Below, one piece after another: positions 1 to 45,397 of a stretch of DNA of 45,397 nt. The DNA comes from Candidatus Woesearchaeota archaeon (GTDB taxonomy: Archaea > Nanobdellota > Nanobdellia > Woesearchaeales > WJIZ01). The notes beneath the pieces were generated by a model. The model searched no databases. It was not told the origin of the DNA and was given only the letters and a program-made list of their open reading frames with translations. Location: contig JAAOYF010000014.1 of NCBI GenBank assembly GCA_018221205.1, positions 1 through 45,397 of the forward strand, written 5' to 3'. The stretch's first letter is position 1. Each line of letters opens with the position of its first letter. Position numbers and translations under genes: made by a program.

Positions 1-259
1 CAACCATATTGATCCGGTAATAGTCTTCATGTTCAAATTTCTTGACCACAAAGCCCTGTATGTATCGTGCATTGCTATCTATGGAGTTAAGGTCGATGAA
101 TCGTGAAGCGATTTCCCCCGGTTCTTCTTCAAATTCGAAATAACCAGAAAATCCAGTCTTCTTGAGGCCGAAAAAGGCCAGATACATCATAAGGACAAAA
201 AGTAGAAGGACAAAAACGATACTGAGAAAATTCTCCTTTTTCTTTCTAGGTCTCCCCAT
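1..259 (-). CDS. Membrane-anchored hypothetical protein, truncated by the window start
   Basis: Manual translation from ATG at 259: MGRPRKKKENFLSIVFVLLLFVLMMYLAFFGLKKTGFSGYFEF..., a basic N-terminus plus hydrophobic helix, open to the window edge. AT-rich TATA-like sequence near 285-295. Confidence 0.7.
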   Translation of the reverse strand, partial: MGRPRKKKENFLSIVFVLLLFVLMMYLAFFGLKKTGFSGYFEFEEEPGEIASRFIDLNSIDSNARYIQGFVVKKFEHEDYYRINMV

Positions 260-347
260 CTTTTAACATGCAATCTACGAATATAATTTATAAATCTTTC
301 CTAGAAAAATACCTATCTATTAAATTCTCAAGAAGGGACAGAATAGA

Positions 348-1067
348 TTAACTACGTAATCTTTTCTCAGCAGCAAGAAGGGCCATCCCATTATTATACT
401 TCATGGTAGCATAAGGGGGTCCTTTTTTCTTCAGCCTTTTGATCTCGACCAGAAGGAGCACCATGCAGCGGACAATATTATCGACAATAGTGATGGTGGC
501 TGTCTTCGATGTCCGAGACTTCGGATTCAGATCAACAGTGATGACCTTTTTCTTATTCTTCACCAAAGCCTGGCACCTATCACCATCCTCAAGCGGAACA
601 AACACAACATCTGCTTTATAGATTCCCTCTTTATGCACATATTTCCTATTATGGTCAATACCTGAAATAGTAAATTGCCGTGAAGGCATCAAGACTTGAG
701 AAGCACCCAAATGAAGTAGTTCTTTCTTCATAGCCGATTCACGTTTCTTAGAGGTATGGAAGATATTCACCTCAAGAGGGGCAGGAATTGCCTTGCTCAG
801 CTGGATCAATTCCTTTCCCACTAAAGCAAGAACATTCCCATTCACAGAAATGATAGGATGTTTTGCTTTCAAAAGAAGACGGGCAGCAGCATCGATCGCC
901 TTAAGAGCAAAATCATGGGTCTTTTCCCCAAGAAGATAATCAAATGACTCTCCTCGACCATGAGCCATCAATCCTTCGAGAGAAGTGATGCCTTTCTCCA
1001 CTCCCCTGACAAGCTTCTGCTGTGTCGACAGCATGACATACCGAGGATGGGACTTGGGAATCTTCAT
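348..1067 (-). CDS. Phosphopantothenate synthetase (archaeal 4-phosphopantoate--beta-alanine ligase)
   Basis: IPKSHPRY, AHGRGESFDYLLGEKT, ISVNGN, VPLEDGDR and DLNPKSRT motifs of the archaeal PPS family; 4-bp overlap with pantoate kinase. Confidence 0.93.
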   Translation of the reverse strand: MKIPKSHPRYVMLSTQQKLVRGVEKGITSLEGLMAHGRGESFDYLLGEKTHDFALKAIDAAARLLLKAKHPIISVNGNVLALVGKELIQLSKAIPAPLEVNIFHTSKKRESAMKKELLHLGASQVLMPSRQFTISGIDHNRKYVHKEGIYKADVVFVPLEDGDRCQALVKNKKKVITVDLNPKSRTSKTATITIVDNIVRCMVLLLVEIKRLKKKGPPYATMKYNNGMALLAAEKRLRS

Positions 1068-1861
1068 AAGAGATAGGCACCTTTCTTTGATATATATGCT
1101 TTTTTACTTCCAGCAAAAGAAAGAGTGCTGAAGACAGCATTCCCCAGCATGATCATAGAAGCTCTCCCACCTTTCTGTTCAACAGAATGGATGATTCTCT
1201 TCACTTGAGCATGCCTCAACAACCCACTTTCAACTGCAAATTGCTTTGATATTTCCACAAGCCTCTCAAAAGAGCCATTGTTTATCTTTTTCAAGGCTTT
1301 ATCACCAGCTTTATTGATCAAAAATTCTTTCCTCTTACTATTGATTATCTTTTTAGTCTCGATAGGCCCAAAAACACGATAGTAGATAGCATCCTGCTTG
1401 CAAGCTAATCTTCTGACAGACAAAGGATCTGCTTTATTCTTCTTGATCATCACACCACCAGTGAACTGTCCGCCGACATCCCCTAATCCAGTCCGATGCT
1501 TAACTTCACTTTCATGAGCTATCAATCCTAGTTCTCTTTTTGCCTTCCCCAGTTTAAGCAGTTTATTCACAGCAAAGGCAACAGCCAAAGCGCTTGCACC
1601 GCTCATGCCGAAACCACAGCCGAAAGGAAAGTCACTTTTGAGAGCAACCCCAACCGGCTCGTTTGTCAATCGTTTGACAACTTCTTTCACCGTCGGAAAA
1701 GAAGCCCTTTTCCCATTGATCATAACTACCTGTTTTCCTTTTTTCACAGAAGCAACAACACCTTTTTTCAAGGTAAAACCGACTCCTAATGAGCCCCTTT
1801 TGCCTTTATGCCGATAGATCCGAAAGATACAGCTCACATTAGCAGGCGCAAACGCTTTCAT
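1064..1861 (-). CDS. Pantoate kinase (GHMP kinase family)
   Basis: AFAPANVSCIF, GSLGVGFTL, GHMP loop PFGCGFGMSGA, AHESEV..TGLGDV and MIMLGNAVF; lies between coaBC and PPS. Confidence 0.92.
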   Translation of the reverse strand: MKAFAPANVSCIFRIYRHKGKRGSLGVGFTLKKGVVASVKKGKQVVMINGKRASFPTVKEVVKRLTNEPVGVALKSDFPFGCGFGMSGASALAVAFAVNKLLKLGKAKRELGLIAHESEVKHRTGLGDVGGQFTGGVMIKKNKADPLSVRRLACKQDAIYYRVFGPIETKKIINSKRKEFLINKAGDKALKKINNGSFERLVEISKQFAVESGLLRHAQVKRIIHSVEQKGGRASMIMLGNAVFSTLSFAGSKKAYISKKGAYLL

Positions 1862-3030
1862 TTCGCAACCTCATCGATGATGTAAGAAGCAATAACCTCT
1901 TTTGATGCTTTTGGAAGCTTCTTCACACCGTGTTTTCTTACGATAGTCACTTGATTATCATCTGAACCGATAAATTTAGCATTGTTAGCGACAATGAAGT
2001 CTGCTTGAGACTTTTTCAGCAACTCTTTCGCCTTCTCTTGCAGTCCAGAAGTGTCAGCTTTGAATCCTACTAAGAGAATATTCTTCTTCATCTTCTTGAT
2101 TCTATCGATGATCTTGATGTTAGGCACTAAAGTAAGCTTCAATTCTTCTTGAGAGGAGATTTTCCCTGTCCGTTTCCTCACCAAAAAATCACTCACAGCA
2201 GCAGCATGCAGAATAATATGGGCTTTCTTGGCATTTTTCTTAAGAGCATCTAACAATTCCATTGAACCATTGACTTTGATATCCTCAACAACAACACCCG
2301 GCTCCACATCAGTCCTTCCCCTGATGAGTGTAACAGCAGCCCCCCTTCTGAAGCACTCCTCTGCTAACGCAATGCCCATCTTTCCAGAGCTTCTGTTAGT
2401 CAGAACACGAACATCATCAATCTCCTCTTCAAGAGCACCAGCTGTAACAATGATTTTCTTACCTTTCAGCTGAGTTCTTTTCTTCATCAGCGTCTCGACA
2501 CCCTTCTCAATCTTTCCGAGATCAGCCAATCTGCCAACTCCAGTGTAGCCGCATGCCAGGCTGCCTTCTTCAGGATGGATGAAATGGAATCCACGTTTCT
2601 TAAGAAGAGAGATATTGTTTTGCGTTGCCTTGTTCTTCCACATATTCACATTCATCGACGGACATAATAAGATAGAGGCCCGAGTAGCAAGGACAGTTGT
2701 CGTCAACAGATCCTCTCCAATACCATGGGCCATTTTAGCAAGGGTATTCGCTGTACAAGGAGCAATCACCATGACAGCCGCCTTATCTGCTAATCCGATA
2801 TGATCGACTTTCCTCTGCTTCAGCACTTTTTTGTAATCAAATCCTTTGGGAAAAAGCTCAGAAGCAACCTTATTCCCAGAAGCTTTAGCAAATTCCTTAG
2901 GAGAGATCATCCGCTTGGCAGAATCAGTCATGACCACAATGACATTATGCTTCTTTCGAAGCTTTTTCACAAGATCAAGGATCTTATATGCAGCGATTCC
3001 TGAACTGACCCCCACAAGTACAGTTGTCAT
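1858..3030 (-). CDS. coaBC: Bifunctional phosphopantothenoylcysteine decarboxylase/synthase
   Basis: GVSSGIAAYK, APCTANTLAK, PSMNVNMW, LACGYTGVGRL, NRSSGKMG, AAAVSDF and VGFK motifs. Confidence 0.96.
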   Translation of the reverse strand: MTTVLVGVSSGIAAYKILDLVKKLRKKHNVIVVMTDSAKRMISPKEFAKASGNKVASELFPKGFDYKKVLKQRKVDHIGLADKAAVMVIAPCTANTLAKMAHGIGEDLLTTTVLATRASILLCPSMNVNMWKNKATQNNISLLKKRGFHFIHPEEGSLACGYTGVGRLADLGKIEKGVETLMKKRTQLKGKKIIVTAGALEEEIDDVRVLTNRSSGKMGIALAEECFRRGAAVTLIRGRTDVEPGVVVEDIKVNGSMELLDALKKNAKKAHIILHAAAVSDFLVRKRTGKISSQEELKLTLVPNIKIIDRIKKMKKNILLVGFKADTSGLQEKAKELLKKSQADFIVANNAKFIGSDDNQVTIVRKHGVKKLPKASKEVIASYIIDEVAK

Positions 3031-3062
3031 GATGCAAAGGAGAAAAAGTCCTTTTATAATAT

Positions 3063-3812
3063 TTACTTAAATGACTCTTCCTCAGAAGGAAAACTGCCTT
3101 TTTTCACATCAGAAGAATACTGCTCAACAGCCTTACTCACTTCTTTCTTCAGGTCAGCGTACTGCCGGACAAATTTAGCCTGAAGATCAGGATACAATCC
3201 CAGCATATCATAGCTCACAAGAACTTGCCCATCAACTTTATTACCCGCGCCTATGCCGATAGTAGGGATAGTAAGTGCATTGGTGATCTCCTTAGCCAAA
3301 GAATTAGGCACACACTCGATAATCAGGACAAAGGCACCAATTTCCTCCATCTTTGTAGCCTGCGAAATAATCTCTTCCCCTCTGACAACACCTAGTTTCT
3401 CAGCAGTCTGAGGCAATAATCCAAGGTGTGCCACAACAGAAACATCATTCTTGACTAAAAATTCAACAATCTCAGGTTTTCCTTCAGGTTTGACAGAATG
3501 GGCACCAGCAGATATCAATTTTCGAGCATTTTCCAAAGCCCCTTCTTTAGTCTCATAGCTTCCATAAGGCAGATCTCCTACAATATGGGTATCAGTAGCT
3601 CCTCGAGAGACAGCTTCGACATGCCGTATCATATCTTGCATAGTAACTTTCTTGGTCCGTTCATAACCAAGGACAACATTTCCCAAAGAATCTCCCACAA
3701 GGATCATATCAACTTTACCATCCATTGCTTTGGCAAAGCTATAATCATAACAGGTAAGCATAGAGATTTTCTCTTTTCCTTTCATATCTTTCAGTTCTTC
3801 TGCAGACTTCAT
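3063..3812 (-). CDS. panB: 3-methyl-2-oxobutanoate hydroxymethyltransferase
   Basis: MLTCYDYSFA, ILVGDSLG, GDLPYGSY, HLGLLPQ and PTIGIGAG..DGQVLV motifs. Confidence 0.96.
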   Translation of the reverse strand: MKSAEELKDMKGKEKISMLTCYDYSFAKAMDGKVDMILVGDSLGNVVLGYERTKKVTMQDMIRHVEAVSRGATDTHIVGDLPYGSYETKEGALENARKLISAGAHSVKPEGKPEIVEFLVKNDVSVVAHLGLLPQTAEKLGVVRGEEIISQATKMEEIGAFVLIIECVPNSLAKEITNALTIPTIGIGAGNKVDGQVLVSYDMLGLYPDLQAKFVRQYADLKKEVSKAVEQYSSDVKKGSFPSEEESFK

Positions 3813-3884
3813 AGGTTAAGCTAATAAATCACCTTTTTTAAATGATTCGTTAACTTCTTATACCGCTTCTCTTCTTCCTACCTT

Positions 3885-4640
3885 ATGGTACCCTTGATTG
3901 ACATCCATTGCCACCTGGATTTCCCAGAGCTCTATGAACAGATAGAGGAAGTCATCAAGAAAGCCCAGAAAGCACAAGTAGAGATCATTCTCACCAACGG
4001 CATAGATCCAAAGACAAACAGGATTGCATTAGAACTGGCAGAAAAATATGGCAGTGTCGAATCCGCATTAGGTTTCTACCCTCCGGATTACAGCAGAAAA
4101 GCATTCAATGAAGAAGAATTCAGCGATGAATTAGCATTCATCAGCAAAAATAAGGATAAGATAGCAGCTATCGGCGAAATAGGTATGGATTATAAGAATG
4201 TCAAGGACAAAGAGCTCCAAAAGATGATCTTCACCAAACTTGTAAAGCTGGCAAAAAACATAGACAAGCCCATGCTCATACATTCAAGAAAAGCAGAGGA
4301 AGATGTTATCGATATCCTCGAGAAAGAAGGAGCAAAAAAAGTCATCATGCATTGCTTTTCAGGAAAAAAGAAGCTCATAGAAAGAGCTTCAGACTTAGGA
4401 TACTATTTTTCCATCCCGACTGCAGTCGTAAAGTCAGAACAATTCCAGGAAACAATAAAAATCGTCCCCATAAACCAATTGTTCGCAGAGACAGATGCAC
4501 CATTCCTCTCCCCATTCAAAGACAAGAGAAACGAACCAGCTTTCATCGTAGAATCCTACAAGAAGATTGCAGAAATCAAGAACATGACTCTTGAAGAAGT
4601 AAGAAATAATATCTTCATGAATTGGCAGGGATTATTCTAG
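3885..4640 (+). CDS. tatD: TatD family metal-dependent nuclease
   Basis: IDIHCHLD, AIGEIGMDY, IHSRKAE, MHCFSG, ETDAPFLSP and NEP motifs. Confidence 0.93.
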   Translation: MVPLIDIHCHLDFPELYEQIEEVIKKAQKAQVEIILTNGIDPKTNRIALELAEKYGSVESALGFYPPDYSRKAFNEEEFSDELAFISKNKDKIAAIGEIGMDYKNVKDKELQKMIFTKLVKLAKNIDKPMLIHSRKAEEDVIDILEKEGAKKVIMHCFSGKKKLIERASDLGYYFSIPTAVVKSEQFQETIKIVPINQLFAETDAPFLSPFKDKRNEPAFIVESYKKIAEIKNMTLEEVRNNIFMNWQGLF

Positions 4641-4642
4641 GA

Positions 4643-5632
4643 TTATAGGGCAACTACACCTTCATCCATAAGGTCTTCCAACCCACGCCGATCTTCTTGT
4701 GTATTATCATAATCGTAACTTGCTCCAACATCGGTGATAGGGATAAGCAAAGCACCCTTCTCTATGCACAAAGTCTGCCCTATAGCCTTAGCGAGTTCTT
4801 TTACAGTCAACTTTTTGGTCGAATATTTGCTGATGACTTTTCCGAGGCCAAATTCCCTAAGAAAAGTTTTCAGCCGATGTTGCACGGCATTGGACAGGAG
4901 TTTTCTCATCGAATAGAAAGTATTGGCCATATCAATATCTATATCAAAAGGATTCGCTATAATGTATGAACCTATCCTAAAACCATGTCGGTGAGTCACC
5001 CATGTCCGGAACCTTCCAGTAAGATCGTAGGCAGTATCATTGACTAAGAAGAGGTATTTTCGATGGAATGCCTTTCTCCAGGCCGGTCGCTCCACCATAC
5101 TGATGATAGGACTGATGACACTTGCCCAATCTAAGAAAGGTTCAATCTCTTTAAGGAAATTCTCTATACCTTCTCTTGAAGTAAGAGGAGAATCGCAAGC
5201 CATGAATAAGGCATGTTCTCTTTTACCATAAGCCCCAGTTGCCATATATGCTTTCACTGCATTTCCAGCTATAGAATCAGTTGGCAAATCCTCACCTACT
5301 GTGAACGTACCATATGCTTCTTCAGGAAGAGGGTCTGTCTGTTCTATGATCTCCTTGAATGCTCGAGAGGTTCGCAGCCAAGGATGTAGTTTACCTTCAA
5401 GCTGGTTCCTATCTCCGACAATAACGATTTCATCGATAGCTTCAATAGAATCAAGCTTTTGCAGTGTAGGGAGAATAAGGGGAACACGCTCGACTCCCCT
5501 CCCATATCTGATCTTCAGATCTTTGATAGCCTTATATCCCGGATCAAACTGCTCCCCATAAGCAGAGAGCTGTCTTTGATAATCAGCAAGTTCTTCTTTC
5601 CTGTACCCAGCCATGACTATTGCACTGACCAT
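4643..5632 (-). CDS. Nucleotidyltransferase family protein (MobA/NTP_transf-like fold), substrate unknown
   Basis: N-terminal SAIVMAG, KA, IDEIVIVG, LFMACDSPL and C-terminal DYD, typical of GT-A-like NTP transferases. Confidence 0.6.
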   Translation of the reverse strand: MVSAIVMAGYRKEELADYQRQLSAYGEQFDPGYKAIKDLKIRYGRGVERVPLILPTLQKLDSIEAIDEIVIVGDRNQLEGKLHPWLRTSRAFKEIIEQTDPLPEEAYGTFTVGEDLPTDSIAGNAVKAYMATGAYGKREHALFMACDSPLTSREGIENFLKEIEPFLDWASVISPIISMVERPAWRKAFHRKYLFLVNDTAYDLTGRFRTWVTHRHGFRIGSYIIANPFDIDIDMANTFYSMRKLLSNAVQHRLKTFLREFGLGKVISKYSTKKLTVKELAKAIGQTLCIEKGALLIPITDVGASYDYDNTQEDRRGLEDLMDEGVVAL

Positions 5633-5698
5633 AGGGAGAAGAATATTTTCCCATTTATAAGCATAAACTATTTATACTCACTCCCCCATAGAGATAAT

Positions 5699-5920
5699 AT
5701 GAAGATTACCATCGACACCAAAGAGGATTCACATACCGAAATAGCAAAGCTCATCAAGATGCTGCAGCATCTCATTAATCACCATGAGTATACAGAACAA
5801 GGCCCTTCTGAAGAAGCAACACAAGCGTTCGGTAACATGTTTGGCGAGACTCCGACAGTGGCAGAACCAGAACAAGAAGTGCAGGAAGACGAGTCCAGTC
5901 CAGATATCCAATTATACTGA
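5699..5920 (+). CDS. Small acidic hypothetical protein (73 aa)
   Basis: Likely real start MKITIDTKEDSHTEIAKLIKML at ATG 5699, about 25 bp after TTTATA (5671-5676). The longer track ORF from 5459 overlaps the opposite-strand gene. Confidence 0.7.
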   Translation: MKITIDTKEDSHTEIAKLIKMLQHLINHHEYTEQGPSEEATQAFGNMFGETPTVAEPEQEVQEDESSPDIQLY

Positions 5921-5965
5921 AAATCCTCCTAAAACCTTATATAATCTCCAAGAATTCTTTGCACT

Positions 5966-6382
5966 ATGAAAAAGTTCGAGTTTATCGACCATACAGCAGA
6001 TGCAAAGTTCATCGCCTATGGAAAGGACATAGAAGAAGCATTCACAAATGCAGCCTTAGCTTTCATTACATTAGTTACCGATATCCATAAGGTCAAGCCA
6101 AAGCAAGAAAAGACTATTGAGATAGCCGCAGAAAAAAAGCAGTCCTTGTTGTTTGATTTCCTTGAGGAACTTATCTACTTGATGGACACAGAAGGCTTCT
6201 TGCTTCATGACATACCTGAACTGAAGATCGAAAAGAAAGATAAGTACACTCTTAAAGCAAGAGTAAGGGGAGATGCAGGAGATTACGAAATCCTTACTCA
6301 GATCAAAGCCATGACTTATAGCGATATGTTTATTAAGGAAACTGAAGGCAAAGTAGAGATACAAGTGGTGCCAGACATATGA
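5966..6382 (+). CDS. Archease (RtcB activating cofactor)
   Basis: FEFIDHTAD, IKAMTYSDM and C-terminal VVPDI; immediately upstream of rtcB. Confidence 0.93.
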   Translation: MKKFEFIDHTADAKFIAYGKDIEEAFTNAALAFITLVTDIHKVKPKQEKTIEIAAEKKQSLLFDFLEELIYLMDTEGFLLHDIPELKIEKKDKYTLKARVRGDAGDYEILTQIKAMTYSDMFIKETEGKVEIQVVPDI

Positions 6383-6440
6383 CAAATGAGCAGAAGCGAT
6401 TTTGTCATATCAGGGCAATCGGAGATTGACCGCATATGAC
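6376..6440. repeat. 57-bp-period hairpin-containing insertion flanked by the 8-bp direct repeat CATATGAC
   Basis: CATATGAC at 6376-6383 and 6433-6440; internal inverted repeats ATATGACAAA/TTTGTCATAT and CAATC-GGA-GATTG. Confidence 0.6.
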
Positions 6441-7872
6441 TGAAATAAAACCAAAAAAACTGAATGAGTATTCTTATCTTATTGAAAAGCATGGAGATAT
6501 GAACGTCCCAGTAAAGATTTTCGCCTCAGAAGAGATGCTCGAAAAGATGATGCAGGATAGATGCATCCAGCAAGGCATAAATGTAGCGTGCTTACCCGGA
6601 ATAAAAGGATTCTCAATCATGATGCCTGACGCCCATCAAGGATATGGCTTCAGTATAGGTGGAGTAGCAGCCATAGATGCAGAGAACGGATGCATCAGTC
6701 CAGGAGGAGTAGGATTTGATATCGGTTGTGGTGTACGGCTTCTTCAGACAAATCTAAAAAAAGATGAGATCTATCCAAAGATCCACCAGCTGCTTGACAA
6801 ATTATTTGAGAGCATACCCCCTGGAATAGGGGCAAAATCAAAATTCCGATTAGATGATACAGAATTGGACAAAGTCCTCAACACAGGAGTGGATTGGGCA
6901 GTAAAGAACAACTATGGAACAAAAGAAGACCAGGAGAACTGTGAAAGCCAAGGAAAACTGACAGAAGCAGATGCCGCAATCATCAGCCCGAAAGCAAAGA
7001 AACGTGGAAGAGGGCAATTAGGCACGTTAGGCTCTGGAAATCATTTTATCGAGGTCCAATATGTCAACAAGATATACAATAAAGAGGTGGCAGAAATATT
7101 CGGCCTGAAAGAAGAAGGCCAAGTCGTAATAATGATACACTGCGGCTCTCGTGGCCTAGGACATCAGACCTGTTCTGAATTCTTACGGAAATTAGAGGAG
7201 ACTTATCCAGATGTTATGGCTTCTTTACCAGAAAAAGATCTTATCTATGCTCCTGCAAAGAGCCAGATGGCAAAAGAGTACTATAAAGCAATGTGCGCCT
7301 CTGCAAATTTCGCCTGGACCAATCGTCATATGATAGGCCACCAGACAAGACTGGCTTTCAAGGAAGTGTTTGGAGAAAAAACAGAACTGAAAACAGTCTA
7401 CGATGTCCACCATAATATAGCAAAACTGGAAGAGCATACGTTCGATGGAAAGAGATGCAAGGTATGGGTCCATCGGAAAGGCGCAACAAGAGCCTTTGGC
7501 CCAAACATGCCTGACTTACCGAAAGACTACAAGAAAGTGGGTCAACCGATCTTGATTCCTGGAAGCATGGGCACCAGTTCCTGGGTTTTAGTAGGAACAG
7601 CTGAATCCATGGACGAAAGCTTCGGCTCCACAGCCCATGGCGCTGGAAGGATGATGTCAAGGAAGCAGGCCAACCAGACATGGAGGGGGGATCAATTGAA
7701 GAAGGATCTGGAAAGAGAGAAGATCTACATCAAAGCAGCTTCCTGGAGAGGCATAACTGAAGAGGCCCCAGGCGCCTATAAAGACGTCGATGAAGTCGTG
7801 AATGTCTCAGATAAAGCAGGCATAGGAAAATTAGTCGCTCAGTTGAAACCGATAGGAGTAGTCAAAGGTTAG
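6436..7872 (+). CDS. rtcB: RNA-splicing ligase RtcB
   Basis: MPDAHQGYGFSIGGV, GFDIGCGVR, GTLGSGNHFIEVQ, HCGSRGLGHQ, VHRKGATRA, IPGSMG, HGAGR and EEAPGAYKDV motifs. Confidence 0.97.
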   Translation: MTEIKPKKLNEYSYLIEKHGDMNVPVKIFASEEMLEKMMQDRCIQQGINVACLPGIKGFSIMMPDAHQGYGFSIGGVAAIDAENGCISPGGVGFDIGCGVRLLQTNLKKDEIYPKIHQLLDKLFESIPPGIGAKSKFRLDDTELDKVLNTGVDWAVKNNYGTKEDQENCESQGKLTEADAAIISPKAKKRGRGQLGTLGSGNHFIEVQYVNKIYNKEVAEIFGLKEEGQVVIMIHCGSRGLGHQTCSEFLRKLEETYPDVMASLPEKDLIYAPAKSQMAKEYYKAMCASANFAWTNRHMIGHQTRLAFKEVFGEKTELKTVYDVHHNIAKLEEHTFDGKRCKVWVHRKGATRAFGPNMPDLPKDYKKVGQPILIPGSMGTSSWVLVGTAESMDESFGSTAHGAGRMMSRKQANQTWRGDQLKKDLEREKIYIKAASWRGITEEAPGAYKDVDEVVNVSDKAGIGKLVAQLKPIGVVKG

Positions 7873-8576
7873 CTGATTACTTTGCTTGTCTTGGTAAGAT
7901 ACTCATCTGTTTCTCGATCATAAAGCCTTAGTTCAATCGTTTCTTCTGCACTCTGCGGATCAAAGAACGTGCTGTCAAACTTATCAATCGTCAGGCTGAC
8001 ACTTTGTCCTTTCTTGAATATCGCCAAAGACAATGCAGCCCTGATCTTATTCTCGATGACATCTGAAGAATCCTCATCATACCAGTGGACCCTGACATCA
8101 GGCTTGAAATTTTTCCACCTGTTATCCATCCTAAACTGGATGCTCGTCATCCTCGTTGGCCTGTCATTATTATCAGCATCTTTCTCATACACCATATCTA
8201 AGATGGTGAGATCAAAATTGCCTGCGAATGGAACAACAGTCCCATTGGTCTCTTCTGTCGCTTCCACAATCTCTTCAACAGCTTCAGTAACCTCTTCCTC
8301 TGGATTCGTAACTGAGTTGACCGTTATTTCAGGTTCTTCAATGACAGTGTCTGCAACAACTACCCCAGTAAGATTATTCTCTCCACAGTTCTTGTCGACA
8401 GGGTCGATATAGATGACTGCAATTAATGCAATGATGATGAGAATGTATACAGACCTCTCCAAGAACCTTTTATCCAAAGTGAGGGTGATCTTTACCTTTT
8501 TCTCAGGCTCTTCCTTCGGCTGCTCTTTAGGTCTATCAGTGCTGATATCCACGATTGAATCAAAAGGATTGCCCAT
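7869..8576 (-). CDS. Single-pass membrane hypothetical protein
   Basis: 235-aa ORF with TM helix VYILIIIALIAVIYI, an NLTGVVV motif, an acidic linker and a beta-rich C-terminal domain. Confidence 0.75.
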   Translation of the reverse strand: MGNPFDSIVDISTDRPKEQPKEEPEKKVKITLTLDKRFLERSVYILIIIALIAVIYIDPVDKNCGENNLTGVVVADTVIEEPEITVNSVTNPEEEVTEAVEEIVEATEETNGTVVPFAGNFDLTILDMVYEKDADNNDRPTRMTSIQFRMDNRWKNFKPDVRVHWYDEDSSDVIENKIRAALSLAIFKKGQSVSLTIDKFDSTFFDPQSAEETIELRLYDRETDEYLTKTSKVIS

Positions 8577-8646
8577 TTTCGTATTTTTTAATGCATATCT
8601 TCTATTTAAATATTTGCATACTGGTATAGTCTATGCTATATCAAAA

Positions 8647-9324
8647 TCACAGCTCAATGATTTTCCCTTTTCTGCCGACGTTGATGACTTTTGTCTTGCC
8701 GACAATCTCCTCGATACCCTCTGCTTCATGCACATGGGAGCAAAGCAGGATATCCGGCTTGAATGTCGTGAGTGCTTTCTTCACACCAGTGCTTCCTGGA
8801 AAGAATTTCGTGAATTTCTCCATCTTCGTGCCTTCAGGATGCACGTGTGTCACCATGATCTTCTTTTTGAGGTATTTTATCTTGTCATAGCCTTTGTTCA
8901 ATAGCCCAAACATCTCCTCCTCGGGAATTTGGAACAGGCCTATGTTAGCTCCGCCAGCGCCAAAGATGCCCACTTCTTTATATTTGACAGAATAGCCATG
9001 GATATTTTTCGCATCATAGAGTTCTGCAAGAAAATCAGCTGTTGCGATAGTCTCATGATTGCCTGGAATAAGCAGCACTTTCTCCCCTCTTTTGACAAAC
9101 GGCCCGACAATACCTTCTGTGCTCTGTTCCATCATCGTCAGATCGCCGCAAAGGATGACTAGATCGACTTTCTCTTTCTTAGCCCTGACAGCAAGCTTCT
9201 CAGCAAGAGATCTATCACCATGTAGGTCTCCAGCCGCAAGTATTTTCAATTTTTTATGAGGATGGAGGCTTGTAGAACTCTGTTCTATATTGTCTCCAGC
9301 AGCAAGAATCTTTAATTTTTTCAT
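8647..9324 (-). CDS. Calcineurin-like metallophosphoesterase with a duplicated N-terminus
   Basis: GDLHG, CGDL, PGNHE, THVHP and SHVHE metal-binding motifs; KKLKILAAGD occurs twice at the N-terminus. Confidence 0.9.
   Translation of the reverse strand: MKKLKILAAGDNIEQSSTSLHPHKKLKILAAGDLHGDRSLAEKLAVRAKKEKVDLVILCGDLTMMEQSTEGIVGPFVKRGEKVLLIPGNHETIATADFLAELYDAKNIHGYSVKYKEVGIFGAGGANIGLFQIPEEEMFGLLNKGYDKIKYLKKKIMVTHVHPEGTKMEKFTKFFPGSTGVKKALTTFKPDILLCSHVHEAEGIEEIVGKTKVINVGRKGKIIEL
9226..9321 (-). repeat. 30-bp imperfect direct repeat (66-bp period) around a small hairpin, in frame within the metallophosphoesterase gene
   Basis: Copies at 9292-9321 and 9226-9255 differ only at 4 synonymous positions; the spacer contains TAGAAC-TCT-GTTCTA (9273-9287). 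Confidence 0.85.
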
Positions 9325-9330
9325 CGGAAC

Positions 9331-9903
9331 TTATCTTTTCTTGACGACCGGCTCATCACCAGTAAGGTCAACAACAGTAGAAGGTCTTCCCTTTTTCTCA
9401 TCTTCATAGATCGCAAAAGCCATCTGCTTCGCGATATCAGGATGCAGGTCATCGATAGAAGTCATGAAGTCTTTACCTGACTTGTTGGCAGAGGTTGTGA
9501 CGCAAGGTCTTCCTAATCTCTCGACAGCTTCGCTGAACCAATGGTCAGGGATCCTCACCCCAAGTGTATCGAAATCACAATTCACATTAGGTGCGATGCA
9601 TTCTTTATTTTTCAGCTTAAGGATCAATGTATAAGGCCCAGGCAGTTTATTGACCCATTCTTTTGCCTTGCCATTGATATCACAATTGGTATAGATCCAA
9701 TCTTTGCTGGGAGCGATGACAGAGAAAGGGCTCTCATGCCTCTCCTTCACTTTTCTGATATTCTTGACAGCAGCCTCATGGGTGGCATCACAGCCTATAC
9801 CGTAGATAGTATCCGTCGGATGGATGAATAATACTCCATCTTCTATATTCTCTCTGAGATCATCAAACCCCACATTGAACTCATCTTTAGTCAGGACGTT
9901 CAT
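9331..9903 (-). CDS. tsaC: L-threonylcarbamoyladenylate synthase (single-domain TsaC/YrdC type)
   Basis: PTDTIYGIGCDA, KER, LPGPYTLIL, GVRIPDH, TTSANKSG and PSTVVD motifs; 190 aa, with no Sua5 C-terminal domain. Confidence 0.92.
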   Translation of the reverse strand: MNVLTKDEFNVGFDDLRENIEDGVLFIHPTDTIYGIGCDATHEAAVKNIRKVKERHESPFSVIAPSKDWIYTNCDINGKAKEWVNKLPGPYTLILKLKNKECIAPNVNCDFDTLGVRIPDHWFSEAVERLGRPCVTTSANKSGKDFMTSIDDLHPDIAKQMAFAIYEDEKKGRPSTVVDLTGDEPVVKKR

Positions 9904-9968
9904 ACTAGCACAAAATAGGAAGCGATTTAAAAATGTTGCTGTTCAGACAAAAGAAAAAATTATAGAAA

Positions 9969-10079
9969 TTATAAGGCTCCCATATAGCCGATCATAAATC
10001 CTTCTTCTGCAGAGTTGATCTCATCATCCTCTCGCAGCCCATAGATAGCTTCCTCATCATAAAACTCCTCTTCCATCAT
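9969..10079 (-). CDS. Small acidic protein, 36 aa (MMEEEFYDEEAIYGLREDDEINSAEEGFMIGYMGAL)
   Basis: Manual translation; strong Shine-Dalgarno AGGAGGTGA just upstream (10082-10090). Below the ORF-track cutoff. Confidence 0.75.
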   Translation of the reverse strand: MMEEEFYDEEAIYGLREDDEINSAEEGFMIGYMGAL

Positions 10080-10155
10080 GCTCACCTCCTAGTGTCAAAT
10101 TCCGTATCTGTTGGAAACAGAGGTTCCGTATCGTATCATGGCTCAAGTCTATCAT
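10057..10155 (-). CDS. Possible 32-aa leader/small ORF overlapping the acidic peptide
   Basis: MIDLSHDTIRNLCFQQIRNLTLGGEHDGRGVL, preceded by GGAGGT (10163-10168); no homology evidence. Confidence 0.35.
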   Translation of the reverse strand: MIDLSHDTIRNLCFQQIRNLTLGGEHDGRGVL

Positions 10156-10363
10156 AGTGAATACCTCCGGACAAGCAGGAAGGGGGTTTCTCCTGCTTAT
10201 CCTTACCCTAAATCATGGCCAAGCTCATTTATATATCTCACACACCCAAGAACAATGTCCAGTGCAAGTGCACAATGACCAATAGTGAAGAATTTGAAGG
10301 AATTAAACCTTAATCCTCTGTCCTGTGGTAAACTATATATACCACAACAACTATCGAAAAACT

Positions 10364-10636
10364 ATGAAGCGCGTAAAGATAATTGTCCAGGGCAGCGTTC
10401 AGGGCGTCTTCTTCAGATATTTCATCCAAAAGAATGCCTCCTCATTAGGCCTAAAAGGTACCGTAAAAAATCTAGATAATGATAAAGTAGAGATCATAGT
10501 AGAAGGAGAAGAGAACAGACTGAAAGCATTGATTCAACTCTGCCAGCAAGGACCTCCAGCTGCAGAAGTGGAAAAAGTAGATGTTGAATACCAAGATTAT
10601 GAAGGCAATCTCGAAGATTTCTCAGTGGATTATTAG
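10364..10636 (+). CDS. acyP: Acylphosphatase
   Basis: VQGSVQGVFFR, LGLKGTVKN and GPPAAEV motifs; start reassigned to ATG 10364. Confidence 0.93.
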   Translation: MKRVKIIVQGSVQGVFFRYFIQKNASSLGLKGTVKNLDNDKVEIIVEGEENRLKALIQLCQQGPPAAEVEKVDVEYQDYEGNLEDFSVDY

Positions 10637-11715
10637 AAATCAGCCAACGTTTTGGTTCTTTCTTTATACTCGACAATCGTCGTATTGCCTCCCTCGCCGG
10701 TGCTTTTCGTCAGGTTAACAAAGCCTTGCTCTTCCAATGCTTTAATCTTCCTCTGAAACGTCTTGTATACAGACTTCCCACCCGCTTCAGTATATAATCT
10801 AAACAGCTCTCCTATCTTTTTCTTAGAGTTCTTCTTCACGATGCTCAGGATGACTTTATCTTCATTTTTCAGGTCAGTGCTTCGAAGAGTCTCAAACTCA
10901 TCTCTTTTAGCAAGAGATTCCTTAGCATGGTCTGAAGTTATTTTTCGGGAAGCTTTGTTCTCCGCAGCATCTCCACAGTCTTTCAATAAATGGATACCGA
11001 CGCGAACATCTTGTAAGCTTGCAGCCTTTTGAACGACCATCTCAAATGCTTCGGTCTCCCAGACATCAGGAAAAAAAGCATATTCAAGCCTCTGCTTCAA
11101 TATGCCAGACATCTCATCAACATTATAGGGCTTGAATTCAATCAGCTCTGGCATCAATCTTGAGGTGATCCGATCGTCCATACCTTCTAAGTAAGTCCGG
11201 TAATTCGTGATTAAGATGATCGTCTTCCGGTAGATATCCTCCAGAAGGGTATAGATGAAATCACTATCTTCAGCTTTGTCGATCTCATCAAACACAAAAA
11301 CAACCTTTCTCTTGTTCAGCTGCTTCACGATCTCCTTGAACAATTCATCAGTCTTCTTATTCTGTGTAAAACGATAGCCAAGCTGCTCACAGATCTCAAT
11401 GACAACTTTATAGCTGGTATTCTTCTGCCAGCAATTGACATAGATAGGGATGATATCATCACTCTTCTCCTCAAGCTCTTGCAAGACCTTTTTGCAGGCA
11501 ACAGTCTTGCCCACTCCAGGAAGGCCATGGATAAGCAGATTCTTCCCATTTCTGTCAGAAAACAATGGTTGGACCGCAGCAGCAACTCTTCGCTGTTCCC
11601 CCTCTCTATAAGGGATGATCTTCGGGACAAATGCAAAGTCCAGAGCATCGATATTCTTGAACAGACTCTCATCCGCTTTCAATATCTTATCAAACACACC
11701 CATAGAAACAAGCAT
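10633..11715 (-). CDS. cdc6: Cdc6/Orc1 family AAA+ replication initiator
   Basis: FVPKIIPYRE, Walker A GLPGVGKT, YVNCW, Walker B FVFDEID, RITSRL, FKPY..EM..IL..R and a C-terminal winged helix. The start may be ATG 11703. Confidence 0.9.
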   Translation of the reverse strand: MLVSMGVFDKILKADESLFKNIDALDFAFVPKIIPYREGEQRRVAAAVQPLFSDRNGKNLLIHGLPGVGKTVACKKVLQELEEKSDDIIPIYVNCWQKNTSYKVVIEICEQLGYRFTQNKKTDELFKEIVKQLNKRKVVFVFDEIDKAEDSDFIYTLLEDIYRKTIILITNYRTYLEGMDDRITSRLMPELIEFKPYNVDEMSGILKQRLEYAFFPDVWETEAFEMVVQKAASLQDVRVGIHLLKDCGDAAENKASRKITSDHAKESLAKRDEFETLRSTDLKNEDKVILSIVKKNSKKKIGELFRLYTEAGGKSVYKTFQRKIKALEEQGFVNLTKSTGEGGNTTIVEYKERTKTLADF

Positions 11716-11734
11716 ATCTCAATGGTTTTTATAG

Positions 11735-12094
11735 TTAACGATGAAAGCTTCTGCCGCCGCATTTATGGCAGAACTTGTCAAAGTGCCTCATCACTGCTCC
11801 ACAATGTGAACAATATTTTACATTCTTGCCATGAGGCTGCTTAGGAGGATGATGCTCATGCACAGCATGCTGGTGATGCTGTCCTTTCTGGGAATAATTC
11901 TCTTTTGCCACTTTTGGCTTTGATCGCATCCCGGAAAACATCCGAAAACTGCCGAACAGAAGAAAACCAGCACCGACCCAGATGAACAGCATGAACTTCT
12001 GGACATCTAAGGACTCATTGACCGTGCCAACATAATAGGAAAAGCCGATAAGAAACGCTCCGACAAGCGCGAAAATGCTCCCAGGAATTCTCAT
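11735..12094 (-). CDS. Two-TM membrane protein with a C-terminal zinc ribbon
   Basis: Two hydrophobic helices, a His-rich linker and CSHC-x10-CHKC. Confidence 0.75.
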   Translation of the reverse strand: MRIPGSIFALVGAFLIGFSYYVGTVNESLDVQKFMLFIWVGAGFLLFGSFRMFSGMRSKPKVAKENYSQKGQHHQHAVHEHHPPKQPHGKNVKYCSHCGAVMRHFDKFCHKCGGRSFHR

Positions 12095-12119
12095 ATCCTT
12101 GTCTAAGAAAAAGCCTTAT

Positions 12120-13382
12120 TTAAACTTTTTTAATGCCGTTCATGTAGGGACGCAGCACTTTCGGAATAACGACGCTCCCATCTTTCTGTTGAAAATTCTC
12201 AATAATTGCCCGTAAGGCTCGAGAAGTCGCAATCGCAGTGCTATTCAGTGTATATACATACTCTTTTTCAGCACCCTTCTTATACTTGACATTCAATCTG
12301 ACTGCCTGATAACTTGTACAGTTTGAACAGGAAACTGCTTCCCTATATCTTTTCTCTCGGGGCATCCACACTTCCAGGTCATATTTTTTAGCAGCGACAA
12401 TGCCTATGTCTCCAGTACAGATATTCACGATCCGATAAGGCAGTTCCAATGCCTTGAACAGTTCCTCAGCATTCCCTATGAGCTCTTCAAAATGCTCCCA
12501 GGAATCCTCTGGCTTGCAGAAGATGAACTGCTCGACTTTATTGAACTGATGCACCCTGAACAGCCCCTTAGTATCAAGACCATGGCTGCCTATTTCCCGT
12601 CTGAAACAGGCACTCACTCCAGCATATTTGACAGGCAGCTTTTCAATAGTTTCATCCATGAATAATGCACCGATAGCATGTTCAGATGTCGCAATAAGAT
12701 ACAGGTCATCATTATCGATCTTATACATGACTTTCTCAAAATCCTCCAGGTCAGTTACTCCTTCATAAGGCTTTCTCCGCAGCATGAAAGGCGGCTCAAC
12801 TAACGTATATCCTTTCTCAACAAGGGAATCGATAGCGAATTTCTGCAATGCCAATTCAAGCAATTTGATCTTATCTTTCAGATAGTAGAAGCCGGCTCCG
12901 CTCACCATGGCAGCTTTCTTGAAATCAGCCTGATCGTTCTTCTCAAGCCATTCCCCATGGCTTATGAGCTCGAAATCATGCTCTTTTTTCTTCCCTACTT
13001 CTCTGATGACTTCATTTTCAGTATCATCCTTGCCTATGGGGACGCTTTCATGTAATATATTAGGCAGCCGCATCCTTTTCCCTTTGATCTCTTGAGCAAG
13101 CTTCCCGCTTTTTTCCTCTAAACTCTTGATCTTTTCAGGGATGGATTTAGCTTCAGCTAATTTCTCAGAGATATCCTTGCCAGCTTTCTTCAGTTCATTG
13201 ATATCTGCAGTGAGCTTGTTTCGGGTATGCCTTAATTTCTGGGATTCCTGCAATAATTCCCGATAAGAAGCATCTTTTGTGATGATCTCATCTACCCAGG
13301 AGAGCTTTTCATTGTCCCCTCTCTTCTCAAGATCCTTGCGAATGATCTCAGGATGCTCCCGGATAAATTTCATGTCAAGCAT
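12120..13382 (-). CDS. serS: Serine--tRNA ligase (standard type)
   Basis: MLDMKFIRE start at 13382, coiled-coil arm, LIATSEH, CFRREIGSHG, FRVHQFNKVEQF, EAVSCSNC and TLNSTAIA motifs. Confidence 0.97.
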   Translation of the reverse strand: MLDMKFIREHPEIIRKDLEKRGDNEKLSWVDEIITKDASYRELLQESQKLRHTRNKLTADINELKKAGKDISEKLAEAKSIPEKIKSLEEKSGKLAQEIKGKRMRLPNILHESVPIGKDDTENEVIREVGKKKEHDFELISHGEWLEKNDQADFKKAAMVSGAGFYYLKDKIKLLELALQKFAIDSLVEKGYTLVEPPFMLRRKPYEGVTDLEDFEKVMYKIDNDDLYLIATSEHAIGALFMDETIEKLPVKYAGVSACFRREIGSHGLDTKGLFRVHQFNKVEQFIFCKPEDSWEHFEELIGNAEELFKALELPYRIVNICTGDIGIVAAKKYDLEVWMPREKRYREAVSCSNCTSYQAVRLNVKYKKGAEKEYVYTLNSTAIATSRALRAIIENFQQKDGSVVIPKVLRPYMNGIKKV

Positions 13383-13466
13383 ATCTGGCAACAATCCCAC
13401 GTAGTTTATAATCTTTTTCCAAAATATTAATAAACCGCTCTTCCTGATTACTATAAAAAAGGGGAA

Positions 13467-14558
13467 ATGATGAAGAAAGCGCAGCAAGCTGTAGAGTTTC
13501 TTATGAATTACGGTTGGGCCCTAATCATATTCCTCCTCATTGTTGCAGTATTGACTTACGCAGGGGTCCTTAACTGGGCATTCCTCTCTCCCCGCACATG
13601 CATCTTTCCAGCAGGCATCTCATGCCGGGATTTCGAGATCAGGCAGACAGATGACGAGATAGCCATCGCCTTCAAGAACAGTTTAGGTGCGGATATAACA
13701 GATGTCTCTATCTTCATTCCAGGGTGCGTCGGTGACGGCCCTCTGCTCAACATCAAGAACGATGATAGATTCATAGGCATCATGACAGACTGCCCTGTAA
13801 CAGATGGGGTGGTGGATACTCCTGCCTTCGTGAGATATACCAATATCCAATCAGGCCTCACCTTCACTGTAGAAGGGCACCTCCAGACCCGGGTCGGCTG
13901 GGGCAAGCAGTCCTCTTCCATAGGTAATGATCCAGTGAGCTGTCCGGTCCCCTTACCAGTATGTAGAGACGGAAACATAGAAGATAACGCCTGCATCTTC
14001 ACCTTCACTCCTGAAAGTCAGAACCACCCAGCATGCACAGAAGTATGCGACGGCAGCGGTAATTGTGTAGAGTGCACCACAAAAACGCACTGCGCAACAA
14101 AATTTATCGGAACAGATGACAATTGGGAATGCATTGATTACACTTGTGTACCAGTTCCATTAGCACAAGGCGAGATACTGTCTGTGACCATACAAGGAGC
14201 CGCTGATCATTGGTTCTCAGGAGTAGAACCGTTCCAGCAAAACTGGAAAGATTTTGGATATGCAGTGTTTGTGACTGAACAAGCTGCAGGTTGCTTAACA
14301 GGCTCAAATTGTGGGACAATTGAAGAGATTCGAACTACCTGCTGGAACGACTGCCCAGTTGATTCAGGCCAGGACTGCATGCAGATCGCTGCAACAATAG
14401 CAGAAACACCTTTTACAGAAGCAGTATGCGCTGGAACAGGTTTCGGTCCTGCCAATGCCAATACAAAACAAGACTGTACGCTCAACGAAGAATATTTCAT
14501 CTATGAAAATCCCTGCGCATGCTTTGTAGCATGGGAAAAGCCCTGGTTGTGTCCATAA
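13467..14558 (+). CDS. Class III signal-peptide (type IV pilin-like) protein with a Cys-rich C-terminal extension
   Basis: KKAQ/QAVEFLMNYGWALIIFLLIVAVL prepilin-like N-terminus; 24 Cys counted in 363 aa. Confidence 0.8.
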   Translation: MMKKAQQAVEFLMNYGWALIIFLLIVAVLTYAGVLNWAFLSPRTCIFPAGISCRDFEIRQTDDEIAIAFKNSLGADITDVSIFIPGCVGDGPLLNIKNDDRFIGIMTDCPVTDGVVDTPAFVRYTNIQSGLTFTVEGHLQTRVGWGKQSSSIGNDPVSCPVPLPVCRDGNIEDNACIFTFTPESQNHPACTEVCDGSGNCVECTTKTHCATKFIGTDDNWECIDYTCVPVPLAQGEILSVTIQGAADHWFSGVEPFQQNWKDFGYAVFVTEQAAGCLTGSNCGTIEEIRTTCWNDCPVDSGQDCMQIAATIAETPFTEAVCAGTGFGPANANTKQDCTLNEEYFIYENPCACFVAWEKPWLCP

Positions 14559-15199
14559 TGAACAAAGAACTCGTTGAAAAGATCCGGAAACAGCTGAGAG
14601 AGGGAAAATCTCAGAGTGAGATAAAATCTAACTTTGTACATAGAGGGAACGACATCCTTCAGGTAGAGTCAGCAATTAGCGACGCACTTTTTCGGAATAG
14701 GATAATGGAGGCTGAGGCCCATCCGAAACATGTAAGCAAGAAACTCCTGATGGTAGCATTGATATTGCTTCTTGGCGTCACATTGTTCCTTCAGACAGAT
14801 ACGATCAGAGAAGAGGATCCATTGGAGTTTCTTAATGAGACATTCACGGATCGCGATACTCCTCTCACCGAAGAAGAGATAGGGGAGCTTAAGGAAAAAG
14901 GTATCGATGTTTCACTCTTGGCGAGATTAGGGGGAGATAGCAGCGACTCAATCGATCCGAGGGCTGAAGTAAGATGGTGTACAACAAATGCAGTCTGGAC
15001 AGACCCCATAGTAGATTCAGATGATCCATTGATTGTTCGAGGTTTTGTGGCCTATGGCACAACAAATATCTGCCACGCTTCCCCGGATAAGGCCCCTAGG
15101 CTGGGATATTATTTCACCAAAAACAATAATTTCATCTGGGAGCTCCGCATGATTGACGGCGGTCTTGACAAATTCCAGATCAAACCTTTACTTTCTTAA
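14558..15199 (+). CDS. Single-pass membrane hypothetical protein
   Basis: Start reassigned to the ATG in the TAATG overlap at 14556-14560; N-terminal helical domain followed by TM LLMVALILLLGVTLFL. Confidence 0.7.
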   Translation: MNKELVEKIRKQLREGKSQSEIKSNFVHRGNDILQVESAISDALFRNRIMEAEAHPKHVSKKLLMVALILLLGVTLFLQTDTIREEDPLEFLNETFTDRDTPLTEEEIGELKEKGIDVSLLARLGGDSSDSIDPRAEVRWCTTNAVWTDPIVDSDDPLIVRGFVAYGTTNICHASPDKAPRLGYYFTKNNNFIWELRMIDGGLDKFQIKPLLS

Positions 15200-17230
15200 G
15201 ATGATATAGATAGAGACTCCAAAGAAAAGGATGATGAACGTTAGATAGACCCAAGGCGTGAAGAATTTCCTCTCCATCTGGTTGATCCAAACCAGGACCC
15301 TCTCCATAGTGCTCAATCCAGTCAATTCAATCATGGTCTGAGTATTCTCACTGTAGCTATTCCCGTCTTTATCCTTATAATTCACGATGATCCGAAGGTC
15401 ATTCTCTCCAGCTTTCAGATCTTTTCCTTTCATATCAACGACAATCTGCCTGTTCCCCACCAATTCCTCGATGTTCCATGTCCGTTGATAATCATCATGA
15501 TCGAGGATGATCTCAATATCATAGGCATTTCCGTAAGAATCTTTTTTCAATACAAACTCTAGTACATATTCATCCTTGTAACCAATAGTAACAGGATGCT
15601 GTATCTCCACAATCTCCACGGACGGCTTTTCCAGGACCCGATAAGAGATCCGTTGTGTTCCCAGGACCTCATCTGAGCGTATCATCATGACCGCTTCCCG
15701 CTTTCCCGGTTCATTCCCAGGCAGAGTAAATGAAACTTTTTTCTCCTGAGCTATTCCCAGGCTCAATTCCTGACAGCTCTTATCAAGGCAGATAGACAAT
15801 TTCTCAAAGAAGGTATTTCCTTCGTTCACCACATCACATCTCAAGATGCTCTCTTCCCCTAGATAAAATTCCTCTTTGGCCAGGACACATTCCAAAGCAA
15901 TATCTTTAGCATAGCTTTTGCCATTGCTCTCCTGCCTCTCTTGTAGGATATCCTCGATATCATTCCTGCTCAGGATGACTTCATCAGGATGCACCAGGAA
16001 TGAGCCTTTCTGGCTGACATTCTGCGCTGTATAGATCAAAACAGGGAAAGTATAATAATATCCCTCTTCCAGTTGGCCAATACGGACAATCCAGGAGACC
16101 TCTTTCTCCTCACCAGGCTCCAAGACAACAAATCGAGCACCATTATCTTCAACAATCATATCTTTTGATTTCACAAGGCGCAATTCTTCAGAGACATAGT
16201 AATCATTGGTATTTTTCACAAAGGCATTGATAAGATTGTATGAATTGAATCCGATGCTTCCCCTCTCAGCAACTACCTGAAGGGTGATGCCTGTTTCTAT
16301 ATCTCCTTCAAAATCAAGAAGAGTGGTGTCAAAATCAATGATGCTTGTCCTTACTTCAACACTCTTTCCCAGCCAGCTTAATCCGACCGCGGGCTCGGTT
16401 GCATCCACACTCTCCCTTAATTTGATATGAGTAGGATCGATAAAGCCCAGTTGCCCATAGGTAACATCATAGGCGACCCAGCCATAATCAGGGAAATACA
16501 CCTCTGCCCAGCCATGTGCCCCCCATTTCTCAGGAAACAGCGGTGACTCAGTATATGCTATTCCGGACACAAATCTGGCAGGAATCCCCAGGCTGCGGGC
16601 CATCGCGAGAAACAAATTTGTCAATTCATCACAGACCCCCTTCCTTTCCCGCAACACCCAAGATGCAGGTTGGGCAACAGATGCAGTAAGTGTGCTGAGG
16701 TTATATTGGATATTGGTGCCAGACCATGCAGCCAGTTTATGGACAGCTCTGAACAGATCATCCTCTCCGCTTGCTAGAGTACTGGCTAAGATGATGATAT
16801 CTCCATTATCAGAATCGATAGTAGCAGAGGGCAGGGTATACTTCCTCAATTCTCTGGGAATGTTTTCGATAGGAAAATCAACCTTCCCCTTCACTTTGTT
16901 GCGCACACTCTTCAATCGCACATCTGTATCGATCAAGAAAGAATACTCTCCGAAATAAGGTCTGTCCCAGAAAAAAGGCACAACACCGTTCTGGACATTC
17001 GTCTCAGGATTAGTGGTAAAGCGCAATATCTCTTGCCGATGATCTTCAATAGGGAAGAACGAGACATTCGCTCCGATATATTTGATCAAGGCACCTGCCC
17101 TCTCTTCCTCAACGATAAAGTCGCTCGAGATCTTCACATTCACATCAACGGTGTCAGCGTGGAAGAACCATTGGGCATAGCTATAAGGGACAAGCACTAG
17201 GAGAAATACTATCACCAAACTTTTTTTCAT
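15188..17230 (-). CDS. Membrane-anchored extracellular transglutaminase-like domain protein
   Basis: Signal peptide; Cys-His-Asp triad context GVCDELTNLF..ARSLGIPARFVSG..HGWAEVY..GWVAYDVT; Ig/CARDB-like beta domains; C-terminal TM helix. Confidence 0.88.
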   Translation of the reverse strand: MKKSLVIVFLLVLVPYSYAQWFFHADTVDVNVKISSDFIVEEERAGALIKYIGANVSFFPIEDHRQEILRFTTNPETNVQNGVVPFFWDRPYFGEYSFLIDTDVRLKSVRNKVKGKVDFPIENIPRELRKYTLPSATIDSDNGDIIILASTLASGEDDLFRAVHKLAAWSGTNIQYNLSTLTASVAQPASWVLRERKGVCDELTNLFLAMARSLGIPARFVSGIAYTESPLFPEKWGAHGWAEVYFPDYGWVAYDVTYGQLGFIDPTHIKLRESVDATEPAVGLSWLGKSVEVRTSIIDFDTTLLDFEGDIETGITLQVVAERGSIGFNSYNLINAFVKNTNDYYVSEELRLVKSKDMIVEDNGARFVVLEPGEEKEVSWIVRIGQLEEGYYYTFPVLIYTAQNVSQKGSFLVHPDEVILSRNDIEDILQERQESNGKSYAKDIALECVLAKEEFYLGEESILRCDVVNEGNTFFEKLSICLDKSCQELSLGIAQEKKVSFTLPGNEPGKREAVMMIRSDEVLGTQRISYRVLEKPSVEIVEIQHPVTIGYKDEYVLEFVLKKDSYGNAYDIEIILDHDDYQRTWNIEELVGNRQIVVDMKGKDLKAGENDLRIIVNYKDKDGNSYSENTQTMIELTGLSTMERVLVWINQMERKFFTPWVYLTFIILFFGVSIYIILRK

Positions 17231-17309
17231 ACTCTTCCTTTATAAGGCTCGTATATAAAATTTACCCCGAAAAGACAGAAAGAATAGAATCAGGACAGTG
17301 ACGCCGGCT

Positions 17310-17417
17310 GCCTTAGGGGGCTTTATGCCCCCTTTGTGCTCCTACAAGAATCAAAGATTCTTGAGGTTCCGAAATCATTTGATTTCGGTAACTTTGCCGA
17401 GGATTTTGAAAATCCTC
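17310..17417 (+). repeat. Four-hairpin element, copy 1 (REP/MITE-like)
   Basis: Hairpins at 17315-17333, 17345-17363, 17369-17388 and 17399-17417; shares GCCTT, CCCCTTTGTGCTC and GAAATC..GATTTC with copy 2. Confidence 0.75.
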
Positions 17418-17420
17418 ACA

Positions 17421-17434
17421 AAAACCTTTTAAAC
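17421..17434 (+). promoter_or_regulatory. Putative BRE/TATA box of the tRNA-Ser transcript
   Basis: AAAACC-TTTTAAAC, about 25 bp upstream of the first GCCGAGG copy at 17459. Confidence 0.55.
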
Positions 17435-17453
17435 TAAATAGTCGTTCTTGACA

Positions 17454-17534
17454 TCCATGCCGAGGTCGCACACGTTAAGATTTTGCTGACGCAAAATCCA
17501 CTGGCGCGACTCGTCATTCCATGCCGAGGTCGCA
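17454..17534 (+). repeat. 17-bp direct repeat of the tRNA 5' end flanking a 47-bp hairpin insert
   Basis: TCCATGCCGAGGTCGCA at 17454-17470 and 17518-17534; the insert contains GATTTTGC-TGAC-GCAAAATC. Confidence 0.85.
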
Positions 17535-17606
17535 TAACCTGGTATTGCGCAGGATTGCTAATCCTGTTTCCTCACGGATATGTGGGTTCAAATCCCATCC
17601 TCGGCG
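17523..17606 (+). tRNA. tRNA-Ser (anticodon GCT), no encoded CCA
   Basis: Acceptor stem GCCGAGG/CCTCGGC, anticodon arm CAGGA-TTGCTAA-TCCTG, long variable arm TCC-TCAC-GGA, T arm GTGGG-TTCAAAT-CCCAT, discriminator G. Confidence 0.95.
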
Positions 17607-17607
17607 T

Positions 17608-17737
17608 AGCCTTGGGGAACTTTTAGTTCCCCTTTGTGCTCTTCTACGAGATACTGAGAAACTCAAAGAGTTTCTGGTATGCTCAGAAATCTTCGATTTC
17701 TGACATCTTTGAAAGACCTCAAGACCATCCTCGGCGT
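17608..17737 (+). mobile_element. Four-hairpin element, copy 2, flanked by a 13-bp duplication of the tRNA 3' end (putative non-autonomous element)
   Basis: CCATCCTCGGCGT at 17595-17607 and 17725-17737; hairpins at 17614-17632, 17657-17675, 17683-17703 and 17706-17716. Mobility is inferred. Confidence 0.6.
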
Positions 17738-17744
17738 TTTTTTT
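17737..17744 (+). terminator. Oligo-T archaeal terminator of the tRNA transcript
   Basis: T8 tract directly following the duplicated tRNA 3' end. Confidence 0.55.
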
Positions 17745-17844
17745 CTTAAGAAAATACTTCATAACAAAGAGAGAAGCCCATTCTGAAATTTTTTACATAT
17801 CCTTTCCGAATCAGTTAGGCACCAGAAGTTGGCGCGCGTTAGAG

Positions 17845-17963
17845 TTACATATTAGTAATAAAAAGCTATATATTAGTACCATTAGACTACAAATTAGTAT
17901 AAAATTATTACATAATAGTAGATAAGGCTTACAAAATAGTATATTAGTAGTTACATAATAGTA
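17845..17963 (+). repeat. Six 13-bp direct repeats (consensus YTACAWAWTAGTA) at 21-22 bp spacing; putative operator or iteron array
   Basis: Starts at 17845, 17866, 17887, 17908, 17929 and 17951; extra TATTAGTA partial sites at 17942 and 17985. Confidence 0.85.
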
Positions 17964-17966
17964 ACC

Positions 17967-17974
17967 TTTATAAA
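17967..17974 (+). promoter_or_regulatory. TATA box TTTATAAA for the HTH/giant-protein operon
   Basis: Canonical archaeal TATA about 26 bp upstream of the TTG start at 18000, implying a leaderless transcript. Confidence 0.7.
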
Positions 17975-17999
17975 TAAATCAGCCTATTAGTAGCCTAAA

Positions 18000-18503
18000 T
18001 TGGATATTCGGGAGAGAACTGAAGTAATCAGCGAAATTTCTAGACTGTTAAGTGGGTTAAGGGAAGATGAAAGAAGGCAAATTCTCGTCAATATCGAGAG
18101 TCTGCAAGAAGATATTCCTATTTCCGCATTCAGATCCCCCATTTCTGGTTTGGAAGTTATTGTCAAGTTTCTCAAGGAAAACGCAAGAAGAACGACAAAA
18201 GAAATCGCAAAGATCCTCAACAGGAAACTCACAACTATCTATACAACCTACAGTGCGACAAAGATCAAACATCCCGAGCCCTTAGACCTCACAGGACGAG
18301 GAATTCTCATTCCCACACAAATTTTCCAAAATCGTCGTTATTCCATTCTTGAGTCGCTTGTTGCCTTCCTGAAGGAGAACAAGCGCTTCTCATTACACGA
18401 AATTGCCGCTCTCCTGAATAAGCAATACAACACCGTCAAGACAGTCTATCGGCGGTATATGATAAAGAGACGTGGTAGAGCTAAGAGTGAAAGAAAAAAA
18501 TAA
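18000..18503 (+). CDS. Tandem helix-turn-helix DNA-binding protein
   Basis: Two internal repeats: IPISAF..SGLEVIVKFLKEN..TKEIAKILNRKLTTIYTTY and IPTQIF..SILESLVAFLKEN..LHEIAALLNKQYNTVKTVY. Confidence 0.85.
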   Translation: MDIRERTEVISEISRLLSGLREDERRQILVNIESLQEDIPISAFRSPISGLEVIVKFLKENARRTTKEIAKILNRKLTTIYTTYSATKIKHPEPLDLTGRGILIPTQIFQNRRYSILESLVAFLKENKRFSLHEIAALLNKQYNTVKTVYRRYMIKRRGRAKSERKK

Positions 18504-21500
18504 GGTGATAGAGTCATTGAAAAGGGCTTTTGCTAATAAGAGCTCTGTCCTAGTTTTAGCTGTACTCTTAGCCACCATGCTCTTCGCTGCTTTGCTTTAT
18601 TTCAACCCGACCATAACAGGATTTGCAGTATTTGACCAGAATGAGATCTCAGAAAAAGTGGAGTGGAATCTGGACAAGACAACACAGAAGACTATCACGC
18701 TGAATGCGACAAAAGAACTGACAGCTATCTCCATATCCGGTGAATTGAACGGTTCTGCTAGGGTCTATCTCCTTTACAATGATGAGAGATATCTTATCTT
18801 CGACGGATCGAACGTTACGTCGCTAGTCTATCCACTGCAAGCGAACGTATCAAATGCATCCATAACAACCATCTTGAAATATCAATCAGGGACAGCATTC
18901 GACCCTGATGATGACGGCATCTCTCTGGATACAGAAGCGATCGACTTCACCGTAAATGAATCTAGGATAAACGAAACCTTAAACGCATCCAATCTCTGCA
19001 CAGTATGGGCAGCAGAACAATCTCTTTGCCATGGCTCATCTTCATGCTGTGATTTCCTCGATCTCAACCAAGATTCAGAGGACTGGGATGATGCATTCTA
19101 TCTCACCTCCAAACAGCCCTCTTACAGTGTTTCAGCCCAGATTTTCTATATAGACTACAGCCTTGATCCTAAAAATCCATATACAGATTTCTATTCAAGC
19201 AGCAAAGCCACCTTGCCTGCATTCTTCTACAAAACCCAAGGCACCTTCACAGCAGAGTGCACGGATACGTGCACATTGTCAGGAATCAAAGGATCCTCTT
19301 TCACCTTGCTTATTGAGATAGATGACGGTTCCATGACCATAGATGGACTGCAGTACTCACTTGATTCAGCAACAAATTCACCGCCTTCCTTCCAGGATCT
19401 CCCAAATCTTACCATAGAGAAGGACTCAACCTATATGTTGAATCTTTCTGACTATGTCTCTGATAGCGAGGGAGATATCTTGACCTATAAGGTGTTCCAG
19501 CTGGATAACATAAGCATAAACTTCTCAGGAAATCTCGCATACCTGACTCCAGATCCAGGCTATAGGGGGCAGGCTTCAACATTTATCATAGCAAATGACT
19601 CACAAGCGATCGGTATTTCCAACATCTTCACCATAATGGTGGAAGAGACTGAAGAGCCATTCAAACCCATAAAGCAAGTAGAGCTTGGAAAGCCTGTTAC
19701 GTGGAGAAAACGCCTCTCAGCAACCAAGAATCTTACCTTCAATCTCACACCGCATGCCTACAATATCTCAGTGAAGCAGATCATCACAGATATCTCTCTG
19801 AAAATTCCAGAAAGATTCATCGCCATAGCAGGAAAATCTCTGAAAAAGTACAATAACGACACCTTCATCAAAGTGAAGCAGAAGCTGCTCAAGGCCCAAC
19901 AGCAAGACATACAGCTGAACATTGAAAATACCACAGGAACAGTCGAGATTGAGTACATGACAGAAGGCCCTGAAGCATTTGAGTCTTCTCTCGACAACGG
20001 AAAACAAGTAATCATCAGTTCAGAGGTCCATTATGAGGATATAAAAGCATTCACCACCATAAGAGAAAGCTCTCTCAGCTCGATCAATCTCTTCCACGTC
20101 ATCAATGGTACCAAGCAAAAGATAGCGTTCAACGCATCCGATACTGATGGAGATTCATTATACGATTACATCGAGTGGACCATTCCCCATTTGAGCAACC
20201 AGACCTATGAGATCATATACATCTCAAAAGCAGAACACTTGGATACAAACAGGACATTCATTGCTGACATAACTGACAAAGTAGAAAGCAGGGATGGTGA
20301 TTGGATAGCTGTCCCAGATAGCAATTACGTAAGGATTACGTTCGAAAGAAAACTCTCAAAAGGCCGCGACATCACGATCTTCGCGAGATCGAATGATTCC
20401 GCAACTGTGGAAGTATTCCTCGAAAACTCCACAGACCAACTCGCTAATTTTGGCTCCATCAATATAGATCAGCGCTACCAGATATTCCTCAATAATCTCA
20501 CTCAAGAAGCAGATACATTCGATTTATTGGTAAGTGGAGGGACAGTTGAGTTTGATTATATCGTTGATCCAGCTGTCGGAGTGAATATAACTCAGCCTGA
20601 CGCAGCTGCTCCAGGAATGGACGTTGTCGTGCAATTCGTCGGAACAAGCTTTGATGCTACTGATACAGTGACCGTAAATACAACAGATATCATTGTTGGA
20701 CCAATAACAGTCACTGATCAAACTGGTGCTGTAGTCTCTTCAGGAGGCCGCGTCTTAACGACAGTCTTCTTTATCAGCGATGTAGCGACAGATCAAGATG
20801 TGCAGGTGAATATCACCGGTTCAACAATCCCGAATCCATTCAAGATTATAACACCAACAACTGGTTCAGGTAATTTCACCGGCGCTTCCGGAACAGTAAC
20901 AATTGGTGATGGCAATAACGGCACGCGGACACAAGGTGGAGCGATAATTCTTGACAGCCTCATTATACCATCGGGTGTGACAGTAATAGTTGATACCTCT
21001 GATCCCGATGCCACCGCAAGCAATGGAAATCAGGGATTCCTTCCTGCAGTGATATTAGTTGACGGCCCCGTAAACATCTCTGGAACGTTGAACATAAGCG
21101 GCCAAGATGGAGCAGTTGGTGCAAGTGCAGGAACCGGCGGAGCAGGCGGAGATGGAGGTCCAGGAGCAGGCGGAGGAGGTTCTGCTGGAGGAGACGGTAC
21201 AGCTGCCATAGGTGCTGGAGGAGATGGATTCTCAGGCGGCGGCGGCGGAGCGAGAGGCTCAGGCGGAGATGGCGGAGATGGCGGAGCAGGCACTGGCGGG
21301 CCAGGAGTGGCTGGCGGAGATGGCGGCGGCGGAGATGGCGGCTATCCAATGTTTGGTGATTCACCCTTGGGAGGCCAAGGTGGTGAGGATCCTGGAGGAA
21401 GTGCAGGAAGTACTGGAGCAGGCGGTTCAGGAGATCCTTTCGGTACCCAAGCTACAGCAAGTGCTGGAGTGAATACTGCTGGAGAAGGAGGTGCAAGCGG

Positions 21501-24500
21501 CGCTGGTGAGAGCGGCGGAGCTTCCGGCGGAGGCGGAGGCGGATTTGGAACAGCAGGTACAGATGGCCAACAGCAATCCGGCGGAGATTTAAACGAACAA
21601 GGCTATGGCGGTTTGGTAGCAGGAAATCAATTCTTAGTTCCACTCTCAGGAGGTTCGGGTGGATCAGGAGGTTCTCCAGATGACGGAGGCTCCGGAGATA
21701 GGATGGGGGGAGGAGGCGCAGGTGGAGGAGGAAGTGTCCTTATCTACTCACCAATTGAAATCAGAATAACCGGTTATATCTTATCAGAAGGTGGAGATGG
21801 TGGAAATGCTGGTCCCGGAGGAACTCAACGTGCCGGCGCAGGAGGAGGAGGTTCAGGCGGTGCAATAACACTTCAATCTCCAATAATCAACAATACGGGC
21901 CTTATCAATACCACAGGAGGAGGAGCAGGAACCTATGGAGGAACTGGCGCTGCAGGTGGAACAGGCGGCTTAGGAAGATTGAGGATTGATGGTGCTCGAG
22001 ACTCAACCTATTTTGGATCTGGATCAACTTATGGCAGCGGTTTCATAGGTCCTGCGTTAACTGAAATTGAAGTAGACCAAATCTCAGGAATTGCGGCTGC
22101 TTCTTCAACCGTTGATATCAGAATAATAAATTCACTTGGCACCGATTATTACAAGACAACAGCAGATAGTGATGGAGACTTTACTATCACTCCCGCATAT
22201 AGAAAGGGGTTGAACTATATCTCAGCCATGCAAAATACAAGCAGCGATACTTATTCAGTTATGGGATCTGCCTCAGTTGGAGTCTTTGATTACACACCAC
22301 CACCGAATATTACCGCCTTGGATTATCCACCAGATGTATCTTTTGTCAATGATGTTCCTCTCGACTATAACTTCACCGTTCATGATGATCAATTCATTGC
22401 AAACTGCAGCCTTTGGACAAATATGAGTGCTACCTGGACACTCAATACAACAATAGTACCAACAACAAATAATTCCCAGACATACAATATTACCCTAATT
22501 GTTCCAGATGGGAAGTTTAAATGGAATGTGCAGTGCTACGATAATGCATCCGGGTCCTCTTGGTTCAGCACAAATTACACCTTTACATTGGATTCAATCA
22601 AGCCAGAGGCGACAATCATATCAATTGATCCAAATCCAGCAAATCAGACATTGGACAATGTGACTGTTGAATGGGCTGCTTCCGATATCCATCTGCACAC
22701 CGCTTACGTAAATGTAACGTATCAAGATGGCTCCTTTATCAGCCAGTACACTGATAATTTCACCTTGACAACGATCAACCTCTCTGATGCAGGGAACTAT
22801 ACGATAACCTTATTTGCGAATGACTCAGCCGGTAACATCAATACGACATCAAGCATATTGACAGTAATTGACAGAATTCCGCCGAATATCACCCTGATCA
22901 ATCCAACGAATAGGACGTATGATATGGATGGCAACATCAATTTCACGTTTAATATAACAGATTTCTCATCTATCTTGAACTGCAGCCTCTTGTTCAGCGG
23001 AATCCCGATATCTTCTAATACAAGTGTCAATAAGAGCATTGCACAGAAATTTAGACAGACGAATATGGCTGATGGAGATTATATCTGGCATATCAGCTGC
23101 ACCGATGCTGAAACCAATCTCGGCCGCTCTTCAAACTGGACAGTGATTGTCGATAAAACCTTACCAACAGTCACGCTCAATTATCCCGAAAACAATAGGT
23201 ATTTCTCCCAATTAACGCTTCAGATGAACCACACGCCGGATGATCCCGGAGTGGCAGATCATCTAGAGGCATGTGAGCTTTGGACTAATTTTTCAAGCAG
23301 CTGGCAGCTCAATCAGACAGAATATTCTCCAAAATCAGACCAGAACAACGGATTTGACTTTGTCACGCTGTCTGAAAATGTCTACAGCTGGAATGTCGTC
23401 TGTAACGACACGGCGAAGAACATCGGCTGGGGCACAGCAAATTACACCTTTACTGTTGATATCACAAACCCAACTGTTGAATTTATCTGGCCTACCCCCA
23501 TAAACAACAGTAATCAGACCTCTTCAAGCCTGACCATAAATGTCAGCCACACCGAGATCCATCCCGAAATCCTGGTGCTTCTCATCAACTCTTCAAGAAA
23601 TGTCACCAAGCCTTACAGCGGATCATTCACCAATATGACCCTCACTGATCTTGACGATGGCATATACACAGTCAGGGTAGGCGTAAATGATTCTGCAAAG
23701 AATATCAATTATACAGAGATAAGACTTATACGTATCGATGCAACACCCCCACAGCTTTATCTGGAATCACCCCTTAATGATACCTGGAAGACGAGCACGA
23801 GTGTGGACTTCAATTACAACACATCGGATAATCTCATTGGTGTAGAGAACTGCACACTCTATATAGCCGGAACTCTGAATGACACCAGTTCATCGATAAC
23901 AGAAGGCATTTCCCAACAGCTCTCCGCAAATATAGGCAACAGCTTCAGTAATGAATGGTATGTCAGCTGTATTGACAGGCTTGGAAACACCAATGACTCA
24001 GAGACAAGGATAATCAAAGTGGATATTACGTTCCCCGGCATGGAGGATGAAGCCATTAACGGTACAGAGTTTGATGTCAATGACCATATCTGCCTCAACG
24101 TCACGGCTTCAGATACCTATTCAGGTGTTGCCCAGGTACTGGCAGAGATTGACTATCCTACATCCGGTTTGACTAATGTTTCCCTATCAAATTCAAGTAC
24201 CTGTAAAGGTGCAGGTGGAGCTGTCTGGGCAGCAGCATTGCAGCTCGTCGAGGACAAGAACTATAATTGGAGCAGGACCTTTGCTGTTGACATAGCAGGG
24301 AATGTGAATATCACCTATCCTCCAACAATCCTTAATTGGTCAGCAAATGCAACAATCTTCCTCAATACCACGATTCTGCAGCCAACGATTAATTTCGTAC
24401 TCAATGAATCATCAAATTCCATTAATGTCAGTTATTTGCAGCAATGTAACGTAAGTTGCCGTGATGATTCTAGCGCATCATGCGAAGGCATCTATCTCTT

Positions 24501-27500
24501 CACCGATTACTTCGAAGGTTCATGGAACACTATAACGACGACGACGCAGACATTCATCAGCAGCCTTGATAATTACTCCTGCGGTACGCTTGCAGCGGAA
24601 GAATCATGCCAGCAGACCTTCAATGTGACCATAGGCAGAGAATCAGGAGGGTCTACCTACAGGATGAGGTGCCGGACCTCATCGACAAACGCACCATCAG
24701 ATTATTCAGTCGAGTTTAATCTCACTGTAAATGATTATCCTGTGGCCAAAATGCTTTATCCTACAAACAACGAATGGCTTCATGGAATCGAGATTATCAA
24801 CGTTTCAACAAGTACTGATGACAGAGAAATAACACAGTATATCTTTGAGGTGGACAACAACACTGACTTTGACTCACCGACACTGCTCTGCGACACCCTC
24901 AATACAGGAGCGCAGGGTACTGCATCTACGGGCAATCTCACAGGAACCTATGGCCAGTCAGGAGGAAACTATACTAATACAACACAGAACGACACTTCCT
25001 ACTGGTTCGTTGGCAATAGTGGTTCGTTTTCCATAAATGCCTATGCAGTCGCAACATACAATCTGTCAAAGACAGGCGTTGCGGAAGAGGATCTCACAGC
25101 ACTTTCCTTCAGCATGGTCTATTGTCACAGCGGAAGTGATTATCCAGGGGTGGAATGTGCAGGAACAGCAGCAACTGGTTCAGTCGATGGCACACAGCAG
25201 GTAGAGGCATTCAACTATTCTAACAGCCAGTGGACGGATATTGGAGACTTAAGGACGGATGATGCAGGGAACGAGATTTACGACGAGTTTAGCGTGCCAG
25301 GAAATCTTTCAGACTTCATCAACGATACGAGCGATGAGATCCGTATCAGATATGAGATGGATTATATTAACGCCTTCGCTGAAGACCGCAGTTTCCTGGT
25401 CATCGATCATGCGATCCTTGATATCAGCTATGACCTGGGCCTGGACTCCTGTTCTTTTGACACGACAAACCAGACGCAATGTGATGAAGAATCACAGACC
25501 TGTTATCTGCGATTGAATGTGACAGATTCAGATGGCCTAAGGAATTCAACATACATCACTATTAGCATAGATAACATCGGTCCGACAACCACCCTTCTCA
25601 GACCGATCAATTTCACGAATATAACTGCGAGCACCTATCTCATGAATGTTTCAGTACAGGATGTTGGATCTGGTGCCGATACCATCACTTACCTCTACAG
25701 AGAAAACAATACTGCTTCATGGAACTCATTATGCACACGTTCTACTACTCCCTATAACTGCACCTGGGACCTCTCTTCACTTGAGGAGGGCCGAAACTAT
25801 CAGCTGAGGGCATATGCGAATGATTCCGAAAGCAATCTTGGCGGCAACGATACTGCTATGAATATCACCCTGGACAGGCTCGGCCCTATTATCACTCTGA
25901 ATGCTCCTGGAAACAACACCTGGAACCTGGACGACATAATCTTCAATTATACGGTGAATGACATTCATTCAGATATCGCGAGCTGCAGCCTGCTGATTAA
26001 TTCCATCACCAACCAGACCAATACCACTATTACCGAGGGAGCAGACCTTAAATTCACCATAAACGGCATAGCCGATGGATATTACACCTGGAGAGTGTTA
26101 TGCAAGGATATGCTGGACAATGTAAATAACTCAGAGATAAGGATCCTCAAAGTGGATAATTCAGGGCCGACGAGCACAGTCATCAATCCCCCGGATTTCA
26201 CCAATATCTCTGGCTCTTACACGGTGAATGCGACCGTCACCGATGCAGGCAGCGGCGTCAATACTACTCTCTTCTACTATCGCCAGAATCTCTCCGCATC
26301 CTGGATGCTCATCTGTTCAGATGAGACATCTCCCTATGAATGCAATTGGGATACCAGCTCTTTGCCAGAGGCCGTAAGCTATGAAGTGAGGGCATATGCG
26401 AATGACAGCTTGGGGTACATTGGGGATAATGACACTAATACGAACATTTCTGTTGACCGGACGTCACCAGTAATTAACCTCCTTGCCCCAGGGAACAATT
26501 CACAGGATGTTGACGGCATCGTTGACTTCAATTTCTCAGTGACTGATGCATTATTGGGAGTGCCGAACTGCAGCCTCATCATCAACGGTTCAGTCAATAG
26601 GACTGCTTTCGGAATCCAGGAATCTTCCGCTGAGAACATAACCCTAGACAATCTGGTGAATGGCTTCTATCACTGGAATGTCAGCTGTTCCGATGATGCA
26701 GGCAACACAAACACTTCTGACACGCGGGCAGTCACCATAGCGCCCGATGCAGATCCGCCGAATGTCTCTCTCAACTCTCCTACAAATAGTTCAACTATCT
26801 CGAACCAAGATGTGGCCCTCACTTATACCGTGACCGATGCCCTCTCAGAAATATCAAACTGCAGCTTATTCTTCCTGGAGACATTTAATCAGACCAATTC
26901 CACGGCAGTCACAGAAGGCGCATCAAATGTCTTCAATGTTTATAATCTTGACAATGGGAATTACTCGTGGCGTGTTGAATGTACTGATACAGCAGTCTCT
27001 CCGAATACAGGAGCGAGCGGAACCTACAATTTCACAGTAAACAACTTGCCTTCAATGAGGATAAACCTTACTGCAGATCAACTACAGTATGAAGTTGGAG
27101 AGAGAGCATCTCTCAATACTTCAACTAGTGACGAGTTCGGCAACCCGATAAATACAACAGTCACTACAGATATCATCTTAGGGAATACCAGCACGCCATG
27201 GTGGAACACCTCCTGGAAGAGGAGGAAGCCGGTTTTCATAAATGACACTACCGGATCTTACAGGGCAGATGTATTAGTGAACGTTAATGTCAGTGGCCTG
27301 GGGGGCTATATCACTGACTGCACTAACGAAATAAGGGTTGTAGGCAACAATTCGCTGAGCTTTTCAGATGTCCCGGTCAATATAGTAGGAGGCGACAACT
27401 CGACGTACTGCGACATCACCTTTAGGGGCAATGTCTCCGCAAGTGCAGTTGATGAGAACACTTATTTCGTGTACTACAATAATTCTGGTGCAGCTGATCC

Positions 27501-30500
27501 TGGCCATGGCCTTATGAATATAACGGAAAATGTCACTTTTGATACTTTCGAGGCTGATTTCGGTAATTGGACAGACCAAGGAGGGACTTGTCTCTATGTA
27601 CGGAATCAGGATGTTACTCCATCCGCTACAACTGGATTTGGTAATACAGGAGGGCAAGGGTTTGACCATACTTTAGGTACTTCTTCTGGATGGTATATCT
27701 ATGTGGAGGCCTCTGGAAACGTGTGCCAGGGCGGAGATACTGAAGCAGATGTGGTAAGTAATTCTTTCACAGCCGGTTCGGCAAGCACAACGTTATCATT
27801 CTGGTTCCAGATGCATGGAAATGCTGTCGGAACACTGCATGTTGATGTCAATGATGGTGGGTGGAACAATGACCTCTGGACACAGGTTAATCAGAATCAG
27901 AGTTCGCCTCTTGATCCCTGGGCATTTGCTCAGGTTGACCTTAGTGCTTACTCAGGGCAATTACAGGTGAGATTCAGATATGATGGAGTGACTGGGTGGC
28001 AGGCAGACCAACTGCTTGATGATATCAATATAACAGTAGGCAATCGGATCAGTAATGGTCTGGCGTCGTATACAGGAGAGACAGAGGAATTTATACAGGA
28101 AAACACAAGCGTGACAGGGGATGATGGATATTGGATTTGGTCTTGGAATACTTTTGGTCAGAGCTTCGGTAATTACTCTGCTGTTTCACTATCGACCAGC
28201 CAAGACTATGACGATGGCTCGGATTATACACTCTTTGAAATCATACCCGACACCTCAAACCCCCGGATTTCATTGAATTATCCTTACAATAATTCATGGA
28301 ATAATACTAACAGTTTGACTTTCCATTACACTCCGACAGACAATGCCCACCACTTTGCAAATTGCTCCTTGTACTTCAATAGCATATTAAATAAGACAAA
28401 TACAACATCAATTTCTGACGCACAGCAAAATAGTTTCTCGCTTTCAGGTATTGTTGTAGGAAAGCATAATTGGAGCATCTCCTGTTTCGATATTTCCGGA
28501 AATCAGAATTCTTCTGAAACAAGGTTCTTCTTCATAGATCAGACCCCCCCTTCAATAAATCTAGATTGGCCTATCGATGGCTATAATACCACTACCTCGA
28601 TGCTTGATCTGAACTTTACAGCATTTGACAACATGGATACGGGTTTGACATGCAATATCACGTTGGATAATGTCATGCTTTCATCTATAGGGGCAGCAAA
28701 TGGTACTCTATCAGGCGCAAACGCTGAGGATCTCACAAATAGTCTCCATAGGTGGAACGTCACTTGTCAGGATAATGCAACGAATGTCAACACCAGCCTC
28801 ACCAGAACATTTATTGTCGATAGTATCGCTCCGACAATTGAATTAAACAAACCGTCTAATGACAGTTGGGATAATTCAGGATTGATAGAATTCAACTTTA
28901 CAGCAACCGATACTTATCTGCACCGATGTGAACTGTGGGGAAATTTCAGCGCTTCTTGGTTGAAGAATCGGACAGTATATGGTCCACCTTCTGGTTCGGA
29001 GACAAACTTCAGCAAAGTGACTATCCCTGATGGCATCTATTACTGGGGAGTCAACTGCTCGGATTATGCAGGCAACCTCAATTGGAGCAATGCCAACTTT
29101 ACGATAAAAATCGACACGACCATTCCGCAGATCGGTTTTGCTTCAAACAATCCAATCAACAATTCAAATCAATCTTCAACGTCAGTGTTTATTAATGCCA
29201 CCCACACCGAAGTGAATTCCCACACGATTATCTTCTACTGGAATGGCTCTCAGAATGAAACGAGGGCATATTCATCACTCTATACAAATATTACTTTGCC
29301 CAATATTGTAGATGGGCCTTATACTTATTATGTCTGGGTAAATGACTCCGCTACCAATGAGAATCAGACCGAAACAAGGACTATAACAATAGATACAATC
29401 GCCCCAGATCTCTCTCTTGTATCACCACAGAACAACTCATGGATAAATAACGCCTCTAATCCTGCTCTTTTCATCTATACGGCAGACGATGACTTGCTCA
29501 TAGTGGAAAATTGCAGCCTCTATGTCGATAGCATCTGGAACCAGACAAATGCGACGATAAGTGAAGGCATAAATCAGAACTTCACCTTGCAGCTTTACAG
29601 CGCAAATTATACCTGGAATGTACAGTGCTATGACACAGTCGGCAATCTCAATACCTCTGAGACTCGGAAAGCGAAGGTGGATCTCTCCTTCCCCACAATT
29701 GCCAACACCAACACCAACAACACCAATACCACAGTGAGTGATTACATCTGCATCAATGCGACAATAGCAGATACCTTCTCACAGGTGCTCCAGGCCTATG
29801 CGCATATCGTCGATCCTGATAGCGTGACGCAGACAGTCTATCTCGTCGACAACTCAACAACAACCTGCGATGGATCAAATGGAGATGGTATCTACTCTGC
29901 TACCTATCAGCTGACAAAGGCAGGCACGTACAACTGGACGCGCATGTACGCGAAAGACTTCGCAGGCAACCTCAATCTTACTTTTGTCGGCATTGAGATG
30001 AACTCGACAAGCTTCATCTCCATGAATTCCACCTTATACTACCCGACAGGCACATTCGAAATTAACGAATCGACAGGAAGCTTTGCCATGAACTGCTCTG
30101 CCACCTGTGATCCGACATCTGAGACCTGTACGAATGTCAGGCTGAGGGCAAGCTATAATGAGAGCGGCAGCAGCTACATTACCACCTTAACCACCGATTT
30201 GACAAACGATATCAACGGTTATGTCTGTGGAGATCTCAGCCCAGGAGCAACATGCAGCAATGTCTTCACTATTGATGCATCTGATACCTCAGGCCAGGAG
30301 AACTGGCGTGTCTGGTGTACGGGGAACTCAGATAATGCAGGATCGATAGATTCAGAAGATGAAGTTAATCTCACGATCAATGACAGGCCTTACGCCATGT
30401 GGGATTACCCTATTGATTTGGAGTGGCTCAGCGGCACTGAGAATCTGACAGCTCTCTCCTCCTATGATAATGATGGCTCCCTTGGTCTCTATACATTCGA

Positions 30501-33500
30501 GCTAGACAATAACACCGCTTTCAGCACACCGACAACCATCTGCGACTCAACAGACGGCAACTGCACTTTTGATACGACATCACAATCACAATGTACTCAG
30601 CATACCTTCGACTGCTACCTGAAATTAACAGTGACGGATGATAATTATGCCACCAACAGCACCATTCTCAACATCGGCATTGACAATATTGGACCCACAA
30701 CGACAATACTGAGGCCATTGAACGGCACAAACATAAGCACCTCGGTCTATGAGATGAATGCTTCCATTGTAGATACAGGATCCGGAGTCAACACCACGAT
30801 CTTCGAACAGAGGCCAGATATACTGAGCGGATGGCAAGTAGCCTGTACAGATACTGACGGTACCTCGCCATTCAATTGCAGTTGGAATCTCGCATCCCTG
30901 GATGACGGCAAGAGCTATCAGGTCAGGATGCGGGCAAATGATTCTGAAGGCAACTACGGTAGCTATATCACAGTCTACAACATCACGGTAGACCGGTACG
31001 GTCCGGCAATCGATCTCAATAGTCCTGCAAACAATACCTGGAGCCTCAACGATATCATCTTCAGGTACACTCCAGATGATGCGTTCTCATACATTACGAG
31101 CTGCAGCCTCTATCTGAATGCGCAGCAGAATAAGTCAAATTCTTCAATAACAGATGGTCTTTCACAGAATGTCTCAGTATGGGATATGGCAGATGGCGAC
31201 TACAACTGGAGCATTCAATGTACAGATAGCCTCGGCAATCAGAACTCTTCATTGACAAGAAAGATAAAGATAGACAATACCGGCCCGACCGCATCTCTGG
31301 ACCAGCCGCAGAACTTCACTAACATCTCAGGCGCCTATACGGTAAATGCCACAGTCATGGATGCTGGGATAGGAATAAACGCAACATCATTCTACTACAG
31401 GCAGAACTTCTCAGCTTCATGGTCTTTGCTCTGCTCTGACACAACCGCCCCCTACGGATGCAACTGGAACACCCTTGGCTCTCCGGAGCGGAATTCCTAT
31501 GAAGTGAGGGCTTTTGCCAATGATAGCCTAGGAAATAGAGGAGCTAACTATACAAGCTACAATATCACGATTGACAACACCCCACCCTCTCTCGCGCTCA
31601 TCTTACCTGATAACAACAGCCAGGATATAGATGGCGCAGTGAATTTCACCTTCACTGTGTCAGATGCATTGATCGGCATCAGCCAGTGTATCTTGATCAT
31701 CAACAGCTCCACTAACGCAACATATAATTCGCCAGCAGAAGACGCAACCCTCGGTTTTTATGTCACGACGCTGAGGAATAATTCTCACCAATGGAGTGTC
31801 AACTGTACAGATACAGCAGGCAATACGCAGGCCTCAGATTTCAGGAATATCACCATAGGCCCAGATAATGACGCACCCCTCATCACCTTACTGACACCAG
31901 CAAATGAATCGACCTACACAAGCAGCGACATAGCATTCAATTATGTCGTTAATGACTTGCTTTCAGGAATAGCAAACTGCTCACTTTATTTCGACAGCCA
32001 GTTCAACCAGACCAATTCATCGGCGATAACAGAGGATGAGACAAACACATTCTCCATCAACAATGTTCCCAATGGCAACTACTCCTGGCAAGTAGAATGC
32101 ACGGACACAGCCGCCCCGCCGAATTCTGCGTTGAGTGTCATCCATAATTTCACCCTAGTCGAGACACAGGCATTGCATGTCAATGTGAGCCTGGATCAGA
32201 CAGTGTATGAACAGGGTGAGATAGCAATCATAAACTCTTCTGCAACTGACATCTTTGGCAACCCGATTGAGGCAAATGTGACGACAGACATCATTTTGGG
32301 AAAAACAGAAGTAGGATGGTGGAATTCCAGCTGGCTGCTCCGTAGAAGATTCAATCTAACCACTCCCGATGAGTCAAACAGGACCGCTGAGATAGTAAAG
32401 GTAAACATCTCAGGGCTAGGCGGTTCAATAGAGAGCTGCAGCAATGAGCTCCGCATAATTAGGGGCACAGTAGTGAAGACAGAGATATCCTTCACTTCTG
32501 AAGCAGGAGATGACAGCACATACTGTTATGTGAGATTCATTACGAATATAACCTATGGCACTCCAGAGATATATTACGCATATTACAATAATTCAAACGC
32601 CCCTGCACCAGGGTATTCAACAGTGGCAACACAGTACGTCGCGAATGGAAATATGAATGGGGCGTCAGACTGGACATATACAGAGACTGAAGCGAGTGAT
32701 GTTGGAGAATATTCTACAGCGCAATCAAATTCACCATCACGATCATATCATATCTACAATGACGGAACAAGTGGAACAATAGGACTCTATGGTGAAATCT
32801 ACCAAGATATTGAGCTACCTTGTGTTGGCTGCAATCTCACGATAAGTGCGTATAATAGGCTAGAAAGTGCAGGATCAACAGTTGCTGCATTTGTAGCCCA
32901 CATTATTATCGATACATTTTATTTATCAAGTATTGATTTTCCTGGAAGTGCCGGATCACCCATAGATTGGACGATACGAAGTAATACCAGCTATAGGCCG
33001 CAATCATCAACTGAGCGGCTTTATCTACGAATGACCACTAACATGGACTTCGCCGGATGGGGCCAGCGTGATTCCTATTGGGATGATGTTAATATTACGA
33101 TTAATAAACCAATTGATACGAGTATGGTCATGTCAGCGGAAGAGAATTGGATAAGCACCAACTCAAATGAGACAGGTGATGGTGGTTACTGGATATGGTA
33201 TTGGAGTACATACACCCAAGAAGTCAGCAATTATTCCGCTGTTTCATATGTGACAAATCCGAACTATAACCCCGGGTCCAATTCTTCCTTCTTCGAGATC
33301 CTGCCCGACACATCAAATCCAGCTGTTTCACTTATATCTCCACTGAATCTTTCCTGGAATAAGACAGGAAATGTGACCTTTAAGTACATTCCTACAGACA
33401 ATGCCCATCGGTTTGCGAATTGCTCGCTGATACTGAATGATGCATTCAACAAGACAAATTCATCTGCAATCACAGAAGCAGTCCAGAATAGCCTGAGCCT

Positions 33501-36500
33501 GAACAATATGGCAGAAGGAGCATATAACTGGAGCATCACCTGCTTCGATCTGGAAGACAACCAGAATACTTCAGTTACTCAATTCTTCTACGTGGATAAG
33601 ACTAAGCCCGCCATCAGCCTTGAATATCCTATTGACAGTTTCAATACATCGCTTACGACGATAAATTTCAATTTCACCGTAACAGATTATTTCTATCCAG
33701 ACAATATGAATTGTGAGCTCTACTATGACAGCAAAATCAACAATTCTGCATCACTCTTAGTGCCGAACGGAAGCTACAGCAATTACACAGTGAACAATAT
33801 GGTGGGAGGATCCCATACATGGAGAGTGACATGTCAGGACAACGCGACAAATCTTAACACCAGCCTCACAAGATCGTTCATTATCGACTTCATCGCACCA
33901 TCAACAACACTGAATGCACCAGAGAACAACAGCTGGGATGCCGATGGCTCTGTCCAGATGCAATACACACCAGTAGATACTTACCTCAAATCATGCGACC
34001 TCTGGGGTAACTTCTCAGGCAGCTGGGCATTCAATCAGACCGATAGTAATCCGTCCTCAGGAAGCCAGAACTCATTCAATGCGATAGCATTGACAGATGG
34101 CTATTACATCTGGGCTGTCAATTGTACAGATCATTCATTGAATTACAACTGGAGCAAAAATAATTTCTCCATAAACATCGACACTACGGCGCCGACAATT
34201 GACTTTGCAGGAGGCACCGCATCCGATGACTCTTATTATAATAGGGACTATATCTATGTCAACGTGACCGCTTCTGACTCCAATGAGGCCAATATCACCT
34301 TCAGGCTCTATAACACGACCTCAATAGTGAATATCACAACATTGCCTGCAGGCTATCGCGACATAAACTTTACCGGCCTGAACACGAACGAGCAGTATAC
34401 CTATAACGTAACGATACTGGACAAGGCAAGGAATAATGCCTCAACCTCAACAAGGACACTGACGCTGGACTCAATAAACCCGATAGTCAGCTTAGATGCT
34501 CCAGCTGACAGCCACCTCACTAATAGCACCATTATAACATTCAATTATACTTCCTTTAATACAAATGCCGATTCCTGCACAATCTACCATAATGCATCAG
34601 GATGGGCAGCAAATGATACCCAATCAGTCACTTCAGGAGTGCAGAAATCAGTCTCCAAGACATTCTTCGATGGAGATTTCATCTGGAATGTCTTCTGCAA
34701 TGATTCCGCAGGCAATGCTGCTTGGAACGCCACCAACTTCACTTTCATCATAGATACTACCGCACCTTCAATTGACTTCGCAGGCAATAATCCAGTAAAT
34801 AATTCAAATCAGAGTTCAAGTCAGGTCTTTATCAACACAACACATACTGAAGTCCATCCAGACACCATCAGGCTTTACTGGAATGGGGTCCAGAACCAGA
34901 CAAAGACATATGCAGCAACCTACACAAATTTCACCCTCATCCCGATAGCAGACGGCTCCTATACCTATTATGTCTGGATCAACGATACTGCCTGGAACAA
35001 GAACCAGACAGAGACGAGGAAAATAACTGTTGACACCACACCACCCACACTCTCCCTGAATGCACCAGAGAACGATACCTGGAGTAATGAACTGAGGACA
35101 CTCTTCAATTTCACCACAAATGATGCCCTCATCGGTGTCCAGGCATGCAGCTTAGTGATAGACAGCAAGCTGAATCAGACGAACAGTTCGATTAGTGAAG
35201 GAGTCTCCCAGTACTTCAATCATGTGCTTGGAAGCAGCTATGGGTACAACTGGTCTGTCAATTGCACTGATACATTAGGCAATGAGAATATCTCAGAGAC
35301 ACGGATCATCAAGATCGACAAGAGTCTTCCCACAATAACCGGAGAGAACATCAACGAGACCTCTCTAGAGGTAAACTTCCAGATCTGTTTGAACGTCTCT
35401 GTCACCGATACTTATTCCGATCTCGCTTCAGTCATAGCAACAGTTGAGTTCCCATCAGGTGAGCAGAACGTTTCCTTGAGCAACACAACAGGCTGCGGCA
35501 ATGTCGGCGGTAGTATCTGGACAGACGAACTGTCCTTGCCAGAGCAGGGCGATTACAATTGGACACGTACCTACGCGACTGACAACGCAGGAAACACCCA
35601 GCTCAATTATCTTTCTGTACAAAGGAACTGGTCTACCTTTGCCAATAACTTCCTGAACTCGACCATCACCAGGCCAATAGCAAATTTCGAGCTTAATGAA
35701 TCCACCGTAGCAGCAGTAAGCTACTACAACCAGTCTTGCGAGGCTTCCTGCGAAGTAAGCTCAACTCTGGACTGCGAAAATGTCTATATTTTTGCAGACT
35801 ACTATGACGGCAGCTGGACCAAGATCACGACAGCAACAACAAAATTCTACGCAGATGTCGACAACGGATCCTGCGGCACCGTGACAAAAGGAGATACCTG
35901 CAGCCAGCAGTTCAATGTCAGTGTAGGCACAAATGCAGGAGGCACGATCTATCCGATCAGATGTAGGGCTGCTTCAACCAATTCCGCAACCAGCTATTCC
36001 ACAGAAACGTTGGAAGTGAATGCAACCATCAATGATTTCCCTGTTGCCAGGTTCTCCCACCCGACGAATAGCACTTGGCACTACGGCGTCGAGATCCTGA
36101 ATGCATCGACATCGACAGACGATCAAGGCATTTCCTTATACAGCTTTGAGCTCGATAACAACCAAGCATTCAGCAGCCCGACCTTGCTCTGTTCAACCGC
36201 TGACGCAAATTGCACATTCAACACATCAGCGCAGACCGAATGCACCGAAGAAGTGATGGGCTGCTATCTCAGGCTGAATGTAACAGATTCAGACGGCCTC
36301 AAGAATTGGACCATCATAACCTTTGGAATTGACAATACCGGTCCCACTGCTGTCTTAGACAGGCCAAGAAACTTCACGAACACCTCTTCAAACGCTTATA
36401 CCGTTAATGCATCTCTCTCAGATGCAGGCAACGGCTCAATCTCCGCTGCAATATTCCAGTATAGAGAGAATTTCCAGGAGACATGGACTACAGCCTGTAT

Positions 36501-39500
36501 TGATTATACTGCACCATTCGCCTGCTCCTGGAACCTTGCAGCACTTCCAGACCACAACCAGTATGAATTATTGGTATATGGCAATGACAGCTTCGGCAAT
36601 ATCGGAGGAAATGACACTCACTATAACATCACTCTTGATAAGACCCCTGCAGCGATCACTCTTTTCAATCCAGACAACAATTCAGTTGATACAGATGGAT
36701 TCATTGCATTTAGCTACAACGTGACCGATAATCTCTCATCACCTTCATCTTGTACATTGGTCCTCAACTCAAAAGCAAATGAGACCAACTCCTCAGTCCT
36801 AGAATCACAGAACAACAGCTTCTCATTGGAATATATGGGAGAGCAGAAGTATAACTGGAGCATCAACTGTACAGACACCCTCGGAAATGTAGGGTCATCA
36901 GTAAATTATAATCTCACCGTGGATATCGATGATGACGCACCCAATATCACCCTGGTGGCACCAGAAAATGAGTCAACCTATACAAGCAAGGTCATCATCT
37001 TCCAGTATGATGTTGTGGATGCTCTATCAGGAATCGCCAATTGCAGCCTCTATTTCAACAATGAATTCAACCAGACGAACAGCTCGACAGTATCAGAAAG
37101 CGTGACCAATACCTTCACCATCACCAATGTCAACGACGGAAACTACTCCTGGTACGTGCAATGTGCTGATTCCAACTGGAAATATCATAGCGTAGGGACT
37201 TCAGATATCTTCAATTTCACCCTGGTCGTGACCACAAACATCAAAGTGAATGTCACCGCGAGCAGCGCGACCTATCAGCAGGGTGAGTTTGCAAACATCA
37301 CGACAAAGACAGTGGATAAGTTCAGTAATGCAATCAACACATCAGTCACTACCAGCTTCATAAATGCTTCTACGACCATACCTTGGTGGAATTCCAGCTT
37401 CTCCTATAGGCGTCAGATGAATATCACTAATCCGAGCACAGCTACTCTGTCTGCCAATTACACTGCCAACTATACCTTAGACACAACAGGATTCGTCTCA
37501 GCCGGTCTGATGCAGACCTCTGGCAAAGACTTGAGGATTGCGTGGTGGAATAACGAGACAAATAGCTGGACAGAGATGGACAGGCTCGTCACCAGCATGA
37601 ACACAGCCTCAACCACCGCCCTGTTCAAGATACGAAGAAATATCTCAGCCAGTTCTTCAGACCTCAGCTATTATCTCTATTACGGAAATAGTTCAGTGGC
37701 AGATGGGCCCACGGATAGGAAAAACATCTACTTCTACTTCGATGGCTTTGATACAGATACACTCAGCAATTATAATACTACAAGAGCATTCAGCTCCTCA
37801 TCAGAGGAATCAGATGATAATCTGACACATGATTCGCGCGGATGGATAAACTATTCTGGTTCAGCAAATTATGGTAAGTCGCTGAGAAAAGAGATTCCAA
37901 ATATCAAAGATGCGATTATAGAAATAGACCAATATGTCGACACCATGCTTGGAGCGCCCACAGCCTCAAGGCTCGAGGTAGCAGCGAAGATGAATGAAGA
38001 CAGCTATTATTACTTCTATGCCTCCACAAATCTCTTCAACAGCCAGCTCGGCAGGTATAATGACGGGTCAGAGACGTTCTCAACGACAAGGAATATCCAG
38101 TATACAGATGTCGACACCTGGTACAGGCTCAAGTTTGTCGTTTATGATAATGGCTCTAACGTCTATCTCAACTCTTATGTGGACGGATCGTTGATGATAG
38201 GCTATAATGATACTAATGTGCAGAAGCTCAACACTACCGGAGGCTTCGGTATAGGCAGCTATCAGCTAGACGGCAGATGGGACAATCTCACAGTGAGCAG
38301 GTACTTTGATACTCCGCCAACGTTCTCTACAAAAGGAGAGGAATACTTGGTCGCAACCCAAACAGAAGAGACTGGCCTGGACGGCATACTCACAATCTTG
38401 CAGGATACTATTACGTTCGAGACTGGCAGCCACACAGCAATTTCACTAGCTTCAAATCCAAACTATCTCAATGGTTTCAATTACACCACTATCACTATAG
38501 TGGCAGATACGGACTATCCGCAAGTGAGCCTTGTCTCTCCAGAGAATAATTCCTGGCTCAACAATCAGAACGTATCATTCGTCTATGTCCCAACCGATAA
38601 TACTCAGAAGTTTGCAAACTGCTCCTTGATCCTGAACAGTATCTACAATGAGACAAACTCTACACCACTGACCCATAATGCCCAGAATAATTTCACGTTG
38701 AATGACATGCCACAAGGCTATCACAACTGGAGCATAACGTGCTTTGATCTTGCGCAACAGCAGAATACCTCAGTCACGCAGTATTTCTACATCGATACTA
38801 CAGATCCTACGGTAACTCCCCAATATCCATCAGATGATTCTTATCTATCGCTAGTAGATATCAATTTCAATTTCACAGTGAGCGATAATCTTGATGCAGA
38901 GCTTCTGTGCAACCTGACATTAGACAGCAAGCAGAATAACTCTCAATATATCGTTGCCCAGAATGGATCGTATGCAAACTACACGATACATAACATCATC
39001 AATGGCAACCATACCTGGAGCGTGACTTGTTCCGATAACGCCACAAATGTACAGACAACCTCAACACTTTCTTTAGTTGTCGACACCATAGAGCCAGGCA
39101 TCACCTTGCAGGCTCCAGCACCAGCATTCGCGACCGGAGACGACTTCATCAGCTTCAACTGGACAGCAATCGATAATCTTGACACATCCTTGTTCTGTAA
39201 CCTCACTGTAGATGGCAAGGTGAATGCATCCACTGTTGTCTCTCCAAACGGCACCATGGTGAACCACACCACCCATAATCTAGGATTCGGCACCCATTAT
39301 TGGAATGTCACCTGCGAAGACACTTCCCTTAATACAAATACATCATTGACAAGAAACTTCACTATTTCAGGACAGCCGCCTTACTGGAGCAATAACCAGA
39401 ATTTCACTCCAGCTACTTATTCACCAACACAACAAAGCTCCTTTAACATCACCTGGCAGGATGACATCTCCATAAATTCAGCATGGTTCGAGAGCAATTA

Positions 39501-42500
39501 CTCAGGATCAAGGACTAATCTCAGCATGACTGATCTCGCTGCTGACAAATATAATTTCTCAGGCATATTGCCTGCAGGAACCCATTACTGGAGATCGCAC
39601 GCTAATGACTCTTCAGGATTATGGAATCAGACTAATGAATGGACCTTCACCATAGCAAAAGTGTCTACATCATGTTCATTGGATGTAAGCGCCTCTCCAG
39701 TAAGCTATAGCGTACAGACCCAGGCAAATTGTTCCTGTACAAATCTTGATCTCTCAGCGTCATTATTCAGGAATGGATCTGATGTCACATCGCAGAATGG
39801 CACTTTTACGACATTGGCAGCAGGAAATTGGTATTACACCTGTAACGTAACGTCCACCCAGAACTATACGACAGACTCAATCTCAAGATGGATAAATGTG
39901 ACACAGGCAGCAGGAACACTCAACCTCTTCATAAACAGCAGCACAGCAGACTATAGGTATAATGTAAGCTTCGACACCAATATCACCTGCCTACTAGCAA
40001 CACCTTCAACAGGAAACCTTACTATCTATGAAGACGGTGTCCAGATACAGTCAGCAATCGCCGACAGAGCAAACCTGACAAGGACATATACAGCACCAGC
40101 CCAGCACAACATTACTTGTATACTCGAGGATCATCTGAATTATACTGCGTCAGACTTCAGCTGGCTCAACGCCACAGACGAAGACAGCCTCTCCCTCTCC
40201 CAGAACTATCCACCACAGAACTACTACAATGACTCATCAGATCCTTATCAGATAACATTCGACTGTTCTGCCACCGATAACTATAATCTGCAGAATATCA
40301 CTCTTTATATGACGGGTCCATTGAATCAAAGCTTCGCTCCAAACCAATCTGCCTCCCTCACAGGCACATCCGATAGCGCAACATGGCCAGTGACATTAGG
40401 AAACGGCAATTATACGTGGAACTGCCTGGTCTATGATGAATATAATAATACATTATGGGGTGTGAACCGGACTGTTCTCATAAATTACACCATTGACATC
40501 AACATCTCCGATCTGGCAGGAAACAGGCTCGACTATACGCTCGAGAATCTTGGCCAGACAGACGGCCTTTACGATTTAAGGATAACATTCACATCAGAAG
40601 ATCCCGATGCAATGCTTATCAGAGGCTATAATGACACTGCAGAGGGTTACATACTCTTTGAATCTCCAACAAACGAGACATGGGGACAGGATAGTTATGC
40701 AATTTCAATAGAAGGAGCAGTCTTGAACAACTTGACCCTTACTTTAGTTGCGAATGGTTCCTATGTCTATAAGTGTGACAACTGGAATATGAGCAATCTG
40801 ACCTGTAAGGATGAGAATGTCTGGGACACGATTGCCCTGCCGACACTGAATCAAAAATATAACATAACCATAAATTCAACGGATCCAGGTTTCGTAGAGC
40901 TCAATATACCAGAATCTGATGTCTTAGATGACAGCATAGCAGGAGAATCTTCTCCATCAACAGAATGGGGAGGAGCATCAGTGACTGCTATCCAGAATTA
41001 CACAAATAACGCAGCCCATTCCATGTATAAATTCAATATCTCAAGTATACCCAGCGATGCAAATATCCAGAGCGCCACACTTTATCTTACCTGTAATCAG
41101 GAGAACCTCGAGTCAGGAGATAGCATCAGCTTCGGCGCCCATAGGGTCTATGGCAACTTCGGCTGGATTGAGGGAACAGGTTCTGGAATCGGTGGCGCAG
41201 CCTGCACAGGAGAAGAGTTCTGTTGGAACAATAAACCTACCCAAGGAACAGAATACAACGCAACAGCAGAAGATTCAGATACCTTCGGCAATGGATGCCC
41301 AGGAACACAAGTAGCATTGAACGTTTTCCATATGGTAAAGGCAGCCTACCTCAATAGCGAGGATAACATCTCAATCTATATCGTGCCGAACGGAACGACA
41401 GCTGGTACCGTAACAAATGATTGGATAAGGATCGCTTCTAAGGAAAACAACAATCCTGCAAGAAGACCAGTCCTTAATATTACTTATACGACTGTGCCTA
41501 AAGTCATCAATCTCACACCCAAAGCAGGAACGGTCTTCGATACGAATGTAGGAGTCAATATCTCAGCTAATGTGACAGACAACCCAGCTGCCGCGAACAT
41601 CTCATGGGTACTGGTCAACATCACCTTGCCAGATGCATCATTAGAGCAGATAAGGCTCAATAATACACAAGGAGATGACATCTACTATGGCAATTATTCG
41701 AACACTTCATTGATAGGGACCTATACAGTGAGATTCATAGCCAACAACACTGATGATGTAGAGAATGCGTCAGAGACAACATGGTTCTACATCCGGGATA
41801 GCATATCGCCGGTAGTGAGCCTCCAAAGCCCCATACCTAATTATTATAATGATACTAGCGATCCATCCGATGTCTTCTTTAACTGTTCGGTGACTGACAA
41901 TTATAACTTGCAGAATCTCACATTATACTTGACCGATTCATTGAATCAGAGCTTTGTTCCAAACAGCTCTGCCAGCATTAATGGCACATTTAATTATTCT
42001 ACCTGGACAGTCTCGCTAGGAAACGGAAACTACACCTGGAACTGCCTGGCATTTGACGAATTCAACAACACCGACTGGGGCATAAACCGGACAATATTGA
42101 TCAATTATTCTGACAAGCCGCCATACTGGAGCAATAATCAGAATTACACAGTAAGTACCTATTCCTCAACTGAAAGAAGCAGTTTCAATATCACCTGGGA
42201 AGATGACTATGGGGTAAGCTCAGTCTGGTTCGAATCCAACTACACAGGGACGGCAGAGAATTACAGTATGAATGCATTAGGCAGCAGCAAGTATAATTAT
42301 TCAGCAGTGTTCCCAGCCGGAACATTCTATTGGAGATCCTATGCAAATGACACATTGAATCAATGGAATCAGACAAGCCAATGGTTGTTTACAGTAGCGA
42401 GAGCTGCAAGCAGTGTAAATCTCTCACTCAATTACACAGATGCAGATATAACAATAGAAGCAGGCTCCACCATAAACATCTCAGCAGATCTTTTAATTCC

Positions 42501-45396
42501 AAGCTATGGCTGGATAGAGCTCTACCAGAATGCATCTCTCGTAAACTCAGGCTACAATTTCATCTCTAACTTGACCACGTTCAACTCCCCAGCCTACTAC
42601 AACTACACTGCAATCTATAACACAACAGAAAACTACTCAACAAGCCAAGAGACCCATCACTTAACAGTCCAGGACACCACAACTCCAACAATCTCAATCA
42701 TTGCTCCATTAGACGACGAATTACTAGGCTGGACAATCTTATTGAGAGCAAACGTAACCGATCTTAACCTCCATACTGTAAGATACCAAGTCCATAATGG
42801 CACAAGTAACGATAAGATAATAGATTCAGGAATCATGAACAACTTCCAAGGAGATTTATTCAACGGCACGTTATACACAAACGCAACCTGGCCTTATCCA
42901 ACTGCTTTCAGGAACTCAACTAATCTGACATTCATAATCTTCGCCAATGACACTTCTGGAAACTTAATTAACCTCTCAACCAATTTCACCTTGGATAACA
43001 CTCGCCCAAGCATACAATACCTCACTCCACCACCAGGAGGAATCTTCTACAACGCAGACTTCGATATGAACATCTTCCTAGCTAACACATTACTAAATTA
43101 TAGCTACGTCAACATCTCCCAAATATCAACCATCCAATTCAATGACACCAATTTATCAGTCTCAACCTTTACTTGGGCAGATCACGTCGATATTGACTCA
43201 TACAATGAAGGCAATTACACCGTAACCACTTTAGCAAGAGACTACGTCCAGAACAATCGCACTAGAGAGACCTGGTTCTACGTAGACAAGTCAGCTCCAA
43301 ATGCATCTAACTGGATTACTCCAACCTCAGCAAACAACACCTTCACCAACGTACAGATTCAATCCTTCAACTTCACCTGTTCAGATTCATTCCTCGATGA
43401 TGTCTGGCTAGACTTCGAAGGAACCCTAAACAGCACTCCATTCAACAACAATGACGCTTACTGGTGGACCTTCAATCTAGGAGAAGGAACATACGATTAT
43501 ACAGCATACTGCAACGACTCAGCAAGCAACATAAACCAGACTCAGGCATGGAGAATAAACATAGACTTGACCTCTCCAACCTGGTCAAACAATGACACAG
43601 ACCCACAATCTCCAGTAACTTATGCAAGTGGAGCCAGCTACCAATTCAACATCACCTGGAATGACAATTACGGAGTCAATTCCACAATATTCGAGCATAA
43701 TTTCACAGGAACTCTAACCAACTACTCAATCGCAGGCTCAAATGGTAACGAGTACTACTACGACTACTCTGACTTGGCAGCAGGTTACTACATCTGGAGA
43801 AGTTATGCTAATGACACCGCTGGAAACTACAACGTAACTGATCAATTCACCTACACTGTAACCAAAGCAGCATCTTTAGTAAACTTAACATTAAATGACA
43901 CTGATGATAATATAAGTGTAGAAGTAGGAACATTAGTCAACCTCTCAGGATATCTCATAACTCCAAGCTTCGGATCTATAGAATTATACTACAATGACAC
44001 CCTTATAAACTCTGGAAACAACTACATCAGCAACCTCACCCTATTCACAGCCAACGGAACATTCAACATAACTGTCTTGTATCCAGCAACAGAGAACTAC
44101 TCAACAACCTTAGAGACCCATTACATAGACGTCATAGACTCCACAGCACCAACTATCACCTTAAATGCACCCATAGACGGCTACAATACCACACAGACAG
44201 CAATAAACTTCTCCTGGATACCCTATGACAATTACGATACTTCATTATCCTGTAATGTAACCATAGACAGCGTAGTGCAAAGCTCAAATATCATCTCACC
44301 AAACGGATCAATACAGAACTCAACAGTAACCAGCCTCACAGAAGGCCTCCATTCCTGGAACGTAACTTGCTCAGACTACTCCCAGAACATCAATACTTCA
44401 GAAACACGTGTATTCAGGGTTGACACAATAGCCCCAACCTGGTCAAACAACGATACCGATCCACAATCACCAGTAGTATACAGCCAAGGAGCCAGTTACC
44501 AGTTCAACATCACCTGGCAGGATGCAGGAGTTGGCGTAGAGACAGTCTTATTCGAGCACAACTTCACCAGAACCTTCACCAACTACTCAATAAGCGGAAG
44601 CAACAGCAATGAATACTATTATGATTACTCCGACTTAGCTGCAGGCTACTACGTCTGGAGAAGTTACGCCAATGACACTTTAGGAAACGAGAATATCTCT
44701 GACCAGTTCACTTACACAGTAACAAGAGCGACAAGCGACATAAATCTCTCATTGAACTACACTGATGCAGACCTGACAATCGCAGCCTACTCAACAATCA
44801 ATATCTCAGGAGAATTATTGACCCCAAGCTTCGGCTACATCGAATTATGGCAGAATGATACCTTAATCAACTCCGGACCGAATTACATAAGCAACCTTTC
44901 AACATTCAATGAGATAGGTTATTTCAACATAACAGCCATCTATAACGCAACAGAGAACTACTCAACAAGCAGAGAGACCCATTTCCTCACAGTAACTGAT
45001 GCAACACCACCAAGGGTTGACTTAAACGCACCGATAGACGGCTACAACACCACTCAAACAGCAGTAAACTTCAGCTGGATACCATACGATAACTTCGACA
45101 CCAGTCTGCTCTGTAATCTCACGGTGGACGGAGTGTTCAACAAGACAGATATCATCTCTCCAAATGGATCAATCCAGAATTCAACAGTCTTAGGCTTCTA
45201 TGACGGCATCCATTCCTGGAACGTCACCTGTACTGATGATTACAACAATGTAAATACTTCACTAACAAGATCATTCAGGATCGACACCATAGCTCCAACC
45301 TGGTCAAATAATGATACAGACCCACAATCACCTGTAACATACGCACAAGGAGCCAACTATCAGTTCAACATAACTTGGCAGGATGCAGGAGTAGGC
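18487..45396 (+). CDS. Giant multidomain cell-surface glycoprotein/adhesin, at least 8,970 aa, 3' end outside the window
   Basis: Frame +1 from GTG 18487 (alternative GTG 18472): MKEKNKVIESLKRAFANKSSVLVLAVLLATMLFAALLYFNPTITGFAVF... Every segment I translated is open, up to ...QFNITWQDAGVG at the window end. The ORF track lists no terminated frame +1 ORF here, as expected for one unterminated frame. Confidence 0.93.
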   Translation, partial: MKEKNKVIESLKRAFANKSSVLVLAVLLATMLFAALLYFNPTITGFAVFDQNEISEKVEWNLDKTTQKTITLNATKELTAISISGELNGSARVYLLYNDERYLIFDGSNVTSLVYPLQANVSNASITTILKYQSGTAFDPDDDGISLDTEAIDFTVNESRINETLNASNLCTVWAAEQSLCHGSSSCCDFLDLNQDSEDWDDAFYLTSKQPSYSVSAQIFYIDYSLDPKNPYTDFYSSSKATLPAFFYKTQGTFTAECTDTCTLSGIKGSSFTLLIEIDDGSMTIDGLQYSLDSATNSPPSFQDLPNLTIEKDSTYMLNLSDYVSDSEGDILTYKVFQLDNISINFSGNLAYLTPDPGYRGQASTFIIANDSQAIGISNIFTIMVEETEEPFKPIKQVELGKPVTWRKRLSATKNLTFNLTPHAYNISVKQIITDISLKIPERFIAIAGKSLKKYNNDTFIKVKQKLLKAQQQDIQLNIENTTGTVEIEYMTEGPEAFESSLDNGKQVIISSEVHYEDIKAFTTIRESSLSSINLFHVINGTKQKIAFNASDTDGDSLYDYIEWTIPHLSNQTYEIIYISKAEHLDTNRTFIADITDKVESRDGDWIAVPDSNYVRITFERKLSKGRDITIFARSNDSATVEVFLENSTDQLANFGSINIDQRYQIFLNNLTQEADTFDLLVSGGTVEFDYIVDPAVGVNITQPDAAAPGMDVVVQFVGTSFDATDTVTVNTTDIIVGPITVTDQTGAVVSSGGRVLTTVFFISDVATDQDVQVNITGSTIPNPFKIITPTTGSGNFTGASGTVTIGDGNNGTRTQGGAIILDSLIIPSGVTVIVDTSDPDATASNGNQGFLPAVILVDGPVNISGTLNISGQDGAVGASAGTGGAGGDGGPGAGGGGSAGGDGTAAIGAGGDGFSGGGGGARGSGGDGGDGGAGTGGPGVAGGDGGGGDGGYPMFGDSPLGGQGGEDPGGSAGSTGAGGSGDPFGTQATASAGVNTAGEGGASGAGESGGASGGGGGGFGTAGTDGQQQSGGDLNEQGYGGLVAGNQFLVPLSGGSGGSGGSPDDGGSGDRMGGGGAGGGGSVLIYSPIEIRITGYILSEGGDGGNAGPGGTQRAGAGGGGSGGAITLQSPIINNTGLINTTGGGAGTYGGTGAAGGTGGLGRLRIDGARDSTYFGSGSTYGSGFIGPALTEIEVDQISGIAAASSTVDIRIINSLGTDYYKTTADSDGDFTITPAYRKGLNYISAMQNTSSDTYSVMGSASVGVFDYTPPPNITALDYPPDVSFVNDVPLDYNFTVHDDQFIANCSLWTNMSATWTLNTTIVPTTNNSQTYNITLIVPDGKFKWNVQCYDNASGSSWFSTNYTFTLDSIKPEATIISIDPNPANQTLDNVTVEWAASDIHLHTAYVNVTYQDGSFISQYTDNFTLTTINLSDAGNYTITLFANDSAGNINTTSSILTVIDRIPPNITLINPTNRTYDMDGNINFTFNITDFSSILNCSLLFSGIPISSNTSVNKSIAQKFRQTNMADGDYIWHISCTDAETNLGRSSNWTVIVDKTLPTVTLNYPENNRYFSQLTLQMNHTPDDPGVADHLEACELWTNFSSSWQLNQTEYSPKSDQNNGFDFVTLSENVYSWNVVCNDTAKNIGWGTANYTFTVDITNPTVEFIWPTPINNSNQTSSSLTINVSHTEIHPEILVLLINSSRNVTKPYSGSFTNMTLTDLDDGIYTVRVGVNDSAKNINYTEIRLIRIDATPPQLYLESPLNDTWKTSTSVDFNYNTSDNLIGVENCTLYIAGTLNDTSSSITEGISQQLSANIGNSFSNEWYVSCIDRLGNTNDSETRIIKVDITFPGMEDEAINGTEFDVNDHICLNVTASDTYSGVAQVLAEIDYPTSGLTNVSLSNSSTCKGAGGAVWAAALQLVEDKNYNWSRTFAVDIAGNVNITYPPTILNWSANATIFLNTTILQPTINFVLNESSNSINVSYLQQCNVSCRDDSSASCEGIYLFTDYFEGSWNTITTTTQTFISSLDNYSCGTLAAEESCQQTFNVTIGRESGGSTYRMRCRTSSTNAPSDYSVEFNLTVNDYPVAKMLYPTNNEWLHGIEIINVSTSTDDREITQYIFEVDNNTDFDSPTLLCDTLNTGAQGTASTGNLTGTYGQSGGNYTNTTQNDTSYWFVGNSGSFSINAYAVATYNLSKTGVAEEDLTALSFSMVYCHSGSDYPGVECAGTAATGSVDGTQQVEAFNYSNSQWTDIGDLRTDDAGNEIYDEFSVPGNLSDFINDTSDEIRIRYEMDYINAFAEDRSFLVIDHAILDISYDLGLDSCSFDTTNQTQCDEESQTCYLRLNVTDSDGLRNSTYITISIDNIGPTTTLLRPINFTNITASTYLMNVSVQDVGSGADTITYLYRENNTASWNSLCTRSTTPYNCTWDLSSLEEGRNYQLRAYANDSESNLGGNDTAMNITLDRLGPIITLNAPGNNTWNLDDIIFNYTVNDIHSDIASCSLLINSITNQTNTTITEGADLKFTINGIADGYYTWRVLCKDMLDNVNNSEIRILKVDNSGPTSTVINPPDFTNISGSYTVNATVTDAGSGVNTTLFYYRQNLSASWMLICSDETSPYECNWDTSSLPEAVSYEVRAYANDSLGYIGDNDTNTNISVDRTSPVINLLAPGNNSQDVDGIVDFNFSVTDALLGVPNCSLIINGSVNRTAFGIQESSAENITLDNLVNGFYHWNVSCSDDAGNTNTSDTRAVTIAPDADPPNVSLNSPTNSSTISNQDVALTYTVTDALSEISNCSLFFLETFNQTNSTAVTEGASNVFNVYNLDNGNYSWRVECTDTAVSPNTGASGTYNFTVNNLPSMRINLTADQLQYEVGERASLNTSTSDEFGNPINTTVTTDIILGNTSTPWWNTSWKRRKPVFINDTTGSYRADVLVNVNVSGLGGYITDCTNEIRVVGNNSLSFSDVPVNIVGGDNSTYCDITFRGNVSASAVDENTYFVYYNNSGAADPGHGLMNITENVTFDTFEADFGNWTDQGGTCLYVRNQDVTPSATTGFGNTGGQGFDHTLGTSSGWYIYVEASGNVCQGGDTEADVVSNSFTAGSASTTLSFWFQMHGNAVGTLHVDVNDGGWNNDLWTQVNQNQSSPLDPWAFAQVDLSAYSGQLQVRFRYDGVTGWQADQLLDDINITVGNRISNGLASYTGETEEFIQENTSVTGDDGYWIWSWNTFGQSFGNYSAVSLSTSQDYDDGSDYTLFEIIPDTSNPRISLNYPYNNSWNNTNSLTFHYTPTDNAHHFANCSLYFNSILNKTNTTSISDAQQNSFSLSGIVVGKHNWSISCFDISGNQNSSETRFFFIDQTPPSINLDWPIDGYNTTTSMLDLNFTAFDNMDTGLTCNITLDNVMLSSIGAANGTLSGANAEDLTNSLHRWNVTCQDNATNVNTSLTRTFIVDSIAPTIELNKPSNDSWDNSGLIEFNFTATDTYLHRCELWGNFSASWLKNRTVYGPPSGSETNFSKVTIPDGIYYWGVNCSDYAGNLNWSNANFTIKIDTTIPQIGFASNNPINNSNQSSTSVFINATHTEVNSHTIIFYWNGSQNETRAYSSLYTNITLPNIVDGPYTYYVWVNDSATNENQTETRTITIDTIAPDLSLVSPQNNSWINNASNPALFIYTADDDLLIVENCSLYVDSIWNQTNATISEGINQNFTLQLYSANYTWNVQCYDTVGNLNTSETRKAKVDLSFPTIANTNTNNTNTTVSDYICINATIADTFSQVLQAYAHIVDPDSVTQTVYLVDNSTTTCDGSNGDGIYSATYQLTKAGTYNWTRMYAKDFAGNLNLTFVGIEMNSTSFISMNSTLYYPTGTFEINESTGSFAMNCSATCDPTSETCTNVRLRASYNESGSSYITTLTTDLTNDINGYVCGDLSPGATCSNVFTIDASDTSGQENWRVWCTGNSDNAGSIDSEDEVNLTINDRPYAMWDYPIDLEWLSGTENLTALSSYDNDGSLGLYTFELDNNTAFSTPTTICDSTDGNCTFDTTSQSQCTQHTFDCYLKLTVTDDNYATNSTILNIGIDNIGPTTTILRPLNGTNISTSVYEMNASIVDTGSGVNTTIFEQRPDILSGWQVACTDTDGTSPFNCSWNLASLDDGKSYQVRMRANDSEGNYGSYITVYNITVDRYGPAIDLNSPANNTWSLNDIIFRYTPDDAFSYITSCSLYLNAQQNKSNSSITDGLSQNVSVWDMADGDYNWSIQCTDSLGNQNSSLTRKIKIDNTGPTASLDQPQNFTNISGAYTVNATVMDAGIGINATSFYYRQNFSASWSLLCSDTTAPYGCNWNTLGSPERNSYEVRAFANDSLGNRGANYTSYNITIDNTPPSLALILPDNNSQDIDGAVNFTFTVSDALIGISQCILIINSSTNATYNSPAEDATLGFYVTTLRNNSHQWSVNCTDTAGNTQASDFRNITIGPDNDAPLITLLTPANESTYTSSDIAFNYVVNDLLSGIANCSLYFDSQFNQTNSSAITEDETNTFSINNVPNGNYSWQVECTDTAAPPNSALSVIHNFTLVETQALHVNVSLDQTVYEQGEIAIINSSATDIFGNPIEANVTTDIILGKTEVGWWNSSWLLRRRFNLTTPDESNRTAEIVKVNISGLGGSIESCSNELRIIRGTVVKTEISFTSEAGDDSTYCYVRFITNITYGTPEIYYAYYNNSNAPAPGYSTVATQYVANGNMNGASDWTYTETEASDVGEYSTAQSNSPSRSYHIYNDGTSGTIGLYGEIYQDIELPCVGCNLTISAYNRLESAGSTVAAFVAHIIIDTFYLSSIDFPGSAGSPIDWTIRSNTSYRPQSSTERLYLRMTTNMDFAGWGQRDSYWDDVNITINKPIDTSMVMSAEENWISTNSNETGDGGYWIWYWSTYTQEVSNYSAVSYVTNPNYNPGSNSSFFEILPDTSNPAVSLISPLNLSWNKTGNVTFKYIPTDNAHRFANCSLILNDAFNKTNSSAITEAVQNSLSLNNMAEGAYNWSITCFDLEDNQNTSVTQFFYVDKTKPAISLEYPIDSFNTSLTTINFNFTVTDYFYPDNMNCELYYDSKINNSASLLVPNGSYSNYTVNNMVGGSHTWRVTCQDNATNLNTSLTRSFIIDFIAPSTTLNAPENNSWDADGSVQMQYTPVDTYLKSCDLWGNFSGSWAFNQTDSNPSSGSQNSFNAIALTDGYYIWAVNCTDHSLNYNWSKNNFSINIDTTAPTIDFAGGTASDDSYYNRDYIYVNVTASDSNEANITFRLYNTTSIVNITTLPAGYRDINFTGLNTNEQYTYNVTILDKARNNASTSTRTLTLDSINPIVSLDAPADSHLTNSTIITFNYTSFNTNADSCTIYHNASGWAANDTQSVTSGVQKSVSKTFFDGDFIWNVFCNDSAGNAAWNATNFTFIIDTTAPSIDFAGNNPVNNSNQSSSQVFINTTHTEVHPDTIRLYWNGVQNQTKTYAATYTNFTLIPIADGSYTYYVWINDTAWNKNQTETRKITVDTTPPTLSLNAPENDTWSNELRTLFNFTTNDALIGVQACSLVIDSKLNQTNSSISEGVSQYFNHVLGSSYGYNWSVNCTDTLGNENISETRIIKIDKSLPTITGENINETSLEVNFQICLNVSVTDTYSDLASVIATVEFPSGEQNVSLSNTTGCGNVGGSIWTDELSLPEQGDYNWTRTYATDNAGNTQLNYLSVQRNWSTFANNFLNSTITRPIANFELNESTVAAVSYYNQSCEASCEVSSTLDCENVYIFADYYDGSWTKITTATTKFYADVDNGSCGTVTKGDTCSQQFNVSVGTNAGGTIYPIRCRAASTNSATSYSTETLEVNATINDFPVARFSHPTNSTWHYGVEILNASTSTDDQGISLYSFELDNNQAFSSPTLLCSTADANCTFNTSAQTECTEEVMGCYLRLNVTDSDGLKNWTIITFGIDNTGPTAVLDRPRNFTNTSSNAYTVNASLSDAGNGSISAAIFQYRENFQETWTTACIDYTAPFACSWNLAALPDHNQYELLVYGNDSFGNIGGNDTHYNITLDKTPAAITLFNPDNNSVDTDGFIAFSYNVTDNLSSPSSCTLVLNSKANETNSSVLESQNNSFSLEYMGEQKYNWSINCTDTLGNVGSSVNYNLTVDIDDDAPNITLVAPENESTYTSKVIIFQYDVVDALSGIANCSLYFNNEFNQTNSSTVSESVTNTFTITNVNDGNYSWYVQCADSNWKYHSVGTSDIFNFTLVVTTNIKVNVTASSATYQQGEFANITTKTVDKFSNAINTSVTTSFINASTTIPWWNSSFSYRRQMNITNPSTATLSANYTANYTLDTTGFVSAGLMQTSGKDLRIAWWNNETNSWTEMDRLVTSMNTASTTALFKIRRNISASSSDLSYYLYYGNSSVADGPTDRKNIYFYFDGFDTDTLSNYNTTRAFSSSSEESDDNLTHDSRGWINYSGSANYGKSLRKEIPNIKDAIIEIDQYVDTMLGAPTASRLEVAAKMNEDSYYYFYASTNLFNSQLGRYNDGSETFSTTRNIQYTDVDTWYRLKFVVYDNGSNVYLNSYVDGSLMIGYNDTNVQKLNTTGGFGIGSYQLDGRWDNLTVSRYFDTPPTFSTKGEEYLVATQTEETGLDGILTILQDTITFETGSHTAISLASNPNYLNGFNYTTITIVADTDYPQVSLVSPENNSWLNNQNVSFVYVPTDNTQKFANCSLILNSIYNETNSTPLTHNAQNNFTLNDMPQGYHNWSITCFDLAQQQNTSVTQYFYIDTTDPTVTPQYPSDDSYLSLVDINFNFTVSDNLDAELLCNLTLDSKQNNSQYIVAQNGSYANYTIHNIINGNHTWSVTCSDNATNVQTTSTLSLVVDTIEPGITLQAPAPAFATGDDFISFNWTAIDNLDTSLFCNLTVDGKVNASTVVSPNGTMVNHTTHNLGFGTHYWNVTCEDTSLNTNTSLTRNFTISGQPPYWSNNQNFTPATYSPTQQSSFNITWQDDISINSAWFESNYSGSRTNLSMTDLAADKYNFSGILPAGTHYWRSHANDSSGLWNQTNEWTFTIAKVSTSCSLDVSASPVSYSVQTQANCSCTNLDLSASLFRNGSDVTSQNGTFTTLAAGNWYYTCNVTSTQNYTTDSISRWINVTQAAGTLNLFINSSTADYRYNVSFDTNITCLLATPSTGNLTIYEDGVQIQSAIADRANLTRTYTAPAQHNITCILEDHLNYTASDFSWLNATDEDSLSLSQNYPPQNYYNDSSDPYQITFDCSATDNYNLQNITLYMTGPLNQSFAPNQSASLTGTSDSATWPVTLGNGNYTWNCLVYDEYNNTLWGVNRTVLINYTIDINISDLAGNRLDYTLENLGQTDGLYDLRITFTSEDPDAMLIRGYNDTAEGYILFESPTNETWGQDSYAISIEGAVLNNLTLTLVANGSYVYKCDNWNMSNLTCKDENVWDTIALPTLNQKYNITINSTDPGFVELNIPESDVLDDSIAGESSPSTEWGGASVTAIQNYTNNAAHSMYKFNISSIPSDANIQSATLYLTCNQENLESGDSISFGAHRVYGNFGWIEGTGSGIGGAACTGEEFCWNNKPTQGTEYNATAEDSDTFGNGCPGTQVALNVFHMVKAAYLNSEDNISIYIVPNGTTAGTVTNDWIRIASKENNNPARRPVLNITYTTVPKVINLTPKAGTVFDTNVGVNISANVTDNPAAANISWVLVNITLPDASLEQIRLNNTQGDDIYYGNYSNTSLIGTYTVRFIANNTDDVENASETTWFYIRDSISPVVSLQSPIPNYYNDTSDPSDVFFNCSVTDNYNLQNLTLYLTDSLNQSFVPNSSASINGTFNYSTWTVSLGNGNYTWNCLAFDEFNNTDWGINRTILINYSDKPPYWSNNQNYTVSTYSSTERSSFNITWEDDYGVSSVWFESNYTGTAENYSMNALGSSKYNYSAVFPAGTFYWRSYANDTLNQWNQTSQWLFTVARAASSVNLSLNYTDADITIEAGSTINISADLLIPSYGWIELYQNASLVNSGYNFISNLTTFNSPAYYNYTAIYNTTENYSTSQETHHLTVQDTTTPTISIIAPLDDELLGWTILLRANVTDLNLHTVRYQVHNGTSNDKIIDSGIMNNFQGDLFNGTLYTNATWPYPTAFRNSTNLTFIIFANDTSGNLINLSTNFTLDNTRPSIQYLTPPPGGIFYNADFDMNIFLANTLLNYSYVNISQISTIQFNDTNLSVSTFTWADHVDIDSYNEGNYTVTTLARDYVQNNRTRETWFYVDKSAPNASNWITPTSANNTFTNVQIQSFNFTCSDSFLDDVWLDFEGTLNSTPFNNNDAYWWTFNLGEGTYDYTAYCNDSASNINQTQAWRINIDLTSPTWSNNDTDPQSPVTYASGASYQFNITWNDNYGVNSTIFEHNFTGTLTNYSIAGSNGNEYYYDYSDLAAGYYIWRSYANDTAGNYNVTDQFTYTVTKAASLVNLTLNDTDDNISVEVGTLVNLSGYLITPSFGSIELYYNDTLINSGNNYISNLTLFTANGTFNITVLYPATENYSTTLETHYIDVIDSTAPTITLNAPIDGYNTTQTAINFSWIPYDNYDTSLSCNVTIDSVVQSSNIISPNGSIQNSTVTSLTEGLHSWNVTCSDYSQNINTSETRVFRVDTIAPTWSNNDTDPQSPVVYSQGASYQFNITWQDAGVGVETVLFEHNFTRTFTNYSISGSNSNEYYYDYSDLAAGYYVWRSYANDTLGNENISDQFTYTVTRATSDINLSLNYTDADLTIAAYSTINISGELLTPSFGYIELWQNDTLINSGPNYISNLSTFNEIGYFNITAIYNATENYSTSRETHFLTVTDATPPRVDLNAPIDGYNTTQTAVNFSWIPYDNFDTSLLCNLTVDGVFNKTDIISPNGSIQNSTVLGFYDGIHSWNVTCTDDYNNVNTSLTRSFRIDTIAPTWSNNDTDPQSPVTYAQGANYQFNITWQDAGVG
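21100..21990 (+). other. Glycine-rich domain of the giant protein
   Basis: GTGGAGGDGGPGAGGGG, GGSGGSGG, GGGGSGGAITL and GGLGRLRIDG repeats; high GC. Confidence 0.85.
23160..39090 (+). repeat. Three degenerate super-repeats within the giant gene (approx. 23160-28830, 28830-33900, 33900-39090)
   Basis: Ordered recurring landmarks: C(E/D)LW(T/G)NFS; NNSNQ..HTE; DNN.(D/A)F..PT..C (24853, 30505, 36154); WWN.S (27199, 32317, 37384); PTDN...FANCSL. Confidence 0.85.
27535..28035 (+). other. MAM-like domain within the giant protein
   Basis: TFEADFGNW...DHTLGTSSGWYIYVEAS...LSFWFQMHGNAVGTLHV...W..AQVDL...LLDDINIT matches the MAM signature. Confidence 0.8.
40910..41490 (+). other. DNRLRE/CBM96-like domain within the giant protein
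   Basis: DDS..ESSPSTEWGG...MYKFNISSIPSDANIQSATLYL...WNNKP...ASKENNNPARRPVLNITY. Confidence 0.7.
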
Positions 45397-45397
45397 G
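43576..45397 (+). repeat. ~860-bp tandem repeats (about 286 aa) in the giant gene, continuing off the window
   Basis: CCAACCTGGTCAAA (PTWSNNDTDPQSPV) at 43576, 44434 and 45295; periods 858 and 861 bp. Confidence 0.9.

Follow-up and report, generated by a model that had tools for sequence, protein, structure and literature searches.

Does the array of short repeated motifs that precedes a small helix-turn-helix (HTH) gene and a giant surface-protein gene in this Candidatus Woesearchaeota genome form a regulatory unit with them, and in which direction would the small protein drive it? The window, meaning the whole stretch of DNA analysed, comprises the 45,397 nucleotides of one contig (C52) from a 1.28-Mb genome that is 94.8% complete. 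A Pfam scan of the ORFs identified housekeeping genes in the left 17 kb (SerRS, Cdc6-like, RtcB/archease and CoA synthesis); the CoA biosynthesis cluster of this small-genome lineage, at 351-3812, is of the archaeal type (PPS, GHMP kinase, DFP, PanB). The features of the control region are listed below, with the position of each box core given relative to the first T of the TATA box.

17522..17607, + strand: tRNA-Ser(GCT), a neighbour of the unit and not a component
17843..17857, + strand: operator box 1, core at -121
17864..17878, + strand: operator box 2, core at -100
17885..17899, + strand: operator box 3, core at -79
17906..17920, + strand: operator box 4, core at -58
17927..17941, + strand: operator box 5, core at -37
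17949..17963, + strand: operator box 6, core at -15, its final four bases on BRE positions -7 to -4
17960..17966, + strand: predicted BRE, with a purine at -6 and A at -3
17967..17974, + strand: TATA box, TTTATAAA
17978..17992, + strand: degenerate box 3' of the TATA box, right half intact and left half lost

The six 15-bp boxes have core starts at 17846, 17867, 17888, 17909, 17930 and 17952, giving spacings of 21, 21, 21, 21 and 22 bp, and are separated by AT-rich gaps of 6 bp. The pattern TA[CT]AWWWTAGTA was found six times, against a maximum of two in 20,000 dinucleotide shuffles of either 17608-18000 or the AT-rich segment 17836-17995, indicating that the phased array proposed in the initial annotation is real, as is the TATA box at 17967. 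With regard to the predicted BRE, 72% of 298 TATA promoters of the same genome have a purine at -6 and 70% have A at -3. The degenerate downstream box has a matrix score of 3.9, compared to 18.6-21.5 for the good boxes, and no sigma-70-like -35/-10 site was found near the array. Scanning the 1.28-Mb genome with a matrix of the six boxes, we identified seven matches, six of them within the array, in agreement with the earlier proposal of a dedicated regulator; a wider regulon in this genome was rejected, the single match outside the array lying on contig C33.

Among the array units, the 12-bp cores are 87% alike and the 9-bp spacers 30% (first five units), indicating that the array is not a fresh tandem duplication. 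This bears on the suggestion, also made in the initial annotation, that the position after a tRNA marks a variable island. In a fuller form of this reading, a mobile or variable element would have been inserted at tRNA-Ser, and the array would be a by-product of insertion or of tandem duplication. The unit does begin 235 bp past the tRNA, and copies of the 5' 17 nt of the tRNA and of 12 nt from its 3' end lie at 17454 and at approximately 17727, respectively, as a tRNA-adjacent insertion would leave. However, these duplications border small repeated palindromic elements present on other contigs, the spacers have diverged while the cores were kept, just 2 of 164 homologous loci have a tRNA within 1 kb upstream, a scan of 18 flanking ORFs revealed neither an integrase nor a transposase, and the GC3 of the giant gene is typical of the genome (0.48 vs. 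0.457 +/- 0.077). The island reading was thus not upheld, an insertion of this kind being highly improbable, and the proximity of the tRNA is incidental. The palindromic intergenic elements that flank the tRNA, at 17334-17417 and 17621-17727, have near-identical copies on contigs C1 and C9, and on C50, C15 and C2. The tRNA was the sole match in an Rfam scan of 17200-18600, and the sequencing reads (one run, probably DNA, contigs only) gave no joints or indels over 10000-29900.

The array and TATA box are followed by the regulator gene, which overlaps the giant surface-protein ORF. The features of the latter are as follows.

18487..45397, + strand: giant surface-protein ORF, 8,970 aa or longer, running off the contig end
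18547..18603, + strand: N-terminal membrane anchor or signal helix, residues 21-39 of the giant, its sole N-terminal hydrophobic helix
21019..22041, + strand: glycine-rich stretch of approximately 340 aa, seen in the sequence, no Pfam match
27613..28035, + strand: MAM domain, E 6e-15
37522..37764, + strand: DUF2341-like domain, E 1e-4, slightly below the curated cut-off
40942..41130, + strand: partial CBM96-like carbohydrate-binding module, E 7e-7

The giant ORF starts at GTG 18487 (8,970 aa, 17-bp overlap) or at GTG 18472 (8,975 aa, 32-bp overlap). The stop-free frame to the contig end and the 17-bp overlap had been correctly described; the size of more than 27 kb previously given to the gene is an extrapolation, because the window holds just 26.9 kb of it, and a search for its continuation on other contigs gave no 25-nt end overlap. 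In a Pfam scan done in 17 pieces, of which six were without a match, we identified repeated Ig-like domains (Big_13, Big_7 and Big_3_3), and the protein contains 543 N-glycosylation sequons. Membrane targeting together with long Ig-like repeats provides good support for a predicted surface stalk, and the MAM and partial CBM96 matches suggest a binding role for the giant, whose C-terminus lies beyond the contig; we infer that it acts in adhesion. Following the N-terminal helix (18610-18630) we noted an I-T-G-F/Y-A-type motif, a loose pattern that occurs in 90 of 175 partner proteins and in 184 of 991 genes of the genome itself.

We investigated the distribution of this arrangement among relatives. 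Among the 401 genomes of the order, 201 carry a regulator homologue (a tally that includes up to nine unpublished genomes), as do 136 of the 251 in a phylum sample (up to two unpublished genomes); the remaining counts given here are independent of these unpublished genomes. The range of the family beyond the phylum was judged from an atlas cluster search. The homologues with names belong to Ca. Woesearchaeota and Nanoarchaeia/Nanobdellota, and five of eight named loci in one listing are titled 'uncultured Methanosarcinales archaeon'. The fetched loci (195, with 195 distinct ORFs) are the better-scoring matches and not a random sample; 192 remained after removing three from unpublished genomes, 181 of them with at least 400 nt downstream. 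A downstream same-strand gene starts between -35 and +5 of the stop in 162 of these 181 homologues (321 of 1,048 of the genome's own genes), the next gene has a hydrophobic N-terminal segment in 160 (252 of 1,048), and both features coincide in 153 (113 of 1,048), indicating that array, HTH gene and overlapping surface gene behave as one conserved unit, as first proposed. Each of the six paralogues that the genome itself holds overlaps a membrane-targeted gene, which in one case encodes 9,167 aa.

The homologues were thus linked to arrays and to downstream membrane-targeted genes, as the initial annotation had anticipated, but the expected giant size did not hold. Among 121 partners of resolved size, 61 have fewer than 500 aa, 46 have at least 1,000 and 7 at least 4,000 (59 more are unresolved), which rules out giant size as a defining trait. 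The reverse link is weaker: the N-terminal module of the giant was found at 29 loci, and an HTH gene directly precedes it in 7 of the 16 with enough upstream DNA, and in three more with short upstream flanks. Three paralogous cassettes stand in a row at L001-L003 (G000:C28:7639-59306), with partners of 9,167, 2,085 and 384 aa (then 2,998 aa), and two giants there share the N-terminal module of 550-700 aa with the giant of the window. Beside the usual two-HTH members, we observed single-HTH members (frames of 73-99 aa; L029, L030, L032, L033 and L195) and four-HTH members (L082, L135 and L228).

The box motif is likewise shared. Of 178 upstream regions, 124 contain the strict form TACAWNNTA and 90 contain two or more copies of it, compared to 18% and 2% of shuffles, while 54 lack it; the mean per region is 1.72 vs. 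0.24 on the opposite strand. At least two such boxes precede 6 of 1,067 genes in the genome itself, three of them HTH paralogues; the three non-HTH genes, with two loose boxes each, had neither the right flank of the window regulator nor a cluster. Over 259 distances taken from 90 loci, the boxes are phased at 10.5-10.6 bp, with a mean cosine of 0.64 vs. a random maximum of 0.16. At L227:14295-14598, eight boxes stand 41-45 bp apart upstream of a stand-alone HTH gene; the giant partner of this gene has an HTH pair of its own, in fused form. At L236:1917-2110 (G000:C24), three boxes with the common core and other flanks lie between divergent genes without an HTH neighbour, perhaps as the target of another paralogue. 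No regulator homologue was found on viral contigs with a single-protein query, and a viral origin was rejected, since the two-box pattern gave two viral loci, neither with an HTH gene within 1.5 kb. The cassette is real, conserved and widespread in Woesearchaeota/Nanoarchaeia, and we found no description of it in the literature searched, most subscription papers and bioRxiv supplements lying outside its reach. A terminator-like site was looked for on the + strand of 17633-18800 and none was found. In the window, the array, the tandem-HTH gene and the overlapping surface-protein gene quite probably form a two-gene operon with one transcript.

The regulator itself comprises the following features.

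18000..18503, + strand: tandem-HTH regulator, 167 aa, TTG start; N-terminal two-helix part and two sigma-4-like HTH repeats
18222..18251, + strand: HTH1 recognition helix, residues 75-84, covarying with the downstream half-box
18420..18449, + strand: HTH2 recognition helix, residues 141-150, covarying with the upstream half-box

An AlphaFold model of the protein (pLDDT 90) contains two N-terminal helices followed by two strand-helix-HTH repeats, which are 43% identical to each other. Both repeats adopt the fold of the sigma-4 HTH (Z 8-10), the second aligning with sigma region 4 (1rp3_A) over 53 residues at Z 9.9 and rmsd 1.2, and a two-copy complex prediction gave a score of 0.27. HTH_23 was the only Pfam family above cut-off, matches to Sigma70_r4_2 being weak, nothing in NCBIfam matches the protein, and its nearest atlas clusters are mostly annotated as hypothetical. 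A Foldseek search of the PDB with the model returned zero matches at E 0.001, and a sequence search of the PDB returned a sigma-H as its sole match (E 0.002). The regulator is therefore a member of a family without a name in the curated databases searched (Pfam and NCBIfam). Its TTG start lies 33 nt after the first T of the TATA box. In the window clade, defined as 14 ORFs with the helix types of the window, 11 have a TATA match, and in all 11 a TTG or GTG start follows it by 31-39 nt, which strengthens the earlier proposal that translation is leaderless; for the window regulator such a start is likely.

The box is a pseudo-palindrome of the form NNN-TA-N5-TA-NNN, and the boxes of single-HTH members (L029, L030 and L033) are near-perfect palindromes. 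In a set of 79 loci with at least two boxes each and distinct helix pairs, the main associations link HTH1 to the right flank (maximum z 10.5) and HTH2 to the left (maximum z 11.6); a weaker link of HTH1 to the left half (maximum z 6) is of the kind that kinship would produce. We additionally compared the two domains, using non-canonical helices, by predicting the reverse-complemented right half from neighbouring HTH2 helices, and vice versa. Rules from HTH2 and the left half predict HTH1 and the right half (1.35 vs. 1.07 shuffled), the reverse prediction gives 1.30 vs. 1.03 (0 of 2,000 shuffles in either direction), and swapped pairings carry no signal (1.00 vs. 1.08 and 1.09 vs. 1.17). Such a prediction across domains would not easily be explained by kinship, and it bears out the earlier expectation that the recognition helices covary with the upstream repeats.

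Individual rules point the same way to differing degrees. Trp at helix position 7 and C/G at the corresponding position of the half-site agree in 71 of 84 loci, whichever domain is considered, compared to 40 and 44 of 84 in swapped pairings, with the association counts including kin, that is, non-independent loci. With identical helices excluded, all three positions of the right half of the window box are predicted correctly, and the prediction of the left half is loose. A tree-based covariation test recovered just one or two supported independent pairs, too few for significance. In a hold-out of 12 stand-alone loci with mostly symmetric boxes, the cognate pairing was better than the swapped in four, tied in five and worse in three, and the rule that Asn at helix position 5 specifies A was broken by one of the three held-out loci that have Asn. 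These covariation data lead us to infer that, within the pseudo-palindrome, HTH2 reads the half lying upstream and HTH1 the one lying downstream, the halves differing because each HTH would read its own. The different helices noted in the initial annotation do match different halves, although the site is pseudo-palindromic and palindrome-derived, and not simply non-palindromic as had been supposed. The window regulator very probably binds its own array.

We found the HTH pair at the C-terminus of 12 database proteins of 1,046-1,945 aa, and of 16 giants in the fetched loci. Wherever such a fused form had a scored promoter box, the cognate pairing outperformed the swapped one (12 of 12), and the boxes have A next to the core, as Asn at helix position 5 predicts; the fused set is mostly one family, and the core pattern was relaxed after these sequences were seen. 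The fused module thus appears to read the promoter of its own gene, which would fit feedback on the finished product. The fused giants (L226, L227, L256-L270; P0009-P0020) sometimes carry four HTHs, and each is followed by a separate 300-aa protein paralogous to the last domain of the giant. Two of them, L265 and L267, have upstream repeats with an altered core (CACACCCTA), no obvious TATA box, and a ribosome-binding site before an ATG. A transmembrane helix before the fused HTH was considered and found no support: the hydrophobic stretch is short, and the model places its first half in the last Ig strand and continues as low-confidence coil.

The placement of the boxes bears on the direction of control. 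Across 100 loci, boxes cluster at -15, -26, -36, -47, -57, -68, -78 and +17 relative to the TATA box. In the available text of two reports, archaeal repressor sites lie downstream of the BRE/TATA and activator sites upstream (PMC4158304, PMC5937170), and the position +13 to +20, occupied by a box in 46 of 70 classifiable promoters, corresponds to a repressor position as described in PMC4158304. This box co-occurs in 1 of 13 promoters with a -15 box vs. 9 of 21 with a -26 box, mostly promoters of one clade. Among the 11 promoters of the window clade, the array ends at -15 in nine and at -16 and -12 in the remaining two, and a downstream box is present in one. The -15 box of this clade sits over BRE-like sequence and covers positions -7 to -4. 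We read it as a blocking position that replaces +17 in the window clade, hence we favour, with moderate confidence, net repression by the regulator.

As a whole explanation, it is fairly probable that the 167-aa protein is a dedicated autorepressor of its own operon, binding the six helically phased boxes of its promoter and so limiting transcription of both genes. The single polypeptide would act as a fused pseudo-dimer on each 15-bp box, the upstream half occupied by HTH2 and the downstream one by HTH1, and copies of the regulator would align on one face of the DNA, every two turns. TFB contacts the BRE through the major groove, and a protein bound at -15 may exclude it from there. Through the weak TTG start, probably leaderless, and the overlap of stop and start, the level of the regulator would be coupled to the output of the operon, such that the cell could cap synthesis of a very costly giant protein, and divergent helices would largely prevent cross-talk with the genome's five paralogous cassettes.

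Against repression, all six good boxes lie upstream of the TATA box, the usual activator side, and the downstream box has decayed. These observations favour an alternative in which the regulator recruits TFB or TBP from the -15 box, producing positive feedback and a bistable or Ss-LrpB-like biphasic switch, with the giant displayed by part of the population. The rarity of downstream boxes in the clade (1 of 11) is in line with this, as are the available descriptions of archaeal activators that bind upstream of the BRE/TATA (PMC4158304), of TFB-RF1, which activates the operon encoding it through a palindrome immediately preceding the BRE (PMC5937170), and of Ss-LrpB, an activator at low occupancy and a repressor when occupancy is high (PMC6497280). 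Box 6, however, overlaps the predicted BRE rather than abutting it, this BRE fits the genome consensus and is not weak, a box lies over the start region in most promoters of the family (46 of 70), including those of fused forms, where it touches the ATG, and the natural Ss-LrpB circuit was not bistable in modelling, according to the part of PMC6497280 available. We consider activation rather unlikely, yet a serious alternative.

The fixed distances from the TATA box (-15, -26, -36 and +17) point to contact or competition with the initiation complex, and argue against a role that is mainly architectural, as do the diversified specificities of paralogues, which suit independent gene control. An architectural protein would bend or wrap the AT-rich DNA, silence cryptic TATA boxes, an activity of Cbp1 on CRISPR arrays, or tether the locus to a membrane secretion site, with little switching. 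Two-turn phasing would give it a regular filament, the fused forms couple the HTH module to a membrane protein, and the model has a weak Foldseek match to the tandem-HTH repeat binder Cbp2 (E 0.08); even so, we regard such a role as improbable, and autorepression remains our preferred reading.

To our knowledge, gene regulation in DPANN archaea is almost unstudied. Here a regulator family, its operator, its promoter geometry and a testable and unusually legible amino-acid-to-base code were obtained from sequence alone, and all of these lend themselves to tests with short DNA and a protein of 167 aa, for which the organism need not be cultured. The box motif flags tightly controlled surface genes of presumed symbionts, and thereby candidate host-contact proteins, and small, modular, orthogonal archaeal DNA binders could serve synthetic biology. 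More tentatively, the surface repertoire of Nanoarchaeia might be run by programmable two-headed regulators that share a three-base code per head, forming orthogonal circuits rewired half by half, one per surface gene. Each regulator would be made in step with its surface protein, whether overlapped or C-terminally fused, and would act as a counter or an on/off memory for the host-attachment proteins of these unculturable cells.

Finally, we compared the cassette to known systems. In the available text on Ss-LrpB of Sulfolobus solfataricus (PMC6497280), several regularly spaced palindromic boxes likewise occupy the regulator's own control region, and cooperative filling with possible mixed feedback is a further likeness, for the window unit as a proposal. 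In contrast, Ss-LrpB has the Lrp fold, a ligand-binding domain and one homodimer per box, whereas the window regulator has two HTHs in one chain and no ligand domain, and the 21-bp period and the coupled surface-protein gene also set the unit apart. On membership of the Lrp/AsnC family, regularly spaced boxes in the own control region are present, HTH_AsnC (PF13404) scores 21.4 bits, below its cut-off of 27, and the RAM domain is absent, the C-terminal half being the second HTH repeat.

TFB-RF1 (PF1088) and regulators of the TrmB/MDR1/Phr type, as described in the parts of PMC5937170 and PMC4158304 available, are similarly encoded in an operon with their target and bind a palindrome with a 5-bp centre at a fixed distance from the BRE/TATA, the position deciding the sign. 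They belong to other protein families and use a single site, whereas the window family has a phased array of 2-8 boxes, with the proximal box over a consensus BRE. The feature typical of autorepressors is found in the overlap of box 6 with BRE positions -7 to -4.

Cbp1/Cbp2 (PMC3597662; PDB 2lvs) are, in the available description, likewise archaeal tandem-HTH proteins that bind arrayed repeats and affect transcription; their targets are CRISPR repeats, in contrast to the 15-bp operators of the window, which have 6-bp AT-rich gaps, no spacers or cas genes, and halves read inverted. The Foldseek match of Cbp2 (2lvs) to the regulator is weak (E 0.08, TM 0.24) and not among the 50 VIA matches listed, and no sequence match between Cbp1/Cbp2 and the regulator was found in the PDB.

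With regard to the sigma-70/ECF factors, the region-4 HTH fold is present and a region-2 Pfam match is absent, and the homologues score at most 23.5 bits against NCBIfam sigma models with cut-offs of 43-323. Sigma-70/ECF factors are tied to -35/-10 promoters, in contrast to the window boxes, which are keyed to a TATA/BRE promoter. Pairs of a paralogue and a membrane protein resemble sigma/anti-sigma cassettes. A 'sigma-70' family of DPANN/Woesearchaeota, fam00359, has a median length of 280 aa and PF04545 in the available part of Castelle et al. (PMC8204110), and the supplement file describing it contains neither PF08281 nor PF13384; judged by this description (length and Pfam), fam00359 is probably a different family from the window regulator. 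The cassette is a conceptual variant of archaeal autoregulation, lying outside the Lrp and sigma families on the features tested, and with a target other than that of the Cbp proteins.

Follow-up and report, generated by a model that had tools for sequence, protein, structure and literature searches.

Giant surface proteins of 5,998 to 9,409 aa have been described in nanohaloarchaea, among them SVXNc_0300 (9,409 aa), with ~75 domains in a tandem Ig-like stalk (PMC6642349, PMC10266531), and halomucin is of similar length (~9,000 aa; PMC6642349). Surveys have found few huge proteins in archaea, mostly rich in laminin-G or Ig-like domains and of unknown function (PMC11573180, 10.1101/2023.11.21.568195). 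Some Woesearchaeota have been proposed to be predators of bacteria, and the hosts and attachment mechanisms of this group are largely inferred from genomes (PMC9723730).

The giant protein described here resembles these nanohaloarchaeal giants, the SPEAREs, in its DPANN host, its size, its tandem Ig-like stalk and a proposed role in host attachment (PMC6642349, PMC10266531). The share of the genome given to such genes is also alike, at ~4 to 5% (4% published versus 4.95% of the assembly here, for three head-bearing genes). What defines a SPEARE is a membrane helix late in the protein, followed by a cytoplasmic VirB4/HerA-like ATPase, whereas the giant lacks a sequenced C-terminus. The presence of one or more laminin-G domains is a further SPEARE characteristic, and the sequenced part of this incomplete protein contains no LamG match. 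The available portions of the SPEARE reports mention neither a head of the present type nor Cys-pair units, MAM domains or DUF2341 cassettes (PMC6642349, PMC10266531).

The bacterial RTX fibrillar adhesin AhLap has an Ig-like extender stalk and ligand-binding domains that bud from interrupted domains (PMC12077191), and split domains are considered for the giant because of this precedent. A comparable feature is a PKD-like unit, which carries a 180-aa insert in one copy of a triplicated block (copy A) and none in copies B and C. Unlike AhLap, the giant has no RTX match in its sequenced part (the C-terminus is missing), and likely Sec export, N-glycans and disulfides take the place of type I secretion and stiffening by Ca2+. 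In addition, its inserts are spread along the stalk, three of them raised on a DUF2341 domain.

Microbial GAIN-like autoproteolytic (MAIN) domains, with Bacillus subtilis YfkN as the prototype, cleave at H-x|S/T, and the fragments stay associated; the giant shares with them an H-hydrophobic-S motif at a turn that precedes the final strand of a β-sandwich within a large surface protein (10.64898/2026.05.12.724683). The main text of that preprint does not mention DPANN or Woesearchaeota, although its supplementary tables of 15,000 proteins may include DPANN (10.64898/2026.05.12.724683). The domain of the giant differs in being smaller, in its best fold matches (the C-terminal domains of glycosidases), in having His in only 73% of copies and in its N-terminal position, which reverses the layout; cleavage is putative.

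Halomucin of Haloquadratum walsbyi is like the giant in size. It is acidic and likely glycosylated, as is the giant. It belongs to another lineage, and the giant, compared with it by description, differs in that folded repeats follow one another along it and its inserts can be exchanged. The giant would work like a fibrillar adhesin, and we do not file it as a SPEARE (its end is missing), as a MAIN protein (two features differ) or as a halomucin (compared by description). A literature search largely confined to papers outside subscription found no description of the head, the ITG motif or the DUF2341 cassette.

Reading frame, assembly and upstream genes

The window, i.e., the whole stretch of 45,397 nt that was analyzed, is an entire contig (C52) of a short-read MAG of 1.28 Mb (94.8% complete, 74 contigs). 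Frame +1 contains no stop from 18487 to 45396, and the other five frames contain 426 to 621; from base composition, the chance of such a run is ~10^-216. The initial annotation had reported a giant ORF of at least 8,970 codons from 18487, unended, covering about 59% of the window and absent from the ORF track. All of this holds: translation of frame +1 revealed no in-frame stop, the span is 59%, and the ORF, listed as 3' open, was skipped by the track because the contig stops inside it. The proposed extension into a following window fell away, as the window is the whole contig. Start codon candidates are GTG at 18472 (the pick of the ORF tool), 18487 and 18505 and TTG at 18517, which has GGTGAT, presumably a Shine-Dalgarno-type site, 7 nt upstream; the choice among the four is uncertain.

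An assembly artefact, either a chimera or a repeat expansion, is extremely unlikely to have produced this frame. The MAG consists of short-read contigs, none of the contigs of run X1 bridges the whole gene or extends past its end (the longest piece among those shown is 1,712 nt), and the read check covered 25500-45397 of a gene that begins near 18487. Nevertheless, X1 contigs fill all 30 bins of the region covered with no joint, no indel and one substitution (X1 is possibly the source sample of the MAG and hence not independent), whereas contigs of run X2 contain next to nothing of the window. No exact 25-mer is repeated inside the ORF, its internal DNA repeats being 65 to 84% identical, and GC3 along the gene (0.41 to 0.54) is like that of four housekeeping genes (0.44 to 0.50). 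Closed relatives are equally long or longer, and the neighboring genes are archaeal housekeeping genes (those for Orc1/Cdc6, RtcB, SerRS and the phosphopantoate route). The giant is a real gene, cut by the contig end.

X1 depth is 12.2 in the last bin and 0.7 to 7.7 in the others. Three loose X1 ends resemble diverged copies of distal repeat units, and the two of these that were tested are missing from the assembly, which points to further repeat copies beyond the break or to a close relative in the sample. A blastn search with the last 3 kb matched C52 alone, and tblastn with the giant protein against its own assembly gave matches limited to C52, C28 and C1. The exact protein, looked up under two starts, is absent from the protein collection. 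Among 24 5'-open frames of at least 150 aa, the sole surface-type candidate for the C-terminus is a 1,741-aa end (G000:C14, 1-5223; L056) comprising CARDB, a poly-Gly linker, a membrane helix and a short basic tail, with no ATPase match. It has no linking overlap with the giant and 2.2 sequons per 100 aa, versus 7.5 at the break.

A tandem helix-turn-helix (HTH) gene overlaps the first codons of the giant. Of 19 frames that bear the head and are preceded by 250 nt or more of sequence, 11 have a homologue of it directly 5' (the giant and its paralogue counted), and it is likely the regulator of the giant. A sigma-70 promoter scan, a method unsuited to archaea, gave matches at chance level. A tRNA-Ser(GCT) gene (17522-17607, + strand), followed by a terminator-like hairpin (17614-17632), lies ~370 nt before the HTH gene and is a possible integration site. 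In divergent orientation, 770 nt from the HTH-giant unit, a gene at 15188-17230 (− strand) encodes an exported transglutaminase-like protein of 680 aa with a C-terminal helix (PF01841, E 6e-27), which could act on surface proteins.

Head, stalk and inserted domains

The hydrophobic helix and ITGFAV (aa 43 to 48) reported initially are both present at the N-terminus. Among 34 homologues, 22 have a TG motif no further than aa 140, and in 20 of these it is downstream of the helix. A hydrophobic helix followed by (I/L/F/T)TGxxV/I opens seven frames of the same genome under a strict pattern, mostly of small proteins, and is a candidate lineage-specific export or anchoring signal. The match to a signal peptidase in the genome was below the cut-off, PF00717 being uninformative for this enzyme, so the helix may be either a cleaved signal or a retained anchor. 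The missing C-terminus could also hold an anchor, and a cytoplasmic or enzymatic part there could alter the reading of the protein as an adhesin.

The next ~700 aa form a head composed of H1, a cadherin-like unit, two small β-sandwiches and H3 (Table 1). The cadherin-like unit, first placed at 19375-19645, stands with near-identical limits and clear homologues, but its Pfam match is subthreshold. The second sandwich carries a D-x-D/N-x-x-G loop and a W-x-V/I-P-H-L-S turn (H568-L569-S570, 20188-20196), and its best fold matches are the C-terminal domains of GH29, GH66 and GH106 enzymes (Z 8.1 to 8.9, rmsd 2.0 to 2.2). No internal duplication between the two sandwiches was detected (probability 0.35). 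By sequence, the head has no match in the PDB (best E ~1) or NCBIfam, and its Pfam matches are at chance level apart from a weak EF-hand on an acidic loop. Atlas searches with the head returned unnamed clusters with low recognition; those with the following Gly-rich domain gave weak look-alikes, also in unnamed clusters, the top one mostly from phages. The unit between H3 and the Gly-rich domain, which has no profile match, is presumably IPT-like.

Table 1. Positions of the giant gene, its domains and the overlapping upstream gene in the 45,397-nt window
Feature	Position	Strand	Evidence or remark
Tandem HTH gene, 167 aa	18000-18503	+	Pfam HTH_23 E 9e-7, Sigma70_r4_2; end overlaps first codons of giant
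Giant ORF	18487-45396	+	At least 8,970 codons, at least 0.98 MDa, pI 4.07; 3' truncated by contig end
Hydrophobic helix and ITGFAV (18613-18630)	18529-18630	+	Hydropathy; export signal or type II membrane anchor
H1 (aa 50-297), Cys containing	18634-19377	+	No Pfam or NCBIfam match; homologues to E 1e-34
Cadherin-like/Big_9 unit	19378-19650	+	Pfam Big_9 E 0.0018 (below cut-off); homologues E 1e-22
Two small β-sandwiches (aa 393-494, 495-580)	19663-20226	+	AF2 models, pLDDT 89
H3, CBM32/galactose-binding-like jelly roll	20221-20577	+	Fold match Z 10.6-11.0, rmsd 2.5-3.0, 110-116 aligned (VIA)
IPT-like unit and Gly-rich domain	20578-22056	+	43% Gly over aa 880-1170; common to P0026
Super-repeat A (~1,880 aa)	23158-28809	+	Internal comparison and map
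Insert (~180 aa) between two Cys of PKD-like unit, copy A	24901-25440	+	GH114_assoc E 2.5e-4 (below cut-off)
Cassette 1, MAM insert 27640-28035	27052-28254	+	Pfam MAM E 1.1e-14 (above cut-off)
Super-repeat B (~1,790 aa)	28825-34164	+	Internal comparison and map
Cassette 2, different insert 32617-33129	32170-33312	+	Insert without profile match
Super-repeat C (~1,630 aa)	34474-39357	+	Internal comparison and map
Cassette 3, DUF2341 and third insert 37711-38322	37237-38511	+	Pfam DUF2341 E 1.5e-4 (just below cut-off); insert without profile match
"DPGF" domain	40492-40911	+	Replaces P-x-L-S domain at its usual place in 6 of 64 H3 copies
DNRLRE/CBM96 carbohydrate-binding module (aa 7476-7667)	40912-41487	+	NF033679 E 3e-14, PF24517 E 2e-8 (both above cut-off)
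Distal stalk, younger repeats	39373-45396	+	71.5% DNA identity over 972 nt; contig break inside repeat unit

The domain-wise HMM search that had been proposed found Big_13, Big_7 or Big_3_3 in 19 of 30 protein pieces. Internal profiles mapped 72 segments over aa 1190 to 8970, reduced to 68 domains by merging interrupted ones: three DUF2341-like domains and ~65 stalk units, mostly Ig-like. The dozens of Ig-like units with a Cys pair announced by the initial annotation come to about two dozen (a strict pattern finds 25, and W-x-[VILA]-x-C-x-D finds 29); they make up ~40% of stalk units, and the literal C-S-L occurs 14 times. The features most informative on function escaped that reading, namely the conservation of the head, the triplication of the super-module and the interchangeable inserted domains.

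A block of 1,600 to 1,900 aa is present three times, with copies 41 to 45% identical when internal repeats were compared as 200-aa chunks. Each copy holds a cassette composed of a half-domain, a DUF2341-like domain, an insert and a second half-domain. The cassette is present in 20 of 151 genomes of the order, where its flanks are conserved and its inserts differ. A distance of 277 to 510 aa separates its halves in 17 of 19 copies (locus ends cut the remaining two), and no uninterrupted form was found among the 19, a set biased by having been fetched with the cassette. The two halves are putatively a split Ig domain. The 180-aa insert domain of the PKD-like unit recurs within a DUF2341 cassette of L066, again as the insert, so that one insert type occupies two scaffolds. 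The inserts of cassettes 2 and 3 may be lectins, judging from their sequence pattern. The "DPGF" domain beside the CBM96 module gave no match to the profile of HFS-type domains.

Asn, Thr and Ser together account for 33% of the protein. N-glycosylation sequons number 543, versus 210 expected (2.6-fold enriched), and reach 7.5 per 100 aa. The genome contains genes for STT3/AglB and VKOR, both over the cut-off, the latter at 63467-63808 of C28.

Distribution and variation of the family

The head was found in 51 of 61 relatives. Its aa 393 to 700 part occurs at 125 places, which are spread over 79 of the 151 genomes that represent the order. In a set of 151 genomes from the phylum, a profile of aa 393 to 582 finds matches in 53. 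Distal stalk units are present in 87 of the 201 genomes tallied, among which is one unpublished genome that no claim depends on. Named head homologues belong to Woesearchaeota, Pacearchaeota or Nanoarchaeota; the sole exception, labeled "Phycisphaerae", is a partial protein from a contig of 3.8 kb. The assignment of a giant, exported Ig-repeat protein to a small, DPANN-type genome is supported. No whole-length orthologue was found among 34 homologues and four fetched giants; in a chunk-by-chunk comparison, which covered P0001 to P0012 and the fetched frames, what matched was the head, along with individual stalk units.

Two further head-bearing genes of the same genome, of 9,180 and 3,006 codons, lie on C28, and both are closed. 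The C28 cluster (L001 to L004) comprises ORFs at 8181-35720 (9,180 codons), 38602-44859 (2,086 codons, no sequons) and 50286-59303 (3,006 codons, head bearing), and three tandem HTH genes lie inside it. The 9,180-codon paralogue has SLS in place of HLS, one internal HFS-type domain and no late membrane helix, and its body differs from that of the giant, with laminin-G-like and propeller-like repeats recognized by eye.

Each of four fetched relatives has a closed frame, and these are 8,155, 9,660, 10,022 and 15,809 codons long. Those of 9,660 and 10,022 codons (L047 and L052, on G004:C24 and G124:C2) lack a late helix and contain two and four internal F-N/S-V-T/S-H-F-T domains, respectively, beside the N-terminal P-H-L-S domain. 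The 8,155- and 15,809-codon frames end in a helix and a tail of ~390 aa; the longer (G046:C41; L049 to L051) has a QLS variant of the head, and the next gene (705 codons) closes with a near-copy of this tail. A further frame, on G046:C93, has 11,928 codons. A HerA-type domain (PF01935) combined with a late membrane helix was found in 4 of 12 giant relatives with the head (P0007, P0008, P0010 and P0011). The family thus has a constant head, a mosaic body and a variable end.

Placement of the giant in the size class of the largest archaeal proteins agrees with the published lengths. Size alone is neither new nor a record, as nanohaloarchaeal giants of 8,553 to 9,409 aa are published. It is remarkable for a reduced DPANN genome only in part: the genome is small and of DPANN type, but similar-sized DPANN giants are already known, the same genome holds a second giant, and 13 of the 125 head matches (the two of this genome counted) lie in frames of at least 5,000 codons. 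The frames of 9,660, 10,022 and 15,809 codons, from ordinary MAGs, exceed the 9,409 aa given as the published record for cultivated archaea. The head provides an unannotated marker by which giants of this kind can be located in roughly half of the order's genomes.

Probable adhesin function and alternatives

The giant is probably an exported, N-glycosylated and disulfide-braced long fibrillar adhesin with predicted sugar-binding domains on an Ig-like stalk. Features expected of a fibrillar adhesin are present, namely an N-terminal hydrophobic helix, a tandem Ig-like stalk and domains of ligand-binding type (MAM, CBM96/DNRLRE and the CBM32-like fold). The helix and ITGFAV would route the protein through Sec, the helix probably staying as an anchor, and AglB may glycosylate many of the sequons. 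Oxidation linked to VKOR would close the Cys pairs and yield a stiffer fiber. An Ig-like unit measures ~4 nm. The ~65 in-line units, if extended, could reach ~0.25 to 0.3 µm, near the diameter of a DPANN cell (ARM-1 cells are 0.3 to 0.5 µm across; PMC11329633). The MAM domain, CBM96, the CBM32-like H3 and the unnamed inserts would project to the side of the stalk, and their ligands would be glycans or proteins carried by a host, a prey cell or a particle. Reach and specificity may be set by duplicating the super-module and exchanging inserts, and the overlapping HTH gene may control this costly gene. MAM domains are known mainly as mediators of contacts between proteins, so the ligands of the giant need not be sugars.

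A fiber of the same length could instead protect or space the cell as a halomucin-like glycocalyx, through hydration, steric shielding or as a virus decoy, and not act as a specific adhesin. The acidic pI, the abundance of Asn, Thr and Ser, the local sequon density and a size like that of halomucin (PMC6642349) are in keeping with such a function. It is quite unlikely, however, as the units are folded and Cys paired, not low-complexity mucin sequence, and dedicated, exchangeable inserts of binding type are present. A distinctly improbable alternative is a SPEARE-like protein, whose missing end would be a membrane helix with a HerA/VirB4-type ATPase and whose N-terminal helix would be a cleaved signal. 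The PF01935 relatives and the two frames that finish in a helix and ~390-aa tail argue for this ending, whereas the C28 paralogue and the 9,660- and 10,022-codon relatives lack a late membrane helix, and the C14 frame, the sole surface-type candidate noted above, ends in a short tail with no ATPase match.

The third alternative is an addition to the fibrillar adhesin and not a replacement: the same fiber would cleave itself at H568-L569|S570 by an N-O acyl shift, leaving more than 8,400 residues held on the anchored head by one β-strand and shed under force. Across 64 distinct copies of the P-x-L-S turn, Ser is conserved in 63 and Leu and Pro in 62 each, a count that is partly circular, since the profile was seeded with rows picked by the motif. 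In both AF2 models, the His closes a strand, and the turn that leads into the last strand of the sandwich contains Leu-Ser, a predicted geometry like that described for MAIN domains (10.64898/2026.05.12.724683). The slot before H3 (n = 64) is filled by the P-x-L-S domain in 52 cases by pattern, with two variants, by DPGF in six, by HFS/GFS-type domains in two and by others in two; the HFS/GFS cases favor cleavage, as does the alignment of one ZU5 tandem structure (4d8o, 1148-1272; Z 5.4, rmsd 2.8, 78 residues). That structure ranked 29, tied with many unrelated sandwiches, and glycosidase C-terminal domains fit better; GAIN, Nup98 and SEA were absent among the best 50 matches listed per fold search and among the Foldseek matches listed. 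Moreover, the His is conserved in 47 copies (73%) and replaced in 17 (by Ser in 12, Gln in 3 and Tyr in 2), including that of the 9,180-codon paralogue, and hhalign detected no profile homology to 20 DPANN HFS-type copies (probability 0.14 to 0.16). The domain is just ~86 aa long, and its site is close to the N-terminus, in contrast to MAIN domains, nearly all of which adjoin a C-terminal anchor. We consider self-cleavage rather unlikely.

A wider version, which we regard as unlikely, makes the head the standard launch module of Woesearchaeota and Pacearchaeota giants of up to 15,809 codons. The near-invariant P-H-L|S turn would be a self-cleaving breakaway joint within a small sandwich, itself at most distant kin of GAIN/ZU5. 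Placed beside an N-terminal anchor, the reverse of the MAIN layout, the joint would let the cell drop its megadalton, multi-specific adhesin and so detach from its host. If the turn does cleave, force-release joints would extend to a new fold and layout. For the fibrillar adhesin itself, the MAM domain, CBM96, H3 and the three unnamed inserts are small, expressible domains whose ligands would indicate what the cell grips.

Other genes of the window were recorded in passing. A Cys-rich protein of 363 aa (13467-14558, + strand) without a Pfam or NCBIfam match has an N-terminus that we take to be pilin-like, of class III type. A gene at 5966-7872 (+ strand) adjoining that for RtcB is presumably archease-like, with NF001617 just below the cut-off. 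The lineage is usually short of cofactor pathways. The region 348-3812 (− strand) encodes the four-gene archaeal route to CoA, with panB, coaBC, pantoate kinase and phosphopantothenate synthetase.
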